Assembly: GCA_026387265.1 (NCBI GenBank) | Contig: JAPLLZ010000054.1 | Location: forward strand, 1 to 51,669 | DNA length: 51,669 nucleotides | From: Candidatus Omnitrophota bacterium | GTDB lineage: Bacteria > Omnitrophota > Gorgyraeia > Gygaellales > Profunditerraquicolaceae | Reading direction: 5' to 3' | In this document: one piece after another, positions 1 through 51,669 of the stretch | Position numbering within the stretch: position 1 is the first letter of the stretch | How the letters are laid out: each line of letters starts with the position of its first letter | The notes under the pieces: generated by a model | Database searches by the model: none | The model's input: only the letters and a program-made list of their open reading frames with translations | What the model was told of the DNA's origin: nothing | Position numbers and translations under genes: made by a program

Positions 1-3000
1 ATAGAAGATATCCGCCGTACCCATGCTACCTTTATATAGCCAGGTAATATTTTTATCCGTCGCCCCAACTAACCAGTTCTGGCTGGCATCCGGCTGCTGA
101 ATGGTGAATGAACCGATGATATCAAAACTGGCACTGGTGCCGTAGACATTGACATTACCGTTATCTACCACCCTAACCTTAATATCATCACTAATCGCAT
201 CGGGGATATTGTTCCAGGTATAATTTTGTGTCGCATCCACAGTACCGGTATCATTAATGACATTGGTAAATTCACCTGCATTTTTAGAATAATACAATTT
301 AACGTAGGAGACTTTAGTGGAACCATTTAAGCTCCAGGCAATGGTGTTAGAGTTAGAGCCGACCACTAAATTTACATCCTGGGCCGGCTGGCTTACGGTT
401 ATCTTAGGTCTCATAGAGAAGGCCGCCGCAGATACACCATACACATCCGGATATCTTAATGGGTCAGCATCAGATACCCTAATAAAACAGGTCTCGGAAT
501 TCTCATCGGCAACTGAGGTCCAAGTATAAGAGTTAGCTCCAGGAAGATGTCCGCTATGATCAGCAATAATTGTACTCAAGCCCCCCGTGGGGGTAGTTTT
601 ATATTCAATTTTTACATTAGAGATTGTTCCATATTCATACCAGCTGATATCTTTGGAATCTCCTTTATACCAGACCTGGCCGCCGTTAGGAACAATATCG
701 GTAATCGCACCCAATATTTTTATAGCATTAGCACAAACAGCAGCAACATTGACATCGGCAGAATGGCTTATTCTAACTTTTACACTATTACTGACCGCAT
801 CAGGAATTTCCCAATCAAATGTTTTTTGAACATTATGAGCAGAGTTAGCCACTTCCTGAATTAAATGCGTCTGGCCTTCATCGCTAAAACCGTTCGTAGA
901 ATATTCTACTTTAATCGGAGAATATGTTCCTTGTGGAGTCCATTTGATCTGATGAGTTGAACCAACTGCCCATTTCAACCCGGATTCAATCGGCTCATTC
1001 ATAACAATTTTACCTTCAATCTCAAAGGCATCACTCTCTGCGAATACCTCGGTATTATTCACTTGTTCTATCCGCACCTTAGCTGCTTTGGCATTATTAG
1101 TGATTGAATCCAGAGGCAAACTAAATCCCGCGTATGGGCTGGCGTTAAAAGCAACAGTAGCTACAGCAGTTCCCCAGGGAGGATTACCGGTTTTAGAAAA
1201 ATAAATACTTACATTACCCATCGGCGCGGTACCCAGAGTAGTCCAGGCAATCGAGAATGGATCACTGATATGGCCGATCGTAGCAGTAGTCGGAGCAGTA
1301 ATACTGATCCCGCTTTTAACCATAAAGCTCGGGCTGGGACAATAGACTACGGCATATCCGGCATCCGATACTTTAATTTTAGCACCAGCGGCGGATAGTA
1401 TATCCTGATTTGTAGGAATGCTCCAATCATACGGGCTAAGCGCAGAACCACGGGAAGCAACAATGTTATAAGCATAAAGATCTGCACCGTTATCCTTGGA
1501 ATAATCGATACGGACATTATCTACTATGCCGGTAACTGACCAAGCGATATTGTTATTGCTTGTACCAATCGTCCATTTATCCGTAGCAATAGGCGAAGTA
1601 ACCGCGATAATTGCACGGACTTCAAAAGTTGCAGATATTGCCCGGGTTGCTTCTTCGTTATTCGGATCAGATATTCTTAACTTACAAGTTTTGGAATTAG
1701 TCGTAATAGGAACTGACCAGTTATACTCACCTGTGTTATCAAATAACCCAGTGCCTCCTCCTATATTATTATAGGCAATGCCATCTGTGGAGAACTCTAG
1801 TTTTATCTGAGGAATATTTGTTCCAGTCTTGCTCCATTTAACCAAATAGCTTGAACCAGCGGGTAAAACTTCTCCATCTGCCGGGCCAGGATCATTAAAG
1901 GTAAATGATCCCTTAATCTTAAAGGCCACACTTTCATCTAATTCTTTATTAGGATTACCAACAGAGGTAACTTTTACTTTTACGCTATTTGATACTGAAT
2001 CAGGTATAGACGGAGACCATGTCCAGCTTCCTGAACCGCCCGTACCTTTAGAAATACCTGTAGCGATCGGATCGCCATAACCAGTACCGTAATCATAGTA
2101 AACATTTACATCTGATATGCTTCCTGTATATAACCAGGTAATATTTTTATCCGTAGACCCCACTGTCCAGTTAGAAGTATCATTTGGCTGCTGAACAGTA
2201 ATGGAACCAATAATGTTAAAAACCGCAGACAAACCAAAAACATTGGGATTACCCGTCCCTCCAGTTTTATCCACAACCTTAACTACCGTAGTGCCTCCAA
2301 GATTATCCGGGATGCTGCTCCAATTACAAGTCCCTAACGTCGCATCAACTCCAGTAAGAATCGTCTTATCAAACGGACCGCTTATACCATTGGTGCTAAA
2401 AAGCACATCCACATTTGAAACTTTGGCTGAACCATTTAAGCTCCAGACAATGGCATTACTATAAGAAGTCCCCACAATAAAATCCGCCCCCAGTACCGGC
2501 TTGCTTACGCTGATTACCGGCCGCATGGAAAACGGCGCCGCAGACTCAATCGGTATCGCTAAATTATTGTGGTCGCTTATTTTAATATAGCAATCTTCAC
2601 TGTTGATATCCGGCACGACCGGCCAGATATATTGATTGCTGCCGACACTATGCCCGGGATCATTAAGTACAATAACACCATCGTAACTTCCGCTAAAAGA
2701 AGTTTTATATTTAATATCTACATTAGTAATCGTGCCACTGGCCGTCCAGGAAATAGTTTTATTGGTTTCATCTTTATACCAAATCTGGCCGCCGTTAGGG
2801 CTCATCGCCGTAAAAGCGCCTTTAATGGTAAATGGATTATCGCTGGCATCACTCACTGGTAAACCGCCGATACTAGTCAAGCGTAGATAAACAGTATTGC
2901 GGATAAAATCAGGAACTTCCCAGGGAAATGGTAATGTCGCAGATGGCCAACCAGGATGCGCAGTATGTAAATCCGTAGCAAAAGTCGGATCCGTAGAATA

Positions 3001-6000
3001 TTCAATTTTTAAATTACCAATAGTCCCAGTCTTCTCCCAAGTTACATCAAAATTCGCACCGACCGCTAAAGTATTATAGCCATTGGGATCCGTAAGCAGT
3101 ATCGAGCCCTTAATATAGTTGTCCGCGGTAGTCTCTCCGAATACTTGCGCGTTACTCTTGTCCGAAACTTTAACTTTAGCAGTAGACGTAATCGTATCCG
3201 GAACCGTCCAGGCGTAAGTCTTAGTTCCGGCAGGCAAAGCACCCGCCTGATCAATAATAGAATGCCATAATGTTCCATCAAAATAATCAATCACATAACC
3301 CGGGATATTACCGTTAAAAGTCCACTCCAGAGTAAAAGGTTTACCGACGACTAACGTCTCGGCGTTCATCGGATGAACCATAAATATACTACCGATAATT
3401 GCGTTTTCCCCGGTAGAGATATCAATTACATCGTTGGCATTAGTTTTTTCATAAATACGCGCCTGAACCGTTGCGCTAGGATCATCAGGAATTGTCCAGT
3501 CAAATTCAGCCGTTGCCCCTGATGTTCCGGCATTAATATCTTCTGCACCAATCACATTCTTCCATTCGGTATGCCCGGAATCAGTAGAATATTCTATTTT
3601 ACATTTACCGAGCGTACCGGTAGGAATCCATTTAATTAGATAGTGATTGGTAATGGGCATATTCACATTGGCATTAGGCTGCACCAATTGTAAAACTCCC
3701 ATAATGGCAAATAACTGAGAATCGCTTTTTACAGTGCTATCGCCAACCTTAGATATCCGCACTACCGTATCACCATTAGGGCTATCTGGAATAGTCCAGC
3801 CATATTTTAAAGAAGTAGGATCCAAATTATCGGCAATCGCCGGGGTCTCCCAAGTACTTCCGGCATCTAATGAATATTCTATCTTTATCTTCTCAACCTT
3901 ACCTTTAGGGGCCAGCCACTCAATATCCGGGCTTGCTTCAACCCGCCATTTAGAATTCGCGTCGGGCTTAGTAATCTCCAGGACCGGTTTAATCTTAAAA
4001 TCATTAGTACTAACTCCATATACGGTAGGTTCAGTTGAATCGCTCACCCGGATACGGCAGGTATCAGAAGTAACTAAAACATATTGTCCTGTGGGAATAG
4101 GCCAAGTATAAGGATGCGAGTTAGCGGCGCGTCCGGCCAGAACTTCAATAGGATAACCGCCTGTTCCGCTGGCCGTATCCAGATAAATATCAACGTTGGC
4201 GATGGTGCCGGTAAAACTCCAGTCGATATTATTAGATATGCCGTTTACCGTCCAGGTTTCGGGACTGCCGGGATTTTTCCCCGGAGCAACCAAAGTAACT
4301 GTGCCATGAACCGAGAAATCCGCAATTGATGCATCATTAACATATGTTGCATCAGAAACCTGCACAATCTTTACCCTATATTTATTACTGGTAGTATTAG
4401 GAACCGGCCAAGAATAGTGACAGATATGGCTGCCGTCTTCATTATTATTATAAGACTTAGTGGTAATTAAATTAGGATAACCGTCCAGGCCGCTGTTGGT
4501 ATCATAATATAAACTAATATTGCCAAGGGTACCGGTATATTTCCATTGGACATCAATAGGATCGCCGCCCACATGATAAGGAGCGCTATTATTAGGTGAG
4601 CCGCCCGGCTCAGGCGCCAAATCCAGAGAACCTTTGATCTGGAAGGCTTCTGATTCATCATTAACATCAGTATCGGTTTCCGCTTCAACCTTAATCTTAT
4701 TATCCACGTTAAGATCTACAGCATCTGGAACAGTCCAATTATAGTTAGGCAGCGAAGAATCTACACCGGTAGCAAAAGCCGCTCCGTAAGTTACGCCGTC
4801 AGGAGCAAAATAAAAAGCCAACGTGCCGATATCGCCGGTTTTAGACCAGGTGATCAGATGGCCTGAACCTACAATTAAAGCCGTGGCATTTTGATTGGAA
4901 TTATTAGGGCTGGTAATCGCCACCGTCCCCTTAACCTCAAAAGTATTTTCGGAAGTAATATTGATATCATTGGGGAAAGCATTGCTTTCCACGCGGATAC
5001 GCAATTTATCGCTAATCGGACAGGCTACCGGATCCCACAAATACCCATCAGCATTCAAAGTATTGGTAATAATCGTCCCAGTCGATCCGCCGTCGATGCT
5101 GTATTTTATATTTACCGTAGGCACATTACCTTGAGTAGTCCAGGTAATATTACGCTGCTCTCCTAAACGCCAAACCTGGCCGCCATTAGGCACCAAGTTA
5201 ATCAGGCGAGAACGTATGGTCAAAGGCTGCGCAGAAACAGAATTAATCGCTGAATCCGAGCTACTCACTACTTTGATTTTTACCTGGGTATTTTTACCAT
5301 TATCTCCGGCTTTAAAAGGATTACCATTGACTGGTAAAGTCCAAGTATAGGTACCATTACCTGTACCTGCTGGAATAGTATTGGTATTATCAATGACATT
5401 AATAAAAAGATCGTTGCCATTATCTTTAGAATAAAATAAATTTACTGTTCCTAATTGCCCGGTAACATTCCAATTTATCAGCTCTTCGGTTCCGCATAAC
5501 CAAGTTAGCGCCGAATCTCCAGAGTTAATCGAAGGACGCGTAAGTGTAACTGTCCCGCGGATAGTAAAATCATTTTCGCTTACTGAGAAAACTTCAGTAG
5601 CTTTTCCTGTTTGATAAACTTTAACGCGCGCTTCTTGTCCAACAATCCCGGCCACATCCGGTATCGTCCACTCATACGCCCCGAGGCTGGCATTTACGCC
5701 GTTAACGATAAAACCTTGATAGCCGTCAACACCACTATTGCCATCCCAGCGTAATTCCACCGTACCAAAGGTAGTCGGATTAGCAGTCCAGGTAATATTT
5801 AAAGGATCCCCGACAAATTTACTAATCCCGGTGGCTGTCGGATAAGTTAATTTAAGATAAGGAATTACTTTAAAAACCGAGGATGCACCGGCGGTTCCGG
5901 TGGTCAAATCCTCATCGCCGTCCAAAGCAACTTTAATTTTAACCGTGTCACTTCTGTGTGCAGGTAAAACCGTCCATTCGTAAGTTCTGGGAGTAGCAAT

Positions 6001-9000
6001 ATTTACTACGCCTTCGGTTAAAAGCACCGGCCAGGAAGTTCCTCCATCTAAGGAAAGGCGGATATCCGCGGTTCCGGTTATAGTACCAAAAGTAGTCCAG
6101 GTGATAACTTTGGTATTACCTTCCCCGGCATCAGTAACCCTTAAGATCTCATTAAGATGCGGCTCACCAACCGTAATGGTTCCTTTAATACTAAACGGGA
6201 CATCAGAATCATCATAAATATTCTCATTATCTTTATTGCAAACGCGGATTAAAACATTATTAGCGCCCAGATCATTAGGCACCGTCCAATTGAATGTCTG
6301 CATTACCTCCTGGGTACCGGCAGCAAGATTATTTTCCGGACGGGCATTTGCACAATAATTCCAAGAACCTGCCCCGACTTTATATTTAATCACCACATAA
6401 TCCATCGCGCCATGTATGGTCCATTTAATCGGTTTAACTTCATTATATCTCCAGATCTCTCCTCCAACAGGCTCATTCACAGTGATAGAAGCCTTCAAAT
6501 GGAAATCTGCGCTTACACCGTAAACCGTAGGATCATTTGCTTGCACGACTTTAATTTTAGAGGTGGGACTTGAACCGGTGACCGAAAGAGGAATATTCCA
6601 AATCCATGATCCACCCGCCGCATCAGTACCGGCAGCAACACTGCTGGCAATCGGCAATTCCCCATAAGTAAAACCAGCGTTACTGGAATAAAATATATTT
6701 ACTGTACCGTCGCTTGTGCCCCCTCCTAATAAACCCTTCTTAGACCAGGAAATCGTTTTAGTGTCTCCAGATAACCAAATCTCATCAGTAGTAGGAGAAA
6801 CATTATAAATATTGCCTTTTAAAGTAAAATTACTGGTGGGGCTTTCCACCAACCCGGCATCTCCGTAATTAAGAATAATTTTTAATTTATTCTGCGTGCC
6901 AATTAAATTCTCGCCGCCTAAACTTGATGGAATACCTGCCCAGCTCCAGGTGTTTCCGCTAGAACCGTCGTTGCCGGGAACAGCCACAGCCGTTAAGGTC
7001 TGGTTAAAATTGGTTCCGTCAGTAGACAACTTAATCGTGGCATTTGCCGGAGTGAGCCCGTTTAAGTTTCCATTCGTGGCCCAGGAAATATCATGCGTTT
7101 CTCCAATTAACCAGGTATTCGGAGGCTGGACAATAGTAAACTTTCCCCGGATGGAAAAATTAGCGTCTGAAACATCATAAAATCTGGTCGGCGTACCCGG
7201 ATCTTTATCAGAATCAATAACCCGCACCCTTAGCTGATTACCCACCAGATTACCGGAAGTGCTATAACTAGCCGGAACCGTCCATTCCCAACGCCCTTCA
7301 TTTTCTACGCTGGAGTTATTATTCACATCCAGCCCGGTAATTAAGGCCAAGGGAAGCCAGCTTGAGCCAGCGTTTGTCGAAAGTTCAATCCTTACTTTAT
7401 GTGCACCGTTAGTTCCCGTACCCAGCATACTCATCATATCGGCATACTTCCAGACAATATCGTGATTTTCACTTACCGCCCAACTTTCACCGCCGTTGGG
7501 GGAGATCACGGTAATCGGCGTCAACTCCGTGAGCGCCCAATTAAGCGTTACGTTACCAGTAGTTGTAGTATTAACGCGGGATATAGTAAAAGAATTCACC
7601 GTATCGGTTTCGCGAGCGGTATCTTCAAGTTGCCACTTGCCTAAAGTAGCATTGTAGCCAAATTTATTGACCGTCCCCAAGTAAGCACTCGCCACCCATA
7701 TTTTATCTAGGTCATTATCATATGCTATACCATACGGATACGAATCAGCAACTAATGAATCGATAACTTCCCCACTTTCAGGGTCAATTACGTCGACGAC
7801 ATTGGAGCCTTCGCACACCACCAACATCTTATTACGCGTACTATCCCAGGCCATCTGCCTGGGCATAAGATCAGTAGGTAAAGCATCAGTAGTAGAATTG
7901 GTAGTGACTGTAGCACGATTATCCGTCATAAATGCTCTGCGCACATAGTTACCGGTAGAGGAATTGACAATCGATGAGACTGCCCAGAGAGTATCCTGAG
8001 TCATACTGCCAACACCTTTAGTCGGCGCATAGAAAATCATAGCATAGTATTGATTTGTAGAACCAAAATCCGGGTTTAATGAACGATTACCATCCGAACA
8101 ACGAAACCTATATATATTGTCATCCAGCTCGGTGACCACCCACATGTAATTTGTGGCATCACTTGGCGTAGGATCATAACATATCCCGGTAGCGCGTCCT
8201 TGCGACCCGTTATAGTTAGTCACCGTATAAGGACTAGCATACATCATCTTGGAGGTAACTGGATAAGGAGTGGCCCCTGTATAATAGTTAGCAGTCCAGG
8301 CACAGTTTGTACTCGGATCCCAGGAAATATCGACGGGATTTTGCCCGACACTGTAGGTGCGCTCAAACGCCCCGGTTGAGGCATTTAGGCGCGTAACGGA
8401 ATTAGCAGAGTAATTGGCAATCCATATTGAACCGCCGCCATTAGTTACGGCAATCGGGTTGGTGCCGGTAGCGTAACTGCCGATTTTTGCTCCGGTGGCC
8501 GCGTTATATTTGGTAACGGTATTGGCCGCATAGTTGGTAACCCATACCGCCTTAGGATTAGTTGATGAATCATAACAAACTCCTTTTACGCTTAACTTTG
8601 TAAAACTCGGAGCAAAGCGTACCTCGTCATCATAGGTAGCAGTAGCTGTATCTGTCGGGCCTGATGTATTTATTATCGGGAACATGCGCATGGTATCAAT
8701 TACCGGGTTCAGTGTTGGATCTGCTGGACCAACTGAACCAGTGGCTACAGCTGTATCGTATACCGAACGAACATTAGTACCCTGATCCGTCATTTCCACC
8801 ACAAACCAATCTATAACAATATTAGAGCTTGCTACAGTTGCGGCGCGATCAAATTGTACTTGCGAAGCATTCAATATCTTACCCCGCACATTATCATATG
8901 CCTCTACACCGACAACATACCTATTTGATCTATAAGTATAGATTAAAAATGCATGGTCTAGATTAGTAATATCAGGGTCAGCGTGGCCGGGATTTATATT

Positions 9001-9492
9001 TTGCGTTTTTGTAGTATCAGCCGCTGCCAAAACCGTCTCCCCGGCCGTCACAATCGCTCCATCAGTAAATTCCACCACCTGCCAAACCACATTTACCGTT
9101 CTAGCATAAACCGTAGTGCCGTATTGCGTAGAATCACGTTGAAGATGCAATGTACTTTTATTGGGAATATCAGCGCTGATTTGGGCAATCTGTTCGCAAT
9201 CACTTCTGGCAAAATTCGCACGGGCCTGAACAATGGCAAACGCCTGGTAATTATCGGCCAGATCCGAAGTGAGAGTAATGGTTTTTTGGGTATACGCCGG
9301 GTTAGTCACTGCTCCCGGAGAAAAAGCACTTATCCCGCGCTGAACATTGACTCCTGAGGCAAATTCAACTACTACATAAGTCACGTTGCAGGCGACAGTG
9401 GCATAATCGCGCGAAATAATTAATTTACTATCGGATTCAAAAACAGCAGTAAATAAAACATTGCGACTGTATTGGTGGTATTGGACGCCGGG
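1..9492 (-). CDS. Giant adhesin-like surface protein, main reading frame (>3,160 codons, 3' end outside the window): 3-4 N-terminal beta-sandwich repeats, a beta-propeller (about 8600-7650), then about 24 tandem ~100-aa Ig-like modules
   Basis: Manual minus-strand translation gives coherent protein in the same frame at 9468, 8760, 8520, 540 and 1 (e.g. VNVVWQVVEF, AVWVTNYAANTVTKYN, ITVISPNGGESW, NWLVGATDKNITWLY). The ORF track has no in-frame stop-terminated ORF here, consistent with a frame that stays open to base 1. Confidence 0.9.
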
Positions 9493-9698
9493 CTAGGATA
9501 TAGCAAGACCATTGTCTTAGACTGATTTACTGATTGTATATCTATTACCTGCGAGATATCATCAGAACCGAAATAAACTGAACCCATCTGCGACCGCTTA
9601 ACCTGGGCGGCCTGCGCATTATTAACCAAAAAAAGCATTACCACTAAACTCAAGGCTAAAGGTAATTTTCTAAATTTTTTAATAAAATTAAGCCACAT
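9420..9698 (-). CDS. N-terminal segment of the giant protein (Sec signal peptide plus half of the first repeat), cut off from the main frame by a -1 frameshift
   Basis: ATG at 9698 lies 1 nt after the upstream TAA. MWLNFIKKFRKLPLALSLVVMLFLVNNAQA is a signal peptide with an AQA cleavage motif. The frame stops at TAA 9420 while the -1 frame completes the repeat (SRNVLFTAVFESDSKLIISR...VVVEF). Confidence 0.8.
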   Translation of the reverse strand: MWLNFIKKFRKLPLALSLVVMLFLVNNAQAAQVKRSQMGSVYFGSDDISQVIDIQSVNQSKTMVLLYPSPASNTTNTVAMFYLLLFLNPIVN

Positions 9699-9699
9699 T

Positions 9700-10176
9700 T
9701 TATTTTTTTGGCCCTTCTTCTTTAGGAAGCTGCGTTCCAAATGGCACAATTTCCTCAAAAGACTGCAACTCTTTTGACACAGGACTCATAAACCTAACTA
9801 CCCTGGCTAATTTAGTCAACACCCTAGTTTTGCTTCTCTCTTCACCGTTAACTGTCTCTTTGGAAACTTCAGATATCTCTGCATATTTTATCCAAACACC
9901 CTCTCCGGGAATAATCTCTTTCAGGCTATTCTTGCGTTCCACTTTAGTGTCTTTATCAATGGTCAAGGCCATTTCATAAGATGTTCTTTTATCCAACCCG
10001 TAATTAATGGCAATAAAATTAGAGGTAATGGCCACTACCTTGCCTTCTAAAATTTTCTCTTGGGTTACTTTTTTAGGTTTGTTAGCTTCTAAAGGCTCTT
10101 CAGTAAATCCCAGGCTCTTTATACCTAAAACTAAAACCAGCACCAATACCAATTTAATGATTCTTAAGCCTATCAC
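9700..10176 (-). CDS. Exported hypothetical protein (small OB-fold/DUF5666-like)
   Basis: ORF 9700..10191. The more likely start is GTG at 10176, after a GGAGGGG Shine-Dalgarno and overlapping the upstream TAG (TAGTG). Hydrophobic N-terminus; LEGKVVAI...IDKDTKV...GEGVWIKY pattern. Confidence 0.65.
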   Translation of the reverse strand: MIGLRIIKLVLVLVLVLGIKSLGFTEEPLEANKPKKVTQEKILEGKVVAITSNFIAINYGLDKRTSYEMALTIDKDTKVERKNSLKEIIPGEGVWIKYAEISEVSKETVNGEERSKTRVLTKLARVVRFMSPVSKELQSFEEIVPFGTQLPKEEGPKK

Positions 10177-11441
10177 TATTTTCCCCTCCAATACTCACCG
10201 GTAAATGTAAAATCCTGCACGGCTAAGCCTTCTTTACGTAAGCTTAAAACACCCTTCATTTTACCATCAGAACTAATATCTGCTCGCCATAGTGCTATTC
10301 CTGTAGGAGCCGCTTGCATCGTCTCCCAAATAATTTTTCCGCTCTCTCCGTTTCTTATGGAATAATTTGAAGAGGCGAATTTTTTCTGTTCTAAGTTTGT
10401 CGAAATAAATTTTTTCTGAGAAAAAGTCAGGGTGTCGGTTTGCGCGGCGCCTCCGGAAGCTGGTGTAAGAGTAATCTGCCAGATGGTGCCTTCCAAGGCT
10501 TCCTGCGGTTTTGGCGTTGAACGAACAACCGGCTGTGCCTCTGCTACTTTTACAGAAGCAGAAGTTTTATCCAGGTTTAAAAAAACCGGTTTGCTCTCTT
10601 TAGCTGTAACCGCACGCTCTTCATTTAGAATAACGCCTTTATTTCCCTTAAGCGCAAACTTAGCTACTAAGGTCAACCCTAATCCTACCAATGCCACCAC
10701 TAAAATTGTAGTGCCGACTTTTAATCCCGGGCCTTTTACCGGCTCTTTAGTTTCATTATCGCCTGCTTTTTCATCTTGGCTTTCTTTATTTATGAATTCA
10801 GCCCTAACCCGATTCTGAAATTCCACTCCCCCTAAAACTCCTTTTTTCTGCAGGGCATTATGCAGATCTAAATCCCCAGCCTTGATTAATTCTTGCATAA
10901 ACTGTTCATATGTTTTCTGTCCCAATAAATTCAAAATTATATTTCTTTCTTCCTGCATAAATTCCTGCATGGGCATCTCTTTATTTATATAAAGAGAATA
11001 GCTGGTGTAAGGATAATCTTTTGCGGAAAAAACCAGGTTGAGTTTTTGCGGATTTAAATGAATATACGCGGTAAGTTTTAAAAGATAGGAATCCTTTTCC
11101 ACCAGGGCAGTTTTAAACCTGTCTCTAAAGAGATGGCCTTTTCTACCGTATTTGCCATTAAAGTATTTAGTGTAAGAAGAATTCAGCCCATGCATAATCT
11201 CCGAAATTCCTCCCTTAAAATCTTCCTGGTCCTGATCAGGTAATTCTAATAGAAGATGAAAATGGCTCGGAAGTAGAGCGTAAGCATATAATTTAAATTT
11301 ATATTGTTCTTTGTATTTTTTTAATAATTCAAAATACGCATTGTAATCTGACTCTTCCTTAAATATATCCTGATTATAAATACAGCGGCTGGTTATGTAA
11401 TAGAGTGCATCTTCTAATGATATTCTCGGTGGTCTTGGCAT
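10176..11441 (-). CDS. REP-associated tyrosine transposase (RAYT/Y1 HUH) domain fused to a transmembrane helix and an exported beta-domain
   Basis: N-terminal motifs MPRPPRI, YYITSR..NQDIF, SHFHLL (HUH), YFNGKYGRKGHLFRDRF and YIHLNP (catalytic Tyr). TM segment TTILVVALVGLGLTLVAKFAL. C-terminal domain paralogous to 13858..14442. Confidence 0.9.
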   Translation of the reverse strand: MPRPPRISLEDALYYITSRCIYNQDIFKEESDYNAYFELLKKYKEQYKFKLYAYALLPSHFHLLLELPDQDQEDFKGGISEIMHGLNSSYTKYFNGKYGRKGHLFRDRFKTALVEKDSYLLKLTAYIHLNPQKLNLVFSAKDYPYTSYSLYINKEMPMQEFMQEERNIILNLLGQKTYEQFMQELIKAGDLDLHNALQKKGVLGGVEFQNRVRAEFINKESQDEKAGDNETKEPVKGPGLKVGTTILVVALVGLGLTLVAKFALKGNKGVILNEERAVTAKESKPVFLNLDKTSASVKVAEAQPVVRSTPKPQEALEGTIWQITLTPASGGAAQTDTLTFSQKKFISTNLEQKKFASSNYSIRNGESGKIIWETMQAAPTGIALWRADISSDGKMKGVLSLRKEGLAVQDFTFTGEYWRGK

Positions 11442-11456
11442 TCTTTACCTTCTTTT

Positions 11457-11485
11457 ACCTGGCACTTTTCATTTGTGCCTGACAC
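11457..11485. repeat. REP-like hairpin immediately upstream of the RAYT-fusion start codon
   Basis: ACCTGGCAC-TTTTCATTT-GTGCCTGACAC: GGCAC/GTGCC arms plus the quasi-palindrome GTGCCTGACAC, 16 nt from the ATG. Only one copy seen in the window. Confidence 0.45.
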
Positions 11486-11500
11486 TTTTTATAATTTTAC

Positions 11501-11530
11501 AAAAAAAACCAGCCATTTTTCCTGGCTGGT
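11501..11530 (-). terminator. Intrinsic terminator (riboswitch expression platform)
   Basis: ACCAGCCA-GGAAAAA-TGGCTGGT followed by a T run, located between the aptamer and the RAYT-fusion gene. Confidence 0.85.
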
Positions 11531-11559
11531 ATTAGTTAGCTGCTTTTAAACTTTTAAAT

Positions 11560-11640
11560 TCTAGCAACCTGCCAATCCTTAAACCTAGGATGCACGGCTT
11601 TGCGTCCCTCAATCTCTTGAGGTTTGCCCTTCGAACTATT
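11560..11640 (-). ncRNA. c-di-GMP-I (GEMM) riboswitch aptamer
   Basis: Minus strand reads GGGCAAACC-TCAA-GAGA-TTGA-GGGACGCAAAGCC...GGCAGGTTGC, matching the GGCAAACC / GNRA-capped P2 / GGGACGCAAAGCC hallmark of the class I c-di-GMP aptamer. Confidence 0.92.
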
Positions 11641-11656
11641 TTTTCTTTCTGGTAAA

Positions 11657-11686
11657 AATATAACATATTTTAAGGCGTTTTACCAA
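11657..11686 (-). promoter_or_regulatory. Candidate sigma70 promoter for the riboswitch leader
   Basis: TTGGTA-18 nt-TATATT with an extended -10 TG, overlapped by the inverted repeat TGGTAAAA/TTTTACCA. Confidence 0.4.
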
Positions 11687-11768
11687 CTATTTTATTTTTT
11701 AAAACTAAAATCCTAAATTCTCTCTTCTAACCGACTAAAATTAGGCAAGCTAAACAACTATCTTTGCC

Positions 11769-13250
11769 CTAAATCTTGACATTAGCTTTAATTATTTTTT
11801 GTTCTTTTGTCGGTTTATCCTCCTTATTCGTAGCCACAGAGTTAATTTTATTTACCACCTCCATACCAGAAACAACTTCTCCAAAAATAGTATGCCTTCC
11901 GTCCAAGCCGGGAGTAGATTTTACGGTAATAAAAAACTGGCTGCCATTAGTATCCGCGCCGGAATTAGCCATGGCTAAAATCCCGGGTTTATCAAATTTA
12001 ACCTTATCGCTAATTTCATCACTAAAAGGCTTTTTCCAGATTGACTCTCCTCCAGTTCCTGTAGCTGTAGGATCACCGCCTTGAATCATAAAATCTTTAA
12101 TTACCCGGTGAAAAGTAACTCCGTTATAATAACCTTTTTCTACCAAGCCTATAAAATTCTCACAGGCCAGCGGGGCTATCTCCGGGAACAATTTAACTTT
12201 AATCTGCCCCTGATTAGTTACAATAATCACTTCTGATTTTTTCTTCATCTCCACGAGCTTATCCGCATCTTCTTTATCTTTAACAAAATCTTTTAAGTTG
12301 GCCCGTTTAAAAAGATCATCTAAGAAATCCTGGGCAATTTTACGCTTGCGGCCGACAGTGAGCATCTTACGGTAATATTCCTGTTTAGCCGCATCATATT
12401 CTTTTAAATTCGCCTTCCTGGCATAAAGCAGGCGGAAAACTACATCCCCATAATAATTCTTGGCTGCAATGAAATCTCCGGTTTTAGAATTAAGAATCCG
12501 GTAAGCGTCGTCCTTAGGAATCATCCAGAGATCGATTAAAGCCTCCAGTGACATAACATTAATCCATGATGCGCCCTTTTGGCCTAATGGCTTTTTTTGA
12601 ACATAAGTATCAAACCATAATTTTGGATTTTTCTTTGCCTTGCGCGCAAACTCCTGAGCTTCTTTTTGTTGATCTTTGCCAAATAAAATATACTCACTTT
12701 CAAAAGAATTATAGCTGTTAAGGAATTTATCTTTCATTTCCTGCTCAGCAACCTTAACTTCAGGATCAAGCTTAGTTTTAAGCAGCTTATTCACCATTAA
12801 CAATTCTTCAATACGCGTTTCAAAGGTTGCCGGGTCTTCGTTAAAATTTACTAACACCCAACCCCGGTATTTCTCCCCTCCATATTCAACGTTTTTTTCT
12901 GCCAGCAACCGCTTAACTTCTGACAAAACATCCTCTTTAGATATAAAGATACCAGTATCCCTGGCTTCTTTAATAAAAACCAGATTCTGCCACGCTTCCT
13001 GACGCGTATCTTCATCTGTGCGTTCAGCTTGCATTCCTGAGCGTGTAAAAAGCAGTGCCGTTTTGTAATAGTTAAGGAAGGTTGCCCGACTAATGGGCTT
13101 ACCAAATGCCTCTCCAACGGTTTCAAACTTAATAATGTCCTCAAATTTGTAGGCCCAAGCAGAAGAAGCAACCAGTAAAATTAAAAAAATAGTGCTTAAA
13201 ATTATTGTAGGTAAGTTTAATTTTTTATGTGTTTTTATGGTAGTATTCAT
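11769..13250 (-). CDS. Exported foldase: SurA/PrsA-like N-terminal region plus C-terminal cyclophilin-type peptidyl-prolyl isomerase
   Basis: Signal/TM at the N-terminus. C-terminal cyclophilin motifs APLACENF, YYNGVTFHRVIKDFMIQGGDP, GILAMANSG, TNGSQFFIT and LDGRHTIFGEV. Confidence 0.9.
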   Translation of the reverse strand: MNTTIKTHKKLNLPTIILSTIFLILLVASSAWAYKFEDIIKFETVGEAFGKPISRATFLNYYKTALLFTRSGMQAERTDEDTRQEAWQNLVFIKEARDTGIFISKEDVLSEVKRLLAEKNVEYGGEKYRGWVLVNFNEDPATFETRIEELLMVNKLLKTKLDPEVKVAEQEMKDKFLNSYNSFESEYILFGKDQQKEAQEFARKAKKNPKLWFDTYVQKKPLGQKGASWINVMSLEALIDLWMIPKDDAYRILNSKTGDFIAAKNYYGDVVFRLLYARKANLKEYDAAKQEYYRKMLTVGRKRKIAQDFLDDLFKRANLKDFVKDKEDADKLVEMKKKSEVIIVTNQGQIKVKLFPEIAPLACENFIGLVEKGYYNGVTFHRVIKDFMIQGGDPTATGTGGESIWKKPFSDEISDKVKFDKPGILAMANSGADTNGSQFFITVKSTPGLDGRHTIFGEVVSGMEVVNKINSVATNKEDKPTKEQKIIKANVKI

Positions 13251-13254
13251 TTTT

Positions 13255-13797
13255 TTATTTTTTAGTATTTACAATTGTAAATTTAACTGGATCAGAAACT
13301 AACTGCTCGCCAAAAGCGTCCAAACCAATTTCTGCACCAAAAACATTCTGATAAACCGCCACCACCGTATAAGTCCCCGGTTCAGTTATCTCGAAATATC
13401 CTTTTAAATTCCGGGGATATTCAGATTTCGCTTCCTCATTAGGAGCTAATAATTTAAAATAATCTGCCTTAGGATAACCGGTTTCAAAAAAATTCTGGCA
13501 GGGCAGTTTTGCACCCGATGGCGAGGTTAACTCAAAATAAACCTCTTTTTGGTTTTTAGCAGCCTTTTGAGCGCTGATATAAAACCTCTGATTCACCATC
13601 ACCGGATTGTTCCCTAGATTTTTCAAACTAAAATTAACATTAATTGGCTCATTAGGCGAGTATTCAGTTTTTTCTAATATCAGGCTAAATTTAAGTTGGG
13701 TATCGGCACATAAAACAGGCCTGCCTAAAACCAACACTAAAACAACTGTAAAAATAGCTGTCGCCAACCCGCAAAAAAATATGTTTTTTTTGATCAT
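13255..13797 (-). CDS. Exported hypothetical protein, Ig-like fold
   Basis: Signal peptide; LKFSLILEKTEY.PNEPINVNFSLKN ... ITEPGTYTVVAVY beta-sandwich pattern. Confidence 0.65.
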   Translation of the reverse strand: MIKKNIFFCGLATAIFTVVLVLVLGRPVLCADTQLKFSLILEKTEYSPNEPINVNFSLKNLGNNPVMVNQRFYISAQKAAKNQKEVYFELTSPSGAKLPCQNFFETGYPKADYFKLLAPNEEAKSEYPRNLKGYFEITEPGTYTVVAVYQNVFGAEIGLDAFGEQLVSDPVKFTIVNTKK

Positions 13798-13857
13798 TTA
13801 ATATTCCCTAGAATTAATAAAATTATTTATAAACGCGCTACATTACTTTCAATAACT

Positions 13858-14442
13858 TTATTGATTAATAACAGCTTCAGACGCTGCTGGCTCCACTACT
13901 GCCGGAATAGGCTCTACTACAGCCGCCGGAGGCGGCACTACTGCGGCCTTATTCGACGCCAAGCTATAGAAATTAAAGTCCGAAACTCTATTTTTCTTAT
14001 CTCGAATACTCAAAACCCCCCGCATTATCCCGTCGCTACCTATATCGCCACGCCAAAAAGCTGCGCCTTCTTTCTCTGAAACTTGCATCGTTTCCCAGGT
14101 ATAGGTCTCCCCATCTTCTAACAAGCGCATAGAAAAATTAGTAGCCTCAAACCCCCTAACCACCATGTTTTTAGAACTTACTTTACCATCAATAAAACTT
14201 ACAACATCTTTTTCGGTTTTACCTTTACCAGACATTGCCTTAGTCTCAATAGCCCATTCTGTACCATTAAGCTCTAGTTTTTTCTTTGCGACCATATCTT
14301 GTGTTTTACTATTTAGTTTTTTTACAACAGGCGCAGCTGTCTTTTGCTCCGCTTCTCCTTTAGCAAACCACTCCGCAAAAACAGAACTTGAATTCATCGC
14401 CAAAAACCCTAAAACTACAAGCACCGAAAGCAATCTCTTCAT
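13858..14442 (-). CDS. Exported hypothetical protein; stand-alone paralogue of the RAYT-fusion C-terminal domain
   Basis: Signal peptide MKRLLSVLVVLGFLAMNSSSVFA. Shares L.GT.W.I, WETMQ, WR.DI.SDG.M.GVLS.R and DF.F with residues ~317-415 of 10176..11441. Confidence 0.8.
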   Translation of the reverse strand: MKRLLSVLVVLGFLAMNSSSVFAEWFAKGEAEQKTAAPVVKKLNSKTQDMVAKKKLELNGTEWAIETKAMSGKGKTEKDVVSFIDGKVSSKNMVVRGFEATNFSMRLLEDGETYTWETMQVSEKEGAAFWRGDIGSDGIMRGVLSIRDKKNRVSDFNFYSLASNKAAVVPPPAAVVEPIPAVVEPAASEAVINQ

Positions 14443-14542
14443 TCTACCCTCCTATTGTTATCGCCAACTGATTTATTATGCCCGTTTACTTGATTTACAA
14501 CCTTACTGTAAAATATCACCTCCCTCTCTGCATCCTTTCGCT

Positions 14543-15577
14543 TTATTGCACCCGCTGCTTACCATCATAAGCTTCCCAAGTAAGCAAATATTTCTTAACC
14601 CAATCTATATCTTTATCATCACCTTTAGCTAAACTCAAGTAATATCTAAAATGTTTGCTGGCTTTTTGGCGGTTCACCAGGTACTCTGCATAAATGTAGC
14701 CTAAATTAAAATGCGCATAAGCATGATTGGGATCGATCTCAACCACCTTCTCAAACTCTATCGCTGCGCGGTCATACTGTTTATTTTTGGAATAAAAAAT
14801 ACCTAGGTTATAATGCATCTGCGCAGTTTCTGCTATTAATAACTTGTTCTGCCGGGCAAGCTCCGCAATCTTCTTAGGCACATTTTGCACTTCATCCCAC
14901 ATCATCTTATTTTTCTTCAGCGCTTCAGCCAGTTTATCTTTACAATCTTTTAATTGCAATTTTAACGAAGTATTCTCCAACTCTAGCTTAGTCTTCTGCT
15001 GCCTAATCTGATCAAATTCACTTTCCTGGCGTTTGGCGCTATTTTGAATGGCAGTTTTTTCTTTTTGCAAGTCTCCAAATTTTTTATTTAAATCTTTAAT
15101 CTTAACGGTTGCCTCTGCTTTATCGCAAGAGACTTTAAGAGTATTCCATTTTGCAATCAAGTCTTTTTGCGCTGCCTGAAGGCGGCTAATTTCATCCTTC
15201 TGGCTCAGATTACTACCCTGTAATTCATTTTTTTCTTTAGCCAGTGCGGCTAAATCTTTATTAATTTTCTCCAGAGAAATCGCCAACTCAACCGCCTTAC
15301 TTCTTTCCGGCAGAAGAGTTTTAATTTGCGTCATAAGATTTTCCCGGTCAACTTTAACCGCTTCATTTTCCTTAAGCAGCTGGGCATTTTCATTCTTAAG
15401 GGTAACACTTTCCTGGCTTAATCTTTGATAACCCGGATTGATATCTTCTAGCTGTTTAGATAAATCCTGTACTCGCTTAGTTAGATTCTTCGACTTATAA
15501 GCAAAAAATATAATACCGATACAGGCTACTAAAATCGCTACACCCACAACTATTGTCTTTAACTTTAGCTTACTCAT
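14543..15577 (-). CDS. Membrane-anchored coiled-coil protein with C-terminal TPR repeats
   Basis: Start re-assigned to ATG 15577 (AGGAG SD, overlaps the secretin stop). N-terminal TM, long heptad region, and TPR motifs AQMHYNLGIFY...AHFNLGYIY. Confidence 0.8.
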   Translation of the reverse strand: MSKLKLKTIVVGVAILVACIGIIFFAYKSKNLTKRVQDLSKQLEDINPGYQRLSQESVTLKNENAQLLKENEAVKVDRENLMTQIKTLLPERSKAVELAISLEKINKDLAALAKEKNELQGSNLSQKDEISRLQAAQKDLIAKWNTLKVSCDKAEATVKIKDLNKKFGDLQKEKTAIQNSAKRQESEFDQIRQQKTKLELENTSLKLQLKDCKDKLAEALKKNKMMWDEVQNVPKKIAELARQNKLLIAETAQMHYNLGIFYSKNKQYDRAAIEFEKVVEIDPNHAYAHFNLGYIYAEYLVNRQKASKHFRYYLSLAKGDDKDIDWVKKYLLTWEAYDGKQRVQ

Positions 15578-17591
15578 TGCTTGCGTCTCCTTTAAGTGTC
15601 GGCTTATATTCCTCTTCCTGTTTAATACTAGAATAATCACGATAGGATTTAATTTCTTCTTCGGGTGCTCCTTTAGCCTCTACCTTTTTCTCCGGAACGT
15701 CTGCATCTTTAAAATCCGGCTTTTCTGTAAAAGGCGCATAAGCATTATACTCTTTATTCGGCTCATCCTGGAATCTTGGCTCACGCCTGTCCCCAGTAAC
15801 TAAAATATCCCCGGAAGTAATATGCGGCGTAATCATTACTAAAAGCTCGGTTTTCTCAGTTTTACTTGTCTTGTTTTTGAAAAAATAACCTATCAGGGGA
15901 ATCTTACCTAAAAATGGGAATTGTTCTACAGCCGCAGTTTTATCTTCTCTACGCAAGCCTCCGATAATAATCGTTGAACCATCCTTAACCATTACTGTAG
16001 TTTCTGACATAGAGGTATCAATAATCGGAATTTTATTACCGCTGGGAGTATCCAAAAAAGAAACAACGCTGGAAATTTCAGGTTTTATTTTCATCGTAAC
16101 ATACCCGTCATCATTTATCGTCGGCGTTACCGACAACTGGATACCGACATCCACAAAAGTCACCTCTTCCGAAACTGTAGAGGTACTTTGGCCGGTAGTA
16201 GTAGTAGAAGTAACATAAGCCTGGCGTTCACCTACGTGAATTTTGGCTTCCTGGTTATTGACTATCGAAATTTTCGGGTTAGAAAGAATCTGGGTGTTCC
16301 CCAAAGTCTGAACATATTTGAGTACAATATCGACGTCACGCTTAGAATCCATAATACCCAAATGCAATACCCCCGGGCCGGCTTTGGAAGTAGATGAAGT
16401 GGTTCCGGTATTACCGGTAAAAGGATAGGAACCAATTTGATTATTCATTGTATTTTTTAAATAATCATACCGGGACTGAAAAGTATTAGTGGTATCTGTT
16501 TCGATAGGCTTAATCACGCTAAAAGGATTGGCTCCGAAATAAGCCATCCCGTATTCAGATGCCGCAGCAAGCAAACCTTCCCATTCAGCCCCCGTTTCTA
16601 ACTGATCCGATAACTTAACTTTTATAATTGTACTATCAATTAATACTTGTTTTGTTTTCTGGTCAAGGCTAGCAATCAGTTTTTCAATATTCACCATTCT
16701 CTCAGGTAACGTCTGTATAATCACCTGATTGGAGCGTTCGTCTGCTTTAATTGTACCAACTTTTTTCGTATCCAGCTGCGCCTTCAACTGCTCCTCTACA
16801 TCTTTGGCTTTAGCATATTTTAATTGAAACACCCGGACTAAATTTTTTTGTTCTAGCGTAGACAGGGCTTTTTCGATTTCGGCAATTTTCTCCGGCGTAT
16901 CCATAATTAAAGCTGTACCAGAATCAGGCTCAACTAAAACCCTGCCGATTTCACTCTTTAAAGCATCCAGCATCGCAAATACCTGCTCAGGTATGGCATA
17001 TTTAATTCTAAAGACTTTGACTTCACGAATATCCGCAAATTTTTTCCCGAAGAGAGATTTATACTCTTCGCCGGTCATAATGTTATAAATTTCTCCCTCT
17101 TTAGTATACGCCAGGCCGTTTGAACGCAACATTATATCAAAAACATCTCTGGCCGGAACATTTAATACCATCAACGTAACCCTGCCGGAAACATCTTTTG
17201 TAGAAATCATATTGATGCCTGTTTTCAACGATAGGAACTTTAGAGCATCGGTAACTTCTATATTACGTAAATCTAAAGAAATCCTCGCATTCATCCCCAC
17301 AGCTACAGGATCGGCGGCATTTTGAACGAGCGACTTTGATACTGGCTGCAAAGGTGTTTCTGCTTGCGTTGCGGCAACAGGCAAAGCTGAATTTCCAACA
17401 GCAGTTACCGCAGTGGATATATTTGCCTGATTCGCTACTACAGGCGCCGATACCACCGGTTGAGAAGTAACCATAGAGGTATTCGAGGCCTGAGCTAAAC
17501 CAGCCGGACGCTCTTCAGCCTGAGCTTTATAAAAAAGAAAAAAGGAACAGGCCAGGATAATAAAAATAATTGTTCTTTGAATAATTTTCAC
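15570..17591 (-). CDS. Outer-membrane secretin (GspD/PilQ family)
   Basis: ISLDLRNIEVTDALKFL N0 domain, DERSNQVII N domains, ILSNPKISIVNNQEAKIHVG, VGIQLSVTPTIN and PFLGKIPLIGYFFK...KTELLVMITPHI secretin signature. Confidence 0.93.
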   Translation of the reverse strand: MKIIQRTIIFIILACSFFLFYKAQAEERPAGLAQASNTSMVTSQPVVSAPVVANQANISTAVTAVGNSALPVAATQAETPLQPVSKSLVQNAADPVAVGMNARISLDLRNIEVTDALKFLSLKTGINMISTKDVSGRVTLMVLNVPARDVFDIMLRSNGLAYTKEGEIYNIMTGEEYKSLFGKKFADIREVKVFRIKYAIPEQVFAMLDALKSEIGRVLVEPDSGTALIMDTPEKIAEIEKALSTLEQKNLVRVFQLKYAKAKDVEEQLKAQLDTKKVGTIKADERSNQVIIQTLPERMVNIEKLIASLDQKTKQVLIDSTIIKVKLSDQLETGAEWEGLLAAASEYGMAYFGANPFSVIKPIETDTTNTFQSRYDYLKNTMNNQIGSYPFTGNTGTTSSTSKAGPGVLHLGIMDSKRDVDIVLKYVQTLGNTQILSNPKISIVNNQEAKIHVGERQAYVTSTTTTGQSTSTVSEEVTFVDVGIQLSVTPTINDDGYVTMKIKPEISSVVSFLDTPSGNKIPIIDTSMSETTVMVKDGSTIIIGGLRREDKTAAVEQFPFLGKIPLIGYFFKNKTSKTEKTELLVMITPHITSGDILVTGDRREPRFQDEPNKEYNAYAPFTEKPDFKDADVPEKKVEAKGAPEEEIKSYRDYSSIKQEEEYKPTLKGDASNE

Positions 17592-18253
17592 TTGAGCTCA
17601 AACTCCTCGTTATCTAAACTTAATACAATTTTATCCTTAAAAATAGCCTGCACCCTTGCTTCACCTACCATATCCCCTCTTTTTACAAAAAATGTTTTAA
17701 GTTCCTTTGTATCTTCAATCATTGCATCCGGATCGCTAGACCAGGAAATTCCGACTAATTTTAAGCTTGCCGCTAACTCCAGGCTTTTTGAAGAAGGAGA
17801 AGTATCCACAACCGCTTTCTTAGGCCCCATGGTAAAAATATCTCTTGCCCTAACCTTTTCTAAATAATAAGAGGCGGCCTTGTTTAATCCCGTGGGTTCC
17901 GGAAAACTAGTTTCAATCTTAGCTGCCGGCGCATTTGATTCTAAACGCGGCGTCTTATTTACATTAATTAAAGAAACAACAAAATTAACCGAAAAATATG
18001 TTAAGAGCAATGCTGCTATAAAACCAAGAATTCTGTTTACGGCTTTAACATCTAATTGCTCCAGATTAAAACCTTGCGACCATTTTCCTAATCGTACTTT
18101 TAAAAAAGAAATCCTCCCCAGCCATGCCCCAAAATCCAACCAGCTCATGTTGCGCCGCGACGACTGAGCATGCACCCCAATGGAATTCATCTTAGAGGTT
18201 TCAATAATCTTTAAAAGCTGTTTTTCTGGAGTGAGAGATCGTTCCTGTGCCAT
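17588..18253 (-). CDS. GspC/PilP-like secretion-system accessory protein
   Basis: Single TM followed by RDIF...LKLVGISWSSDPDAMIEDT...FVKRGDMVGEARVQAIFKDKIVL (HR domain-like); coupled to the secretin gene. Confidence 0.75.
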   Translation of the reverse strand: MAQERSLTPEKQLLKIIETSKMNSIGVHAQSSRRNMSWLDFGAWLGRISFLKVRLGKWSQGFNLEQLDVKAVNRILGFIAALLLTYFSVNFVVSLINVNKTPRLESNAPAAKIETSFPEPTGLNKAASYYLEKVRARDIFTMGPKKAVVDTSPSSKSLELAASLKLVGISWSSDPDAMIEDTKELKTFFVKRGDMVGEARVQAIFKDKIVLSLDNEEFELK

Positions 18254-19080
18254 CCGCTTGTTATATCCTCATTAATTATTTCCTGAATTAACGCCGCGTC
18301 AATCACAAATTTATTTTTAAGCACCAGGTTTTTAAGTGCCCGATGGCAAAGCATGGTTATCCTCCTGGGATACCCCCGGGTATATTGATGCACCTCTTTA
18401 ATTGCATCATCTAAAAACAGATGCATATTCGCAGAATAACCCGCCTGCTTAACTCTAAATTCAATCATCTCCCTGGTTTCTTCAAAATCCAAAGGATTCA
18501 AAGTATACTTAAAACTAATCCGGTCAAAAAAATTAGAGATCTCTGTAATTTTAGCATGTAATTCCAGCTGACCCAAAAGCACTAATTGAATAAGCTTAAA
18601 CTCATTAGTCTCATAATTTAAAAGCACACGCAGGACTTCCAATGATGATTCATTTAATTTCTGAGCTTCATCAATAATCAAAGTAACGGTTTTGTTCTCC
18701 GTTACTCCTTTTTGGAACAAAAATCTTTCTAACCCTTCCCGCAATGCCACAATTCCCATGGGAGTATCATTATTAATAGCAATTTCAAAATTTTTGGCCA
18801 AAGAAACAAGAAAAGATTCTTCACTTTCAAAAGAAGGATCTAAAATAATATGAAAAATAAAATCCGGCCGGTCCTTTAATTCTTGGATCAATTTTCTAGA
18901 CAAGGTTGTCTTGCCGGTTCCCACATCGCCCAAAATTACAGAAAGGCCTCTTTTAAGCCTAAGCTCAATCAAGATGTTGGCTAAAGCAGATTCATGCTCT
19001 TTAGATAAATAGAAAAAATCCGGATCCGGGCTGGTAGAAAAAGGCTCTTTTTCGAATCCTAACACCTTGAAATAGCTCAT
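18211..19080 (-). CDS. exeA: ExeA/GspA-family AAA+ ATPase
   Basis: YFKVLGFEKEPFS.SPDPDFFY, Walker A GDVGTGKT, Walker B LIIDEAQ and GYPRRITMLC. Confidence 0.88.
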   Translation of the reverse strand: MSYFKVLGFEKEPFSTSPDPDFFYLSKEHESALANILIELRLKRGLSVILGDVGTGKTTLSRKLIQELKDRPDFIFHIILDPSFESEESFLVSLAKNFEIAINNDTPMGIVALREGLERFLFQKGVTENKTVTLIIDEAQKLNESSLEVLRVLLNYETNEFKLIQLVLLGQLELHAKITEISNFFDRISFKYTLNPLDFEETREMIEFRVKQAGYSANMHLFLDDAIKEVHQYTRGYPRRITMLCHRALKNLVLKNKFVIDAALIQEIINEDITSGWHRNDLSLQKNSF

Positions 19081-19150
19081 TTTTCAATCCTAAGTTAATA
19101 ACTTAAAAGGCAATTAAAAATTAAACCTGATTTCATCTAGGAAACCAGGT

Positions 19151-19459
19151 TTAGCTTGGTGTTTGCGAATCAGAAGCAATAATACTTTCCGGGCTATTCG
19201 CAAAGTTTTCGGTATTTGCTTCCTCCATCAATTTTTTCCGGATCAAGCTTAACGAATAACCTTGCTGCATTAATTCTCTAAATTTTAGCCGATTCTTAAT
19301 CGTACTTCTATCATAATACCTAATGTTAGCTTTTTTAATGATTACCGGTAACAGCCCAAAATTGGTATAATGATTTACAATCTGGTAAGAAACATTAAAC
19401 TCGCTCATAATTTCTTTAGCGGTGATCATATCATTTTCATCGATGCGATTGTTAGTCAT
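19151..19459 (-). CDS. MerR-family HTH regulator (short, no obvious sensing domain)
   Basis: ITAKEIMSEFNVSYQIVNHYTNFGLL...RYYD...GYSLSLIRKKL winged-HTH pattern. Confidence 0.8.
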   Translation of the reverse strand: MTNNRIDENDMITAKEIMSEFNVSYQIVNHYTNFGLLPVIIKKANIRYYDRSTIKNRLKFRELMQQGYSLSLIRKKLMEEANTENFANSPESIIASDSQTPS

Positions 19460-19477
19460 CTACCACCTTTTTATGAG

Positions 19478-19532
19478 ATATCATAACTATGATATATACT
19501 ATATATCTACCAGGAATTTCCCTTTTAGTCAA
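19478..19532 (-). promoter_or_regulatory. Promoter and overlapping inverted repeats upstream of the MerR-ExeA-secretin operon
   Basis: TTGACT-17 nt-TAGATA; ATATCAT-AACT-ATGATAT (19478-19495) and GATATATA-C-TATATATC (19491-19507). Confidence 0.5.
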
Positions 19533-19709
19533 GATAAATTAGTAAATTTAACTTGCCACTAAACTATGCCTAACCTAAAAAGCGGGAAGAACTTAGCTTA
19601 TATTTACCATGCCGGCGCATACCCTTTAATTTGAATAAAAACCAAAAATAAGGTAAGCTTTTACGGAAAGAATTTTGGGTTGCGTAGAATTTTAAGAAAA
19701 CTTAGATAT

Positions 19710-20099
19710 TTATTTTTTAAGGTTCCTGTGGGTCCTAAGCACTGCTTCTAATAAAGGCAAGCTGGCATCAAAATCAGCTCCCTTATAAAATACTCCAGAC
19801 ATACCATGAGACCTGGCTTCCTGAATTTTTGGATCGGCGATATATGAACTAATAATAATTATCGGGGTAGTCGCATCAAAAGTCCTAATGCTCTTTAATG
19901 CATCAACACCGTCCATAATCGGCATTCTTAAATCCATAAAAACTATATCCGCTTGTTTCTGCCTGACTAATTCAATCGCCGCCTTACCATCAGCAGCAGT
20001 AATCACCTTGTAACCTTTTGACTCAAGCCAAAACGTCATCAGGTTCCTGAAATCAGCCTCATCATCAACTACCAGCACTCTAATACTTGTACCATTCAT
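19710..20099 (-). CDS. Single-domain response regulator (CheY-like receiver)
   Basis: VLVVDDE, IVFMDLRMP (phospho-Asp) and IIISS motifs. Confidence 0.92.
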   Translation of the reverse strand: MNGTSIRVLVVDDEADFRNLMTFWLESKGYKVITAADGKAAIELVRQKQADIVFMDLRMPIMDGVDALKSIRTFDATTPIIIISSYIADPKIQEARSHGMSGVFYKGADFDASLPLLEAVLRTHRNLKK

Positions 20100-20123
20100 G
20101 GATCAACCTCCTTATTAATTATT

Positions 20124-21539
20124 CTAATTTAATGGAACAGTAAAACTAAATTTTGCACCCTGCCCATTATCGCTCTCCACCCAAATCTTCCCACCGTGCA
20201 ACTGAACAATTTCTTTAGCAATTGATAAACCTATTCCTGTACCGCTAACATCGGTAGCCACTCTTTCCCCTGTCTGATAAAATTTATCAAAAACTTTTAC
20301 TAACTCATCTTTGGAAATTCCGATTCCAGTATCCTGGACACTAACCATGACCTCCCGGTCACCGGAAGGCTTTGCTTCCACTGTAATCGTACCATTCTGT
20401 GGGGTAAATTTAATGGCATTTCCAATCAGATTATTTAATACCTGAATTATTTTATCCGGGTCTACCTTAACTTGAGGTAAATTGACTTGAGCTTTATTCA
20501 CCAATGCAACTGTTTTAGCATTCGCCCAAGCAGTTAATCCATCAATTGATTCTTGGATGACTTTATCAATAGCGCAAGCGGTTAAAGTAACATTCATCTT
20601 GCCTGCTTCAAGTTTTGAAAGATCTAATAAATCATTAATCAGGAGGCTAAGCCTTTTGCAATTCCTGGAAGCAATGGAAAGGAACTGATGCTGATTATCC
20701 GTAAGCGCTCCCCCGGCATTACTAAGCAAAAAAGTTATTGCTTTATCAACAGAAACCAAAGGTGTTCGTAATTCATGAGTTACGTTAGCTACGAAACTCG
20801 CCTTTAACCGGTCTATTTCTTTCTGTTTAGTAATATCGCTTAAAACAGAAACCATTCCTACGGTCTGGCCATTTTCATTCTCGATAACTGCGCTACTGGC
20901 CCGGATCGTCTTACTTGTTTCATTATTCTGACTGAATAATTCAATCTCTTTACCGTTGTTACTCTTAGAATCTTTAACCAAAGACACTAGTTGTTCATCT
21001 TTAAGACTGTCATCTATGGCCTTGCCGATTTTATCTTTTTTACTGATCCCCAGAAGCCTTTCCGCAGCCGGGTTCATCATTACCACTTTGCCCTGGGCAT
21101 CAACTACCAGTAGGCCTTCGGCAACACTGCGGATAACCGCGTCTGTCTGCTTTTTCTCAGAAATAACCCGGTTGTACTTATCCCAGACTATTTCTTCATT
21201 TTTGGTACTCTTCTCAATAATACTTTCATATTTCTTGCTAACTTCTTTAGTATTTTGCTCTATTCTTTTATTAAGCTCCTGGCCGAATATGTTAGAAACA
21301 ATTTTAGCAACTTCCTGGGAGTCCTGCTGAGAACCCAATACCGGGCCGATCTCTCTTAAAACAGCATGTTTTATAGTTTCATTGTCGATGAATACAACAG
21401 GTGCAGCCCCACCCCTTCTTCGCGCATCTTCTTCCCGTATTCTTGCTGCCTCTGATAGTTTTGCCCAATGGATCAATAACAGCGCAATCAATATGCTAGC
21501 AATAAATGTTGCAATATATATTATGGTTAAGAGTGGCAT
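20124..21539 (-). CDS. PAS-domain sensor histidine kinase
   Basis: N-terminal TM, PAS (MNPAAERLLG), H-box THELRTPL, N-box QVLNNLIGNAIKFT and G-boxes DTGIGI / GTGIGL. Confidence 0.95.
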   Translation of the reverse strand: MPLLTIIYIATFIASILIALLLIHWAKLSEAARIREEDARRRGGAAPVVFIDNETIKHAVLREIGPVLGSQQDSQEVAKIVSNIFGQELNKRIEQNTKEVSKKYESIIEKSTKNEEIVWDKYNRVISEKKQTDAVIRSVAEGLLVVDAQGKVVMMNPAAERLLGISKKDKIGKAIDDSLKDEQLVSLVKDSKSNNGKEIELFSQNNETSKTIRASSAVIENENGQTVGMVSVLSDITKQKEIDRLKASFVANVTHELRTPLVSVDKAITFLLSNAGGALTDNQHQFLSIASRNCKRLSLLINDLLDLSKLEAGKMNVTLTACAIDKVIQESIDGLTAWANAKTVALVNKAQVNLPQVKVDPDKIIQVLNNLIGNAIKFTPQNGTITVEAKPSGDREVMVSVQDTGIGISKDELVKVFDKFYQTGERVATDVSGTGIGLSIAKEIVQLHGGKIWVESDNGQGAKFSFTVPLN

Positions 21540-21725
21540 AAAATACTTTTAATTAACGGTCTCCTTACCTATACCTTAACGGTTTTTCTTATTTTACCAA
21601 TAACCCTGCATTTGTCTATTGATTTTACCAATAATTTAGCTTCCCCATTTTAAGGTAACAATCCCCCTTTAACCTACAATTGGCGATTTTAAGCTATCGT
21701 TAAAATACTTAAGCAACAATAAAGA

Positions 21726-22121
21726 TTATTTCGCTAATTTCTTTTTTCCTTCAAGCTTGTGCAACTCAATTTCACAATGCAGTTGTTTACTGATAATTCT
21801 CTCTGTTTCAGCTCTAGTGTTAGCAAGTAAAAGCAGCTCTTCCTGAAATTTAATCCGCTGGGCAGTTTCTTTTTTAAGTTCTAACAGTCTGCGCCAGGAG
21901 AAAACAGCCAAACCAATACTTAAAACAACCAGCAAGGTAATAATCTCATCAATATAAGTTATTGCTTTAGGGTTTTTTTGGAATAATTCTACCAAGAAAA
22001 TAAAAACATTAAAAAAATAAGAAAAAACCAGGAAAATAATCGTAACAATCGCCAACACGAGAATATCTTTCAATATAGTTGCCCGGCCTTTCTCAGTAAC
22101 TAACTTTTTAACGGTATCCAC
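21726..22121 (-). CDS. Hypothetical membrane protein (2 TM plus S-helix-like tail)
   Basis: ORF 131 aa; two hydrophobic segments followed by ELKKETAQRIKFQEEL. Confidence 0.6.
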   Translation of the reverse strand: MDTVKKLVTEKGRATILKDILVLAIVTIIFLVFSYFFNVFIFLVELFQKNPKAITYIDEIITLLVVLSIGLAVFSWRRLLELKKETAQRIKFQEELLLLANTRAETERIISKQLHCEIELHKLEGKKKLAK

Positions 22122-22159
22122 CTAACCACCCCTAAGTATCTTCTTAAATAATCTGGTGT

Positions 22160-22483
22160 TTATTTTATTCTTTTTCTTAAATGATTAACTCCTTTTACGG
22201 CAATAAAAATACAAAAAGCCACAATTAAAAAATCAATTGTCGTATTTATAAACTGCCCGTAATTCAAAGTGACTGCCGGAGCATCTGCCGTTGAAGCTTT
22301 AATTATTATTTTTAAATTTTTGAAATCTACTCCCCCTAAAAGTACCCCAATCGGCGGCATCATCACATCATTTACCAACGAAGTAATTACTTTGCTAAAT
22401 GCCGCACCAAAAACAATGCCTACGGCCATGTCGACAGCATCGCCCTTTACTACAAATTCTTCAAATTCCTTGATTATCGACAT
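22160..22483 (-). CDS. mscL: Large-conductance mechanosensitive channel (short C-terminus)
   Basis: IKEFEEFVVKGDAVDMAVGIVFGAAFSKVITSLVNDVMMP and LNYGQFINTTIDFLIVAF. Confidence 0.95.
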   Translation of the reverse strand: MSIIKEFEEFVVKGDAVDMAVGIVFGAAFSKVITSLVNDVMMPPIGVLLGGVDFKNLKIIIKASTADAPAVTLNYGQFINTTIDFLIVAFCIFIAVKGVNHLRKRIK

Positions 22484-22583
22484 ATATCATCCTTTCTTTA
22501 ACCAAGCTATCCGATGATTTAAAAATAAACCCGCTCCATGTTTACTTCTCTGTTATTCAATATTGCAAATAAGGTAAACTACC

Positions 22584-22892
22584 TTAATAACCAACCCCTT
22601 TAACGATAATCGCATTAGTAAAAGTTGATTTTTCTCTTAAGACGGCAAGCGTTTTATATTCCGAAGAACTAAGCCACTTCTTTATATATCTGGCGGCAGG
22701 AAATTCAATTATTACTATTCTTCCAGGCTTCCAGTTGCCAAAAACCGGAATAACCTGGCTGCCTCTGGCCAAATACTTTCCTTTGTATTTTTCTACAATC
22801 GCAGGGACCTGCCGAACATATTGCCCATAAGCACATTTACTTTTTTTATTACGCTTAACTTTAATTTCAACTATAAAATATACCGGCATCAC
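22584..22892 (-). CDS. DUF1330-family protein
   Basis: Y..YV.QV...VEKYKGKYLARG ... W.PGRIVIIEFP...WL.S.EY..L...RE pattern. Confidence 0.85.
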   Translation of the reverse strand: MMPVYFIVEIKVKRNKKSKCAYGQYVRQVPAIVEKYKGKYLARGSQVIPVFGNWKPGRIVIIEFPAARYIKKWLSSSEYKTLAVLREKSTFTNAIIVKGVGY

Positions 22893-22908
22893 AACTCTTT
22901 TCTGGATT

Positions 22909-23292
22909 CTATTTATCGCCTTTTAGCCAATTAAGGGCATCACAACAATTCTCAAAGACCTGCTCTTTATTTTCTGTCTTAATTTTTTCACCCTGACTCC
23001 AAAGTTTATGCCATTCTCCAGATAAACCAGCTTTAACCACGATTGCGGACTTGCCGCCTCCGATTCTTTCTTCATTAGCCATATGAAATGCTCTTATCTT
23101 CTGTAAATCATCTACGAACACATTGCTAAATTCCAAAGCAGTATGGTCAAAAATTACATTAGCACCCGGCAGGAAACGGGAATGGCACAAAAGGTCTTCT
23201 GCCATAGCAATGAAATCCCGGGAATTCATCTGCCCCTCTGTGATCACCATCAATAAATCTGTTAAATCTGTATAAGTTATTTTATAATGCAT
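22909..23292 (-). CDS. Hypothetical protein (STAS/SpoIIAA-like)
   Basis: ORF 127 aa with VIFDHT..., KSAIVV and VFE...ALNWL pattern. Confidence 0.55.
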   Translation of the reverse strand: MHYKITYTDLTDLLMVITEGQMNSRDFIAMAEDLLCHSRFLPGANVIFDHTALEFSNVFVDDLQKIRAFHMANEERIGGGKSAIVVKAGLSGEWHKLWSQGEKIKTENKEQVFENCCDALNWLKGDK

Positions 23293-23343
23293 AGTTTATT
23301 TTACTGCAAATAAAAATCTCCCGCAAGTAGTTTATCTTGCCAG

Positions 23344-24078
23344 TTATTTTAAACTTTTCCGGATAACCCTCTTTTTTTGTAAATACGCCTGACGTTTATA
23401 CTGCGGAAACCGCTCAATCGCATACCTCAACATAGTTCTAGGCATAATATGAGAGTATTTTTTTAAAAATCGTTCTTCAGCAACGCTATCTCTTTTACCT
23501 ACTTCGCGCAACATCCAACCGACTGCTTTATGGATTAAATCGTGTGGATCGCCGATTAATATTGCTGCTATTCTTAACGTATCCCTAAAATCATTATTTT
23601 CGATGAAATAAAATGTAGAAACAATGGCCACCCTTCTTTCCCAAAGCAAATCAGAACTTGCTAATTTATAAATGACGCTTCTGTCTTTATCCGCCAGAAA
23701 ATCACCGACGATATGTTTTGCTGAGACATCCACTAGATCCCAATTATTAATGTACCGGCTATACCGTAAATATGCCTTATATATTCTTTCTTTACCCAAT
23801 GAATCCGCTTTGCGGTATTTTAGAATAAAGATAAGCAAGGATAATAATCTTTCTTCATGGATTGGTGATTTCAGCAATCTTAAAACTTCATTAAAGCTCA
23901 AATCCTGGTAGCGCCAAGCTAAACTCCTCAACACCGGAGCTCTTGCTCCTAGAAAAATGTCCCCCTGGGCGTATTCTCCGCAGCCGGTTTTAAAAAACCT
24001 TTGCAAGATTTTGGCTTGCTGCCTATTACTACTTTTGCGCAATTCATATTTTAACTTTAATAAACTCATTTTCATCAC
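23344..24078 (-). CDS. DNA alkylation repair protein (AlkD-like HEAT repeat)
   Basis: FFKTG.GEYA.GDIFLG, INNWDLVD, LWERRVAIV, HDLIHKAVGWMLREVGK and MPRTMLRYAIE. Confidence 0.9.
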   Translation of the reverse strand: MMKMSLLKLKYELRKSSNRQQAKILQRFFKTGCGEYAQGDIFLGARAPVLRSLAWRYQDLSFNEVLRLLKSPIHEERLLSLLIFILKYRKADSLGKERIYKAYLRYSRYINNWDLVDVSAKHIVGDFLADKDRSVIYKLASSDLLWERRVAIVSTFYFIENNDFRDTLRIAAILIGDPHDLIHKAVGWMLREVGKRDSVAEERFLKKYSHIMPRTMLRYAIERFPQYKRQAYLQKKRVIRKSLK

Positions 24079-24093
24079 TATTGTAAAATTTAT

Positions 24094-25023
24094 TTATAAC
24101 AATTCTTCTGAATAAACATAAGTTTGCAATGCAATTCTGGCGATAAACTTTTTGGAAGCAGTAGCACTCTTATTTTTATGTTGAGTCAATACGCAAATTA
24201 TGAAATCGCCTTTACGGCTAAACATTATCCCCACATCATGGCAAACATTACGCTCTAAACCCGTCTTATGTGCAACCGTAATATTTACCGGTAGATATTT
24301 TGGAAGCCGGTCGTTTACGCGCTGCAATTTTAAAATTTTCAGGCATTTATCAGAAATCATCCTATTTACTAAATTTCTGTGATAAATCTGCTCTAATAAC
24401 CAAGCCATATCTTGCGCCGTAGTATAATTTTCCACTCCCTGGTCTCTTAAACGAAAGTCGGCGATTCTTCTTGAAAAATTGGTATTTTTTAATCCCAAAT
24501 AATTAAAAACGCTGTTTAAATAATCAACCCCGAGCATACTGGTAAGTATATTCGCTGCGGTATTATCGCTATCATAAATCATCAGGCCAATTAACTCTTC
24601 TATAGTAAAAACTGTTCCGGGCCGCACATCCTTTAACATTCCTGAGCCGGAGAATTTATCGCTATTTCTTAAAATAATCTCCTGGTCGAGATTAATCTTG
24701 CCTTCTTCAGCAGCTATAAAACAAGCCAACATAATCGGCATTTTTACCAGGCTTGCCGATGGAAATAATCTGTCTTTATTATAAGAGGTCTCCCAGCCAG
24801 TCTGTAAATCTTTAATTACAAAACCTGCTTCACCTTTAAATAGTTTTATCTCATTAGACAATTTCTGCTTGAGCCTCTCCCAAGCTGCTTTTTTTGATTC
24901 AAAAATAATCTGCTGGCGCTTAGCCTGAGCATAAGCATGATATCGAAAAACAAAATACACTCCACAAGCAAGCAATATCCCAATAAAGATAATGCCGATT
25001 TTTTTCTTATCTGTTAATGTCAT
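24094..25023 (-). CDS. Membrane-anchored serine hydrolase of class A beta-lactamase fold (probable DD-peptidase)
   Basis: SxxK (SASLVK), SDN and HKTG motifs; N-terminal TM; the omega-loop Glu166 equivalent appears absent (FSRRIADF). Confidence 0.85.
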   Translation of the reverse strand: MTLTDKKKIGIIFIGILLACGVYFVFRYHAYAQAKRQQIIFESKKAAWERLKQKLSNEIKLFKGEAGFVIKDLQTGWETSYNKDRLFPSASLVKMPIMLACFIAAEEGKINLDQEIILRNSDKFSGSGMLKDVRPGTVFTIEELIGLMIYDSDNTAANILTSMLGVDYLNSVFNYLGLKNTNFSRRIADFRLRDQGVENYTTAQDMAWLLEQIYHRNLVNRMISDKCLKILKLQRVNDRLPKYLPVNITVAHKTGLERNVCHDVGIMFSRKGDFIICVLTQHKNKSATASKKFIARIALQTYVYSEELL

Positions 25024-25337
25024 TTATTTTTTGTTTCCTGACGATCTTCCTTGCGCTGTTGGCGTAATTCTTTCAGCTCTTCTTTATCCGCTTTCATCTT
25101 TTTACGGATTGAAATTAGCTGCTTATTTAAAGGTTTAGCCTGATTTTCAATTTTTTTAAGCTCTGACTCTAGCTGTTCGGCTTCTTTACGCAAAGATTCA
25201 AGCTCTTGTTGAATCTTTGCCGCTTCATCCTGGCTTTGAGGGGTATTTGAAACTGGCCCCTGTTGAGCCTCAAGCCTTAAAGTACAAACAGACATCATAA
25301 CTACGGCTATCCCTGCTATTGCTAACTTTTTTATCAT
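25020..25337 (-). CDS. Exported coiled-coil hypothetical protein
   Basis: Start re-assigned to ATG 25337 (AAGGAGGGG SD); signal peptide followed by heptad repeats. Confidence 0.65.
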   Translation of the reverse strand: MIKKLAIAGIAVVMMSVCTLRLEAQQGPVSNTPQSQDEAAKIQQELESLRKEAEQLESELKKIENQAKPLNKQLISIRKKMKADKEELKELRQQRKEDRQETKNK

Positions 25338-25449
25338 ATACCTGCCCCCTTCCTTAAATTCATACAAATAATAACCCGCTAAAATCAACTGTTTCAGCGG
25401 GCATAAAACTAAATACTGGTATATGTATAATTACTACCGTTTAAGTAAA

Positions 25450-25929
25450 TTAAGGATGCTCTACAATTGACTTGGTCATAACACCAATAACTACCTTCAT
25501 GAAGATTACGGCTACTAAAAGCCCGATTGAAATCCAAAGAAAAACACTATCTTTTATCTGCGGTTTTAAATCATTTACTTTGGTTTTAGTAATATTATCG
25601 CCTAATCTTTTTGCTTCAGTTTTATCACTTAACATTATGAAATATTCAATAAGCGGCAAAACCGGTATGACCATAAAAATATTTCTAATAATCGTTTTGG
25701 ATGGCTTTGCCGCAAGGCCGCCTTGATCAATAACCTGAATTCCGGACAAATATTTACCCATACTTTGCCCGTTAAAACAATCCTTAAAAAGAATCACCAC
25801 AATCCAAATAGCCCAAGTAATATTTCTTCCCAGAAATAGAGAAATTGCTATAGCAAAAAACTGGGCAACAATAGAATCAATAAAGAACGCACATACTCTT
25901 TTATTAGGGCCCGGTTTATAAAAATCCAT
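25450..25929 (-). CDS. RDD-family membrane protein
   Basis: KRVCAFFID, GQSMGKYLSGIQVI, IIRNI and RLGD..TKTKV. Confidence 0.88.
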   Translation of the reverse strand: MDFYKPGPNKRVCAFFIDSIVAQFFAIAISLFLGRNITWAIWIVVILFKDCFNGQSMGKYLSGIQVIDQGGLAAKPSKTIIRNIFMVIPVLPLIEYFIMLSDKTEAKRLGDNITKTKVNDLKPQIKDSVFLWISIGLLVAVIFMKVVIGVMTKSIVEHP

Positions 25930-25988
25930 CTAGAGCCTCCATTTCGGTTAAACGCTTAAGCGGTTAATTTGAATTTACCGATATAAAG

Positions 25989-26366
25989 CTACGCTTTACT
26001 TGTTTTCTCGATACAATCAATCAAAGATCTTAAGCTTACGGGTTTGGCAAGAAAAGAATGCCCACCGATCGTACCCATACCTTCTTTAATCTCTGATTGT
26101 TTTGCAACTCCGGTTAAAAATACCACCGGGATATCTTTAGTCTTGCTATCATTTTCTAACTGACAGCAGATATCACCGCCATCAACATCCGGCATCATAA
26201 TATCCAGAAAAATTATATTCGGATTAAACTCTTTGGCAGCAATCAATCCGTGCAACCCGTTATTTTCTGCCCGCACTGTGTATTTTCCTGTTCCTTCAAG
26301 GTTAAGCTTTATTAATCTTGTAAGGTCCGCCTCATCGTCAATAATCAATATCTTTTTCTTATCCAT
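25989..26366 (-). CDS. Single-domain response regulator
   Basis: Start re-assigned to ATG 26366 (GGAGG SD); ILIIDDE, IIFLDIMMP and FLAKP. Confidence 0.9.
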   Translation of the reverse strand: MDKKKILIIDDEADLTRLIKLNLEGTGKYTVRAENNGLHGLIAAKEFNPNIIFLDIMMPDVDGGDICCQLENDSKTKDIPVVFLTGVAKQSEIKEGMGTIGGHSFLAKPVSLRSLIDCIEKTSKA

Positions 26367-26713
26367 TAAGGTACCCTCCTCCCCCGTTACCCCTGAACCT
26401 CGCCTATGATGGCTTTTATAACCGCTGATTTCGAAAGATCTATAATACAATCCGCAAACGTTATTTTTACTCCAAAAACACCTGCTTTCTGCCTATCTCT
26501 TTATACTTAATTATAACTTTAAAGACGTATAATACAATATAAATATGAAATAAGAAAACACCTGCTTAATTAAAATAAATACTTACTCTTTAGAATATCC
26601 TTTTGCAATTTCTATATAAATGAAAAAATATATTACACTAAAAACAACCCAGCTGCGCTATTTAACAAGCAGCGATTATTCCGGATAAACTTTTACCTTT
26701 TAAAAACCGGAAT

Positions 26714-28024
26714 TTATTTAGCTTTCGTAAATTCTAAAACACTTTTCTTCTTGTTTGAAAAACCCTTACAAACTTTTTGAGATACCTTCAAGGCCTCATT
26801 GTTGCTTTTAGTTTTCTTATAGTAAGAACCTAAGAGAGCATAAGCGGCTATTTCTTTCGGGTTTAATTTTATTGCCTTATCGGCAGCCGCAATTGCTTTT
26901 TTATACCTTCCAAGATTTGCAAAGGCTATGCTTAATTTTAGATAAATAGAAACCTTATCTTGCGCGAACCTTAAACCGGACTTATATATCTTTATAGCTT
27001 TTTTGTTTTCCCTAATTTTCTCGGAATTTTTCAAAAAAGTTGAGTTAATTACAACTGCGTTTTCTTTAAGCTTATCGCAATAATTACATTTATTGCATTC
27101 GCTGTTACATTTAGTTATTCTTTCAAAAAAATTATTTTTCTTAAGCACATCGTAATTAATAAAATCAAAATAAATCAGTCCCGGGCAATCTAAAATTTCT
27201 AATAAATCACCATTAAAATCCTGATGAATATAGGCCTTCAGGCAAGTTTCAATCTTAGAGGTAGGAAAGAATCTGGTAGATAACTTATAATAATCCGCAA
27301 TCTGAGCATAATACGGCAAGGCTTCCGGCGGTATAAAAGGAACACTAAAAACTTTTGCGGGATATTTCAAATATATTTTGATACAGAATCTATCGTAAAA
27401 AATATCATCGATTAATTTATTCGGGCTTTGAGTATTATGTGACAAAAAATTATAATGCATATTTCTGAATGGGCAATTTCTCAGGCACCCCTCATTAAGC
27501 ATTATTTTTATTTTCAAACCGGTTTTATCCTTAATTTTCTTAATTAAAGAGGTGTCGCGATTTATATCCCTATCGACCGTTAAAACATCCACACCAAGAT
27601 CCTTAAGATATAAAGCATGTTCCACTGTTTTTACGTAACAATTTACAGATGACTCTACTTCCATTCCTTTAATTTGTTCTTTAATCGCACAAATATAAAC
27701 AGGATTTGAAACTACCACGCTTTTTAGCCCTATTTTTTTTAATTTTTGAATATAACTAATAATCTTTGAAAAGAAATCACTTTCTAGCCCATCTTTTCCT
27801 TCACATGTCGCATTTAAGAGTAGCTGGGATTTTATATTCAATAAGTTGCATTTTTTAATTATTTTGGGGATTTCATTCAAGTAGCTACTTTTCTGAGAAC
27901 TATGCCTTCCTGAACCTACGTATTGGCGGGGTATTGGAAAATAAAAAGCTTCAATATTATCTTTATAGGCATCTAAAAGATCCAGCAAGTTTATATCTTG
28001 ATTATATCCAATAGAAAATTTCAT
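26714..28024 (-). CDS. U32-family (peptidase-like, Fe-S) protein with C-terminal Cys cluster and TPR repeats
   Basis: LLLNATC, SSVNC, VDRDINRD, NEGCLRNCP, CNSECNKCNYC, then a TPR (IYLKLSIAFANLGRYKKAIAAADKAIKLNP). Confidence 0.8.
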   Translation of the reverse strand: MKFSIGYNQDINLLDLLDAYKDNIEAFYFPIPRQYVGSGRHSSQKSSYLNEIPKIIKKCNLLNIKSQLLLNATCEGKDGLESDFFSKIISYIQKLKKIGLKSVVVSNPVYICAIKEQIKGMEVESSVNCYVKTVEHALYLKDLGVDVLTVDRDINRDTSLIKKIKDKTGLKIKIMLNEGCLRNCPFRNMHYNFLSHNTQSPNKLIDDIFYDRFCIKIYLKYPAKVFSVPFIPPEALPYYAQIADYYKLSTRFFPTSKIETCLKAYIHQDFNGDLLEILDCPGLIYFDFINYDVLKKNNFFERITKCNSECNKCNYCDKLKENAVVINSTFLKNSEKIRENKKAIKIYKSGLRFAQDKVSIYLKLSIAFANLGRYKKAIAAADKAIKLNPKEIAAYALLGSYYKKTKSNNEALKVSQKVCKGFSNKKKSVLEFTKAK

Positions 28025-28027
28025 TTT

Positions 28028-29191
28028 TTATTTTCTGGCTGCTGCCTTATAATTAAACCGCTTTGAAACAAGCCATTCAAAACCCAGTGCGCCAGGTTTA
28101 GTTACTATTATGGCTTCTGTCTTGCCGAGTTGTATATTTTTATAGGTATCTCTGTCAACCGTAAAATGTTCTGTATTATGGCCAGGCCTCCAGGAACCAA
28201 CATCAACATGATAGGTTGTGGTATTTTTAGAAACAGTCGAAAATTGTCTTACAACTGCCACAGTATGGCAGACCGGTTCATTTTTGTCACCTACGCCATT
28301 CACTAATAGAAGCGTGTTATTTGTAAAAATAATCGAGGCAAGCAAAGAGATAACCGCTATCCAAATAAAATCTTTATGCGCGGCTGCCCGCCCCCGAATC
28401 CCTAAACCTGCCGCAATAAGATATAAAACAGCCGCAGGAACCGAAAATAACAGGCCCAATCTAAAAACCTTAGATTCATCCAGCGGCGGATAAGCAAACG
28501 TCCAGGAATAAGCCACCAAAGCGGCCACCAATACCAGAGAGGAAAATAAATAAAACATTACCGTTTTAATTCTTAAACGCGGTATACCCAAAAATTCCTG
28601 ATTGGCAAAATAATCCGGGAGGTTTTCCGATAGCTTAACAAGACTGGCAATTGTTTCCGTAATCAAAGAGTCACTAAGGTGGGTTTTATTAAACCCCACC
28701 CACGAAACCACTATACTTCTTCCGTTATGCTTAACCTGACTGAATCCGGTGCTGTAAAGATGCTTTATAATATTTCTCTTTTGCTCCGATTGAAAATAGA
28801 CACGCGCAAAATCCACAGTATCGGATAAAATATAATAACTGTTATCAAAATCGACATCACCAGTTTGCAATTCAGATGAAAACCCTATTTTCTTGGCAAG
28901 CTTGTCAAATTTACCTTCAGGCACCACCATAAATTCCCCGTGAGATAAACAGGGCACACTGACTGTAAGAATGGGCGGTGAATTCTTGGTGCTCGGAGTA
29001 TACTGAAACCAATATTTAATACCATTTTTGTTTATTACATATCTACCCAGGGAATTACATTTAGCACCTAAACTCAAAGCTGTTTCTTTCGCAATATTTT
29101 TATTATTTCCTTGGCGGGAAAACTTACAGCTTTTTACAATAGCAAATACCAATAGGAAAATTACCCAAGCAATAGCTATAAATGTCCCCAT
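28028..29191 (-). CDS. Hypothetical multi-pass membrane protein
   Basis: ORF 387 aa: N-terminal TM, soluble domain, three TMs and a C-terminal beta-domain. Confidence 0.65.
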   Translation of the reverse strand: MGTFIAIAWVIFLLVFAIVKSCKFSRQGNNKNIAKETALSLGAKCNSLGRYVINKNGIKYWFQYTPSTKNSPPILTVSVPCLSHGEFMVVPEGKFDKLAKKIGFSSELQTGDVDFDNSYYILSDTVDFARVYFQSEQKRNIIKHLYSTGFSQVKHNGRSIVVSWVGFNKTHLSDSLITETIASLVKLSENLPDYFANQEFLGIPRLRIKTVMFYLFSSLVLVAALVAYSWTFAYPPLDESKVFRLGLLFSVPAAVLYLIAAGLGIRGRAAAHKDFIWIAVISLLASIIFTNNTLLLVNGVGDKNEPVCHTVAVVRQFSTVSKNTTTYHVDVGSWRPGHNTEHFTVDRDTYKNIQLGKTEAIIVTKPGALGFEWLVSKRFNYKAAARK

Positions 29192-29355
29192 ATAATCTCC
29201 CCCGATTTTATCTTAAGGAATAAACTCTATTATACTAAATATACCACAGATATAATTATAGCTCTATGGATGTGTTAAACAAGAAATATAAGTTAGATCA
29301 GCTTGGAGTTTTGCAGGTTGTTAAAGAAGAAAAGAAAACTGTATTTATTTTTTAT

Positions 29356-29724
29356 CTAAATCGGGCGAAGCTTTTTTGCAGGAGGCGCTCCCCAACTAAC
29401 GCTTTTCCCATCAGGCATTAAATTGATGGGGGGAATTTTACCCGATTCTTTTATTTTAAATCTTGCACAATTGACATTATTATTAGATAAACAGTATTTA
29501 CTTGTGATTTCACTAAATCTGGCAAAATCATTAATCGAAAGATCTTTATATATCGGGCAAATATTTACCATTTTACAAACATATCCTATTTTCTTAATTG
29601 TTTTATAAAATGGGCAATTTTCATACTGCTCAGTACAGCAAAAGAGTGTTGTGTTGGTCTCTTGAATTAAATTGATGAAAGATACGCATTCTCTTACATA
29701 ATCAACATGCATCGGACAATTCAT
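29356..29724 (-). CDS. Small Cys-rich putative metal-binding protein
   Basis: 10 Cys in two related halves (CP...C...CC....CPFY and C...CPIY...YC....CARF...P..L.PDG). Confidence 0.65.
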   Translation of the reverse strand: MNCPMHVDYVRECVSFINLIQETNTTLFCCTEQYENCPFYKTIKKIGYVCKMVNICPIYKDLSINDFARFSEITSKYCLSNNNVNCARFKIKESGKIPPINLMPDGKSVSWGAPPAKKLRPI

Positions 29725-29936
29725 TCTACCCCGCTCTTTCTTGTGCCTTAAAGCATTATTGGAAGGCTTCAGATAAAAGCACCGTATATAATTATAAAAC
29801 GATATAAATGTTAATCAAGGGATATTTAACTACGTTATAAACATTGTGATAGATAATGCCTCCCCTCTCTAGATTTATCTTTCTCTTTAGCCGTTAAAAT
29901 AGTATAATTTGAATCGAGGATTCAAAGGGGGACTAT

Positions 29937-30299
29937 ATGACAAAAATTGCTTTCACAGCCGCAGTATTGTTGGCCATATCCGCCATACTTTTTAGTATGG
30001 CATATGCCGAAAATGATGAAAACGTAAGCCTTACGCAAACAGATAAAGAACTACCTGAAGGCATGGAGGTGCGGCATATCGATAATAAACCAGGCTATAA
30101 AGTAGTCGTACCCAAGGGAACATCGATCAGTAAAGTAGGCGATTTAAGGGTAATCGAAGGACCAGGTGAATATACCGCGCGTAAATCGGTAGAATATGAC
30201 GAACGATTAACCAAGATGAATTCCGATATTGAGTCGCTCCGCAAAGAGATTGACGAGATTAAAGACACTTTGTCTCAAATGCAAAAACCTAAACAATAA
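29937..30299 (+). CDS. Exported hypothetical protein with C-terminal coiled coil
   Basis: Signal peptide ending AYA; AAAGGGGG SD. Confidence 0.65.
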   Translation: MTKIAFTAAVLLAISAILFSMAYAENDENVSLTQTDKELPEGMEVRHIDNKPGYKVVVPKGTSISKVGDLRVIEGPGEYTARKSVEYDERLTKMNSDIESLRKEIDEIKDTLSQMQKPKQ

Positions 30300-30354
30300 A
30301 TAGTACTTTCTAAAAATTACTCCCCGTTAAAACCTCTTTTTCTAGAAAGTTAGC

Positions 30355-30384
30355 AAAAAAAACGCCCAACAAATAACGCTGGGC
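30355..30384 (-). terminator. Intrinsic terminator between convergent genes
   Basis: GCCCAGC-GTTATTT-GTTGGGC followed by a T run on the minus strand. Confidence 0.6.
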
Positions 30385-30472
30385 TAATTTTTGTTCCCTC
30401 ATATGACAACATTGCGCAACTAGTATATAACAGAATAGACCAAAAAATTATGTAAAGCCTGGCTGTTGTTGT

Positions 30473-30976
30473 TTAAATTACAATCTTAAATTGACTAATT
30501 ATATACCTGCCAATAAAATGGCTTAAGATAATTACAAAAATAGCAATAATAATATGTTTAAATATTTCTGAATATGGGTTTACTTTTCTATTTTTGGCTA
30601 TTGCGTAACTCATGATAGCTAATAACGCCAACCCCCAACCGATTGAATATGGCACCGCCAGATTGATCGGTAACACAGACACCAGAATAATAAATGTTAA
30701 TGAAACAAATATCCTTGTAAAAAAATTACTTAAGGTAGAAAACCATATTTCTTTATTATCAATACATTCAGATTCTTGATAAATATGGATACCGAAGGAA
30801 TCAGCGATATTATCAGCTAAAGCAACCACTAACATACCGGCAATAATGCTCAACTTAGGGTCTGAAAGAGTATCCAGACCGGTAATAATTCCTAAATTAG
30901 TAATAATGGCTGAGGTTGCGCCAAAGCTAAATTTAGTTTGATAACGACGGCATTTGTTTTCTAGATTAATTGACAT
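30473..30976 (-). CDS. VIT1/CCC1-like membrane protein
   Basis: FSFGATSAIITNLGII.G, ALADNIADSFGIHIYQESE; five TMs. Confidence 0.75.
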   Translation of the reverse strand: MSINLENKCRRYQTKFSFGATSAIITNLGIITGLDTLSDPKLSIIAGMLVVALADNIADSFGIHIYQESECIDNKEIWFSTLSNFFTRIFVSLTFIILVSVLPINLAVPYSIGWGLALLAIMSYAIAKNRKVNPYSEIFKHIIIAIFVIILSHFIGRYIISQFKIVI

Positions 30977-31189
30977 ATTTTACGCCTCCAATTGTGATGT
31001 ATTCTACTCCAAATAATAAATCATCGCAACTTATTTATGCAGAAGCTTCTTTAAATTTTACCCAAGTAAATAAATTTGCCCAGATGATTATCTATTAACT
31101 GGGCAAATTTAGCTCCCTCTATTGAAGGTTTTTTTAGCGCAGCGGGCCTGCAATATTTAAACGCTGATAAGAAATTGATTACCCAAAAC

Positions 31190-32107
31190 CTAGTATTTAG
31201 CACATAACCCGGGAACATCTTCGTGGCGAGTACGCTTAGCAGGAGACCTCTGTATGCTTTTAACAAAACAGTTACAATCAAGAACGGAGTAAGAATATTT
31301 CTTTCTTATTACTTCTTCAATTATATCGTAGACTAACCCTCCATCATAAAGATGCGTCTCGTAACATTGATAAATTTCTCCGTGCGGCATTATTTTTGAA
31401 ATTCTTTCATAATTATATTTGTTTAGTTCTATTTCTCCTATATTCAAATGTTTTACTCCAATGTCCTCAATTAAAGGAAGCATCGCAAAAAGTTTCTTTC
31501 TATGCAGCTGCCATGCCGGAGTCTCAACAGTAACAACCTTCAGATAATGCACAGCTTTTTTTAAATTATTGTATACTACCTTTGAAAAATTCGAAGCACC
31601 CAGGTGAAACCTGATTTCATCAAAACCTATTTTTTTCAATTGAGCAAGGACTTTAGAATCAGCTAAAATACCATTAGTATAAAGATAATACCATGGCTTG
31701 TGCCCACTTCGTCTTTCTATATCACGCAATACTTTCATATAACTACTTATAACATCCAGATATAAAAGAGGTTCTCCTCCGCCGCTAAAACTCATTGCTG
31801 TAGGCCTAAAGTTATTAGAAAGTGCTTGTTGCTTAAAAAGTGACGCTTTGGTTGCTAAATGCTCCTTGGCCGTCAAATTACTTCCTTGATTCTTATCAGA
31901 ATTACAATATGTACAATTCAAGTTACATTTGTTTCCGGAATAAAAATTACGAGAGGATAAATCTGGAACAAAACAATGATAGCAGCCAGGAGACAATTTT
32001 CCAATATGAGCACAATGTCCGGAGGCGTCATATATAAGTTTCTTAATTGCCTTTTGCCGCTTAAATTTTCTTTGGTAGGCTTCTTGAATTGATATTAATT
32101 TCATCAT
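31190..32107 (-). CDS. Radical SAM protein (PFL-activase-related)
   Basis: GKLSPGCYHC, CNLNCTYC (CxxxCxxC), SFSGGGEPL, YLYTNG, FDEIRFH and VTVETPA. Confidence 0.88.
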   Translation of the reverse strand: MMKLISIQEAYQRKFKRQKAIKKLIYDASGHCAHIGKLSPGCYHCFVPDLSSRNFYSGNKCNLNCTYCNSDKNQGSNLTAKEHLATKASLFKQQALSNNFRPTAMSFSGGGEPLLYLDVISSYMKVLRDIERRSGHKPWYYLYTNGILADSKVLAQLKKIGFDEIRFHLGASNFSKVVYNNLKKAVHYLKVVTVETPAWQLHRKKLFAMLPLIEDIGVKHLNIGEIELNKYNYERISKIMPHGEIYQCYETHLYDGGLVYDIIEEVIRKKYSYSVLDCNCFVKSIQRSPAKRTRHEDVPGLCAKY

Positions 32108-32445
32108 TAGCCTCAGTTAAAAGTAAAGATTGGTAGGTTTTAATATAGATTATCACAAAAGGTTAAGAAGTCAAACTTCTTCCCCCAGGATGCGAACCAG
32201 TCGCTCCCCGTAAAAGCTCCCCCCCTAAGATCCCTTTTCCCAGAGACTCGCCAAAATAAAAGACTCATCGGAAGATGAGCCTTAACAATTGGCTCCCCGT
32301 GGTGGATGAGTTTAGCAACTGGGTGCAATCGGTGGAAACGGATATATTTTATAAAATTCACGAACTTTTGCAAGTGTAAGCCAATATTTTTCTTGAATAT
32401 TGAAGATTAAAAGAGGATAATAAATCCACAATTAAAGGAGGTTGT

Positions 32446-32844
32446 ATGCATAGTAAAATTGGTGTTGTTTTTATGGCATTTTTCGTTGTCACCTTATCCG
32501 GTTGCGTAAGCGTTAACCGCATTGGCGATTTCACCATCATTTCCTCTAAGAATATCGATTTATCCCGGGGCGCGAATTTCAAAAGAGGAACGACCAGAGT
32601 TAAAGGACAGGATATGGTCAGTACCATGGGATTTGTCCCTGTCACCCCGAACATGAAGACTGCAATCGACAAAGCTATCGAGAGTACCCCGGGAACCGTT
32701 GCCCTTCTCGATGGAGTTATCTCGCAAAAAACCACCGCTTTTAAGGTAGGGTATATGGTAGAAGGAACGCCGCTCATCGACCCAGCCCTTTTGGCCGATA
32801 CGATCCCTACGCCGGTTGATCAATCGTCGCCGAAGTCGAAGTAA
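32446..32844 (+). CDS. Lipoprotein (TRL/Bor-like)
   Basis: Lipobox LSGC; AGGAGG SD; GDFTIISSKNI...RVKGQD...KTAIDKAIE. Confidence 0.75.
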   Translation: MHSKIGVVFMAFFVVTLSGCVSVNRIGDFTIISSKNIDLSRGANFKRGTTRVKGQDMVSTMGFVPVTPNMKTAIDKAIESTPGTVALLDGVISQKTTAFKVGYMVEGTPLIDPALLADTIPTPVDQSSPKSK

Positions 32845-32953
32845 ATGCGCATCAGGTATTTAAAATTTCTCGAACCAAAGATAAAAAGGTAACTTTTAAA
32901 TTTGTCGCTTCAGAACTGCAAAATAAAAGAAATAGCTCTATACCCCACAACAA

Positions 32954-32991
32954 GAAGAGGCCCTTCAGCATATTCGCCAAAGGGCCTCTTC
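32954..32991. terminator. 12-bp stem-loop between convergent genes
   Basis: GAAGAGGCCCTT ... AAGGGCCTCTTC; the U-tract is weak. Confidence 0.5.
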
Positions 32992-33097
32992 GTAATAATT
33001 GGCTCACTTAGTGTGACTAGTTTAGAACTTTTCTAGTGTCAAATGAAAAACAGAAAAACGACATTAAAAACTCGCCTTAATTACTTAAACTGCTCTT

Positions 33098-33331
33098 TTA
33101 CTTTGGAACAGATGAAGAAGCAGGCTTTTTGATAACAGACCAATATATTATTGCTCCTAAAAGCTGAAGAAAAATAACTACTAAAATCCAGACAATCCTA
33201 TCATTCGGATTCTTAAACTCCCTGTTGACGCAATCAATTATCATACGTATCCAAAACACAAAGATGAAAATAACCAGTGCCGCTATACCGATAGTAAATA
33301 TCCCAGCTGCAAGAACACCTAAAATCTCCAT
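33098..33331 (-). CDS. Small membrane protein, PLDc N-terminal-like
   Basis: FWIRMIIDC...DRIVWILVVIFLQLLGAIIYW. Confidence 0.8.
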   Translation of the reverse strand: MEILGVLAAGIFTIGIAALVIFIFVFWIRMIIDCVNREFKNPNDRIVWILVVIFLQLLGAIIYWSVIKKPASSSVPK

Positions 33332-33586
33332 ATATTACCTCCCTTTTCGCTTTTTCTCCGATACTTCCAAAAAACTAGCTATCGACACTTTATAAAATGA
33401 TTATACCACTTTCATCTTAAAAATAAAACAAAAACTCCTTGCAACTATTTCGCTACAAGGAGTTAATAAAATTATTCTCCCCTTTATCAATGAATACAGG
33501 ACGGCATTAATTGACTTGCCTAAAGAAGAATTGTACGTAATCTAGTTTTTGCGAGTACACTTTAGCCAGTAAATCTTATTTTACCT

Positions 33587-34246
33587 CTATTCATCATTAG
33601 CGAGGGGACTCATTCCCACTTCTACGACATTAACATCACTTGCCGATACAATCTCAAGCACTATAGATTCATTATTCAATGGGGCTGTTGTAGTTGAAAA
33701 ATAGAAAATCCCATTCATTTTATCTCCTTCCCCACTCATTCTAACATCCTGGAAACCCATTGGCATTCCCCCAACAAAATTAGCTGCCTTATACGGCCCG
33801 GAGATCTTGACTTGCAGTATAAACTGTTCACCTGAATTCCAGATTCCCTGTGTTTGATTTAAAATAATCTGCAAGACGAAATCTTCCCCTCGTCTCTCTT
33901 TTTTATACTGATATTTATGAGATATTGCTCTTTGTTTATTAACATTAACTGTGTGAGCGGTAATGCCACCTGATTGGTTTTCACTCTTCACGATATGTAT
34001 TTCTTTTTTATTATCGTTTTCGTTCATTTTAGGCCTCCAAGGTTTATCGAAAATAAACGTTAGGATCGCCACTATGGCCGCCAAAACAAATATAATTTCT
34101 ATAATTTTTGCTGTAAGCCTCTGTGAAACAAGAGCGTTAACTACTTGATCAAAATTATTCACAGTAACGGTATGCGCGGTAATGCCACCTGATTGGTTCT
34201 TGCTTTCAACTATATGTGTTTCGCTTTTATTTTCGTTTTTAGACAT
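33587..34246 (-). CDS. Hypothetical protein with a duplicated HIVxSxNQSGGITAHTVxVN motif flanking a TM helix; probable internal in-frame start at 34027
   Basis: The motif occurs at aa 11-30 and 84-103; 23-bp identical DNA repeat at 33957-33979 and 34176-34198; GGAGG lies 6 nt before ATG 34027. Confidence 0.7.
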   Translation of the reverse strand: MSKNENKSETHIVESKNQSGGITAHTVTVNNFDQVVNALVSQRLTAKIIEIIFVLAAIVAILTFIFDKPWRPKMNENDNKKEIHIVKSENQSGGITAHTVNVNKQRAISHKYQYKKERRGEDFVLQIILNQTQGIWNSGEQFILQVKISGPYKAANFVGGMPMGFQDVRMSGEGDKMNGIFYFSTTTAPLNNESIVLEIVSASDVNVVEVGMSPLANDE

Positions 34247-34495
34247 CTACCCCCCCAAGTTCTTTCAATTACCATAAAATGATTACCCAATACACTTAAA
34301 TTATACCACTGAAATATATAAAGAAAAGAAGAAGTCGCTCAACTAAACCTTTGCTGTAGTATGCAAGGGGGATATTTGAAATGGTTTTAAAGATAGAATA
34401 ATCCTCTAGGACTACAAACCTGTCGTCGTCTGCAAGACTCCCGAAGGATGCCGCAGTAGCAAGACCCCGAAGTCCTTAGTTTACGTAATTTTCTA

Positions 34496-34524
34496 TTGCC
34501 TTCCAATCAGAATCCGTGTATAAT
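34496..34524 (+). promoter_or_regulatory. sigma70 promoter of tRNA-Asn
   Basis: TTGCCT-17 nt-TATAAT, 32 nt upstream of the tRNA. Confidence 0.75.
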
Positions 34525-34556
34525 TTATAACCTAAAGTTATAAATTATAATATTAT

Positions 34557-34632
34557 TCCCCCTTAGCTCAGTTGGTAGAGCGAGAGACTGTTAATCTCCA
34601 GGTCCTAGGTTCGAGTCCTAGAGGGGGAGCCA
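34557..34632 (+). tRNA. tRNA-Asn(GTT)
   Basis: Cloverleaf: TCCCCCT/AGGGGGA acceptor stem, anticodon loop CTGTTAA, GGTTCGAGTCC T-arm, encoded CCA. Confidence 0.97.
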
Positions 34633-34639
34633 AAAAATC

Positions 34640-34667
34640 GGCCCAGCGTTTTTTGCTGGGCCTTTTT
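34640..34667 (+). terminator. Intrinsic terminator after tRNA-Asn
   Basis: GGCCCAGC/GCTGGGCC stem followed by a T run. Confidence 0.85.
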
Positions 34668-34763
34668 GTTTTTAACTACTAATTTTATGTGGCAAAAGTG
34701 GTCACCGCGCTTCAGACCTATATGGTAGGATTAAATAAGTTTTCATTGCTGTATCGCGCGGTC

Positions 34764-34805
34764 TAAAATAAAACCGCCTGCTTTTAAATTGGCGGTTTTA
34801 TTTTA
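34764..34805. terminator. Bidirectional terminator-like hairpin at the end of the ABC-F gene
   Basis: Perfect 15-bp inverted repeat TAAAATAAAACCGCC / GGCGGTTTTATTTTA. Confidence 0.75.
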
Positions 34806-36728
34806 AATAATTTGATTTTCAAGCGCTTTTATCTGAACATCCATCTCCTGGAACAACTTTTCAATCTCTTTCATTCTGCGCCCATATTCCTTAGCCGTTT
34901 CTTCATCACGGTAGAAATGAGGATTGGACAAAGCCCGCGCTTTTGCATAACTCTCTAACTCTAGCTCCTGCTTTTTCTTTAAAATTTTATTGATTTTATC
35001 ACGAATTACTGAATTATTCGTCTTACGCTTTTTCTCCTGGCTCTTACGTAACTGCTCTTCCTCTTTAGCCTTTTCTTTAGCATCATCAACTAGTTTAACC
35101 AGTTTCGGTTTGGATTTAACCGTATTTCCCCCATCCGTTAAAGTATCGCGTTTTTCCAGGTAATAATCAAATGTCCCGGGGAATTTTCTAATCCTGCCAT
35201 TTTTAACCTCAAAAACATTGTTAGCTACCGAACTTACAAAATAAATATCATGGCTGATAAAAGCAATCGTGCCTTCATAATTCTTAAGCGCCCGCACCAA
35301 AGCATCAACCGCATCCACATCCAAATGCGTAGTCGGTTCATCTAAAAGCAGAAAGTTCGGCGGATTGATTAAAAGCTTAGCTAAAATAAGCCGGCTTTTT
35401 TCTCCTCCGGAAAGGACCTTCACCTTCTTCTCTGCATCATCACCGCTAAATAAAAATGCGCCTAAGATAGTCCGGATGGATTCCTCGGCCATATAACCGG
35501 GAGCTGCGCTATAAGCCTCCTGCAAAACAGTATTTTCTACATTTAGAACATCCGTACGGGTCTGCGAAAAATACCCGATATCTACATTATGCCCAACCAC
35601 CCTGTTACCGCTATCAATCTCGACAATTCCCGCCAATATTTTTAATAAAGTGGATTTACCTGCCCCGTTCTCTCCGGCGAGAACTGCTTTCTCGCCTTGA
35701 GTTATTTCAAAATCCAACCCATCATAAACCCGGATATCCCCGTAAGCTTTTGCAATATTTTCTAACCTGATAACCAAGTGTCCTGAGCGGCGGGTCTGCG
35801 GAAAAGTAAAGGTACCGATACTCTGCCGGGGATCCGGCGGCACAACAACTTTCTCCTCATCCATTCTTTCTAAAACTCTGCGCTTGGCGCGCACAGAAGC
35901 AGCTTTATTCGGTTGCGCATGAAATCTTGCCACAAACTTCTCTAACTGGTCTATCTTTTTATCCTGCTCCTTAGACTGTTTAATTAAATGCGTACGCTTT
36001 TGCAGTTTTATTTCTTCATAATGCTCATAATTACCATGCACTTTAGTAATTGATCCGTTTTCCAAAATCAAACTGTAATTGGTCACATCCGTTAAAAAAG
36101 CCCGATCATGAGAAATCATGATAAATGTACCCCGGAAACCTGCTAAATAATCTTTAAGCCATAAAGCAGCGTTTAAATCCAAATAGTTAGTCGGCTCATC
36201 AAGAAGTAAAAGATCATAATGATAGGTAAGCAGCTTAGCTAAAAGTACGCGCATCTGCCAGCCGCCGCTTAATTGCAGAATCGGACGGTTGAAATCTCTT
36301 TCTTTAAAACCTAACCCGGAAAGAATTTTTTCTGCTTTGTGTTCCAATTCAAAAAACCCCAAAGTTTCCAATTCATGTAAAATCTCTCCATACCGGCCTG
36401 ACCCGGCCTGATTAGCCGACTCCAAAGCTTCTTTTTCTTTTTTCAAACTCATAATCCGGTCATCCCCCTCGGTTAATTCTGCCAAAACCGTACGTTGCGA
36501 AGTAAAACTTGCCTCCTGAGGAAGATAGCCAATATGCACACCTTTATTTAATCTTACCTGGCCTTCGGATGCCTCAATCTCCTGGAGAATCAAAGAAAAT
36601 AACGTACTCTTCCCCGTACCGTTAGGGCCAATTAGGCCAATTTTCTCACCCTGGTTAATGACCAAAGAAACATCCTTAAAAAGAATTTTAGGCCCGTAAT
36701 TTTTTGAGAGATTGCTAATGTTAATCAT
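34803..36728 (-). CDS. ABC-F family ATPase (YheS/Uup-like)
   Basis: Two ABC domains (GPNGTGKS, LSGGW, LLLLDEPTN; GENGAGKS, LSGGE, LLLDEPTT), no TM, C-terminal coiled coil. Start set to ATG 36728. Confidence 0.93.
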   Translation of the reverse strand: MINISNLSKNYGPKILFKDVSLVINQGEKIGLIGPNGTGKSTLFSLILQEIEASEGQVRLNKGVHIGYLPQEASFTSQRTVLAELTEGDDRIMSLKKEKEALESANQAGSGRYGEILHELETLGFFELEHKAEKILSGLGFKERDFNRPILQLSGGWQMRVLLAKLLTYHYDLLLLDEPTNYLDLNAALWLKDYLAGFRGTFIMISHDRAFLTDVTNYSLILENGSITKVHGNYEHYEEIKLQKRTHLIKQSKEQDKKIDQLEKFVARFHAQPNKAASVRAKRRVLERMDEEKVVVPPDPRQSIGTFTFPQTRRSGHLVIRLENIAKAYGDIRVYDGLDFEITQGEKAVLAGENGAGKSTLLKILAGIVEIDSGNRVVGHNVDIGYFSQTRTDVLNVENTVLQEAYSAAPGYMAEESIRTILGAFLFSGDDAEKKVKVLSGGEKSRLILAKLLINPPNFLLLDEPTTHLDVDAVDALVRALKNYEGTIAFISHDIYFVSSVANNVFEVKNGRIRKFPGTFDYYLEKRDTLTDGGNTVKSKPKLVKLVDDAKEKAKEEEQLRKSQEKKRKTNNSVIRDKINKILKKKQELELESYAKARALSNPHFYRDEETAKEYGRRMKEIEKLFQEMDVQIKALENQII

Positions 36729-36743
36729 AGTAATTGATTTGTT

Positions 36744-36844
36744 AGATCCTTCGCCCGTCACAGGGCTTTGGCGGACTCAGGATGACTCCATTAAAACATT
36801 AATAATTAATTTTTTGGTCATCCGCCACTGAAACGTTGGCGGAT
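36744..36844. repeat. REP-like remnants in the recR / ABC-F intergenic region
   Basis: AGATCCTTCG...TTTGGCGGA-CTCAGGATGAC half element and palindrome ATCCGCCA-CTGAAACGT-TGGCGGAT (36820-36844). Confidence 0.55.
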
Positions 36845-36897
36845 AATCGTCGCGTATTTATACGTAGCCTTAAAAGACAGAAATTTCTATGCTCCGA

Positions 36898-37497
36898 TTA
36901 AATTGTGCGGCGAGATTCTAGCGACTTTGAAAGAGTAGTGGCATCGGCATATTCCAGATTTGAACCTACCGGTATTCCTAAACCAATACGGCTTAAAGAC
37001 ACACCCAGAGGTTTAAGCAATTTAGTTAAATACATAGCAGTAGTTTCACCTTCTGTATCCGCGTCGGTAGCAATAATTATTTCTTTAAGGCTTCCCTGCT
37101 TTATTCTCTGGATTAAACCGTCAATTTTTAAATCGCTGGGGCCTCTCCCCTCTAATGGCGATATAGAACCCAAAAGCACATGGTAAGAACCATGAAAATT
37201 ACCTGCTTTTTCAATTGCTGTAACATCGCTAGGTTTTTCTACCACGCAGACGATATCTTTCTGCCGGCTTAAATCCTGACAAATCTTGCAGATATCTTCT
37301 TCACTTAAGTTATTACAAATCTGGCATGAGCGCACACTTTCTTTTACTTTATTCAAAGATTCAGCCAAAGTTTTAATCTCATCATTAGTCGCCCCTAAAA
37401 CATGCGCAACAATGCGTTCGGCGCTGCGACGGCCAACTCCGGGAAGTTTAATTAAACAGTCGATTAATTTTTCAATGGAAGCCGTGTAATTGGCCAT
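36898..37497 (-). CDS. recR: Recombination protein RecR
   Basis: KLPGVGRRSAERI, zinc finger CQIC...CKIC, CVVEKPSDV, YHVLLG and EIIIATDADTEGETTA. Confidence 0.97.
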   Translation of the reverse strand: MANYTASIEKLIDCLIKLPGVGRRSAERIVAHVLGATNDEIKTLAESLNKVKESVRSCQICNNLSEEDICKICQDLSRQKDIVCVVEKPSDVTAIEKAGNFHGSYHVLLGSISPLEGRGPSDLKIDGLIQRIKQGSLKEIIIATDADTEGETTAMYLTKLLKPLGVSLSRIGLGIPVGSNLEYADATTLSKSLESRRTI

Positions 37498-39170
37498 TAG
37501 TTCTCTTTAACCACCCTTCCTCCAAACATTTCCAAAGCGGATTTAACAAATGGGTTACTGCGCGCATCCACGTCACGTTTCATCTCTGCATTTAAAACAA
37601 AATTTATCCTAAGATCAGCATTACATAATTCTGAAGCTGCTTTTTCCACCAACGCCTTGTTTTCTTTTTTATCCAAAGACTCTTTATGCAAAGAGCAACT
37701 TTTAGGAAAAGCAACGGTAACCAGGTCGCCTTGCACTTTCATCGGCTCACCTTCACTTAGATAAGTAGATACAGACATCTTAATTGTAGATAAATTATTT
37801 ATAATGCTATCCCAAACTTCCTTTACTTTTTCTAAGGGAACTGAAATAACCGGCGCAAGGCTATCTTTTACTATTGGAACCTGTTGCGGCTGCTCTTTTT
37901 TCGTAGAGGACAAATCGTTAGTTTCTGAATTAATCTGATTTAATGAATTTGACTGGTTCTTTTGGCTTTGCTTATTGGAAAGCAAACCACCGTTCTCTAA
38001 CTTGTGGCTTTGCTTATTAGGGGGCAAACCATCGCCCGCTGACTTGTGGGTTTGGCTATCGGTAGCCAAACCACGGCCTTCTGGCCGATTATGCGCTAAC
38101 CTGACTAAACTTATCTCCAGCGGTATGCGCTGAGAATCCAGGCGCTTAGTCATCTCCTGTGTAGCAATTAAAATATTAAAAGCCGTAAAAATCTCATCTA
38201 AACTCATTAGCTGGCTTTGTTTAAATAAACGATCACATATCTCCTGCGGCAAATCTACCAATTTATTATCTGCCTGGGAAACTTTCGCAACCATAAGATT
38301 GCGGAAGTGTTCAATAAGATTAATCAGAAACACGCCCGGATCTTTACCGTCATCAATTATCTCATTAAAAAGTTTCAAAGCCTGCGCGGGATCTTTTTGA
38401 ATTATTTTATCCGTGAGCGCGAACAAAACATCCTGTTCTACCATACCCAGAACAGAAATAGCATCTTTTAAAGATATCCTGTCCTTAGAAAAAGACGCCA
38501 GTTGGTCTAAAACTGATTCGGCATCCCGCAGCGATCCATCACTGCTACGGGCAACGGCTGCCAGCACCTCTTTATCCACAATAATCTTTTCCTGATGGAT
38601 AATTTTTTCCAGTTGCGCGATAATTTCGATAACTGTAATCCTACGGAAATCCATCCGCTGACAGCGGGATATAATCGTCGGTATAACTTTTTGCGGATGA
38701 GTAGTAGCAAAAATAAACTTTACAAATTCCGGCGGTTCCTCAAGAGTTTTAAGTAAAGCATTAAACCCGTCAGGAGTTATCTGGTGAACTTCATCAATAA
38801 TATAAACCTTATACTTGCCATGCGTAGGAGAAAACTTCACATTCTCGCGCAAAGCCCTGATTTCATCGATCCCGCGATTAGAAGCTCCGTCAATTTCAAT
38901 TACATCCAGAGAACGCCCCTGATTAATCTCAAGACAGGATGGGCATTTTTGGCAAGGCTTAAGCGTTGGGCCTTCCTTACAATTAAGCGCTTTGGCTAAT
39001 ATGCGGGCGGTCGAAGTTTTGCCTACTCCCCTTGGCCCGGCAAAAAGATAGGCATGGGCAAGACGGTCCTTAGAAATAGCATTTTTTAAAGTACCGACAA
39101 TATGATCCTGCCCGATAATACTTTCGAAATCCTGAGGACGCCATTTTAAAGCAAAAACAGTATAAGACAT
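37497..39170 (-). CDS. dnaX: DNA polymerase III subunit gamma/tau
   Basis: ALKWRPQDF, HAYLFAGPRGVGKTS, ALNC...PCQKC..C, EIDGASNRG, IIDEVH and TIISRCQ. Confidence 0.97.
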   Translation of the reverse strand: MSYTVFALKWRPQDFESIIGQDHIVGTLKNAISKDRLAHAYLFAGPRGVGKTSTARILAKALNCKEGPTLKPCQKCPSCLEINQGRSLDVIEIDGASNRGIDEIRALRENVKFSPTHGKYKVYIIDEVHQITPDGFNALLKTLEEPPEFVKFIFATTHPQKVIPTIISRCQRMDFRRITVIEIIAQLEKIIHQEKIIVDKEVLAAVARSSDGSLRDAESVLDQLASFSKDRISLKDAISVLGMVEQDVLFALTDKIIQKDPAQALKLFNEIIDDGKDPGVFLINLIEHFRNLMVAKVSQADNKLVDLPQEICDRLFKQSQLMSLDEIFTAFNILIATQEMTKRLDSQRIPLEISLVRLAHNRPEGRGLATDSQTHKSAGDGLPPNKQSHKLENGGLLSNKQSQKNQSNSLNQINSETNDLSSTKKEQPQQVPIVKDSLAPVISVPLEKVKEVWDSIINNLSTIKMSVSTYLSEGEPMKVQGDLVTVAFPKSCSLHKESLDKKENKALVEKAASELCNADLRINFVLNAEMKRDVDARSNPFVKSALEMFGGRVVKEN

Positions 39171-39202
39171 ATTGGAATAATATTAATTTTCTTCAGAATG
39201 AC

Positions 39203-39445
39203 TCATTTAAACAACATCTCTTTCAGCCTTCTGCGGCCAGTTGTTGATTTATAGAATTTCTCTCTTTGCCGAGCTTCGCTTAACGTTGTAAAGAATTCTG
39301 TATGAATTACTTTGTAAGGACGATACGAACTCGATGATTTAACCCTGCCTGAGTTATGTTCTTTTAGCCGCTCATCAACATCATCAGAAACACCTGTATA
39401 CGTTCTCGTCTTTGCATCATTAAGAAGGACATAAACATAAAACAT
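39203..39445 (-). CDS. Small GIY-YIG endonuclease
   Basis: FYVYVL...TYTGVSDDVDERLKEHNSG...A..REKFYKS..GRR. Start re-assigned to ATG 39445 (AAAGGA SD). Confidence 0.9.
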   Translation of the reverse strand: MFYVYVLLNDAKTRTYTGVSDDVDERLKEHNSGRVKSSSSYRPYKVIHTEFFTTLSEARQREKFYKSTTGRRRLKEMLFK

Positions 39446-39469
39446 TTTTTCCTTTAGTTCACTACGGAT

Positions 39470-39545
39470 CCGCCATTTTGCAAAAGCAAAATGGCGAGAT
39501 CTCGCCAAAATTTACTAGGTTTTACATGAAGCAAATTTTGGCGGG
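39470..39545. repeat. Composite REP-like double hairpin upstream of GIY-YIG
   Basis: CCGCCATTTTG-CAAAAG-CAAAATGGCG-AGATCT-CGCCAAAATTT...AAATTTTGGCGG; same architecture as 41703-41744. Confidence 0.7.
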
Positions 39546-39732
39546 TAGTCGTGGACGAAAGGCGAACCCTACAACCCATTGAAATAGAGCTACTTATAAA
39601 AATTCATCGAAAACGTAGCATGGGTTGGCTCATCGCCCTAGACGAACCCATTTTCAATAAACCTACAAAACCCAAAGAACCAACGAACTCAGCTCCCTAC
39701 TATGACTACGTTATTTAGCGACTGTTTGCTCA

Positions 39733-40452
39733 TTAGCTCTTTTCCCAAAAAAGTTCTCCGGAAGCGCTCACGATAAAAAGACGCATATATTGCTTCTTCC
39801 AAGATTCATTCTCCGACAAAAATGCGTCAAGTTCATTCTGCCCTTTGCCTCGCGGATACTTTAAATAATCATCAAAATACACCAACAACGCAGTCATATC
39901 TGGACGTTGCGTAACTTTTGTTTTGCGATCTATCGCTTTTTGAATCAGATCTATTTTTTCTGCGATCGATTTGCTACTCTCCCCTACTTCATCTTCCACT
40001 GAAATTTGCAGTCCGGTTTTCTTAGTGCCTATTTTAGTAACTTTGCCAGTCGTAGAAACAGAACCTTGTTCTAAAAAATACAACATTCTTAGATGCTCTT
40101 CTTCGTCTCTGTCTGCCTGTGTTATTTCTATGTGCTTAGGTATAGACTCGTCACTACTTTCAAGCCGGACATCAAAACTCTTTGTTCTCTGTTTTTTCTG
40201 ATTGCGTGGAATATAAGTTATCCTTACACCTTGCCATTCTTGTTGCTTGCGCTGGAGAAGGTGATACAAAGGGAATAATTCCTCATAAAAATTCTTTGCT
40301 ATCCCTTTATGTAAAATATTTTGATTTTTCAGTTCTTCTCTATAGTCTTTTGTGATAGCTAGTTTTTGTTCAAACCATTTAATAAACTCTTCTGGAGTTC
40401 TTGCTTGAGAAAGCTCAGTTTCAGTTAGATAGTCTTCGAGCATTAAGTTCAT
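39733..40452 (-). CDS. Hypothetical protein, possible PD-(D/E)xK nuclease fold
   Basis: ORF 239 aa; SFDVRL...KHIEITQA resembles a D...ExT nuclease core; preceded by an AAAGGGA SD. Confidence 0.55.
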   Translation of the reverse strand: MNLMLEDYLTETELSQARTPEEFIKWFEQKLAITKDYREELKNQNILHKGIAKNFYEELFPLYHLLQRKQQEWQGVRITYIPRNQKKQRTKSFDVRLESSDESIPKHIEITQADRDEEEHLRMLYFLEQGSVSTTGKVTKIGTKKTGLQISVEDEVGESSKSIAEKIDLIQKAIDRKTKVTQRPDMTALLVYFDDYLKYPRGKGQNELDAFLSENESWKKQYMRLFIVSASGELFWEKS

Positions 40453-40463
40453 TCATTCCCTTT

Positions 40464-40916
40464 TTATACCATTACTTCTGGCTTCCACTCTATAATCGGC
40501 TTGAAAGCATTCCATCTTGCTTCGCCGGTTAATTCGGGCCGATAATCTTTATTGGTTTCGATTTCAAATGCTCCGGCAGAGCAAATCATAACCCACAATT
40601 TCGGCATAAAAGGTGAAAAAATCTTAGCCCAACTCTTATAATGCTTATCTGACCAAAGGATTAACACTTCTTGACCTTGCTTAACCTTCTCAAAAGCCAT
40701 GCGTAAATGTTTGTAGTCCTCTTTATGGAAAATAAGACCTGTAACAGGATCAGCAAATTTCGAACATATAACTGTTAAAACAGCATAGGGATAATATTTA
40801 CGGCCATTAATTTCAAATTCTTGCGTTTTATCAAAACGAAGAAATTTGGTTACCTTACAAAGAACTCCGTCAATCTCAGCCCACTGCTTATTGTTAATAA
40901 AATGCTTCTGGGCCAT
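40464..40916 (-). CDS. Hypothetical protein
   Basis: ORF 150 aa; its AGGGAG SD overlaps the cassette boundary. Confidence 0.65.
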   Translation of the reverse strand: MAQKHFINNKQWAEIDGVLCKVTKFLRFDKTQEFEINGRKYYPYAVLTVICSKFADPVTGLIFHKEDYKHLRMAFEKVKQGQEVLILWSDKHYKSWAKIFSPFMPKLWVMICSAGAFEIETNKDYRPELTGEARWNAFKPIIEWKPEVMV

Positions 40917-40966
40917 TTTTACTCCCTACAGGGTTCGCGTCCACGACAACTCAGGACCTCAAAAAC

Positions 40967-41058
40967 TGGCGGAGAGGCTGGGATTCGAACCCAGGGAACC
41001 AGTTGCCCAGGTCAACTCATTAGCAGTGAGTTGCTTTCGACCACTCAGCCACCTCTCC
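40967..41058 (-). tRNA. tRNA-Ser(GCT)
   Basis: GGAGAGGTGGCTGAGTGG..., anticodon loop CTGCTAA, long variable arm, GGGTTCGAATCCC, encoded CCA. Confidence 0.97.
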
Positions 41059-41093
41059 AATTTTCAAATTTTTTCCCGCTAAATGTCCTCTAA

Positions 41094-41573
41094 TTAGTTA
41101 CAGGATCCCGCCTTATGATTAACACGCTTGCGGGAAAAGAAATCTTTTAGTAAAGAACTGCACTCTGCCTGAAGGATTCCTTTAGTTACTTTAATACGAT
41201 GATTTAACTTTTTGTGGTTTATGATATTTACTACAGAACCACAAGCGCCGGTTTTAGGATCACTGGCGCCAAAATATAAGGTTTTTATACGCGCTAAAAC
41301 CAACGCTCCGGCACACATGCTGCACGGCTCAATTGTAACATAGAGGCTAGCCTGGTTCAACCACTTTGTCCCTAGATAATTTGCGGCACTGGTAATAGCA
41401 ATTATTTCGGCATGGGCGGTAGGATCTTTTAAGCGCTCAACCTGATTATGGCCCCTGGCAATAATCAGGTTATTGTGAACAATAACTGCTCCAACAGGTA
41501 CTTCATCCTCCTGGAAAGCTCTATAGGCTTCTTTTAAAGCCTCCTGCATATAATACTGCTGGACTTTTAGCAT
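41094..41573 (-). CDS. tadA: tRNA-specific adenosine deaminase
   Basis: EVPVGAVIV, DPTAHAEI (HxE), TIEPCSMCAGAL (PCxxC) and DPKTGACGS. Confidence 0.97.
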   Translation of the reverse strand: MLKVQQYYMQEALKEAYRAFQEDEVPVGAVIVHNNLIIARGHNQVERLKDPTAHAEIIAITSAANYLGTKWLNQASLYVTIEPCSMCAGALVLARIKTLYFGASDPKTGACGSVVNIINHKKLNHRIKVTKGILQAECSSLLKDFFSRKRVNHKAGSCN

Positions 41574-41602
41574 TCTCTGTTTACTATAGAAAACATTTAA
41601 TA

Positions 41603-41676
41603 TGCGCCCAGCTGGGGTCGAACCAGCAACCTTCAGTTCCGTAGACTGACGCTCTATCCAGTTGAGCTATGGGCGC
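41603..41676 (-). tRNA. tRNA-Arg(ACG), CCA not encoded
   Basis: GCGCCCA/TGGGCGC acceptor stem, anticodon arm TCAGT-CTACGGA-ACTGA, GGTTCGACCCC T-arm. Confidence 0.95.
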
Positions 41677-41775
41677 AAGATTTAAAAGATTCTTGCCAGT
41701 TGCCCGCCAAAAAATATTTCTATTTTTTTGGCGAGGTCTCGCCACACCTAGTATAGCGGGAAACTATGGGCGCAA
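41667..41775. mobile_element. 85-bp REP/MITE-like insert flanked by a 12-bp duplication of the tRNA-Arg 5' end
   Basis: CTATGGGCGCAA at 41667-41678 and 41764-41775; the internal hairpin is CCCGCCAAAAAA...TTTTTTTGGCGAGGTCTCGCCA. Confidence 0.6.
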
Positions 41776-41808
41776 AAACTAATTTAAGTATTGATGAAAA
41801 CAGGACTA

Positions 41809-41837
41809 ATTATACCTGCTTTTTTCCAGGCTGTAAA
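41809..41837 (-). promoter_or_regulatory. sigma70 promoter of the tRNA-Arg / tadA / tRNA-Ser transcript
   Basis: TTTACA-17 nt-TATAAT on the minus strand. Confidence 0.75.
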
Positions 41838-41890
41838 GAAGCTTTTGGGCGGATTTTCACAGCGGGCCAGGAATCAACACCTTCTATGGA

Positions 41891-42772
41891 TCACTTTCCT
41901 TCTTTTGCGATCTCTTCTATCTGAACCGAAGTATGCCCGAATTGCTGAAAACGATTCGTTTTAAGTTTTACATCACAAGGATTACAGTCACCGAATTCTC
42001 CGCATTCCCTAAAGCTATTGTTAATAGAAACCTGTGGGTCTAAAAGGTTGCCCACCGGAGAAAACGAATTATAAAGATCATGGTGGCACCGGAAAATATC
42101 CGCACCCGGACCGATAATGAGTTCGCTGGTACGGCACAAACATCTTTTACGCTCTCCTGTGCCTACCGCATCGGGATAAAAATATGTCCCGTAAAACTTT
42201 TTATCATATTCACCCAGGAATTCTTTGGTCCTAAAATCAATCCCGGATTTAAGGCAGGTATTTTGCGCTGCTAAAACTTTACTTTTAAATTTAGGATGAA
42301 GAATACCGTATAAGCCGATTGAAAATCCGGCAGTTTGTAATTTTAAAGCATTTTTTAATAATTGACCCAGGTCCATATGCTCCGGATGATAACTTACCCG
42401 GAGATTCGAATATACCGCGCCCCGAGAGAGGCGGCAGGGATCAATTTCTTTTATAAAAACGTCTACATCAAAGGTGAGATTAGTCAAGATATCAATGTTT
42501 AAATCCTTACGGATATTCTTGATTATCCAGATAAAATCAGGATGCAGGCTTGGCTCCCCGCCCTGAAGGGTAACTGGTAAACTTGCATCACAGTCTATGC
42601 GGTTTAATGCCTCGGCCCATTTTTCTCCGGAAATAATGCTACACTTTCCCCTGCTGCTTCTGCCTTGAGAATTAATACAATAATCACAGCAGATATTACA
42701 ATCCAAAGTTAAAAAACAGGCGATGTAATTATAATTTTTTGGAATAGCTACGGCTTTTAAATTCATTTTCAA
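41891..42772 (-). CDS. Radical SAM protein
   Basis: CNICCDYC, TLQGGEPSLHP; C-terminal Cys cluster (C.C...CH...C....DCNPCD). Confidence 0.88.
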   Translation of the reverse strand: MKMNLKAVAIPKNYNYIACFLTLDCNICCDYCINSQGRSSRGKCSIISGEKWAEALNRIDCDASLPVTLQGGEPSLHPDFIWIIKNIRKDLNIDILTNLTFDVDVFIKEIDPCRLSRGAVYSNLRVSYHPEHMDLGQLLKNALKLQTAGFSIGLYGILHPKFKSKVLAAQNTCLKSGIDFRTKEFLGEYDKKFYGTYFYPDAVGTGERKRCLCRTSELIIGPGADIFRCHHDLYNSFSPVGNLLDPQVSINNSFRECGEFGDCNPCDVKLKTNRFQQFGHTSVQIEEIAKEGK

Positions 42773-43718
42773 TTTTTTCCTTAACTTTCTCCGGCAGAAT
42801 GTATTTCATACACTTTTTCTTCTTATTGCATACCGGCTTTAAGCAAGGTATGCATTTATAATCTGACGCGGGCAATATATATGGGCCGCAACCATAAGAA
42901 TATATTTCTTTATGCGAGGTCGGACCGAATAAAGCTACCACTCTTTTACCTAGTGCCAGGCAAATATGCAAACCAAGGGTATCGGCCGTAACCACTAAAC
43001 GGCAGGAATTAATCCAATCAATATAATTATAAATATTCGACAATCCTTTCTGCCATGAGATCGTATATTTATCTTTTAACAAAACCTCCAGCCTCTGCCA
43101 GCAGGATTCCGGCCACGACTTATTAGTCCATTTATCGCTCGTAGTCCAATTAAAACCAATATCGTATTTAATATTTGACTTTGGCTTATAACCCAGGATA
43201 TAACGTTCTTGCTTCCAGGTTTTGTTTAACGCTTTAGCCAAAATCTCCTGAAAACAATGCTGATTTAACTTCTTTTTACTGTGTTCTCGGCAAATTTCAA
43301 TCAAATCACTATCACCTATAATATTTTTAAGGTAATTTCCGATATGAGCTTGCCCGCCTTTTAAACCAAAACCTAAGCGCTGCTTAGCATTAAGGGAGCT
43401 GGCTAAAAAACACACCTCCGGTATTTTTTCCAGGTTAATCACCAAATCATAATATTCTTTTTTTAATTCATTTATTATTGAAGGATTGTAAATAAATATC
43501 CGGTGAATATATTTATTATGTTCTAACAACTGCTGCGCTCTCCCGTCAACCAACCAATCTACTGCCCAATCCTTATAATAATTAAGTATAAAAGTCGTAC
43601 GCAGCACATCTCCAAGGCTTGTGGTGATACTCAACGCCTTATCCAGGGTCTCTGAATAACCCATCTTGATTATTAAAACTTTCTGTTTTAACCTTTTTTG
43701 TTTTCGTGTCGGAACCAT
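42729..43718 (-). CDS. Glycosyltransferase family 9 (heptosyltransferase-like)
   Basis: KVLIIKMG, SLGDVLRTT, YDLVINLE, CRLVVTADTLGLHI..ALGKRVVALFGPT, C.PC....C..CM. Exact start uncertain. Confidence 0.88.
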   Translation of the reverse strand: MVPTRKQKRLKQKVLIIKMGYSETLDKALSITTSLGDVLRTTFILNYYKDWAVDWLVDGRAQQLLEHNKYIHRIFIYNPSIINELKKEYYDLVINLEKIPEVCFLASSLNAKQRLGFGLKGGQAHIGNYLKNIIGDSDLIEICREHSKKKLNQHCFQEILAKALNKTWKQERYILGYKPKSNIKYDIGFNWTTSDKWTNKSWPESCWQRLEVLLKDKYTISWQKGLSNIYNYIDWINSCRLVVTADTLGLHICLALGKRVVALFGPTSHKEIYSYGCGPYILPASDYKCIPCLKPVCNKKKKCMKYILPEKVKEKIENEFKSRSYSKKL

Positions 43719-45139
43719 TCCTGCCGTAAACTCCTTATAAAAATACAAAAAGATGTCCATAAATTGGTTTTAGTGACATAAATCTTCTTTCTAAGAATAT
43801 ACATTTTTGTTAAATAATAAGAAAAGGTGAAAACAGGATTATGCTTGATAAAAATTAAATATTTTAAAACCAGATTTTTCAGTAACGGGAAAACAATAAC
43901 TACCGGTCCCAATAGCGCCAAATTCATCTGCGCGTTTTTCTCCTTTTTCGTAAAACAATTAAGCAATGATTCATGCTGATAAGATGTATGCATTTTTTCA
44001 AAATCAAAGGAATAAACCCCTGAATCCACCGTTTTTTGCCCAAGCTCGGTTCCCGGATAAGGATAAAAAATCGGAAACTCCGCCCAGGTAACCTTACTTT
44101 TAAGTGAAAGCTCCAGTGACTCTATGTCGTTTTGAAGCGTTGTATTTGGTAAGCCGATAACACAGTTAGTAAAAGTATAAATCCTGTACTTATCGCAAAT
44201 AAGATGCGCATTGATAATCTGCTCATCAGACATCGTTCGTTTAAGCAAGTTTTTTCTAATTTCATAGTTGCCTGATTCAATTGACATACTTATTGTATGA
44301 CAGCCGGCATTTTTTAACAAGCGCACCATATCTTCAGTAAGAAGATCCGCCCTGGTTAAAATGAAAAAAGGTAAATTTATCTTATTTTTGTATTTTTGAG
44401 AAAATTCTTCCAGCCAGTCATCAGCGCTATAAGCAAAAATATCGTCATAGAACTTCACAAAACTCAACGGCCAGCGGCTCTTAACAGATAAAATCTCATC
44501 TATTACATAATCCACGCTGTGCCTCCTGACGGAGCGGCCTTTCCCTTGATAAAGTTTTCTCCAGGCAGAATTAAAACAATACGTGCAATCATAGGGGCAG
44601 CCGCGTGAAGTAATAATACTTTTCAGCGGATACTTACCCAGCGGGGTATTGTCATACAATAAAGAATAATCCGGCAAAGGCAAGGAATCCAGGTCATCAA
44701 TCAGATTCCGCAGGGTAAAAACTTTTAAATTATTTTTCGTCACTATATTAGGTATATTATCTGTTGATTTATTTTCCTCAACCGCCTGCAGCAAATCCGC
44801 AAATGCCTCTTCACCTTCCCCTACACATATAGCATTAAAACTATTACCTTGGATCATCTCAGGATAAAATGTCGGATGCGGTCCACCCATAATTGTAAAA
44901 ACATCCGGAAAATTCTGCTTAATCGCGCTATTCAACCGGAAATAATGCTTTGCTTCTCCTGTAGAAGAACTAAAACCCAGAATATCGGGTTTAACCTGTG
45001 AAATTAATTTAAGTGGATCAGAAGAATTTGTTTCACATAGATATACCTGATGCCCCTGTTTCCGGGCTACTGCGGAAATCGCACACAACCCTATCGGCAC
45101 AATAAAATTTTCGCTTTTAAATATAAAGAGGATCTTCAT
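43688..45139 (-). CDS. Cobalamin-binding radical SAM protein (class B methyltransferase-like)
   Basis: N-terminal B12-binding domain (PIGLCAISA, PDILGFS, MGGPHPTF, ICVGEGE) and SRGCPYDCTYC. Confidence 0.9.
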   Translation of the reverse strand: MKILFIFKSENFIVPIGLCAISAVARKQGHQVYLCETNSSDPLKLISQVKPDILGFSSSTGEAKHYFRLNSAIKQNFPDVFTIMGGPHPTFYPEMIQGNSFNAICVGEGEEAFADLLQAVEENKSTDNIPNIVTKNNLKVFTLRNLIDDLDSLPLPDYSLLYDNTPLGKYPLKSIITSRGCPYDCTYCFNSAWRKLYQGKGRSVRRHSVDYVIDEILSVKSRWPLSFVKFYDDIFAYSADDWLEEFSQKYKNKINLPFFILTRADLLTEDMVRLLKNAGCHTISMSIESGNYEIRKNLLKRTMSDEQIINAHLICDKYRIYTFTNCVIGLPNTTLQNDIESLELSLKSKVTWAEFPIFYPYPGTELGQKTVDSGVYSFDFEKMHTSYQHESLLNCFTKKEKNAQMNLALLGPVVIVFPLLKNLVLKYLIFIKHNPVFTFSYYLTKMYILRKKIYVTKTNLWTSFCIFIRSLRQEWFRHENKKG

Positions 45140-45145
45140 CTACTT

Positions 45146-46936
45146 TTAAAGAGTTGGGTATGTTTTGATTTTGTGCTTTTGGATTCTTGCTACCTTTTTC
45201 ATATTTCCCTTTAATGTATAAAACTCGATCATTTCGTTCATTGCACCAATATTTTCCCTCTTCTCAAACTCATTAGAAGACAATATTTCAACGTTCGAAA
45301 AAAATCCCTGTGCTTTTAATCTCTCCACTTTTATTCTGTTGTTATATATATTTGATATTGTAAAAAACAGATAAATTAAACAAAGATATCCTGTGAAAAT
45401 AATAAAAAATTTATTTAAGTTACACCAACTCCCGTTTTTAATATACCAGAAAGAGGGGCTGACAGGCGTTTTCCATCTTTTCATTATCCAAATAACTGTT
45501 ATAGAGAAAAATAAGAATAACGGAAGCGCTGATTTTAATTTTATCTCCAAGTCTCTTATTTGAAACAATACGGAAGCGAAAATATCGCTGATTGCCTTAA
45601 TTCTTGCCATCAATCCCGGGGTGCGGCTAATATAGCTAAAATCTAATCGCGTTATAAATTCGGAAACCACCAGCAGATTCCATAAAACAAACAAAACCGA
45701 TATTGTGCCAAAAATATATAACACATATTTTTTCTGCCCCCGCAAAACCCTAGCAAGCAATAAAACAAAAATGGGGAATTCCGTAAGCAATATCCTGGCG
45801 CCACAGGTCCCTCCACCCCAGGCATAATTATAACTAAACACAAATACCTTAATAAACAAACACGAGGCTAAAATAACCAAAAACAGATCATTCATCTTAA
45901 GCGTATTTATATTATTGTTGTTTTTAGCGCTCCTTAACCCCTTGAATAGATTAACACCTGCCAATATAAATCCTAATAAACAAAAATAAAAAATCGGTGA
46001 AGTATATAAAAATCCCCGGTAAGAAGAAAACAGTAGCTCAATCAAGTAGTTATCATTAAAATTTAAAGAACCTACCTCCCCAACATGAAATGTACCGTAT
46101 TTAATATAATCGTTTATTATCTTTAAAGCCGCTACCGGTATTAACCCGAGCAGAAAACTAATCCCATTAAACCATTGTACTTTTTTTAATATCACCAGGT
46201 AGACAAACAAGATTAAAAGAAAAAATAATTGGAACCATATATCAACCTTGGCTACTAAACAGATCGAAAAAAACAAACCGTACAAAAACCAATAAGCACT
46301 TTTTTTGTTAATCACATAAACACACATCCAAATCGAGATAACCGAAAATAAAGAAGCAACTATATTAGCGTTGCCGGTTTCCTGTATCGTAAAATAGAAA
46401 AACGGCGTTCCGATAAATACAGTCAAAACCGAAAAGATAGAAACGTATTTTGAGAAAAATATCCTGGAAAACCTATAAGTAAGTAGCAGTGTAAGAAAAC
46501 TGAACAATACAGTGCTAAAAGACATTGCACATCTGGCCAGCCTGTCTACTCCATATCCAACTATACCATTCAAGCAAAGTTTATCCGCCACATAATAAAC
46601 AAGCTTTGCATAAGCATAAAATGGCGCCCACAAAGTAACTCCGCCGTGAGCATGAAAATCGGGTAAATTATATGATTTCGAAATACCTAGTTTGCCGGAA
46701 GGAAGATTAAAAGGATAACGGGGATCTGTGTGGTTTATTACATTAAAATCGCCGTCCTGAACTATACTTGCAGTATAAGAAAGATAAATCGGCTCATCGG
46801 GCCCGGGGAAATTTGCATCATAAACAACAAACAAGTAGAGAAAAAAAACTACGGTCAGGATAATTCCGCCTAAATGTTTAAGCTTACCTGATTGTATCAT
46901 TCTATTTGTCATGCGAAAATAGGCCCCATAGCACAA
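45146..46936 (-). CDS. Multi-pass membrane GT-C fold glycosyltransferase (ArnT/PMT-like)
   Basis: GPDEPIY early acidic motif, about 12 TMs, WGGGTCGARIL; the start may be 46912. Confidence 0.7.
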   Translation of the reverse strand: MCYGAYFRMTNRMIQSGKLKHLGGIILTVVFFLYLFVVYDANFPGPDEPIYLSYTASIVQDGDFNVINHTDPRYPFNLPSGKLGISKSYNLPDFHAHGGVTLWAPFYAYAKLVYYVADKLCLNGIVGYGVDRLARCAMSFSTVLFSFLTLLLTYRFSRIFFSKYVSIFSVLTVFIGTPFFYFTIQETGNANIVASLFSVISIWMCVYVINKKSAYWFLYGLFFSICLVAKVDIWFQLFFLLILFVYLVILKKVQWFNGISFLLGLIPVAALKIINDYIKYGTFHVGEVGSLNFNDNYLIELLFSSYRGFLYTSPIFYFCLLGFILAGVNLFKGLRSAKNNNNINTLKMNDLFLVILASCLFIKVFVFSYNYAWGGGTCGARILLTEFPIFVLLLARVLRGQKKYVLYIFGTISVLFVLWNLLVVSEFITRLDFSYISRTPGLMARIKAISDIFASVLFQIRDLEIKLKSALPLFLFFSITVIWIMKRWKTPVSPSFWYIKNGSWCNLNKFFIIFTGYLCLIYLFFTISNIYNNRIKVERLKAQGFFSNVEILSSNEFEKRENIGAMNEMIEFYTLKGNMKKVARIQKHKIKTYPTL

Positions 46937-47095
46937 TCTTCATTGTGCATTATAAAAAGGAATATCCGAATATTACTTAATAATCATCCAACTCAGGTAG
47001 TAACCAATAAAAAAATAGCATTCTTAAAAACTTTTATCCAGGAATGCGCTTTAGCGGTACTTATGTTTTTTAATTGTAATAAAATGCGGCTGGAG

Positions 47096-48046
47096 TCAAT
47101 CCAACCCTCTCAACCAACTTTGCAGCGACTTTAATATACTATCTTGATCGAGATGATGTAAACGCCGCAGATACTCCCGAGTACCATATTTCCTGCAAAA
47201 CTCATTCGCCAGGCCAATAGTTTTAAAAGGTATTTGCGCGTTTTTCTCCAATAAAAATTGCCCTAGGATACTAGCAATACCACCACAAACAAAATGTTCT
47301 TCCAATGTAATAATAAACCTGGAATCTTTTATTACCTGCCAAATCATTTCCTTATTCAACGGCTTTACCCTGAACAAATCTATGACGCCTATTTTTAATG
47401 AAGCAGAAGACATTTCCTCTGCCACTTTTAAAGCGGTAAACGCCATTCTCCCTGTTCCAATTATATATCCATCCCTGCCTTCTTTTAATACCGTAAATCC
47501 TTTAGCGATATTAAGTTGCTTAGCCCTTCTATAGATTAAAGGCAGTCCTTCCCTGTCGAGCCGGATATATTGAGGGCCTGATTGCTTATAGCAAGTTTTG
47601 GTTATTTCCCCTGCCATCATACTATCACTAACATTATAAATGGACATTCTCGGCAAAAGGTTCATCAAACCAACATCCTCATACCCGTGATGGGTCGGCC
47701 CCAGGGTAGAATAATCGAACCCAGCGCCTATCCCGACAACGGTTACCGGCAGATTCATACCACACAAAGCTACCCTTATTTGTTCATAACAACGCATAGT
47801 AGCAAAAGGAATAATCGCATATATAAAAACTATTTTTTTCGACATAGCCAAACCGGCAGCCACCCCCACCATATTCTGTTCAGCAATACCAATATTAATA
47901 TACTGCGAGCTAAGTTTCTTCTTGAAAGCATCATGGCAGATTGCTCCCGTGTCAGAAGTAACCAGAATAATATTCTTATCTTTTTTAGCTAAATTATACA
48001 GGGAATTGAAAAAAGCATCCCTCATCCCGATCACCCAACGCTTCAT
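47096..48046 (-). CDS. Transketolase, C-terminal (pyrimidine-binding) subunit
   Basis: INIGIAEQNMVGVAAGLA, RCYEQIR, GPTHH and ITLEEH. Confidence 0.92.
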   Translation of the reverse strand: MKRWVIGMRDAFFNSLYNLAKKDKNIILVTSDTGAICHDAFKKKLSSQYINIGIAEQNMVGVAAGLAMSKKIVFIYAIIPFATMRCYEQIRVALCGMNLPVTVVGIGAGFDYSTLGPTHHGYEDVGLMNLLPRMSIYNVSDSMMAGEITKTCYKQSGPQYIRLDREGLPLIYRRAKQLNIAKGFTVLKEGRDGYIIGTGRMAFTALKVAEEMSSASLKIGVIDLFRVKPLNKEMIWQVIKDSRFIITLEEHFVCGGIASILGQFLLEKNAQIPFKTIGLANEFCRKYGTREYLRRLHHLDQDSILKSLQSWLRGLD

Positions 48047-48065
48047 AATCTACTTAACCTCTCAT

Positions 48066-48947
48066 TCATAGCTGCTTAAACGTTAGCTCTTTTCTGGCTA
48101 TTTTCAATTCTTTGCCTGCGGGTATCCGATAGTGCCAAATCGGTTTATTTTCCATAAAAGAAACGCCTTTACCTTTTACGGTCATGGCCAATATCACCAA
48201 AGGTTTACCAAAAGTACGTATTCGTGCTTTACGGAAAGCGTAAAAAATGTCTTCACAAGAATGCCCGTTAACCAATTCAACTTCCCAGCCGAAAGATTCC
48301 CATTTGTCTTTTAAAGGTTCCAGGTCAAGAGAGTGTTTAAGAAAATCAGTTGCAGAAAGACGGTTGTAATCGATAATCGCAATTAAATTATGCAAATGGT
48401 GATGCCCGGCGAACATCGCCGCTTCCCAAACCGAACCTTCATGGCATTCACCATCACCCAGTAAAGCTACAGATAAATATTTTTTATTATCTATTTTTGC
48501 GGATAAAGCTATCCCGGCGGCTATTGATAACCCCTGCCCGAGTGAGCCGGTAAGAGCTTCAACTCCGGGTACGTGGCTCTCAGTCAATCCACCCAAGATG
48601 CTTCCATTTTGACTAAAAGTCATTAGTTTTGATGGCGGAAAGAATCCAAGATCTGCTAAAACCGGATATAAAGCCAGTGCGGCTTGACCTTTACTTAAGA
48701 TAAAACGGTCGCGGCCCGGCCAAGAATGATTTTTCGGGTTAAACTTCAAAAGACCAGAATAATAAAGGACAACCAGAATATCCGTACAGGAAAAGGATGA
48801 AGCTACGTGACCGGCTCCGGCGCGTACAGCCATCTTAAGGATTTTCGCCCTTACCCAGCTAGCTTTCCTGCGCAAACACATTATCTCTTTGGCAGTGAGC
48901 CTTTTATTAAAAGGTATTTTATTTTTTGCCATCAACCAGGTGTTCAC
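48066..48947 (-). CDS. Transketolase, N-terminal (TPP-binding) subunit
   Basis: GHVASSFS, RDRFILSKG, TGSLGQG, GDGECHEGSVWEA and KGKGVSFME. Confidence 0.92.
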   Translation of the reverse strand: MNTWLMAKNKIPFNKRLTAKEIMCLRRKASWVRAKILKMAVRAGAGHVASSFSCTDILVVLYYSGLLKFNPKNHSWPGRDRFILSKGQAALALYPVLADLGFFPPSKLMTFSQNGSILGGLTESHVPGVEALTGSLGQGLSIAAGIALSAKIDNKKYLSVALLGDGECHEGSVWEAAMFAGHHHLHNLIAIIDYNRLSATDFLKHSLDLEPLKDKWESFGWEVELVNGHSCEDIFYAFRKARIRTFGKPLVILAMTVKGKGVSFMENKPIWHYRIPAGKELKIARKELTFKQL

Positions 48948-50637
48948 TTTTATTTTTTTGCTTCCATTTCTGAATTATCCCAAGAATACCACAAGAACAA
49001 CCCAGCCACAAGAATATTCTCATATAAAGCTCGTGGCGGCCTCCAAAGTTATCAGTAAATACCGCCTGTAAAAGAGCATAGGTTACAACTATGCTCAATA
49101 GCGCAGCCAGCACAGCCAAACGCCAACCTGGCGACAATAAAAAGAAGGCCATTATCCAAAACACCCACATCAAGCGGTAGGCATTAGTTGAAGATAATGC
49201 CTTAGACATAAGGATCTTATCCCAATATCCCAATATTTTTAAAGCGGTTTTTGACCAATTTCTTTGCCCCCAGTAACCCAAAAAGAAATACGCATCCAGA
49301 TCCAGGCAATACCGGAATCTTTCAGTCATATGAGCATCTCCGCAATACAACCATTTAAGCTTACCCGACGGCTCCACCTTAACGCTTTGCATAAACGCAA
49401 ACTCCTTCGGAAAATCAGGAATAGCATATTTAAACCCAAACAGATTAAGGAATCTTGCTTTTAGAACCTGCCTTTCCCAAATTAAAGGAGATTTTATATC
49501 AGGCAGGAATCTTGTCCAATGATTATAATATCCCTGGTTCCGCAACATCCTTTCTTCATAAAATCCCCACATGTGCCCGGATTGCGTTTCATAAAAAAAT
49601 TCTTTATACCTAAGCTCCGGATTGCGGTATAAACCAAGCTGGCCGAGCATTCTCAATAAAGTATTGCGAAAAAACATGCCAGGATCTGAACGTATTGACT
49701 CTAAGCTGGCGCGTAAAAATAAATCATCTGCTTTTAAATAACCCAGGTCTTCCTGAGCTAAATTCAAGGTAAACATGTGCGCACGCAGCGGATCGACGCT
49801 CCTTACGCGGCTGGGCCATTCCGATAACATATATTCATATACTTTTTGCGATGCTGGCCCGTTATCTTTTGAAAACTGCTGGTCCTGGGCCCGCATCATT
49901 CTTGCAGATAATGCCCAACCGGTATGATGAGTAATTCCCCAATACCCGAAATTTTTATAATAAATAAAGCAAACAAGATTATATATAATTGTACAAGATA
50001 ACAAAAAGAACAAAACCGATTTAAAATTACGATGGCTCAAAATACCAAAAAATGCAAAAATTGGAATCAAGATCAAGGCTTCGGTCCGCGCCAGAGAGCA
50101 TAAAGAAGTCATTAATATTAAAAATACAAGTGAACGCCTGTCAGGATTCTGCACCCAGATTATAAAACGGTCTACGGTTAAAAGTAAAAGCGGCACAAAG
50201 ATAGTAAAGACAGAAATATGGTGAAAATTCACAGCAATAGATAGATTCGAAGCGGTTAATATCCCCACCACGAAACCAATCCCTTTATGAAATCTATAGC
50301 TTATCCGGTAAACCAACACTACCATAACTATTCCCAACAAATGAATTAAGCCGGCCAAAACATAAGGATGACCCTCAAAGATCAGATAGAGGATGTTTTT
50401 AACAACCGGGATAAGCGGTGGCCGGAAGAGAATCGGATACAAATCGAATATTCTCCCTGAAACTAATTGCAACCCGCATATATCATAGCCGTAACTATCC
50501 ACACCTGCATACCAGGTATAAGCCCAAAAGGTAACCAGGTGATTTATGACCGCTACGCATAAAATTAAAGGTAAAGCTAAATTTTCTATATGCTTATTCT
50601 TCATTTTTATATTTATTTGGTTATTCTTTCCGGTCAA
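48919..50637 (-). CDS. Membrane GT-C fold glycosyltransferase-like protein
   Basis: GVDSYGY, FRPPLIP, RTEALI; multiple TMs with a large loop; GRHEL near the C-terminus. Confidence 0.65.
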   Translation of the reverse strand: MTGKNNQINIKMKNKHIENLALPLILCVAVINHLVTFWAYTWYAGVDSYGYDICGLQLVSGRIFDLYPILFRPPLIPVVKNILYLIFEGHPYVLAGLIHLLGIVMVVLVYRISYRFHKGIGFVVGILTASNLSIAVNFHHISVFTIFVPLLLLTVDRFIIWVQNPDRRSLVFLILMTSLCSLARTEALILIPIFAFFGILSHRNFKSVLFFLLSCTIIYNLVCFIYYKNFGYWGITHHTGWALSARMMRAQDQQFSKDNGPASQKVYEYMLSEWPSRVRSVDPLRAHMFTLNLAQEDLGYLKADDLFLRASLESIRSDPGMFFRNTLLRMLGQLGLYRNPELRYKEFFYETQSGHMWGFYEERMLRNQGYYNHWTRFLPDIKSPLIWERQVLKARFLNLFGFKYAIPDFPKEFAFMQSVKVEPSGKLKWLYCGDAHMTERFRYCLDLDAYFFLGYWGQRNWSKTALKILGYWDKILMSKALSSTNAYRLMWVFWIMAFFLLSPGWRLAVLAALLSIVVTYALLQAVFTDNFGGRHELYMRIFLWLGCSCGILGIIQKWKQKNKSEHLVDGKK

Positions 50638-51669
50638 TTATCGAATAACTCTTTTAATATCACATTTGCAGCATTTTCTGCGATCAGCCGGTTACCTAAA
50701 GGAGTGCAATGGCCAAAATCCCCGGCAAAATTATCCACAAAATAATCTTCGTATTTTGCATTTTTTAAGGCATTTATAAATATTTTTTCATTATCCACAA
50801 AAATAATGCCTTCGGTTGATTCAAAGATTTTCTTCAGCGGTTCTGTGCTGCGTAAAGGATATTGCATACATACCATTTTTATTCCTCTTTGTTCGGCAAT
50901 CTCCTTTATTGTTTGATAGTTGTAACGTGTTGCGGGGCTATAATATCTTAGCCTGATCTCATTTGCCCGGCTGTAATACTTCTGCGCTTGCGGATATTTC
51001 TTTTGATCCATATAAGAAGTAGCGATAAGGCCGTATAGCCGGTCGCTACTTATATTTTCCTTAAGAATCTTTTTAGACAATTCCTCTATCTCTTTAAATC
51101 TGCCCTGATATCGATACGAACTCCCTAAACCGATATACGCCTCCATAATTCTAGGATTTAACTCTAATGCTTTCTTAAACATCATATCTGCTTCCGGATA
51201 TCTTGAAAGCTCTACATACAGATGCCCTAATTCCACATACAGCTGAGTATCATTGGGAACTGCATCTATTGCTTTCTTCAAGATTTCTTCGTGCTCTTGA
51301 TTTTTCTTTTGATCCCGGTAACAAGCCGCTAACCCCATATATGCGTTACTATTGCTCGGATTCAAAACCAAGGCTTTCTTGAACATCTCTTCGGCTTGCT
51401 GATAATCTTTTTCTTCCCGATAGCAGCGGCCCAGCTCGGCATAAGCGTTATCATCACGGGGGTTTATTTCTATTGCCCTCTTAATAATTATCTTTGCTTC
51501 TTGGTTTCTCCCCTGTTCTCGATAAGAGCGGCCTAAGCCGACATATGCGTTATCATTCTTAGGATTCAGCTGAAGGGCCTTCATAAACATCTCTTCGGCC
51601 TGCTGGTAATCTTTTTGATCCCGGTAACAACGGCCTAAGCCGACATATGCGCCATCATTTTCCGGATTC
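50634..51669 (-). CDS. TPR-repeat protein with a C-terminal SGNH/GDSL-like segment (5' end outside the window)
   Basis: The frame is open to the window edge (NPENDGAYVGLGRCY...); 34-aa TPRs; C-terminal MQYP...FVDN...DNFAGDFGHCT (DxxGH). Confidence 0.85.
   Translation of the reverse strand, partial: NPENDGAYVGLGRCYRDQKDYQQAEEMFMKALQLNPKNDNAYVGLGRSYREQGRNQEAKIIIKRAIEINPRDDNAYAELGRCYREEKDYQQAEEMFKKALVLNPSNSNAYMGLAACYRDQKKNQEHEEILKKAIDAVPNDTQLYVELGHLYVELSRYPEADMMFKKALELNPRIMEAYIGLGSSYRYQGRFKEIEELSKKILKENISSDRLYGLIATSYMDQKKYPQAQKYYSRANEIRLRYYSPATRYNYQTIKEIAEQRGIKMVCMQYPLRSTEPLKKIFESTEGIIFVDNEKIFINALKNAKYEDYFVDNFAGDFGHCTPLGNRLIAENAANVILKELFDN

Follow-up and report, generated by a model that had tools for sequence, protein, structure and literature searches.

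A probable type II secretion/type IVa pilus-like gene cluster of Omnitrophota that encloses the gene for a giant surface protein

Does a gene for a giant exported protein, preceded by a riboswitch, belong to the secretin genes that lie upstream of it, and if it does, what kind of machine do they form? The question is raised by a contig of a “Candidatus Omnitrophota” bacterium (JAPLLZ010000054.1, assembly GCA_026387265.1), of which the window analyzed here is the whole stretch of 51,669 nucleotides. A preliminary description made from the sequence alone had read positions 1 to 21539 as one integrated system, in which a giant adhesin operon gated by c-di-GMP lies beside a module for export, folding, and signaling. 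The gene order and co-orientation that it gave are correct, in that every open reading frame (ORF) at 1 to 21539 lies on the minus strand, the strand of all features given below. We consider it probable that the window contains the first part of a single cluster, conserved across the phylum and resembling both type II secretion systems (T2SS) and type IVa pili (T4aP), with the gene for a giant surface protein in its middle.

The upstream block is headed by a sensor histidine kinase (20124..21539; PAS, HisKA, and HATPase_c domains, with TM), a single-domain response regulator consisting of REC only (19710..20099; Pfam Response_reg, 96.2 bits), and a small MerR-family HTH protein (19151..19459; Pfam MerR_1), whose gene has a terminator-like hairpin at its 3′ side (19122..19153, from a consensus scan only). 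The kinase occupies this place in some relatives only (L010-13, L022, L036, L040, L041, and L097); MerR is the most constant regulator and precedes the ExeA-like gene in at least 20 related loci. In the lineage of the window, the secretin block would be under the control of the two-component system together with MerR.

Next comes an ExeA/GspA-like AAA_22 ATPase of 289 aa (18211..19080; PF13401, 70.1 bits), matched at an E value of ≤1e-60 in 187 of 301 Omnitrophota genomes. Its best NCBIfam model is the PEP-CTERM-associated ATPase TIGR03015 (189.7 bits, under the cutoff), and Pfam detects no peptidoglycan-binding domain in it, such that the GspA combination of a TM segment with a peptidoglycan-binding C terminus was not found. 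Overlapping both this gene and that of the secretin is the gene for a bitopic membrane protein of 221 aa with a TM segment (17588..18253), which we term GspC-like (or GspB-like): its position between ExeA and the secretin is constant in the loci compared, it matches the NCBIfam model NF041515 GspC_delta weakly (E value of 7e-4 over residues 131 to 214; 19.4 bits against a cutoff of 150), and it has no Pfam domain and no match among PDB sequences. The secretin itself (15570..17591) is of the GspD/PilQ type, with the N0/N and secretin domains of a GspD protein recognized by Pfam (Secretin, 167.7 bits; two copies of Secretin_N; STN/N0); its NCBIfam scores, 263 bits for PilQ and 251 bits for GspD, are both under the respective cutoffs.

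The remainder of the block encodes envelope proteins. A membrane-anchored protein with a coiled coil and TPR repeats of several Pfam families (14543..15640) has weak NCBIfam matches to PilW, Tgl, and GltE and may be a PilW/Tgl-like secretin assembly factor. It is followed by an exported 194-aa protein (par194; 13858..14442) that is a core member of the block in most loci compared, by an exported 180-aa protein, possibly Ig-like (13255..13797; weak Pfam BsuPI match only), that is kept in a subset of related loci, and by a periplasmic chaperone with SurA_N and cyclophilin PPIase regions (11769..13250; Pfam Pro_isomerase, 186.7 bits; weak SurA_N_2/3). The reading of this block as an export module in its own right did not hold up, and it is better taken as the outer-membrane half of a T2SS-like machine. 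This outer-membrane and periplasmic half would comprise the ExeA/GspA-like ATPase, the GspC/B-like linker, the secretin, the TPR factor, the barrel protein par194, and the SurA-cyclophilin.

The operon of the giant gene opens with a regulatory leader. A promoter-like site (11657..11686; consensus scan only, 9/12 with a TG extension) lies just 5′ of a c-di-GMP-I (GEMM-I) riboswitch aptamer (11560..11638; 58.6 bits with Rfam RF01051, whose gathering score is 35), and 30 nt downstream of the aptamer an intrinsic terminator with a GC-rich stem of 7 to 8 bp and U8 (11500..11530, with the hairpin at 11508 to 11530) forms the expression platform. Eleven orthologous leaders score 56 to 66 bits with RF01051, and the riboswitch adjoins the next gene, encoding a Y1 transposase-like fusion, at the same position in 44 related loci (11 plus 33). 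The genome to which the window belongs encodes seven GGDEF proteins. Gating by c-di-GMP, as first described, is borne out as far as the identity of the riboswitch is concerned; its direction is predicted from folds to be OFF, not ON. Thermodynamic folding and complementarity predict that bound c-di-GMP turns the operon off: the aptamer and the terminator occupy separate segments and form side by side in predicted folds, and the only strong alternatives to the terminator consume aptamer nucleotides. The ligand-free minimum free energy structure of the window's leader is an antiterminator (-42.2), and once the aptamer is enforced, the terminator forms and is favored by 7 to 12 kcal/mol; the terminator and antiterminator folds are mutually exclusive. 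In 14 of 34 leaders, the 5′ strand of the aptamer is complementary over at least 7 nt to the loop or 3′ arm of the terminator, compared to 1.4 on average and at most 5 in shuffled leaders, and compensatory variants exist in the real ones; this loop complementarity is absent from the clade of the window.

The opposite logic, in which c-di-GMP lets transcription proceed into the giant operon, the usual arrangement for adhesion genes, is a possibility that we rate as somewhat unlikely. It accords with the general role of c-di-GMP in promoting attachment and with a linker segment, AGCAGCU, that in the window's clade is similar to the terminator 5′ arm and base-pairs with the 3′ strand of the aptamer. 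The coexistence of aptamer and terminator and the use of aptamer nucleotides by the only strong alternatives speak against it, as does the alternative pairing of the linker with the 3′ arm, which is 6.9 kcal/mol worse than the terminator once the aptamer has formed. Between the terminator and the start codon of the next gene lies a twin palindromic motif, AAAGTG(C/T)CAGG(C/T)A, in two copies 20 nt apart (11455..11486). It has 61 matches in 11.5 kb of leaders versus 23 in 2.5 Mb elsewhere, occurs in the window's own genome in this leader only, and has variants among leaders that preserve its symmetry.

The first gene of the operon (10176..11441) encodes a Y1_Tnp domain (PF01797; 43.2 bits versus 23), one TM helix, and a C-terminal beta-barrel domain. 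Across 20 members of the family, H60 and H62 of the HUH motif, the catalytic Y126, H128, and N130 do not vary, and the protein scores 73.7 bits with the NCBIfam RAYT model NF047646, under the equivalog cutoff of 80. Among 953 homologues, those named are from Omnitrophota. No dispersed REP/REPIN family around the gene was found in its own genome, where it is single copy, and its syntenic position is fixed. A domain common to this fusion and to par194 had been proposed as the tie between the two blocks, and the domain is indeed there: residues 58 to 158 of par194 align with residues 316 to 413 of the fusion (BLASTP, 43% identity, E value of 4e-20), with par194 representing the stand-alone, 8-stranded form. 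The motifs WETMQ and WRG are invariant in this domain, and its AlphaFold2 model (pLDDT of 94.4) has no significant fold match in the PDB. The periplasmic barrel of the HUH protein is a paralogue of the barrel protein of the secretin block. We tentatively suggest that the fusion is a domesticated transposase of ToxR-like topology acting as a regulator across the envelope, whose barrel senses the state of the apparatus or of the giant fiber, whose HUH domain binds or nicks the palindromes of the leader, and which, jointly with the c-di-GMP OFF riboswitch, decides on commitment to transcribing a 25-kb gene. If this is true, it would be the first membrane signaling device derived from an HUH nuclease, complete with a dedicated cis-element. 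The unit of riboswitch and Y1 gene is an accessory that most such clusters lack, having been found in about 2 of 18 unbiased loci; in the minority of lineages that have it, including that of the window, the riboswitch-terminator, twin palindrome, and membrane-anchored HUH protein would have been inserted between the two halves of the machine.

A small exported protein had been placed between the fusion and the giant protein, and this applies to a protein of 163 aa (sm163; 9700..10191), which has no Pfam match and is kept directly ahead of the giant gene whether the Y1 gene is present or absent. It does not apply to the 112-aa ORF at 9420 to 9758, which contains the N terminus of the giant protein (9420..9698, start ATG at 9698), comprising a signal peptide followed by the conserved mature N terminus AQVKR. 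This ORF is out of frame with the giant by one missing base near 9468 to 9485, and in the close relative L011, the two form one continuous ORF; the frameshift could be an assembly error or an inactivation. The main frame (1..9492; ORF at 1 to 9384) runs off the contig end after more than 3,128 aa, in which a unique head of about 600 aa is followed by Ig-like repeats of about 100 aa, at least 25 of them in tandem. Pfam matches are to Ig-like/Kre9_KNH, Big_7, and Reelin-B only. Complete orthologues on long contigs measure 8,098 and 8,459 aa and have one N-terminal signal or anchor without any other TM helix, and both termini are conserved. The giant proteins downstream of the secretin block are not all homologous to one another.

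Co-location of the two blocks in related genomes had been set in advance as the test of the integrated reading, and the blocks proved to be adjacent. Of 32 related loci, about 20, from at least nine families, have the secretin block immediately 5′ of the Y1/giant cassette and on the same strand (the window, L010-13, L022-24, L030, L031, L036, L037, L040-44, L050, L053, and L054), across which the Y1 fusion is 31 to 40% identical and the secretin about 50% identical. When loci are picked by the ExeA-like gene alone, a giant gene or an ORF of >1000 aa follows on the same strand in 18 to 19 of 22 (4/4 for L059, L061, L062, and L063; 14 to 15 of 18 informative loci for L072-L091), and such a gene persists 3′ of the secretin block where the riboswitch and Y1 gene are missing. 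The linkage is broken in about one-third of Y1-anchored loci: the cassette lies beside glycan-synthesis genes and an ExeA-like paralogue in L018-20 and L029, at a distance of 43 to 56 kb from the block in G223, G290, and G294, and away from it on other contigs in genus g143. Variants with two secretins (L075 and L076) have no giant gene nearby.

The motor ATPase and platform had been noted as missing, and there is no T2SSE or T2SSF gene on the contig of the window. Together with the pseudopilins, they turned up where they had been suggested to be sought, i.e., elsewhere: relatives have them beyond the giant gene, the window's own genome has them on contig C32, and a complete genome has them contiguous with the block. 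On long contigs of G035, G210, and G127, the 3′ side of the giant gene is occupied by OSCP/gamma/beta F1-like genes (identified by Pfam/tblastn in G035 and G149, where they lie within 10 kb of the T2SS genes, and by ORF pattern alone in G210 and G127), an MshEN protein, GspE (MshEN, T2SSE, and PilZ domains), GspF, GspG, T2SSJ/K, PilM-PilN, and PilO/GspM. The complete genome, G149, carries all of these genes contiguous with the ExeA-secretin-TPR-Y1-giant genes on one strand, unsplit, and there the giant gene comes behind the complete machine. Contig C32 of the genome to which the window belongs starts within GspE, at residue 388; the PilZ motifs of this GspE, RxxxR and NxSxxG, are present, and the contig is collinear with the downstream block of G127; judging from the relatives, contigs C55 and C32 are presumably adjacent. 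GspE, GspF, GspG, and minor pseudopilins including GspK are found in the same cluster by way of G035, G149, and C32. F1-like genes have only matches of 44 to 46% in this genome, on contig C38, which are probably the housekeeping ATP synthase; the region where F1-like genes would be expected is unassembled.

As we envisage it, the giant protein is made with a Sec signal peptide and has a head of the beta-sandwich type, Ig-like repeats by the dozen, and a coiled-coil tail, the last seen in complete orthologues; it would be folded and handled in the periplasm and then pushed or displayed through the secretin. Synteny suggests that it may be the cargo of this secretin, and it is a putative adhesin; we know of no precedent for a T2SS cargo of 8,000 aa. 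The motor half past the giant gene would consist of the F1-like ATPase, GspE with its c-di-GMP-binding MshEN and PilZ domains, GspF, pseudopilins G/J/K, and PilMN/PilO-like proteins. The c-di-GMP-bound riboswitch would end transcription ahead of the Y1-sm163-giant operon, and c-di-GMP could also act on the GspE motor.

Alternatively, in line with the reading of Seymour et al., the machine might build a pilus or pseudopilus for attachment to or motility on host cells, with the giant protein not its cargo but a co-regulated surface fiber or a pilus-associated, PilY1-like tip adhesin that arrives at the surface together with the filament or alongside it. In the annotation of Seymour et al. (PMC10066038), such clusters are type-4a pili that come with a “symbiotic” F-type ATPase. 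The secretin has a small advantage in score for PilQ over GspD, the cluster encodes PilM-PilN and PilO-like proteins, MshEN is common to GspE and the ATPase of the MSHA pilus, and the giant protein might dock by way of its conserved termini. We nevertheless regard this as unlikely, given that the matches to GspG (T2SSG), T2SSJ, and T2SSK point to a T2SS-type pseudopilus and not to a long pilus and that the cluster showed no retraction ATPase; that the giant gene is so tightly embedded and has sm163 as a dedicated small partner suits a cargo and a structural partner equally. That the blocks are mere neighbors, with giant and mobile-looking Y1 genes accumulating at a permissive site by a housekeeping secretin operon, is very improbable: the loss of linkage in a third of Y1-anchored loci, the lack of homology among some of the giants, and the transposase-rich flanks of giant genes noted in a 2026 preprint are outweighed by same-strand adjacency in at least nine families at 31 to 36% Y1-fusion identity, its recurrence in 18 to 19 of 22 ExeA-anchored loci, the position of the giant gene between two machine halves (or, in G149, after the whole machine), the beta-barrel paralogue in both blocks, and a Y1 gene that is single copy and free of dispersed repeats.

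The broad pairing of secretion clusters with giant genes has already been published. Seymour et al. (2023; PMC10066038) described “symbiotic” F-type ATPase/type-4a-pilus loci and giant ORFs in Omnitrophota, and West-Roberts et al. (2023; bioRxiv 10.1101/2023.11.21.568195) described a T2SS-like locus upstream of giant genes; both propose attachment or predation. Our single-cluster reading shares with these loci the phylum, a secretion or pilus cluster with an F1-like ATPase (in G035, G210, G127, and G149), and very large genes. The published giants, however, are multi-TM proteins of >20 to 30 kaa with SecA_DEAD/C39 domains, beside Tad/rcpC-type loci, whereas that of the window has a signal peptide, Ig repeats, about 8,000 aa, and no internal TM segment and lies between the secretin and GspE/F/G halves. 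Assignment to the West-Roberts/Archaeovorin type was rejected, as the N-terminal signal is the sole hydrophobic segment and there is no SecA_DEAD (or C39/S8) domain. Neither publication mentions a riboswitch, a Y1/HUH protein, a secretin, or the beta-barrel family, and a c-di-GMP riboswitch and membrane-anchored transposase-derived protein heading a giant gene were not found in the literature searched.

Like canonical T2SS with GspA/GspB (ExeA/ExeB), the cluster has an N0/N secretin, an AAA_22 ExeA-like ATPase whose gene overlaps that of a bitopic partner, and, in relatives, GspE/F/G/J/K and L/M-like genes. It differs in that the ExeA of the window is without a peptidoglycan-binding domain, the GspC/B assignment is weak, PilM-PilN and PilO-like proteins replace GspL/M, the cluster encloses a giant gene and, in relatives, genes for an F1-like ATPase, and GspE has MshEN and PilZ domains. 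The MSHA type IV pilus of Vibrio has the MshL secretin, the ExeA-like ATPase MshM, the TPR protein MshN, and the c-di-GMP-binding MshE. The Omnitrophota cluster resembles it in combining an ExeA-like ATPase with a secretin and a TPR protein and in having a motor ATPase that carries the c-di-GMP-binding domain MshEN (see also PMC7096442). Unlike in MSHA, the secretin reaches only 183 bits against the MshL cutoff of 250, the pseudopilins are of the GspG/J/K type, and the gene order is different.

The c-di-GMP-I riboswitch Cd1, ahead of the flgB operon of Clostridioides difficile, is an OFF switch. The leader of the window has the same succession of a GEMM-I aptamer and an intrinsic terminator, with ligand-induced termination predicted, but it controls an HUH membrane protein and a giant surface protein within a secretion cluster and is followed by a conserved twin palindrome. 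With RAYT and IS200-IS605 TnpA proteins, the fusion shares the Y1_Tnp fold, an intact HUH motif and catalytic Tyr, and a palindromic hairpin-like motif adjoining the gene; unlike them, it continues beyond the Y1 domain with a TM helix and a periplasmic beta-barrel, and it is single copy at a fixed site with no dispersed REP sequences. If anything, it would work like a membrane-tethered regulator of the ToxR/CadC type.

Pfam and NCBIfam searches bore out the gene list of the preliminary description nearly item by item. The window is all of contig C55, one of 73 contigs in a metagenome-assembled genome of 1.56 Mb (87.5% complete), and every open reading frame (ORF) of the region lies on the minus strand, as follows: a PAS histidine kinase, a REC-only response regulator, a small MerR protein, an ExeA-like ATPase (AAA_22), a bitopic protein of 221 aa with a weak GspC match, a secretin (N0, two Secretin_N domains, and the secretin domain), a coiled-coil/TPR protein, exported proteins of 194 aa (of no known family) and 180 aa, and a SurA_N-cyclophilin fusion. 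The GspC-like protein has no match in Pfam and none among PDB sequences. Beyond a 130-nt gap comes a c-di-GMP-I aptamer (11560-11638, minus strand; 58.6 bits in Rfam against a gathering score of 35), with an intrinsic terminator and U8 tract behind it (11530-11508, minus strand), after which come a fusion of a Y1_Tnp domain, a transmembrane (TM) segment, and a C-terminal domain (the Y1 fusion), an exported 163-aa protein (sm163), and a giant ORF that runs past the contig end. Because the genes from ExeA to SurA overlap or are separated by no more than ~100 nt, as are those for Y1, sm163, and the giant protein, the two sets look like two tight operons.

The preliminary description had read both sets as one integrated system and had proposed their arrangement in related genomes as a check. 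The Y1 fusion belongs to a large Omnitrophota family (953 matches, full-length identity of ~40%) and is present at full length in ~27 of 301 sampled genomes. Among ~32 Y1-anchored loci with informative upstream sequence, ~20 carry the ExeA-GspC-like-secretin-TPR(-barrel) block directly upstream of Y1 on the same strand; these represent families f1, f9, f10, f13, f16, f20, f30, f48, and f50, at identities of 31-40% for the fusion and ~50% for the secretin. An ExeA-like gene is more widespread (187 of 301 genomes at E<=1e-60), and in all four of the best ExeA matches that lack a full Y1 fusion and extend far enough downstream (L059, L061, L062, and L063), the secretin block runs directly into sm163 and a homologous giant gene. 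A further 20 ExeA-anchored loci were spread over the identity range, and 14 to 15 of the 18 informative ones have a downstream same-strand ORF of 1,000 to >4,900 aa, most of these large ORFs being truncated where the fetched sequence stops. With adjacency recurring in both the Y1-anchored and the ExeA-anchored samples, the two blocks are therefore co-located in relatives, and the integrated reading is supported by gene order, with amendments.

The exceptions fall into several kinds. In L018 to L020 and L029, the cassette sits beside glycan-synthesis-like genes (labels assigned from sequence motif only), and an ExeA-like paralogue with 31-34% identity replaces the secretin block (L018:6909-7748, L019:7121-7936, L020:7161-7976, and L029:11604-12407), which is a second conserved context of the riboswitch-Y1-giant cassette. 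In three genomes (G223, G290, and G294), the cassette and the secretin block share a contig at a distance of 43-56 kb, and in genus g143 the two are on different contigs. The ExeA-anchored exceptions are L086, with only an 861-aa repeat protein, and the two-secretin variants L075 and L076. A tandem pair of secretin genes with a pair of TPR genes also occurs in L037, L053, L055, L056, and L074; a barrel protein and an ExeA-like paralogue close the variant block in L055, L075, and L076, and no giant gene lies within the fetched stretch of L075 or L076 or was seen in L055 or L056.

The GspE, GspF, and pseudopilin genes, which the preliminary description had found missing from the window, are located beyond the giant gene in relatives and on contig C32 of the same genome. 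Long contigs from three genomes (G035, G210, and G127) share one gene set after the giant gene, which in G035, as identified by Pfam or ORF pattern, comprises a small protein; an F1-like ATPase set (an OSCP/b-delta-like protein with a TM helix, an alpha-like subunit recognized by ORF pattern only, gamma, and beta); a stand-alone MshEN protein; a GspE with MshEN, T2SSE, and C-terminal PilZ domains; GspF; an MA-family peptidase; GspG; T2SSJ-like and T2SSK proteins; and finally a PilM-PilN fusion and a PilO/GspM-like protein. The F1-like set is embedded in the type II secretion system (T2SS)-like cluster in both G035 (L065:18952-L066:3416) and the complete genome G149 (L092:7926-12691), each time as b/delta-like with a TM helix, alpha, gamma, and beta, with a stand-alone MshEN protein and a GspE bearing MshEN and PilZ domains behind it, and no a or c subunit genes were seen among the annotated ORFs around either set. 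In G149, genes for the F1-like set, GspE, GspF, PilMN, GspG, and GspK lie directly upstream of ExeA-GspC-like-secretin-TPR, followed by a short Y1 gene and a giant ORF of >2,671 aa, the whole cluster on one strand. This contiguity, together with the common gene set beyond the giant gene on long contigs, indicates that the secretin block forms one half of a machine whose other half is the motor/pseudopilin block; as judged from gene order, the giant gene is positioned between the halves or after both.

Contig C32 starts at residue 388 of a GspE that is 62% identical to that of G127 and carries the PilZ motifs RVYRR and NISAGG in its tail, and the GspF, pseudopilin, and PilMN/PilO-like genes follow collinearly. 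The genome encodes four secretins, two of which have their own ATPases (Tad on C48 and GspE/F on C66), and seven GGDEF proteins. The most economical reading of its contigs is the order C55, the unassembled rest of the giant gene, and then C32, a presumed adjacency that could not be assembled exactly from this genome's data.

One amendment concerns the start of the giant gene. The 112-aa ORF preceding it, previously taken for a separate small exported protein, is the giant protein's own N terminus (9420-9698, ATG at 9698), in a frame different from that of the main ORF and with a signal peptide ending in AQA, followed by AQVKR. All homologues begin alike, their signal peptide being followed by (A/V/Y)Q(V/I)K(R/K), and in an 85% identical relative (L011) the N-terminal piece and the giant form one continuous frame, relative to which the window lacks one base near 9468-9485. 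The deletion could be an assembly error or a real, recent inactivation, and the change of frame could also be a programmed shift.

The giant fragment in the window has a unique head of ~600 aa, followed by at least 25 tandem repeats of ~100 aa (counted by searching a fragment against the whole protein; whole-protein BLASTP of the ORF against itself returned the identity match only), and the repeats give Ig-like Pfam matches of the Kre9_KNH, Big_7, and Reelin-B type. Complete giants reach 8,098 aa in G035 and 8,459 aa in G210, and in G127, from the same genus as the window, an N-gap splits the giant into two pieces. One hydrophobic segment, at the N terminus, and a coiled-coil-like tail are seen in the complete G035 protein. 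A homology search with the 620-aa head gave only 18 matches, mostly partial YVTN beta-propellers; an AlphaFold2 model of the first 400 aa, of moderate quality, folds the ~300 conserved N-terminal residues into three beta-sandwich modules (pLDDT 69), whose sole borderline structural analogue, the PCSK9 C-terminal domain (E 1.5e-3), suggests no function. The earlier label of adhesin thus fits the protein's architecture reasonably, but no binding domain was identified in it. In two lineages (L019:11644-13959 and L022:11755-13953), an extra multi-pass membrane protein of 730-770 aa with a TPR-like C terminus separates sm163 from the giant gene.

To the 11 related loci found by Rfam, a covariance model of 14 aptamers adds 33 in which the riboswitch is next to a Y1 gene, full-length or short. 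No riboswitch is present in Y1-less loci, and only 2 of the 18 ExeA-anchored loci have one, so that the riboswitch and Y1 gene behave as an accessory unit, one that is inserted where the secretin block meets the sm163-giant pair. Within the Y1 domain, the HUH histidines and the catalytic Tyr motif are invariant across 20 diverse members. We reject the notion that the fusion is an active transposon, given its fixed syntenic position, single copy, fusion to TM and additional domains, and conservation down to 31% identity.

The unit varies among genomes. Short Y1 forms of ~340 aa, matching only residues 1 to ~270 of the fusion and apparently without the beta-barrel, take the same place after the secretin block (L046 to L049, L051, L052, and L090); the riboswitch is present in L046 to L049 and L051, and L046 to L048 also have a second MerR gene just upstream. 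At L053:851-943 (G175), the riboswitch follows the Y1 fusion gene instead of preceding it and stands immediately ahead of the giant gene. The window's own genome has two more c-di-GMP-I riboswitches: one after Tad-type genes and directly before a multi-piece giant gene of 3935+1830+3126+4896 aa (C48:46330-46418), with no obvious terminator, and one with a terminator before a 108-aa exported protein on a 2-kb contig (C49:1511-1589).

A twin palindromic motif, AAAGTGCC-A-GGCAC (11455-11486, minus strand; one copy is given as AAAGTGCCAGGCAC), is located in the stretch that separates the riboswitch terminator from the start codon of Y1. It recurs in the leaders of ~35 related loci, with 61 matches in 11.5 kb of leaders versus 23 in 2.5 Mb elsewhere (an enrichment of >1000-fold), usually in pairs with a spacing of 20-21 or 31-32 nt, or roughly whole helical turns, and with variants that preserve its symmetry. 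It is not a dispersed REP, since in the window's genome it is unique to the Y1 leader, nor, by eye, a sigma-54 promoter, the GG-to-GC spacing being wrong. We regard it as a candidate cognate site of the HUH domain. In L043, which has Y1 without a riboswitch, a copy lies just 3' of the Y1 gene.

The domain said to tie the two blocks together is indeed common to the 194-aa protein (residues 58-158) and the Y1 fusion (residues 316-413), at 43% identity (E 4e-20). Its WETMQ and WRG motifs are invariant across 22 stand-alone and fused copies, and in most of the loci that were examined the stand-alone copy belongs to the core of the secretin block. An AlphaFold2 model (pLDDT 94.4) shows an N-terminal helix and an 8-stranded antiparallel beta-barrel, for which a fold search of the PDB gave no significant match. 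The best structural analogues are the C-terminal barrel of fHbp (TM 0.54), followed by LolA, TbpB, and lipocalins, a likeness generic to small barrels that does not justify filing the domain under any of them; the domain represents an undescribed family whose fold is of the ligand-binding-barrel type.

Every leader of the Y1-riboswitch class has a strong terminator 20-40 nt past the aptamer, and aptamer and terminator coexist in computed folds. Complementarity of at least 7 contiguous bases between the terminator loop and 3' arm and the ligand-binding 5' strand of the aptamer (GGCAAACUC with GAGUUUGCC) is present in 14 of 34 leaders, compared with 1.4 leaders on average and 5 at most in a shuffled-hairpin control, and compensatory variants of the pairing occur (GGUAAACUCAU with AUGAGUUUACC). 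This pairing is missing in the window's clade, where the aptamer P2 strands pair with both terminator arms in the ligand-free minimum free energy fold of the window's leader (-42.2 kcal/mol); with the aptamer enforced, the terminator forms, better than alternatives by 7-12 kcal/mol. Together, the coexisting folds, the complementarity, and the window's ligand-free fold favor an OFF switch, in which bound c-di-GMP probably leads to termination, on a thermodynamic rather than kinetic basis. An ON switch acting through pairing of the linker with the terminator's 3' arm is disfavored, that pairing being energetically unfavorable. Under the OFF architecture, the 25-kb giant gene would be transcribed at low c-di-GMP and shut off as c-di-GMP rises, and the GspE bearing MshEN and PilZ domains would respond to the same signal.

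Omnitrophota are abundant, ultra-small, and apparently host-dependent, and to our knowledge none has ever been in pure culture. Published clues to the way these bacteria attach to other cells or attack them come mainly from their giant genes and pilus/ATPase loci. As read from the genes, a T2SS-like machine incorporates a second class of giants (Sec-exported, Ig-repeat, ~8,000 aa), and some lineages have added a compact regulatory unit that combines a c-di-GMP riboswitch and a palindromic cis-element with a membrane-anchored HUH protein whose predicted periplasmic domain is held in common with the secretion machine. The RNA leader, the motif with the soluble HUH domain, and the small, confidently modeled beta-barrel offer handles on regulation. 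If the giant does pass through the secretin, the size range of T2SS cargo would grow by roughly an order of magnitude.

Loci of this overall kind, in which an Omnitrophota secretion/pilus cluster comes with an F1-like ATPase and a giant gene, are already known. The available portions of Seymour et al. 2023 (PMC10066038) describe non-respiratory F-type ATPase genes beside "type-4a pilus" clusters in all Omnitrophota classes, the same pairing as in the G035 and G149 clusters, as well as giant ORFs, and contain no mention of a GspE with both MshEN and PilZ domains. West-Roberts et al. 2023 (bioRxiv 10.1101/2023.11.21.568195) report giant genes that have a T2SS-like locus on their upstream side and pilZ genes on their downstream side, and a 2026 preprint carries out the flank analysis again. 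The riboswitch, c-di-GMP riboswitch control, the Y1/HUH protein, and the secretin-assembly block go unmentioned in the portions of these three sources available to us, and a full-text literature search for Omnitrophota and riboswitch returned unrelated ComFB papers only. The giants of West-Roberts et al. are multi-TM proteins of a SecA_DEAD/C39 class, whereas that of the window has a Sec signal and Ig-like repeats, with a single N-terminal hydrophobic segment in the complete G035 protein, and we exclude it from their class. Relative to these known systems, what appears to be undescribed is the split architecture around a Sec-exported Ig-repeat giant, the c-di-GMP riboswitch of predicted OFF type, the membrane-anchored HUH protein with its twin palindrome, and the shared beta-barrel family.

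Follow-up and report, generated by a model that had tools for sequence, protein, structure and literature searches.

The window analysed here is one entire contig (C55) of 51,669 nucleotides from the MAG of an uncultured Omnitrophota bacterium. It carries the first ~3,200 codons, roughly 40–55%, of a giant surface-protein gene that is cut at the contig end. This gene closes an operon headed by a c-di-GMP-I riboswitch (Table 1). No terminator was found between the genes of this operon. A homologue of its first gene, which has a Y1 transposase domain, lies upstream of the giant gene in all 14 related loci; the gene for the 163-amino-acid protein is kept at the same position in 10 of the 14, and its stop codon here falls 1 nt before the giant gene's ATG.

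Table 1. Features of the giant-gene locus, in the order of transcription.
Feature	Position	Strand	Evidence or remark
Secretin module, whole	11769–19080	-	Pfam and NCBIfam
ExeA/AAA_22-type ATPase (secretin module)	18211–19080	-	
Weak GspC/B-like protein (secretin module)	17588–18253	-	
PilQ/GspD/MshL-class secretin	15570–17591	-	
PilW/Tgl-like TPR protein (secretin module)	14543–15640	-	
Cyclophilin-SurA_N isomerase (secretin module)	11769–13250	-	
Two small exported proteins (secretin module)	within 11769–19080	-	
Promoter-like site, TTGGTA, 18-nt spacer, TG-TATATT	11657–11686	-	Consensus scan, pattern match only; upstream of riboswitch
c-di-GMP-I (GEMM-I) riboswitch aptamer, head of operon	11560–11638	-	Rfam RF01051, 58.6 bits (gathering score 35)
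Terminator-like hairpin, then T-run	11508–11530	-	Probable riboswitch expression platform
First operon gene: Y1 (IS200/RAYT-like) transposase domain, membrane segment, outer domain	10176–11441	-	Pfam PF01797, E = 5e-11
163-aa small protein, hydrophobic N-terminal segment	9700–10191	-	No known family
92-codon ORF, signal peptide and first half of repeat 1	9420–9698	-	Stop TAA 9420–9422
Sec-type signal peptide, 30 aa, ends AQA|A	9609–9698	-	Translation; collinear with N termini of intact relatives
Frameshift site	9470–9471	-	One base fewer than in four relatives (DNA alignments)
N-terminal repeat 1, spans frameshift, VVEF end	9361–9608	-	
N-terminal repeat 2, VQRG ... VVWQVVEF	9067–9360	-	
N-terminal repeat 3, WFVVEM end	8791–9066	-	
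Partial fourth repeat and propeller linker	8593–8790	-	Weak hhalign match, first halves of repeats 1–3
Seven-bladed YncE/YVTN-type beta-propeller	7558–8592	-	AF2 model and Foldseek
24 complete Ig-like modules and a 25th cut by contig end	1–7518	-	HMM iteration, Kre9/KNH-like
Second copy of 7-module super-repeat	1–708	-	Modules 23–25 correspond to modules 16–18 (1903–2814)

The riboswitch lies ~2.1 kb upstream of the head of the giant protein in five of eight related loci and is not detectable in a same-genus relative. Because the 5′ arm of the terminator can pair with the 3′ part of the aptamer, the arrangement suggests an OFF switch; its logic would then run counter to what is usual for MshE-type ATPases, which c-di-GMP activates. 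Five of the 14 related loci (L041, L043, L044, L045 and L047) preserve the whole secretin module in synteny, and just 5 of the 14 have it within 10 kb upstream.

The giant gene occupies a minus-strand frame (9492–1) of 3,164 codons that is free of stops and open to the contig end (3,128 codons if counted from the first GTG). The earlier note had described a secreted protein of more than 3,200 amino acids, with a signal peptide, whose gene continues past the window. The long frame stands and does run off the contig end, complete relatives being longer, and no in-frame stop splits it, but the note had overlooked a frameshift between the signal peptide and the rest, which in spirit amounts to the split frame that would, by its own account, refute it. 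The signal-peptide ORF (ATG 9698) and the giant ORF are in different frames, the latter closed upstream by TAG (9493–9495), and a product of more than 3,200 amino acids is therefore obtained only with the frameshift bridged. All four aligned relatives (70–84% amino-acid identity) keep a single uninterrupted frame across 9470/9471, where the shift brings the 92-codon ORF to its early stop. The site has neither a homopolymer run nor a slippery heptamer. Read literally, the sequence gives a large ORF with no signal peptide in its frame, and the product would not be exported.

For the one-base deletion we see two possible origins, an error of assembly or consensus and a very recent change. The frameshift may be genuine in the organism, the copy having been recently inactivated or switched to a phase-off state, although we consider this rather unlikely. 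The base is missing relative to four relatives and lies outside the homopolymers in which sequencing errors cluster; moreover, the giant frame of one relative (L045) is interrupted too, which indicates that disruptions recur in the family, and the cost of giant genes makes loss plausible. However, occasional single-base errors do occur in MAG consensus sequences, programmed frameshifting has no slippery site here, and the 3,164 later codons are intact. Relative to the 84% identical orthologue (L041), which sits on a syntenic Omnitrophota contig with its frame intact, these codons contain no internal indels and give a dN/dS of 0.084 at a dS of 1.03, so any inactivation must be very recent. Outside the deletion, the gene is under strong purifying selection.

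With the frame restored, the protein begins with a signal peptide (MWLNFIKKFRKLPLALSLVVMLFLVNNAQA; maximum hydropathy 2.4), as had been read by hand. It is followed by three mutually homologous repeats of ~95 amino acids (hhalign E values of 1e-7 to 4e-9; probabilities of 94% for repeats 1 and 2, 95.5% for 2 and 3, and 96% for 1 and 3) and by a weak half-copy (22–45%), in agreement with the three to four repeats counted previously. The proposed resemblance of these repeats to phage tail fibres or lectins found no counterpart: they have no matches in Pfam, NCBIfam, PHROGs or PDB sequences, and in both fold searches, made with the whole head including the repeats, the propeller dominated the matches. 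The repeat is probably a beta domain and belongs to no described family. The head has no recognised adhesive or lectin domain.

A YVTN/Vgb-like propeller had also been recognised in the letters, and structure prediction bears this out. The AF2 model of the head has a pLDDT of 75 overall and ~90 over propeller residues 300–640, and Foldseek places it with YncE, an archaeal S-layer YVTN propeller and Vgb lyase (E values of 1e-12 to 1e-10; 7seu_D, 1.3e-12; 1l0q_A, 4e-11; 2qc5, 1.7e-10), whereas the NCBIfam YVTN repeat and TIGR03866 match it below cut-off only. Escherichia coli YncE (PDB 3VGZ; E = 3e-12) is likewise a seven-bladed propeller of this type, and the Methanosarcina mazei S-layer fragment (PDB 1L0Q), a YVTN propeller plus a PKD domain, shares with the protein described here the order of a seven-bladed propeller followed by an Ig-like domain. 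Sequence identity to both is only 12–15%, and here the propeller is one optional part of a far larger head and rod: it is missing from four relatives (L051–L054) and replaced in G127.

From residue 671 onwards, the protein consists of Ig-like modules with a period of ~100 amino acids, found with an HMM iterated on the protein itself, each bearing an Asp-box-like motif, YS.DGG.(S/T)(W/Y). The earlier count of at least 24 tandem modules is matched by 24 complete ones and a truncated 25th. Pfam PF10342 (Kre9_KNH) matches 59 of 89 two-module pieces and scores above its gathering threshold, and a two-module structure model (pLDDT 92.3, pTM 0.85) retrieves tandem Ig domains in Foldseek. The array also contains a super-repeat of seven modules, the copies of which are 43–60% identical in protein; at the DNA level, the repeats lie 2,094–2,109 nt apart and are 71–83% identical. 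Relatives share the seven-module period (up to 88% amino-acid identity), and the rod grows through duplication of seven-module blocks.

A scan of the genome collection returned 14 related loci, 13 of them labelled Omnitrophota, and 34 of 401 Omnitrophota genomes contain the head, their open frames reaching 8,459 amino acids. The contig ends before the C terminus and anchor that the earlier note proposed to seek, but complete relatives (5.9–8.5 kaa) supply them: their conserved end consists of beta domains and coiled coils, one transmembrane helix (hydropathy 3.27) and a charged cytoplasmic tail. G236 and the same-genus genome G127 carry the helix as part of the giant protein, whereas in G210, G313 and G090 a separate next gene (260–322 aa) encodes it. 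This MAG lacks the 3′ part of the gene, the anchor and the F-ATPase cluster, so for the C-terminal architecture we extrapolate from those relatives.

The downstream context was likewise reconstructed by synteny, from G127 and a second contig of the same MAG (C32 of G000). F-ATPase b/delta and alpha genes directly follow the giant gene in G236, G313 and G090; in G127, gamma, beta, MshE-type ATPase (MshE-PilZ) and GspF genes are also found downstream. Contig C32 begins inside an MshE-PilZ gene, after which come genes for GspF, a peptidase and pseudopilins. The giant gene has the secretin module on one side and, by synteny, an F-type ATPase cluster and MshE-PilZ/GspF/pseudopilin genes on the other. 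This neighbourhood raises the prospect that the giant protein is the tip or cargo of a pseudopilus or type IV-like filament, as PilY1 is, with no inner-membrane tether. The pseudopilin and minor-pilin genes after GspF on C32, the PilQ/MshL class of the secretin and the three relatives in which the giant protein lacks a membrane helix of its own would all suit such a role. We regard it as very improbable: neither a pilin-like N terminus nor a PilY1 domain was found in the protein, and the conserved tail, which in G236 and G127 is continuous with a membrane anchor, favours docking to that anchor.

A cell coat or S-layer-like canopy, analogous to the giant protein of Velamenicoccus archaeovorus, for which a coat role has been proposed (PMC10066038), and to archaeal YVTN–PKD S-layer proteins, also seems unlikely. 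The Foldseek match to 1l0q is consistent with a coat, as is the acidic composition of the protein, rich in Ser, Thr, Asn and Gly. However, a linear single chain of 45–70 beads with one anchor and a distinct head has the layout of a fibrillar adhesin, and no lattice-forming domain is evident. The exchangeable head of the relatives, in which the propeller can be lost or replaced, is easier to reconcile with a binding tip than with a structural coat.

Because profile searches, two structure predictions and the relatives confirm the layout read by hand, and because the anchor is known from complete relatives, a tip-plus-stalk adhesin is the best reading, as the earlier note had proposed; the layout is observed, and we infer the adhesin function and the export route. 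We favour, with a probability of about 0.65, a Sec-exported, membrane-tethered adhesion fibre that is delivered via the neighbouring secretin machinery and probably grips other cells. Sec would carry the chain over the inner membrane, where the C-terminal helix or its partner would retain it, and the neighbouring isomerase would aid folding of the ~100-amino-acid beads. The T2SS-like machine and secretin would pass head and rod through the outer membrane. The fibre would hold the head at least 0.1 μm off the cell (24 modules), or ~0.2–0.3 μm at full length, and the head would bind a surface structure on a host or prey cell, with c-di-GMP setting the timing of production.

Fibrillar adhesins such as Staphylococcus aureus Ebh and SasG combine a signal peptide, a distal binding region, a repeat stalk and a C-terminal membrane segment. 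The same order is seen here, from signal peptide and tip through an Ig-like rod to a C-terminal hydrophobic helix with a charged tail, but the host is diderm, with an outer membrane for the fibre to cross, and the module family is another one; no sorting motif, LPXTG or other, was found ahead of the helix in the relatives. The giant RTX/T1SS adhesins LapA, MpIBP and SiiE likewise hold out a ligand-binding region, on a rod of Ig-like beads that extends over hundreds of nanometres, and display of LapA is controlled by c-di-GMP. In those adhesins, a retention plug lies at the N terminus, and the C terminus carries RTX repeats and the T1SS signal. The present protein shows the reverse polarity and export route, with a Sec signal at the N terminus and an inner-membrane anchor at the C terminus, and no RTX repeats were found in the complete relatives.

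The closest comparison is within the phylum. Giant genes of Omnitrophota are flanked by T2SS/T4P-like loci and a conserved isomerase, and adhesion has been proposed for them (West-Roberts et al. 2023, bioRxiv 10.1101/2023.11.21.568195; Seymour et al. 2023, PMC10066038; Nielsen and Lui 2026, bioRxiv 10.64898/2026.06.07.730766); the last of these describes a 'tandem-repeat scaffold' class. Shared with our locus are a very long exported repeat protein truncated at MAG contig ends, a secretin, GspE, GspF and a conserved prolyl isomerase beside the gene, a link to c-di-GMP and the proposal of attachment to other cells. In the 'symbiotic' F-type ATPase/type-4a pilus loci of the phylum (PMC10066038), a giant fibre gene is not described as a component; F-ATPase genes follow the giant gene in our complete relatives, and this MAG lacks the ATPase part, which is placed by C55–C32 synteny only. 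PF10342, Kre9, riboswitch, Ig-like or immunoglobulin, and YVTN are terms absent from both preprints (10.1101/2023.11.21.568195 and 10.64898/2026.06.07.730766). The giant gene belongs to the published class of Omnitrophota giant surface proteins, and such genes were already known in the phylum. The published proteins run to at least 10–30 kaa; they contain many transmembrane helices as well as SecA-like, C39 or dockerin domains, and PilZ genes lie downstream of them. Members of this family measure 5.9–8.5 kaa and combine an undescribed head of three repeats with a Kre9/KNH Ig rod and a single anchor at the C terminus, either fused or separate, and a c-di-GMP riboswitch precedes the gene.

The giant gene of the window is a genuine gene fragment, ordinary for its phylum. 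It is truncated by the contig end and interrupted by a frameshift, both of which the earlier note glossed over. On the minus strand, its frame runs from 9492 to 1 through 3,164 codons without a stop and leaves the contig, which the window covers entirely (C55, one of the 73 contigs of a 1.56-Mb MAG, G000). The start proposed in that note, ATG 9698, is real, and its translation opens with a typical Sec signal peptide (MWLNFIKKFRKLPLALSLVVMLFLVNNAQA|A). This ORF lies in a frame other than that of the giant protein and ends at TAA 9420, and the giant frame is limited upstream by a TAG at 9493–9495. The claim of a giant secreted protein holds for the gene fragment and fails for the continuity of signal peptide and giant frame, which a one-base frameshift separates. 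In intact relatives the same signal peptide leads directly into the same repeat with no break, and DNA alignments with four relatives (70–84% amino acid identity) place one base fewer between 9471 and 9470 in the window alone. The site has no homopolymer run. Programmed frameshifting was considered and rejected as unlikely, because homology fixes the shift near 9470 and no slippery heptamer occurs there. Owing to the frameshift, the public gene call for the contig lacks the signal peptide: it starts at the first GTG (9384), 36 codons inside the open frame, and gives a product of 3,128 amino acids, for which a look-up returned no other record. Metagenome contigs were scanned with an exact pattern spanning the frameshift site, with either length permitted, and none matched. 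The giant frame of a related locus (L045, contig CAYHAE010000006.1) breaks off behind its fourth Ig-like module and is taken up again in another frame 16 nt further on (13448–13466), so frame breaks recur in the assemblies of this family.

Compared with its 84% orthologue, the gene has a dS of ~1.0, a dN/dS of 0.084 and zero internal indels over 3,164 codons, with similar selection values in the head, the propeller and the rod. It has therefore been under purifying selection for practically all of the time since the two diverged. The missing base reflects either an error in the consensus or a change that is very recent or polymorphic.

The protein begins with a head, the tip of a candidate adhesin, which consists of an undescribed triple repeat and a propeller; the stalk behind it is clear. 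Three homologous repeats of ~95 amino acids, each with a V.W.VVE(F/M) end, follow the signal peptide and match one another with a profile–profile probability of 94–96%; the fourth is a weak half copy, no more. The mature N terminus is strikingly conserved across the family, with Q, K, Q, G and D positions invariant in ten sequences, and the repeats had no match in Pfam, NCBIfam, PHROGs or PDB sequences. Two fold searches of the whole head were both dominated by the propeller. Residues 301–645 of the open frame were modelled as a high-confidence seven-bladed propeller (pLDDT ~90 over about 300–640), and the nearest structures found with Foldseek were Escherichia coli YncE, an archaeal S-layer YVTN propeller and Vgb lyase. 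TM-scores relative to target were 0.74–0.84 for YncE, designer seven-blade propellers and Vgb lyase, and the predicted fold and these matches bear out the YVTN/Vgb-like propeller read from the sequence by the earlier note. The YVTN repeat model TIGR02276 scores 20.8 bits (cut-off 27.85) and TIGR03866 scores 32.6 bits (cut-off 287), both below their cut-offs, and the YVTN/YncE-type assignment is made on the modelled fold alone. The head has a modular build: in one group of relatives the triple repeat is joined directly to the Ig-like modules, without a propeller, and the middle domain of the head differs in a same-genus relative.

From residue 659 to the contig end, the protein is a rod of 24 complete modules and one cut module, each of ~100 amino acids and mutually 15–35% identical, in agreement with the at least 24 tandem Ig-like modules first counted by eye. 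Their Ig-like fold, whose absence the earlier note had named as a point of refutation, is borne out by structure prediction. An AF2 model of two modules, built on 89 in-phase module pairs, is all-beta (pLDDT 92.3, pTM 0.85), and its best Foldseek matches are the tandem Ig domains of contactin-2, titin Z1Z2 and NCAM2. In Pfam, the Kre9/KNH-like family PF10342 matches modules 19–20 at 30.6 bits (gathering cut-off 24.6) over profile positions 2–94 of 94, the whole giant protein at 34.1 bits, and 59 of 89 two-module pieces from the window and its relatives (best E value 3.3e-10). Weak Pfam matches to the Reelin subrepeat (B) and Sortilin-Vps10 are probably due to an Asp-box-like hairpin in each module. 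Modules 23–25 repeat modules 16–18 at 43–60% identity, as DNA repeats ~2.1 kb apart, and this 7-module period is also present in relatives at up to 88% identity. Such repeats are the probable reason that short-read assemblies break here; the contig of the 84% orthologue ends just 228 codons beyond. The fragment is acidic (pI 4.7), with a mass of ~340 kDa, and no membrane-like segment was found in it.

That the gene continues past the window, as originally claimed, is confirmed by a frame that leaves the contig and by complete relatives of 5.9–8.5 kaa. The two nearest proteins are both labelled Candidatus Omnitrophota and both ‘partial’. Scanning 185,579 species genomes with a pattern gave 14 loci, 13 of which are labelled Omnitrophota; the remaining one is labelled Planctomycetia and has the same synteny. 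Among 401 sampled Omnitrophota genomes, 34 encode the triple-repeat head, at the front of open frames of up to 8,459 amino acids. Complete proteins are encoded on long contigs in two related genomes (7,617 amino acids in G236 and 8,459 in G210) and in a genome of the same genus, G127 (~5,900 amino acids, including a scaffold gap). Common to the complete relatives is a tail of ~750 amino acids past the last Ig-like module, composed of non-Ig beta domains and coiled coils. The proteins of G236 and G127 extend this tail by a beta domain and one more coiled coil, ending in a single, strongly hydrophobic helix with a charged tail behind it. In G210, G313 and G090 the last part is a separate gene of 260–322 amino acids with its own signal peptide, beginning 25–40 nt past the stop of the giant gene. 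We argue from this fused-versus-split pattern that the tail of the giant protein docks onto the small membrane protein. Within the MAG of the window, the conserved tail and anchor were absent from tblastn and phmmer searches with the sequences of four relatives, and no Ig-like module was found on any other contig.

Upstream on the same strand lie, in order, a promoter-like site, a c-di-GMP-I riboswitch (58.6 bits), a terminator-like hairpin, a gene for a Y1-transposase-derived membrane fusion, the gene for an exported protein of 163 amino acids, and the giant gene. No terminators were found between the genes of this operon. The fusion gene is upstream in all 14 related loci. The stop of the 163-amino-acid protein is 1 nt ahead of the giant gene ATG, and this protein could be a dedicated chaperone or docking factor. 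In one fold, the 3′ part of the aptamer is able to pair with the 5′ arm of the terminator, so ligand binding would favour termination, and from this fold we infer an OFF switch. Control of adhesin genes by c-di-GMP riboswitches has precedents in gbpA of Vibrio cholerae and the adhesins of Clostridioides difficile. Of the eight loci searched for the riboswitch, five have it. It was not detected in the 2 kb around the giant gene start in a locus of the same-genus genome (L037, G127:C1:470000-482000; region 10819–11232), and the ORF list of that locus has no ORF of the size of the fusion gene (at least 200 amino acids) between the giant gene and a SurA-like gene; the regulatory front end thus appears to vary within the genus. 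Further upstream is a secretin module, syntenic in 5 of 14 related loci, that encodes an ExeA/AAA_22-like ATPase, a weak GspC/B-like protein, a secretin of the PilQ/GspD/MshL class, a PilW/Tgl-like TPR protein, two small exported proteins and a cyclophilin–SurA_N isomerase. As the best model of the AAA_22 protein scores below its cut-off, we describe it as ExeA/EpsH-ATPase-like and assign it no more firmly.

Coordinates of features in the window (C55) and on two other contigs of the same MAG (C32 and C41)
Feature	Location	Strand	Remark
Asp-box-like YS.DGG.(S/T)(W/Y) hairpin	window 1–7518, every module	-	motif
163-amino-acid protein, N-terminal hydrophobic segment, no known family	9700–10191	-	present in 10/14 related loci
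AAA_22 protein of secretin module	18211–19080	-	best model TIGR03015 (XrtA/PEP-CTERM-system-associated ATPase), 189.7 bits, cut-off 324.5
MshE-PilZ (partial), GspF, peptidase MA, pseudopilin-like, PilM/GspL- and GspM/PilO-like genes	C32:1–7569	+	synteny with G127; last three kinds by eye
Single frame, 5,387 codons, open at both ends	C41:2–16162	-	whole 16-kb contig; HAD-like and acetate-kinase-like segments

In four complete relatives (L034, L055, L056 and L076, in G236, G313, G090 and G127), the genes directly 3′ of the giant or anchor gene encode a b/delta-like protein and the alpha subunit of an F-type ATPase. Pfam confirms the b/delta fusion for G127, where alpha, gamma and beta come next, ahead of genes for an MshE-type ATPase (with MshEN and PilZ domains), GspF and a peptidase. 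No gene for an ATPase a or c subunit was seen in the stretches read of the four relatives. C32 starts inside an MshE-PilZ gene with 59% identity to residues 385–722 of the G127 gene, and its GspF is 62% identical. Given the synteny with G127, the locus therefore most likely runs from C55 (reversed) through a gap into C32, and the missing stretch would contain the remainder of the giant gene together with the anchor and the second ATPase. Two further contigs were considered for parts of the locus and rejected. The ATP synthase on C38 belongs to an operon that is ordinary and looks full, with membrane-subunit-like genes; the membrane-protein genes ahead of it are ExbB/ExbD-like by eye. C41 has enzyme domains of HAD and kinase type and no Ig-like modules, and does not continue the giant gene; from its sequence, it looks like a giant gene of a ‘multi-enzyme’ type unrelated to the Ig fibre. 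Other long frames of this MAG are four successive frames of 3,936, 1,833, 3,138 and 4,931 codons at C48:46585–87977 (+), the last of which leaves the contig, and frames of 3,566 codons at C13:1907–12604 (+) and 3,850 codons at C61:1372–12921 (+), both of which leave their contigs. None of the long frames on these three contigs contains an Ig module.

Omnitrophota are abundant, tiny, uncultured except in one co-culture and thought to live on other cells, and giant genes are the main candidates for their attachment. The Sec signal peptide and the gene neighbourhood fit a predicted classical type II secretion substrate. The chain would be exported by Sec and retained in the inner membrane by its C-terminal helix or by the partner protein, its beads would fold in the periplasm with help from the isomerase, and the type II secretion system (T2SS)-like machine and secretin would take the head and rod across the outer membrane. 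Assuming ~4 nm per Ig domain, the fibre may hold its triple-repeat and propeller head at least 0.1 μm off the cell with 24 modules, and at full length may reach 0.2–0.3 μm, where it could adhere to a host or prey cell. What has been observed are the components in their order, the family, the tail and anchor shared by relatives, and the conservation of the operon and its surroundings. A bolder reading, with odds of roughly one in five, would unite the fibre, its membrane anchor with coiled coils, a secretin module dedicated to it, the T2SS-like set of E, F and pseudopilin components and the adjacent second F-type ATPase in a single, so far undescribed envelope machine of Omnitrophota. In it, an inner-membrane-tethered Ig fibre of 0.2–0.3 μm would pass head first through a secretin of its own and stay lodged there, and the cell would use it to seize or retain host cells, under two-level c-di-GMP control by the riboswitch on the fibre operon and the MshEN/PilZ domains on the ATPase. 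A host-dependent lifestyle has been proposed for the phylum (PMC10066038) and fits an adhesion role of the fibre, and a role in adhesion and cell-wall attack has been proposed for Omnitrophota giant proteins (bioRxiv 10.1101/2023.11.21.568195).

The family has a clear head (~650 amino acids), rod and anchor and, next to the published giants, a smaller size and a simpler build, which makes it tractable; the riboswitch provides a measurable regulatory input. For annotation, the window offers lessons in a gene call that starts late, a gene cut by the contig end and a locus that probably continues on C32.

By analogy, the giant protein may work like a fibrillar adhesin. RTX adhesins of the type I secretion system (T1SS), such as LapA, have C-terminal RTX nonapeptide repeats and a T1SS signal without a Sec signal peptide, whereas the giant protein has a Sec signal peptide and its relatives end in coiled coils and a membrane helix; the C termini of the complete relatives had no match to RTX repeats (the C terminus of the window’s own protein is absent). 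LPXTG adhesins have an LPXTG-type motif directly ahead of a C-terminal hydrophobic helix and a short basic tail. This motif is absent from the relatives, which read ...INLPGKSTTW-helix and ...EPTKTMTW-helix, followed by tails of 28–37 residues. As these defining features were tested and not found, we exclude the protein from both classes. Closest are the giant, contig-truncated, exported Omnitrophota repeat proteins already published, beside T2SS/type IV pilus-like genes and an isomerase and with links to c-di-GMP; as far as text searches of the papers show, the present family is not described among them (West-Roberts 2023; Seymour 2023; Nielsen and Lui 2026, bioRxiv 10.64898/2026.06.07.730766). 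It resembles the giants of West-Roberts 2023 in its Omnitrophota host labels, in the secretin, ExeA-like, TPR and cyclophilin–SurA_N genes upstream of the giant gene, and in the MshE-PilZ, GspF and pseudopilin genes on C32, which are tied to it by the synteny of G127. Those giants have numerous transmembrane regions, a SecA DEAD-like domain and tens of thousands of residues, whereas the complete relatives here have 5.9–8.5 kaa, one C-terminal helix and no SecA domain. The family also differs from the published Omnitrophota giants in being shorter and in having a single anchor where they have many helices; its rod is built of Kre9/KNH Ig modules, its triple-repeat head is undescribed and a riboswitch lies upstream.

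Follow-up and report, generated by a model that had tools for sequence, protein, structure and literature searches.

A conserved fusion of a Y1 (HUH) transposase domain to a transmembrane helix and a predicted periplasmic barrel at the head of giant-protein operons in Omnitrophota

What domesticated Y1 transposases do for their hosts is a long-standing open question. The RAYT (TnpA-REP) proteins, such as E. coli YafM (PDB 4ER8), are low-copy and host-maintained, and they have an HUH fold, an HUH motif and a Y-x-H/x-x-N-P tyrosine motif; all of these features are shared by the protein considered here. In the classification of TnpA-Y1 proteins, which makes no mention of membrane-anchored forms, subclass 2.1 consists of a Y1 core followed by a C-terminal Bac_DnaA_C/HTH domain and is not associated with REPs (Quentin et al. 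2018, PMC6006769). The gene that was analysed (P0001; 10176..11441) encodes a fusion of a Y1 domain, a transmembrane (TM) helix and a beta-barrel. It is located in a 51,669-nucleotide stretch of DNA from a Candidatus Omnitrophota bacterium; this whole stretch is termed the window, coordinates refer to it, and every feature given as a range lies on its minus strand.

The Omnitrophota are characterized by giant genes, from 20 kb to over 100 kb long, to which a role in attachment or predation is ascribed; we know of no account of how these genes are regulated, transcribed or exported. Neither the fusion gene nor the riboswitch described below is mentioned in the literature that was searched on Omnitrophota and giant genes, and no system resembling the fusion was found there or in the TnpA-Y1 papers that were searched, in agreement with the preliminary description of this locus. 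The fusion probably regulates or tethers giant genes in a way that has not been described before.

The ORF is intact and encodes 421 aa. The predicted cytoplasmic Y1/HUH core comprises residues 1-150 (10992..11441). Pfam Y1_Tnp (PF01797) matched residues 13-128 (E = 5e-11; 43.2 bits, cut-off 23), and the NCBIfam model REP_Tyr_transpos (NF047646) gave 73.7 bits for the protein, just below its equivalog cut-off of 80. In a Foldseek search the best match was 4er8_A, with E = 1.2e-7, an rmsd of 2.8 A over 155 columns and a target-normalised TM-score (TMt) of 0.74, and the top 29 matches were RAYT, IS200, IS608 and ISDra2 TnpA. The HUH metal-binding motif H60-F-H62 (HFH; 11256..11264) and the catalytic tyrosine with a polar residue at +4 (Y126-I-H-L-N130, in YIHLNP, residues 126-131; 11049..11066) are both present. 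Over 91 aligned fusion homologues, H60, Y126 and H128 were kept in every sequence and H62 and N130 in 90; 22 columns were invariant, some of them in the barrel. No OmpR-type winged helix was matched in the protein by Pfam or NCBIfam; the cytoplasmic part is the Y1 fold.

The core is followed by a helical middle region (residues 151-226, including GVLGGVEF; 10764..10991) that was delimited from the structural model, which has helices at residues 163-226 with high pLDDT, and from paralogues. The same region is common to soluble Omnitrophota paralogues (L063-L065) that end in a DnaA_C-like HTH. A single TM helix (TTILVVALVGLGLTLVAKFAL, residues 244-264; 10650..10712) was assigned from hydropathy; exactly one hydrophobic segment occurs in all 91 homologues (median Kyte-Doolittle value 2.29). 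The predicted extracytoplasmic domain (residues ~315-418; 10188..10499) was modeled as an eight-stranded beta-barrel with pLDDT above 90, and Foldseek returned weak matches to the C-terminal barrel of fHbp and to lipocalin. Its sequence family contains 695 clusters, mostly free proteins of 160-250 aa. A free barrel paralogue, a secreted protein of 194 aa with a signal peptide, is encoded in the window (13858..14442) and is 39% identical to residues 302-413 of the fusion (E = 1e-20). Positive charge is nearly equal on both sides of the TM helix (a weak bias), and the assignment of topology therefore rests on the signal peptide of the paralogue. Because the free barrel paralogues carry signal peptides, inference supports a bitopic inner-membrane protein, N-in/C-out, with a periplasmic barrel. 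The intact HUH motif and tyrosine, the lone TM helix and the C-terminal domain recurring in a signal-peptide-bearing neighbor, all noted in the preliminary description, were thus borne out.

In total, 953 fusion homologues were found; more than 100 were full length, with 38-82% identity, in ENA, JGI, NCBI and Logan assemblies. The fusion was present at 45 genome loci and in about 31 of 301 sampled Omnitrophota genomes. It is a real gene, conserved in frame and evidently under selection, and the full-length homologues from independent Omnitrophota assemblies answer the earlier concern that it might be a chimera. In public annotations the homologues are called "transposase" or "RayT". In the window's own 1.56-Mb genome, which is without a REP or REPIN array, there are only two Y1 genes, and the only repeat near the fusion gene is the two-copy leader motif. 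IS200/IS605 transposases belong to mobile units that have many copies and subterminal hairpins and that often include tnpB; such an identity was rejected, given these two Y1 genes and a host synteny fixed in about 40 loci. The sequence evidence, with its phylum-wide synteny, supports the earlier proposal that the gene is a domesticated transposase derivative.

In about 40 loci the order is promoter, riboswitch with terminator, motif pair, fusion gene, OB-like gene and giant ORF. Downstream of the fusion, almost all loci have an ORF of about 150 aa and then one that extends past the 10-kb flank. The giant ORF of the relatives begins about 480 nt past the fusion gene, and in L003 and L005 it encodes 7,685 to 8,192 aa. 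The place of the fusion as first gene of a giant-protein operon, which had been read from the window alone, is confirmed across the phylum by this synteny. In the window, the stop codon of the fusion gene falls within the second gene (9700..10191), the position of which is conserved in about 40 loci; this second gene encodes 163 aa with a signal peptide and an OB-like five-stranded barrel (model pLDDT 84.7). This protein had no Pfam match, and the fold search gave only weak SSB-like OB matches (E ≥ 2.7e-3), which were not taken as ssDNA binding because of the signal peptide. Homology between this protein and the fusion's barrel was also rejected (hhalign probability 0.3%). The giant repeat protein (1..9698; more than 3,128 aa) was delimited from the ORF list and continues beyond the window. 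Its start, with a signal peptide, is in the ORF at 9420..9758, and the frame changes near 9384-9420; only weak Ig-like matches were obtained with Pfam.

In L031 there are two free barrel paralogues, one of them within the cassette. A small MerR-family HTH protein of 73 aa (19223..19441) is linked to the cassette in many lineages. The secretin neighborhood, near which DNA processing had been suggested, is conserved in close relatives only; L003 and L005 carry glycosyltransferase genes upstream instead, and secretin proximity is lineage-specific. Nothing points to the rearrangement of the repeat gene that had also been suggested.

A consensus scan of the operon leader located a sigma70-like promoter (11657..11686) with a -35 box TTGGTA (11686..11681), an 18-nt spacer and a TG-extended -10 box TATATT (11662..11657); relatives have TTGACA..TATACT at this position. 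Downstream is a c-di-GMP-I (GEMM-I) riboswitch aptamer (11560..11638), to which the Rfam model RF01051 gave 58.6 bits (E = 5.7e-9; gathering score 35). Of 15 loci tested, 13 have a riboswitch of this family ahead of the fusion gene, in addition to the window and L003; scores in the relatives were 38-66 bits. An intrinsic terminator, ACCAGCCAGG-AAAAA-TGGCTGGT followed by T8 (11501..11530), is the putative expression platform, and a hairpin with a T-run occupied the matching position in every leader inspected. At several loci the 5' GGCAAACUC of the aptamer could base-pair with the terminator's 3' arm, which would suggest an OFF switch.

Between the terminator and the fusion gene of the conserved cassette are two direct copies of the motif AAAGTGCCAGGCA. 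In the window the distal copy is AAAGTGTCAGGCAC (11475..11488) and the proximal copy, 20 nt from it, is AAAGTGCCAGGTA (11456..11468). The palindromic core of the proximal copy begins 24 nt before the ATG, and the Shine-Dalgarno sequence GAAGGT comes next. What had been described as a hairpin at 11457-11485 is really these two direct copies of a 13-14-nt motif. They are the only occurrences of AAGTGYCAGGYA in the window's 1.56-Mb genome. About 37 of 40 loci have the pair ahead of the fusion ATG, and at least 25 of about 31 fusion genomes contain the exact 12-mer no more than about 100 nt from the fusion gene. Motif variants exist among the loci, e.g. GTACCACGTAC. Copies are spaced by 20-21, 30-32, 42, 63 or 137 nt, and no measured spacing departs by more than about 1.5 nt from a multiple of 10.5. 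The two copies can pair over 10 bp with one A.A mismatch, and positions that vary in the window give G.U wobbles on the sense strand; the stem inside a single motif is only 4-5 bp.

Single 12-mers in cassette-free genomes occur at about chance level (reversed-pattern control) or in terminator-like hairpins. The same word is found as terminator-like or REP-like hairpins in the Omnitrophota genomes G110 (15 copies), G133 and G091. G110 contains RAYT-like genes and lacks a MerR-like one; a longer, palindromic form of the motif (19 nt) has been amplified there into REPIN-like inverted doublets, and the Y1 genes are not flanked by the motif. Canonical GTAG-tagged REPs exist elsewhere in the phylum (156 copies in G234). 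Several other identities for the motif or leader were considered and rejected. A sigma54 promoter was suggested by the resemblance of CTGGCAC to a -24 box, but the GG-N10-GC spacing is unmet in barrel-clade leaders and is fitted only by two extra motif copies in L067. For ops/RfaH-type antitermination, a single NusG gene was found in the window's genome (87% complete), which leaves no candidate there for an RfaH-type partner. A CsrA site was rejected because no loop contains GGA. With two copies, the motif is not a REP family of this genome, and a match at 42953 is inside a coding region and was taken as chance.

Sister TM-anchored clades (L055, L057, L066 and L067) have lost the HUH motif and/or the tyrosine and have retained the giant-gene synteny. 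In sister clades the TM helix may be joined to a coiled coil instead of a beta-barrel (TM-coil variants, such as L066 and L067), and the leader motif is retained in the catalytically dead L057, L066 and L067. Because of these losses, DNA binding is more likely than cleavage to be the constant function of TM-anchored Y1 proteins; catalysis may persist in the barrel-fusion clade and would then not be the conserved core of that function. In L066 and L067 the motif is directly upstream of the -35 box, a position at which regulators bind DNA. Both copies in L066 share the symmetric change GTGCC..GGCAC to GTACC..CGTAC, as is expected of a co-evolving protein-operator pair.

The explanation that was preferred, at roughly even odds, is that the fusion is a membrane-tethered, ToxR-like, HUH-based DNA-binding regulator or tether of the giant-gene operon. 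To judge from homology, c-di-GMP would gate read-through at the riboswitch. The HUH-derived cytoplasmic module would bind both motif copies in the leader, and the operon would be autoregulated and/or the giant-gene locus held at the membrane. The periplasmic barrel would couple motif binding to an envelope or contact signal, as ToxR does with ToxS, possibly with the free secreted barrel paralogues and the OB-like protein as partners. This explanation was favored because the motif is phased, genome-unique and conserved beside the fusion gene, because the cassette encodes no other DNA-binding protein, and because the TM helix, the giant gene and, in some cases, the motif persist in relatives that are catalytically dead. 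A motif beside a gene marks a regulated target rather than a regulator, and the fusion protein is accordingly named here as a candidate binder. Since the sites of the barrel-fusion clade are inside the transcribed leader, past the promoter and terminator, a roadblock, a tether or a role at the RNA or ssDNA level fits better than classical activation. Several observations weigh against the preferred explanation: the invariance of the HUH, Tyr, His and Asn residues argues that the chemistry is still of importance in this clade; the palindromic core and the pairing copies would also fit an RNA or ssDNA hairpin; and there are the same-word hairpins of G110, G133 and G091, the co-occurrence of the MerR-like gene and, as regards topology, the weak charge bias at the TM helix. 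Of the ToxR-like topology with a nuclease output that was proposed originally, the bitopic topology was upheld by inference; for the output, an invariant catalytic set in the barrel clade stands against the loss of HUH/Tyr in its sisters.

An active membrane-tethered HUH nickase was judged unlikely. Such a protein would cleave the leader motif where single-stranded or supercoiled DNA presents it as a hairpin and become covalently linked to it through Tyr126, and it could thereby attach the giant-gene locus to the membrane, relieve topological stress in a 30-100-kb unit or start local DNA processing; binding without cleavage would be a degenerate state of some sister clades only. The retention of the catalytic residues at about 40% overall identity, a fold closest to a RAYT bound to a REP hairpin (4er8), the palindromic motif core, the REPIN-like doublets of G110 beside RAYT-like genes without a MerR-like gene, and the GTAG-tagged REPs of G234 are consistent with cleavage. 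However, the four sister clades without HUH and/or Tyr keep the synteny and in part the motif, the stem inside the motif is short, the Y1 genes of G110 lack a flanking motif, and a chromosomal nick ahead of an operon of essential size at each induction would be costly. A rather improbable alternative is that the motif serves something else, as the operator of another factor (the linked MerR-family protein being the likeliest) or as an RNA hairpin that stabilizes or processes the giant mRNA. The fusion would then be a non-regulatory accessory in biogenesis, for example a membrane scaffold with the HUH fold as a protein- or nucleic-acid-binding module. The MerR-like gene is present in 25 of the 31 genomes with the barrel fusion and in 10 of the 13 with TM-coil proteins; it is often on the same contig, 5-10 kb upstream, and in L066 it is immediately upstream of the motif and promoter. 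Yet no homologue was found at E ≤ 0.01 in G014, G040 and G052 (94-97% complete), all of which have the fusion and the exact motif, and the MerR-like gene occurs in at least 45 genomes that lack the cassette, those that were checked being without the 12-mer. For a dimeric HTH protein, a distance of only 6 bp between half-site centers is unusual, which also counts against this candidate. The stem formed between the two copies, with its sense-strand wobbles, speaks for an RNA hairpin, but the copy upstream of the -35 box in L066 and L067 is untranscribed and therefore cannot act as RNA.

That the gene serves no purpose in the host, being an incidental or decaying IS200/RAYT-type mobile-element gene or a chimera of assembly, was considered highly improbable. 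The "transposase" and "RayT" labels in public records favor it, as does a 2026 preprint in which transposase genes flanking giant genes were counted as evidence of mobile DNA. Against it stand the intact in-frame ORF in more than 100 independent assemblies, the position of the three-gene cassette fixed across classes, the two Y1 genes without a repeat family in the genome, and the conservation of TM helix and barrel together with the Y1 domain; on these grounds it is refuted for practical purposes.

A bolder form of the DNA-binding explanation, doubtful at present, takes the HUH fold as the cytoplasmic output of transmembrane signaling. A periplasmic cue sensed by the barrel would lead to binding of the palindromic leader site, which in this clade might also be nicked and covalently linked to the protein, and the 30-100-kb transcription unit would be pinned to the membrane. 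If so, the giant protein would be transcribed, translated and exported in one place, and the fusion would be without precedent both as a membrane-tethered HUH regulator or tether and as an expression factor dedicated to bacterial giant genes. The cassette offers handles on giant-gene expression in the c-di-GMP riboswitch, the genome-unique cis motif and the transposase-fold membrane protein. Should the HUH domain bind the motif, domesticated Y1 transposases would have one more known fate, and the bitopic one-component regulators would gain a new class of DNA-binding module.

Compared with the RAYTs, the fusion falls under the NCBIfam cut-off, is encoded in a genome without a REP or REPIN array, has a TM helix and a predicted periplasmic barrel, and has a fixed place at the head of a giant-gene operon. 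The subclass 2.1-like proteins L063-L065 (soluble, ~315 aa) share with it the core and the helical region after DYPxSSY (..ILGSxxF..), and neither subclass 2.1 nor the fusion is REP-associated; the fusion differs in having a TM helix and a beta-barrel in place of the HTH. Its predicted topology, with a cytoplasmic module that would bind nucleic acids, a single TM helix and a barrel in the periplasm, resembles that of ToxR/ToxS, TcpP/TcpH and CadC, and, as in ToxR/ToxS-type systems, a small periplasmic partner is co-transcribed and the candidate sites are direct repeats. Unlike ToxR and CadC, the fusion has an HUH/Y1 module rather than an OmpR-type winged helix, and its candidate sites are in the transcribed leader. 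The cassette resembles LapD/LapG-LapA and GEMM-I adhesin or pilus leaders in that c-di-GMP governs, or here is predicted to govern, production of a giant surface protein, and, as in LapD systems, a membrane protein with a periplasmic domain belongs to the module. The cassette encodes no LapG-like protease or type I secretion system (T1SS), and its control would be exerted by a riboswitch and terminator instead of the degenerate GGDEF-EAL receptor of LapD systems.

The ORF at 10176..11441 of the minus strand was found to be intact and to encode a protein of 421 residues. Residues 13–128 matched the Pfam family Y1_Tnp (E = 5e-11; 43 bits against a cut-off of 23), and the NCBIfam equivalog for REP-associated tyrosine transposases (RAYTs) was matched at 73.7 bits, slightly below its cut-off of 80. 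H60-F-H62 forms the HUH motif, and the tyrosine motif reads Y126-IHLNP; the sole hydrophobic segment comprises residues 244–264. Residues 302–413 are 39% identical (E = 1e-20) to the product of a 194-residue ORF (13858..14442) that carries an N-terminal signal peptide. The elements named in the preliminary description (HUH, tyrosine, one transmembrane (TM) helix, and a C-terminal domain common to a signal-peptide-bearing neighbor) were all present. In the genome from which the window comes (1.56 Mb, 87% complete), only two Y1 genes were found.

The protein was modeled in AlphaFold2 using an alignment of 91 sequences (mean pLDDT 78). The HUH core with the helical region (residues 1–226) and the eight-stranded C-terminal domain (319–418) were modeled confidently; the linker and TM region were of low confidence. 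The top Foldseek match in the PDB was 4er8_A (E = 1.2e-7, target-normalised TM-score 0.74), in which the E. coli RAYT is complexed with a REP hairpin; the TnpA proteins of IS200, IS608 and ISDra2 came next. A sequence-profile search of the PDB returned 4er8 as the only biologically relevant match, with a de novo designed coiled coil (8qag) scoring slightly higher. Foldseek matches of the C-terminal barrel were weak and fell on the fHbp C-terminal barrel and on barrels of the lipocalin type; the family of the domain is unannotated and comprises 695 clusters at 50% identity, mostly free proteins of 160–250 aa.

A search of 5.8 billion proteins yielded 953 relatives of the fusion. More than 100 were full-length (98–100% coverage, 380–430 aa, 38–82% identity) and came from ENA, JGI, NCBI and Logan assemblies, those bearing a label being nearly all from Omnitrophota. 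Among the 91 aligned homologues, H60, Y126 and H128 are invariant, as are F340, S347, W372, W385, G397 and F413 in the barrel; H62 and N130 are retained in 90, and each of the 91 has one, and only one, strongly hydrophobic stretch of 19 residues. A profile search located the full-length fusion in about 31 of 301 Omnitrophota genomes, along with three related classes: a TM plus coiled-coil form (about 310–350 aa; hereafter TM-coil), a soluble form (about 315 aa) with a DnaA_C-like HTH at its C-terminal end, and a core-only form (about 165 aa). The independent sources of the full-length homologues dispelled the earlier worry that the gene was a chimera; by these comparisons, the fusion is real and old.

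In about 40 loci, an ORF of ~150 aa lies 0–50 nt 3′ of the fusion, and a giant ORF that extends beyond the fetched DNA lies ~480 nt past the fusion stop (gene-call lengths of 7,685, 8,192 and 6,906 aa in loci L005, L003 and L004, respectively). A signal peptide begins the second protein, whose predicted fold is a 5-stranded OB-like barrel unrelated to the barrel of the fusion. Upstream of the cassette, the window and its close relatives have genes for a cyclophilin/SurA-like PPIase, a BsuPI-like protein, a free barrel paralogue, a TPR protein, a secretin and an ExeA-like ATPase; glycosyltransferase and O-antigen-type genes take this position in L003 and L005. Because the upstream genes differ among loci, the conserved unit, judged by gene order, is the three-gene cassette and not the secretin neighborhood, and the nearness to the secretin remarked upon earlier is limited to the window and its close relatives. 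The giant gene of the window is seemingly split at 9384–9758 (minus strand): ORF 9420..9758 has a signal peptide and occupies the position at which the giant ORF starts in relatives, and the long frame starts only at 9384 in a different frame. The change of frame is due either to misassembly or to a genuine frameshift.

In the leader of the fusion, a sigma70-like promoter precedes a c-di-GMP-I riboswitch (11560..11638; Rfam, 58.6 bits), and an intrinsic terminator (11530..11508, minus strand) lies 3′ of it. Of 15 further loci, 13 have the riboswitch 5′ of the fusion, as does L003; the two loci with no match have insertions in a stem. In several loci (11501–11640 of the window; leaders of L026, L033 and L038), the terminator's 3′ arm (GAGUUUGCCUGGG) has a complement in the conserved GGCAAACUC at the 5′ side of the aptamer, which suggests a possible OFF-type switch, in which the ligand would favor termination.

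Between the terminator and the ATG, almost all loci carry two direct copies of AAAGTGCCAGGCA(C), the core of which is the palindrome GTGCC-A-GGCAC. The copies in the window are AAAGTGTCAGGCAC (11488..11475) and AAAGTGCCAGGTA (11468..11456), on the minus strand. The hairpin described there earlier does pair, because the 3′ half of copy 1 is matched with the 5′ half of copy 2, but the element itself is two direct motif copies. No further occurrence of AAGTGYCAGGYA was found elsewhere in the window's genome; in a phylum-wide scan, at least 25 of ~31 fusion genomes had the exact 12-mer upstream of the fusion, at a distance of no more than ~100 nt. The copies are spaced by 20–21 nt (8 loci), 30–32 nt (20 loci), or 42, 63 or 137 nt, and every spacing is at most 1.5 nt off a multiple of 10.5. 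Such phasing suggests that the copies are bound from a single face of the DNA duplex, although the pattern may be partly inherited. Locus L031 has additional motif-like copies at 5697–5788 and 8709–8743 (GTGACTGGCAC / GTGCCTGTCAC), upstream of the PPIase gene and after a barrel-paralogue gene; one site type may control several cluster genes in that genome.

TM-coil proteins, which have the same Y1 core followed by a helical region and a TM helix, are likewise encoded ahead of small ORFs and a giant ORF (L050–L055, L057). HUH and tyrosine are retained in some of them (the L050 type). Both are lost in L066 and L055 (in the latter, NQVNML for HUH and F for tyrosine); SERLFL replaces HUH and H replaces tyrosine in L057, and the first His alone is lost in L067. 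L057 retains GTGCCAGGCAC at −56. The motif of L067 lies directly against a TTGCCA-N17-TATACT promoter, from which a riboswitch is driven, and in L066 one copy is located 5′ of the −35 box and the other past the terminator, both with the same symmetric variant, GTACCACGTAC. That there are untranscribed copies, and that a pair of copies has changed symmetrically and in concert, argues for a dedicated DNA-binding protein that recognizes the motif. The motif's persistence where catalysis has been lost suggests that the activity common to the fusion and its sister clades is binding and not cleavage. At ~2930 and 5184 of L067, numbered in gene orientation, a motif copy runs into TCTTTATGCT. The resulting CTGGCAC-N5-ATGC has the GG-N10-GC spacing expected of sigma54-type promoters, and both sites, which lie 5′ of TM-coil Y1 genes, may be such promoters.

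The interpretation in the preliminary description is supported in part: the domesticated, operon-heading HUH fusion, of predicted bitopic topology, stands and is conserved phylum-wide, but its proposed nuclease output is not established. We judge it most likely, with about an even chance of being right, that the fusion is a membrane-tethered DNA-binding regulator or tether at the motif pair, controlled by the c-di-GMP riboswitch; it is the only nucleic-acid-binding protein within the cassette. A role for the fusion without the motif, which would instead be the target of a MerR-like protein or serve as an RNA hairpin, is considered unlikely. A 73-aa MerR-family HTH protein is encoded 8 kb upstream of the cassette in the window (19223..19441, minus strand), at the head of the ExeA-like/secretin sub-cluster. 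Of 31 barrel-fusion genomes, 25 have the gene, in many cases on the contig that carries the fusion. A small gene of this family adjoins the promoter in L066; many Omnitrophota show genomic linkage between homologues and the Y1-TM cassette, and in genus-mates G189, G095, G273 and G272 the two are direct neighbors. However, no homologue was found at E ≤ 0.01 in genomes G014, G040 and G052 (94–97% complete), despite the fusion and exact motif copies there, and dozens of genomes have the gene with neither cassette nor 12-mer; both observations speak against the protein as a universal motif binder. An RfaH-type partner is unlikely because the window's genome has only one NusG gene.

That the fusion is an active nickase also seems improbable in light of the persisting catalytically dead sister lineages, but this reading is kept alive by REP-like kin of the motif in two genomes. 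G110 has 15 intergenic copies of the full 19-nt palindrome AAAAGTGCCWGGCACTTTT; the palindrome, AAAAGTGCC[AT]GGCACTTTT (L068–L070), is perfect and is the same word as the operon-leader motif. Inverted doublets among them fold into long hairpins that carry A- and T-tracts and are reminiscent of REPINs or of bidirectional terminators. RAYT-like genes are present in G110, and the MerR-like gene is absent. The 1.6-Mb genome G234 has a classical GTAG-tagged REP, GGGCACATGCAATGTGCCCCTAC, in 156 copies (≤3 mismatches; none for the reversed control), often as inverted pairs; several copies lie between two tandem TM-coil Y1 genes (L067, G234:C20:16500-23000). At L081 (G276:C28:1-4500), a ~60-nt repeat with GTTACTAAAAGTGCCAGGCAGG recurs every ~1,085 nt between small genes; the arrangement resembles a cassette array, perhaps of an integron-like kind. 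No description of a membrane-anchored Y1 protein, of the cassette or of its riboswitch was found in the RAYT/TnpA-Y1 surveys and Omnitrophota giant-gene papers searched. For the DNA-binding regulator or tether preferred here, the REP-like kin of the motif fit an operator derived from the cognate hairpin of an ancestral RAYT.

Follow-up and report, generated by a model that had tools for sequence, protein, structure and literature searches.

The leader at 11686-11442 on the minus strand is predicted to be a transcriptional class I c-di-GMP riboswitch that controls a giant-gene operon and probably shuts it when c-di-GMP is high. It lies in the window, the whole stretch of 51,669 nt analysed here, from contig JAPLLZ010000054.1 of the Candidatus Omnitrophota bacterium assembly GCA_026387265.1, where the operon occupies the minus strand. 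In the proposed mechanism, a strong promoter would yield an RNA whose first ~90 nt fold as a c-di-GMP aptamer, and a terminator placed 30 nt beyond the aptamer would decide whether RNA polymerase enters a three-gene operon, whose predicted products are a RAYT-like protein anchored in the membrane, a small partner protein and a secreted giant. Members of the phylum Omnitrophota are tiny and perhaps predatory, have mostly escaped cultivation and are known for giant genes, the regulation of which is poorly understood. A conserved c-di-GMP riboswitch ahead of giant-gene operons provides a concrete, testable input signal for the production of giant proteins, and the leader is a small RNA suited to in vitro assays, for which the organism need not be cultured. 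Related loci compared in this work are given L-numbers, the source genome is G000 and contigs carry C-numbers.

The preliminary description had recognized a c-di-GMP-I aptamer followed by an intrinsic terminator and had proposed a search with the Rfam covariance model. Both elements were confirmed. The search retrieved a full-length match to RF01051 (model positions 1-87) at 11560-11638 (-), with a score of 58.6 bits (E 5.7e-9; gathering score 35), and the terminator was found at 11530-11500 as an 8-bp stem followed by U8. The same RF01051 match was recovered in a search of the whole genome, and it is the only riboswitch match to Rfam within the window. The aptamer forms a three-helix junction, in which P1 pairs AGUUC (11637-11633) with GAAUU (11561-11557), P2 (11622-11607, CCUCAA-GAGA-UUGAGG) is capped by a GNRA loop, GAGA, and P3 is a hairpin at 11599-11566. 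The class core, GGCAAAC / GACGCAAAG / GCC, is represented in the window by the strands GGGCAAAC, GACGCAAAG and GC, and the core strands are invariant or nearly so in an alignment of 30 sequences. Within the clade of the window, P1 covaries, being GGUUUC/GAAACC in L053 and AUUUC/GAAAU in L006.

By consensus alignment, the ligand-contact nucleotides are canonical in the window. In what we take to be the Vc2 numbering, they are G20 (the G of aGGC), A47 (first A past GACGC, its position following from a comparison of the consensus sequences of RF03167 and RF01051) and C92 (first C of GCC). On sequence grounds, the aptamer of the window is an ordinary RF01051 member of the c-di-GMP class. That its ligand is instead a related dinucleotide, such as 3',3'-cGAMP, appears highly improbable. 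GEMM-I variants with altered specificity are established, a search in E-value mode also matched the window to the variant model RF03167 (51.6 bits), and the window clade carries GCU in place of GCC after P3. However, this match is under the family cut-off of 59, the window has the canonical A at the diagnostic position of RF03167 (GACGC-G-AAG), and G is retained at the G20 position. Moreover, the first C of GCC is invariant, and the altered second C is part of P1, a helix that forms again two bases later. The gene content of the genome also argues against a cGAMP-type ligand: the assembly (1.56 Mb, 87.5% complete) contains seven GGDEF matches, three of them full length, and 14 PilZ matches, so c-di-GMP is plausibly made and used by the host. 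No EAL match was retrieved in the 1.56-Mb genome. Two related loci, L015 and L023, were considered as members of the c-di-GMP-I-GGC variant and rejected, as the L015 alignment has the canonical A at the diagnostic position and the RF03167 model merely includes the P1 pairs.

Two further c-di-GMP-I riboswitches were detected in the source genome. One of them, at C48:46330-46418 (67 bits), precedes a giant gene of 3,935 aa at C48:46588-58395, the product of which shows only a weak Peptidase_C39 match. The other, at C49:1511-1589 (61.4 bits), is encoded on a 2-kb contig and is followed by two tandem terminators and then by a secreted protein of ~100 aa.

Association of the aptamer with the RAYT-like gene extends across the phylum. 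We retrieved 42 genome loci of this gene, of which 39 were scanned for the aptamer, and a match to the c-di-GMP-I clan at the gathering score was found in 30 (28 to RF01051 and two to RF03167), always on the strand of the gene and 85-280 nt upstream of it. Two of the loci without a match have no upstream sequence at all, and in most others inspection by eye revealed that an inserted hairpin splits the core strands; a U-run comes next and then, in most cases, the conserved repeat that we call the twin box (see below). A large hairpin is inserted after GGCAAAC in L017, L018, L019, L021 and L024, and inside the GACGCAAAG junction strand after P2 in L032 and L037; because of these insertions, the aptamers concerned score at or below the Rfam gathering score. 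L036 alone among the scanned genome loci is devoid of an aptamer. A covariance model, R1, built from 30 of the genome-locus aptamers found the aptamer in 56 of 80 metagenome loci; counting only the 68 with ~250 nt or more upstream, 54 have it, and most misses are short relatives that match the N-terminal part only. Scores range from 40 to 66 bits with Rfam and up to 90 bits with the family model. Every pocket position is retained, and the aptamer is found upstream of proteins with identities down to ~30-35%. In most loci with downstream sequence, the RAYT-like gene comes first and a homologue of the giant gene lies downstream, and the intervening ORF2 was detectable in 15 loci. In an even sample of the phylum, 84 of 151 genomes contain a RAYT-like match and only about a dozen the full-length fusion, indicating that the module is widespread, not universal.

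The remaining elements of the leader are those of a transcriptional switch. A promoter scan identified a -35 element TTGGTA, an 18-nt spacer and an extended -10 element, TG-n-TATATT, at 11657-11686 (-), placing the predicted start of the transcript near 11650, ~12 nt ahead of the aptamer. Orthologous leaders have a near-consensus TTGACA-N17-T(G)nTATACT at the equivalent position. The terminator at 11500-11530 (-) begins 30 nt past the aptamer and consists of the stem-loop ACCAGCCA-GGAAAAA-UGGCUGGU (11530-11508; five of the eight pairs are G-C) and the U tract at 11507-11500; its stem-loop with one tail U folds at -13.3 kcal/mol. A hairpin with a U run is present 3' of the aptamer in nearly all orthologous leaders. 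The 271-nt leader as a whole folds better than its shuffled versions (z = -4.8; 0 of 200 shuffles equally good). A Shine-Dalgarno sequence, GAAGG, is located at 11452-11448, and three ORFs follow the leader without room for separate promoters.

Regarding the direction of the switch, the preliminary description had held that ON and OFF could not be told apart with confidence by eye. The comparative data allow an argument for an OFF switch at high c-di-GMP, a direction that we consider probable from the comparative evidence together with a kinetic argument. The clearest comparative evidence is found in the majority clade, to which the window does not belong. There, the 5' arm of the terminator always contains YCAGG, and the loop plus 3' arm usually reads GUUUGCCUG. 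The latter region (GUUUGCCU) is complementary to the invariant J1/2 strand of the aptamer, aGGCAAACu, over 8-10 contiguous bp in most leaders of this clade; across all leaders scored, including those of the window clade, the z value of this duplex against shuffles has a median of -2.3 and an extreme of -6.8. Compensatory changes are seen in L109, L107 and L083, where GGCAAAC::GUUUGCC becomes GGUAAAC with GUUUACC or GUUUAUC. In L038 and L083, furthermore, the next base of J1/2 is C, not U, and the terminator loop has G, not A. Among 42 distinct sequences, 80% of the cells pair in this register, compared with 36-55% when the register is slid, nine cells are changed on both sides, and none of 500 shuffles reaches the observed covariation score. 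Terminator loops of the GUCUGCC type pair perfectly with the 3' strand of P3, GGCAGAC. Both partners are strands of the ligand pocket, so the pairing is possible only without ligand, and it consumes part of the 3' arm of the terminator, so that read-through would be expected without ligand and termination with it. Complementarity and compensatory changes in the majority clade therefore point to an OFF switch. A resemblance between P2 and the terminator, with CUCAGG in both, was rejected as a general feature, being restricted to L010-like loci and hence lineage-specific.

In the clade of the window, the complementarity between J1/2 and the terminator loop is absent (z about 0), and a different element is found. 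At 11538-11569 (-), GGUUGCU pairs with AGCAGCU in an anti-aptamer hairpin capped by GAAUU/AGUUU. GGUUGCU comprises the base of the P3 3' strand and the C92 region, and the GAAUU of the apical mini-helix is the 3' strand of P1. This hairpin is part of the minimum free energy (MFE) structure in nine of ten unique leaders of the clade and of their RNAalifold consensus. In the window itself, it zips on through pairing of CUAAU with AUUGG, of the terminator 5' arm with the P3 loop and of the 3' arm with the P3 5' strand, so that the unconstrained MFE structure (-42.2 kcal/mol) is a single long hairpin into which P3 and the terminator are both absorbed, compared with -32.6 kcal/mol for the state with aptamer and terminator, before any ligand energy. 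The full terminator stem forms with a probability of 0.30 when the aptamer is left free, and this rises to 0.84 when it is masked. As modelled, the fold of the window also points to OFF, less firmly than that of the majority clade because its siblings mostly do not show it: the strand swap between P3 and terminator is the MFE structure only in the window and L048, and not in siblings such as L004 and L005.

The same region of the window clade offers an ON reading, which we regard as unlikely. According to it, the hairpin GGUUGCU/AGCAGCU would form without ligand and leave the terminator free, and binding of the ligand would release AGCAGCUA, a mimic of the terminator 5' arm ACCAGCCA, to compete for the 3' arm; high c-di-GMP would then induce the giant surface protein. 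In most leaders of the clade the MFE structure does combine the anti-aptamer hairpin with the terminator, so that the ligand-free state terminates, and by hand AGCAGCUA can be paired with UGGCUG over ~6 contiguous positions. Induction would also be expected from known c-di-GMP regulons, in which many adhesins are induced by high c-di-GMP. However, the perfect 8-bp terminator is stronger than the mimic helix, which has a loop of 21 nt and would still abut the U tract, and the terminator stem probability with the aptamer masked is high, as given above. In addition, the covarying pocket-terminator pairing of the majority clade can oppose the terminator only without ligand. High c-di-GMP commonly means adhesion, and by analogy an OFF switch before an adhesin-like protein runs against this pattern.

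Folding energies contribute little to the preferred OFF assignment. At equilibrium, aptamer and terminator coexist in most relatives, and across the family the terminator state is favoured over the antiterminator state by 0-16 kcal/mol (median 6.4). Masking the aptamer barely shifts the terminator probability in most of 31 leaders, and none of the 31 exhibited a strong effect in the opposite direction. With equilibrium coupling weak or absent and the antiterminator less stable, the OFF call rests on complementarity and covariation, not on energies, and, as equilibrium favours the terminator state, it needs kinetic (co-transcriptional) control. Such control is conceivable, since the terminator loop would emerge, and could be captured, before the remainder of the 3' arm is made. 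Without ligand, J1/2 (aGGCAAACu) would pair with GUUUGCCU in the majority clade, and in the window the anti-aptamer hairpin would extend into the P3/terminator strand swap; in both cases the polymerase would read through. With c-di-GMP bound, these strands would be locked in the aptamer, the terminator would form and the operon would be shut.

The first gene under this control (10176-11441, minus strand) encodes a protein of 421 aa composed of an HUH/Y1 domain, a TM helix and a beta-barrel. Residues 1-226 constitute a RAYT-like HUH/Y1 domain with a helical extension and contain the motifs HFH at 60-62 (H60-F-H62) and Y126-I-H128-L-N130-P. In 103 homologous sequences H60, Y126 and H128 are invariant, and H62, N130 and P131 nearly so. 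The N-terminal 150 residues match Pfam PF01797 (Y1_Tnp) at 5e-11, and the NCBIfam RAYT equivalog NF047646 is matched at 73.7 bits, below its cut-off of 80. The AlphaFold model of the protein has a pLDDT of 78, and the best PDB match of its HUH domain in Foldseek is 4ER8, the E. coli RAYT bound to a REP hairpin (E 2e-7; TM-score 0.73 normalized to 4ER8), which is also matched by profile (E 6.5e-4). A single hydrophobic, predicted TM helix spans residues ~243-265, in a low-confidence linker of the model, and residues 310-421 are modelled as an eight-stranded beta-barrel, predicted to be extracytoplasmic, that resembles the C-terminal barrel of fHbp only weakly. Pfam searches of residues 147-230 or of the C-terminal barrel, HTH families included, returned only noise at E <= 10. 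A free secreted paralogue of the barrel, 194 aa long, is encoded at 13858-14442 (-), with 41% identity over 108 aa (E 5e-22).

Homologues of the 421-aa protein number 953 at E <= 0.001; among the 120 listed, all named ones are Omnitrophota or Omnitrophica, and the majority align over nearly the full length. The source genome has one copy of the full-length fusion and one short RAYT-like paralogue, on C17. In the phylum sample, Omnitrophota genomes often contain several short RAYT-like paralogues (160-340 aa), and some relatives of the N-terminal part only, such as those of L095 and L105, also have an upstream riboswitch. No dispersed REP/REPIN repeats flank the RAYT-like gene, the sole candidate motif occurring twice, upstream and in direct orientation.

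The downstream genes are translationally coupled to the first. At the junction GGAGGGGAAAATAGTG, the stop codon TAG of the 421-aa ORF and the start codon GTG of ORF2 (10176) have one G in common, and GGAGG lies ahead of this start. ORF2 (9700-10176, minus strand) encodes a protein of 158-163 aa, 158 when counted from this GTG, which has a hydrophobic N-terminal segment and no Pfam match and is conserved within the operon. At the junction TAA-A-ATG (9702-9696), the ATG of the giant gene comes one base past the ORF2 stop. The giant secreted protein (1-9698, minus strand), with a predicted signal peptide, starts at ATG 9698, exceeds 3,200 aa and extends beyond the window. Relative to L005 and L007, in which the gene is continuous, its frame is broken by a 1-nt deletion near 9471, which had not been noted in the preliminary description and which splits it into a 92-aa signal-peptide ORF (ATG 9698) and a long ORF at 1-9384 in another frame. 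This deletion is either an assembly error or a recent inactivation.

Several claims of the preliminary description about these genes were substantiated. Both junctions that it had used to couple the three genes, the TAG/GTG overlap at 10176 and TAA-A-ATG at 9700/9698, were verified, and its assignment of the first gene to the HUH nuclease type agrees with the PF01797 match (5e-11), the fold match to 4ER8 and the invariant H60, Y126 and H128. It had also argued for host domestication, in favour of which we find the fusion of a RAYT fold with a TM helix and a barrel, the set of listed homologues, Omnitrophota or Omnitrophica wherever named and mostly aligned over nearly the full length, the same position in the operon before the giant gene in nearly every locus, the retention of the riboswitch down to ~30-35% identity and the restriction of the REP-like motif to the gene's own leader. 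The sequence comparisons support the RAYT-like HUH protein as a fixed host component of the operon and, probably, a clean case of transposase domestication.

The gene of this protein has an adjoining candidate cognate DNA box. The twin box, which had gone unmentioned in the preliminary description, is located between the terminator and the start codon, upstream of the Shine-Dalgarno sequence, and reads AAAGTGCCAGGCAC with a palindromic core, GTGCC-A-GGCAC. In the window, copy 1 (AAAGTGTCAGGCAC) is at 11475-11488 (-) and copy 2 (AAAGTGCCAGGTAA) at 11455-11468 (-), 20 nt after copy 1 and 5' of GAAGG. One or usually two copies are present in essentially all orthologous leaders, and 67 of the 80 box matches in the 406 kb of related loci fall in the 250 nt before the gene. 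Spacings from copy to copy cluster at 20-21, 30-32, 42, 53 and 62-63, with single cases of 137 and 197 and a few of 23-24, and their phase concentration peaks at a period of 10.5 nt (R = 0.72, mean phase ~0), which suggests a protein that would bind one face of B-DNA. The twin box is probably a DNA operator, a candidate second layer of control. Substitutions in the box are strand-asymmetric, C-to-T being common at palindrome positions and the mirror G-to-A almost absent; against a purely DNA reading, this asymmetry would fit a hairpin of the sense strand, as RNA or single-stranded DNA.

Other identities were considered for the box. It was rejected as a REP/REPIN element, since no dispersed copies were found, either in the 1.56-Mb assembly (at <= 1 mismatch, beyond chance) or in the 406 kb of related loci; the one additional exact copy (42952) falls within coding sequence. 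A sigma-54 promoter reading of GGCAC was also discarded, there being by eye no TTGC at the right distance, and Rfam returned no family for the box region even at E <= 5. Two full-length members of the family have the twin box and no riboswitch. In L036 (5780-6000), one copy overlaps the transcription start of a TTGACA-N17-TACACT promoter, and the other is 137 bp upstream. In L094, where the gene begins at 623, the boxes are at ~478-545 (-145 and -78).

These observations bear on a third reading of the leader, one that we judge quite unlikely, in which the terminator would be a largely constitutive attenuator, the aptamer would contribute little or be a relic in this clade, and the real control would reside in the twin box, either as the operator of a repressor roadblock or in the service of an internal promoter at the end of the U tract. 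It would account for the near absence of coupling between aptamer and terminator in equilibrium models of most loci and for a box that varies less than the riboswitch, is still present in the aptamer-less L036 and L094, flanks and overlaps the promoter in L036 and is spaced with a period of ~10.5 bp. However, strong purifying selection acts on the aptamer across loci with protein identities of only 30-40%, J1/2 and the terminator loop covary, and by eye there is no convincing -10 element downstream of the U tract.

In the preferred reading, with an OFF riboswitch and the twin box as a further layer, the obvious candidate for binding the box is the HUH domain encoded by the operon itself. We can tentatively extend this to a phylum-wide module for the control of giant genes, although such a module is doubtful as a whole: the twin box would be the cognate site of the first product, a RAYT-derived HUH domain converted into a membrane-tethered binder of specific nucleic-acid sites, and c-di-GMP would set the timing inversely. 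The HUH protein would then either regulate its own operon by feedback or tether the locus or its transcript to the membrane, so that the giant protein could be exported co-transcriptionally.

The aptamer class is already known, and the regulon that it heads was not found in the literature searched. No work linking Omnitrophota, c-di-GMP riboswitches and RAYT-like genes was retrieved, and the literature searched on giant genes of Omnitrophota mentions neither riboswitches nor c-di-GMP. The TnpA_Y1 superfamily, including RAYT, has been described by Quentin et al. 2018 (PMC6006769), with no membrane-anchored or riboswitch-linked subclass in that classification. Like RAYT/TnpA_REP proteins (4ER8), the 421-aa protein has the fold, the HUH histidines and the Y-x-H-x-N-P motif, is present as one full-length copy per genome, and is encoded next to a short palindromic motif. 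Unlike them, it is fused to a TM helix and a predicted extracytoplasmic beta-barrel, its gene is embedded in a riboswitch-controlled operon, and NF047646 is matched below the cut-off; instead of dispersed REP/REPIN elements, there are two direct repeats in its own leader only.

Membrane-tethered one-component regulators of the ToxR/CadC type resemble it in working mode only, with a cytoplasmic N-terminal domain of the nucleic-acid-binding type, a single TM segment and a C-terminal outer domain, and with direct-repeat boxes in the leader of the protein's own operon. The fold is HUH, not winged helix, binding to the box is hypothetical, and we claim no membership of that group.

For the RNA, the type example of c-di-GMP-I (GEMM-I) is Vc2 of Vibrio cholerae, and Cd1 of Clostridioides difficile is a transcriptional OFF switch before the flgB operon. 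The window differs from Cd1 in its host, an omnitrophote, and in its cargo, the first regulated gene being a membrane-anchored RAYT-like one followed by a giant gene. In the majority clade, J1/2 and not the 3' strand of P1 appears to be the aptamer strand that enters the antiterminator, the window clade has a separate anti-aptamer hairpin, and a twin box lies downstream of the terminator. In common with GEMM-I and Cd1, the leader has three helices, a GNRA loop on P2 and the core GGCAAAC / GACGCAAAG / GCC. It also shares with Cd1 an intrinsic terminator as expression platform and a position at the head of a very long cell-surface operon, and, being by its sequence probably shut by the ligand, it is closest to Cd1 in working mode.

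Follow-up and report, generated by a model that had tools for sequence, protein, structure and literature searches.

A small beta-barrel protein encoded beside a secretin in Omnitrophota and its membrane-tethered paralog in the giant-gene operon

Genes at the locus

The window considered here is a whole contig of 51.7 kb from a 1.56-Mb Omnitrophota MAG. All of the features described below are on its minus strand and are listed in the order in which they would be transcribed. A secretin operon is headed by the genes for a GspC/GspB-like protein of 221 amino acids (aa) and an ExeA/GspA-like AAA_22 ATPase (positions 17588 to 19080), which were assigned from the ATPase domain (E=3e-19) and from conserved synteny; the 221-aa protein itself has weak T2SSC, T2SSB and GspC matches. 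The next gene encodes a secretin of the PilQ/GspD type (15570 to 17591; PF00263, E=2e-49). An AAA_22 ATPase, a GspB/C-like protein and a secretin are therefore present in one operon, which is the composition of a GspA/GspB-type module. The secretin gene is followed by a gene for a TM-coiled-coil-TPR protein, here called TPRcc (14543 to 15640), that matches Pfam TPR families and an NCBIfam PilW-like TPR model (E=2.5e-7).

Directly downstream of TPRcc is an unannotated ORF of 194 aa (13858 to 14442), which is the main subject of this report and whose product we refer to as the free barrel protein. In the clade to which the window belongs, its operon continues with the genes for a 180-aa exported protein and a SurA_N-cyclophilin PPIase (11769 to 13797). 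The 180-aa protein (13255 to 13797) has a weak BsuPI-like match (E=0.008); its gene is directly downstream of the free barrel gene in one large clade and absent in others.

A c-di-GMP-I riboswitch (11560 to 11638; Rfam RF01051, 58.6 bits, E=1.3e-9) and a terminator-like hairpin (11508 to 11530) lie between the PPIase gene and the next coding sequence. The riboswitch heads a second unit, the first gene of which encodes a 421-aa fusion protein (10176 to 11441) with a Y1(HUH) domain, a TM helix and a second copy of the barrel. The unit continues with a 163-aa small protein and a giant protein of more than 3,128 aa, which runs off the contig (1 to 10191).

The free barrel protein

The 194-aa gene starts with an ATG at position 14442, and a Shine-Dalgarno sequence, AGGAGG (14448 to 14453), can be read directly from the sequence with a 5-nt spacer to the start codon. 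The first 23 residues (14374 to 14442) are MKRLLSVLVVLGFLAMNSSSVFA and are followed by EW. They form a standard Sec/SPase-I signal with MKR, a hydrophobic core and cleavage after VFA, and the AlphaFold2 (AF2) model has an N-terminal helix at residues 3 to 20. Ala23, at position -1 of the cleavage site, is near-invariant over 65 family members, and an AxA-type SPase-I site is part of the family consensus. There is no lipobox cysteine, nor indeed a cysteine anywhere in the protein. Therefore, the protein is expected to be exported and not to be a lipoprotein, and we rejected an identity as a lipoprotein pilotin, which would have an acylated cysteine in a lipobox.

The AF2 model, which was built from 65 homologs, has a mean pLDDT of 85.7. 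A Lys-rich helix at residues 39 to 58 (14269 to 14328), with the family consensus AKKKxELNGTEW and a pLDDT of 83 to 96 at residues 41 to 60, precedes a predicted eight-stranded beta-barrel domain at residues 59 to 166 (13945 to 14268). The eight strands lie between residues 61 and 165 and have a pLDDT of 94 to 98. The barrel carries a signature that consists of W63, D79, F83, G97, W116-E-T-M-Q120, W130-R-G132, M140-x-G142 and F158. An RGD motif in the window copy (R131-G-D133) was set aside, since it is not conserved and most of the family has RGE. The protein ends with a Pro/Ala-rich tail at residues 167 to 194 (13861 to 13944; pLDDT 73 to 78), which differs in length and sequence between homologs and has a dN that is four-fold above that of the barrel. 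When the free and the fused genes of the window were compared with their orthologs in two related genomes, dN/dS was about 0.1 for both, with dS near saturation, and the barrel region was under tighter constraint than the linker or the tail. These values point to purifying selection on both genes.

Lipocalins and other calycins have an antiparallel barrel of eight strands around a ligand cavity. The AF2 model has eight strands at high confidence, and the lipocalin-like matches that Foldseek found in the PDB are weak (E of at least 0.015). The best match of any kind had E=0.015, TM scores did not exceed 0.55, identities were 8 to 12% and no match was below E=0.001. The top match is a Bacteroides lipocalin-family protein, and all of these weak matches are small eight-stranded barrels, including lipocalin-like proteins, the fHbp C-terminal barrel, HpuA, TbpB, NHBA, VirK and LolA. 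Known secretin partners were not among the Foldseek matches, and there was no significant fold match to any pilotin. We take the matches to indicate the fold class of the modeled protein and not its function.

Sequence searches gave a similar picture. Neither Pfam (E up to 10) nor NCBIfam placed the protein in a family; no Pfam model of the lipocalins was matched at this threshold, and there was no match to the Pfam HR-domain families PilP, T2SSC and T2SSB. A faint Pfam hint to an SP_0191-like barrel (E=0.15) was seen. A sequence-profile search of the PDB found nothing better than E=0.25, and this match, to Bd3460, was set aside as non-significant; it covers the signal peptide and linker region.

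The fused paralog

The fusion protein has three parts. Residues 1 to 215 (10797 to 11441) are a predicted cytoplasmic, RAYT-like Y1/HUH domain (Pfam PF01797, E=5e-11), which scores 73.7 bits with the NCBIfam REP_Tyr_transpos model, under its cut-off of 80. The closest solved structure is that of E. coli TnpA-REP (YafM, 4ER8), with which the HUH and YxxxNP motifs are in register. This likeness to RAYT/TnpA-REP proteins is limited to the N-terminal domain. Unlike them, the fusion scores below the NCBIfam cut-off and is joined to a TM helix and a barrel. The single TM helix is at about residues 244 to 264 (10650 to 10712; Kyte-Doolittle maximum 2.47), some 50 to 70 residues upstream of the barrel, and a single equivalent segment is present in all 28 fusions found across the phylum. 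The paralogous barrel domain occupies residues 313 to 421 (10179 to 10505) and was recognized by BLASTP, hhalign and AF2. It has the same eight-strand pattern as the free barrel, with a pLDDT of 68 to 91; the AF2 model of the whole fusion is poor (pLDDT 50, from a shallow alignment) and served for the strand pattern of the C-terminal domain only.

The initial annotation had described the tethered copy as nuclease-linked. This description suits the window copy, in which both HUH histidines (HFH at residues 60 to 62) and the catalytic tyrosine (Tyr126 in YIHLNP) are intact, as they also are in its 26 close relatives. However, it does not extend well to the phylum, where both histidines and the tyrosine are kept in only 14 of the 28 fusions; 10 have lost the HUH histidines, and 10 have His or Phe in place of the tyrosine. 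The loss of the HUH and/or Tyr in half of the orthologs is another difference from RAYT proteins. Therefore, catalysis is not the conserved feature, and the conserved role of this transposase-derived domain is probably not DNA cleavage. The N-terminal MPRxPR and several other positions are invariant across the fusion orthologs (loci L011 to L044).

Two loci have the fusion in pieces. In genome G087 (L045, contig C27), a 352-aa Y1 protein without a detectable barrel adjoins a separate free barrel of 190 aa, and in G196 (C106, positions 35530 to 36768) a TAA stop splits the Y1 part from the barrel part. In both cases the fusion may have undergone fission or decay.

Size and range of the barrel family

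A word-indexed search found 141 close homologs of the free protein with lengths of 115 to 242 aa. None of them has a Pfam domain, all are from Omnitrophota and all are unnamed or labeled hypothetical. An exhaustive HMMER search of 1.84 billion representatives gave a family of 1,092 clusters at 50% identity (E of 1e-3 or lower), 848 of which had E of 1e-10 or lower. Judged from these searches, the free barrel gene is a member of a large family without a previous description.

The family appears to be confined to Omnitrophota. A scan of the GTDB species genomes found 45 barrel loci, nearly all of which are titled Omnitrophota. Seven contigs with a barrel gene (L054, L061, L068, L079, L085, L088 and L091) are titled Planctomycetales, Planctomycetia, Deltaproteobacteria or Promethearchaeota archaeon CR_4; these titles are probably the result of MAG mislabeling or misbinning. 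Within the phylum, the family is present in 72 of 401 genomes, or about 18% of the sampled Omnitrophota species. This number excludes one of 73 matches, in G025 (E=8.7e-4), which was rejected as spurious since only N-terminal positions were matched. The 1.56-Mb genome of the window has two barrel copies only, one free and one fused.

Relationship between the two copies

The initial annotation had proposed, from a manual alignment, that the two proteins share a domain with roughly 40% identity over about 103 aa. The peptides quoted in its support were located at residues 115 to 147 of the free protein and 371 to 402 of the fusion, and both a pairwise alignment and a profile comparison bear the proposal out. 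BLASTP aligned residues 58 to 158 of the free protein with residues 316 to 413 of the fusion (43 of 101 positions identical, or 43%, with three gaps; E=4e-20), and hhalign aligned the free and fused families over 108 columns at 41% identity with a probability of 99.9% (E=7e-32). In addition, free and fused copies have the same invariant signature across the phylum. The description of the 194-aa protein as a free secreted paralog of a membrane-tethered copy also holds, in that one has a Sec signal and no anchor and the other makes up the C-terminal, extracytoplasmic part of a single-pass protein.

A further suggestion, that the fusion arose locally by duplication, has to be abandoned. A maximum likelihood tree was built from 71 barrel domains of about 35 genomes. 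In it, a single branch separates all 28 fused domains from the free copies (UFboot 94, SH-aLRT 90; recovered in 92% of the bootstrap trees). The fused clade spans many families and more than one class, and the free copies fall into several clades, in which secondary duplications have occurred repeatedly. Furthermore, the two copies in the window are 43% identical to each other, but each is about 80% identical to its own ortholog in a congener. Because all of the fused domains are in one clade, the tree points to one ancient event of duplication and fusion and not to a local one. Thus, the fusion arose once, before much of the phylum diversified.

Two modules, each with its own copy

The gene neighborhoods were compared by using homologs on long contigs together with 40 further stretches from about 30 genomes, all annotated against the window proteins and with domain HMMs. 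The free copy directly follows TPRcc, which itself directly follows the secretin, in 29 of 43 cases from about 35 genomes, and most of the remaining free copies, which are not after TPRcc, are second copies. Upstream of the secretin are the gene for the GspB/C-like protein of about 220 aa, the ExeA/GspA-like AAA_22 ATPase gene and often a MerR gene.

This adjacency is found across the phylum. A profile of 21 TPRcc orthologs was searched against the 401 genomes, and 64 of them had a strong TPRcc (best E of 1e-50 or lower). The barrel family is present in 63 of these 64 genomes as compared with nine of the 337 others. Most of the nine are in family f60, where TPRcc-like scores are 1e-35 to 1e-44 and where some free copies are about 20 kb from the nearest TPRcc-like gene.

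The fused copy has different neighbors. All 28 fusions are followed by a small gene for a protein of 136 to 276 aa, and a giant ORF is next wherever the contig extends far enough. Among eight other loci, a c-di-GMP-I riboswitch is directly upstream of the fusion gene in seven (L011, L012, L017, L031, L037, L038 and L042), and none was detected upstream of the fusion in L032. For two loci, the GGC-variant model was the best match. The free copy next to TPRcc is outside the riboswitch-headed unit in the window and in those loci, and so the paralogs are in different transcription units.

The initial annotation expected the two genes to occur together in other genomes, and they do: 42 of the 44 fusion-bearing genomes among the 401 also have a free copy. 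The free copy is present without the fusion in 28 genomes, and the fusion without the free copy in two, one of which is 76% complete. Fisher P values for co-inheritance were 1.8e-62 and 1.4e-35; as they ignore shared ancestry, they show only that the association is very strong. The two copies are within 6 kb of each other in 22 genomes. However, in six genomes (G236, G242, G297, G294, G290 and G223) they share a contig but are separated by 35 to 50 kb that contains unrelated genes, and in these split genomes the free copy is with the secretin and TPRcc and the fusion is with the giant gene.

Several loci have other arrangements. One clade (L006, L007, L035/L034, L036, L039, L041 and L043) has two secretin modules in tandem and no adjacent giant gene; the first module consists of a PPIase, a GspB/C-like protein, a secretin, a TPR protein of 926 to 1,277 aa and MerR, and the second of a secretin, TPRcc, the barrel, AAA_22 and an HD-domain protein. 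Extra free barrel copies recur in L012, L019, L020, L021, L027, L041 and L043. Some of them are between the PPIase and the riboswitch/fusion, those in L020 and L027 come immediately after the fusion, within the giant-gene operon, and L041 and L043 have tandem pairs after TPRcc.

The secretins that belong to barrel modules share a further feature. Beyond the secretin domain, the window protein has a C-terminal tail with the motif K-x-Y-x-x-Y (KSYRDY, residues 648 to 653, nucleotides 15633 to 15650). The motif is conserved in the secretins of barrel modules (the window and L003 to L048) and absent from the tandem secretins, in those same genomes, that precede the long TPR proteins, and no other protein in the first 20 kb of the window has it. 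We also considered whether the motif might point to a partner of the fused barrel, but it was found neither in the giant protein nor in the 163-aa protein nor in the linker of the fusion.

Possible functions of the barrel pair

The explanation that we favor, with a probability of about one half, gives the free barrel the role of a periplasmic accessory subunit in the secretin module, possibly a pilotin-like one, and has its tethered paralog dock the membrane protein of the giant-gene operon to the same partner. The module has the order MerR, GspA/ExeA-like ATPase, GspB/C-like protein, secretin, TPRcc and barrel, with the barrel inherited along with the rest, and the 194-aa barrel product is a predicted Sec-exported, non-lipidated periplasmic protein with a small eight-stranded barrel as its core. 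The barrel would bind a component of the secretin assembly, for which the K-x-Y-x-x-Y tail of the secretin and the neighboring TPR protein are the candidates. The tail motif may be an S-domain-like docking peptide; it could equally be read by a TPR domain. Once bound, the barrel would have a part in the assembly, stabilization or gating of the pore, in the manner of pilotins and other proteins that dock to secretins. Some observations speak against this explanation, namely the missing lipobox, the Foldseek matches to generic small barrels, the free copies of family f60 that are far from a TPRcc-like gene, the extra free copies in the giant-gene operon of L020 and L027, and the presence of the family in only about 18% of the sampled species.

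The tethered barrel is the periplasmic end of a single-pass inner-membrane Y1/HUH protein, encoded by the first gene of a riboswitch-controlled giant-protein operon. Because both paralogs have the same invariant signature, the tethered copy most likely recognizes either the partner of the free copy or the free copy itself, and the membrane protein of the giant-gene operon would thereby be coupled to the secretin machine.

Known secretin systems offer some precedents. Pilotins of unrelated folds bind the C-terminal tail or S-domain of secretins; the MxiM pilotin is a cracked beta-barrel, the PilW/PilF pilotin is a TPR protein, and GspA and GspB act jointly on secretins (PMC3276575, PMC9239104). 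The secretin module in the window has counterparts of several of these helpers, namely a GspA-like ATPase, a GspB/C-like protein and a PilW/PilF-like TPR protein. Like the pilotins (MxiM, OutS/PulS, AspS and PilW/PilF), the free barrel protein is small, exported and encoded beside a secretin, and one of the pilotins is a small open beta-barrel. A short C-terminal tail is bound in the pilotin secretins, and the secretins here have a conserved tail motif. The PilW-like TPR protein of the barrel module, TPRcc, recalls the PilW/PilF pilotin in turn. The barrel is also inherited with the secretin that it accompanies, as would be expected of a pilotin, in view of the gene order in 29 of 43 free copies and of its presence in 63 of 64 TPRcc genomes. 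Unlike pilotins, it lacks a lipobox and a lipid anchor, and it has no sequence match and no significant fold match to any of them. We know of no pilotin that has a membrane-tethered paralog fused to a Y1/HUH domain.

A comparison can also be made with the HR-domain proteins PilP, GspC and GspB/OutB, which are alike in having a small beta-rich periplasmic domain that exists in soluble or lipid-anchored and in TM-anchored forms. However, the HR domain is a beta-sandwich, in contrast to the eight-stranded barrel of the AF2 model; the barrel has no PilP or T2SSC match in Pfam, and the operon already has a separate GspB/C-like protein, the 221-aa one. HR-domain proteins link the secretin to inner-membrane components (PMC9239104).

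The main rival explanation is close to the ligand/decoy-receptor idea of the initial annotation. Under it, the barrel would have a small molecule of the periplasm as its ligand, for instance a lipid, a piece of the cell wall or a compound derived from prey. The free copy would be a soluble binder, carrier or decoy and the fusion a ToxR-like one-component receptor that signals to its Y1 domain. The fold class is in keeping with this, as the top Foldseek match is a lipocalin-family protein and the others are small ligand-binding barrels; the faint SP_0191-like hint is in the same direction. For example, BACOVA_00364 (4GZV) and the C-terminal barrel of fHbp (4AYN), the best though weak matches, have eight antiparallel strands and a similar size, but the E values, TM scores and identities given above are poor and no lipocalin Pfam model is matched. 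The invariant aromatic residues (W63, W116, W130, F83 and F158) and polar or charged residues (D79, E117, Q120 and R131) are pocket-like and the same in both paralogs, and membrane-tethered regulators are built like the fusion, with a nucleic-acid-binding fold in the cytoplasm, a single TM helix and a domain in the periplasm. On the other hand, sequence searches with E as high as 10 found no lipocalin or other ligand-binding family, and strict adjacency to and co-inheritance with the secretin and TPRcc suit a machine subunit better than a sensor. In addition, 28 genomes have the free copy without the fusion, and the invariant partners of the free copy are the secretin and TPR genes, so that the primary role of the free copy would be in the secretin module and not that of a decoy. 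Overall, we regard a ligand-binding pair as unlikely, with enough in its favor to be kept in mind; the two copies may also form a heterodimer, as the initial annotation suggested.

Alternatively, the secretin might export the free barrel itself, as a cargo or a surface component, for example, a secreted factor, a cap or an adaptor presented together with the giant protein. The free protein carries a Sec signal, lacks a membrane anchor and has a variable Pro/Ala-rich tail that could be a spacer, and it is encoded in a secretion locus beside the gene for a giant surface protein. However, substrates of secretin systems are seldom so tightly syntenic with the pore gene, and the paralog has kept the same signature while being fixed to the inner membrane. 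As its TM helix is only about 50 to 70 residues upstream of the barrel, the fused copy must act in the periplasm, which makes a cargo or surface role less likely, and we consider such a role quite improbable. Finally, a recent local duplication that gave a lineage-specific heterodimer pair in the window genome, as the distance of just 2.4 kb between the two barrel genes might suggest, is ruled out by the barrel-domain tree, by the presence of the fusion architecture across the phylum and by the identities of the two copies to their orthologs, and we give it almost no credence.

A more elaborate version of the accessory subunit explanation can be imagined, in which the pair would be a switchable coupling device. 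The free copy would hold the site on the secretin complex by default, and the tethered copy, once the c-di-GMP riboswitch permits the giant-gene operon to be expressed, would pair with it or displace it. The pore would then be physically connected to the Y1-domain protein of the inner membrane and, by way of that protein, to the nascent giant protein or its gene. As a result, either the giant protein would gain a route of export or the state of the pore would be signaled to the cytoplasm. In this full form the proposal is speculative and its chances are rather low.

Conclusions

The findings bear on the export and control, in Omnitrophota, of proteins that are thousands to tens of thousands of residues long. 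In these bacteria, giant genes have been described downstream of a conserved T2SS-like locus that includes a PPIase (West-Roberts et al. 2023, bioRxiv 10.1101/2023.11.21.568195), and the window resembles this locus in having a secretin and a PPIase before the giant gene. A 2026 preprint (10.64898/2026.06.07.730766) counts secretion and transposase genes that flank giant genes. In the parts of these two reports that we consulted, the secretion-like locus beside giant genes is noted and its small genes are left uncharacterized, and there is no mention of the barrel family, of its Y1-fused paralog or of the partition of the two between modules.

One of the small genes of the locus can now be defined as a member of a large unannotated family, the two forms of which are divided cleanly between the pore module and the giant-gene module. 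If the free barrel is indeed an accessory subunit of the secretin module, it would add a new fold family to the very diverse proteins that service secretins. The barrel pair may link the pore to the giant proteins, and it is a testable candidate for a physical or regulatory connection between the two modules.
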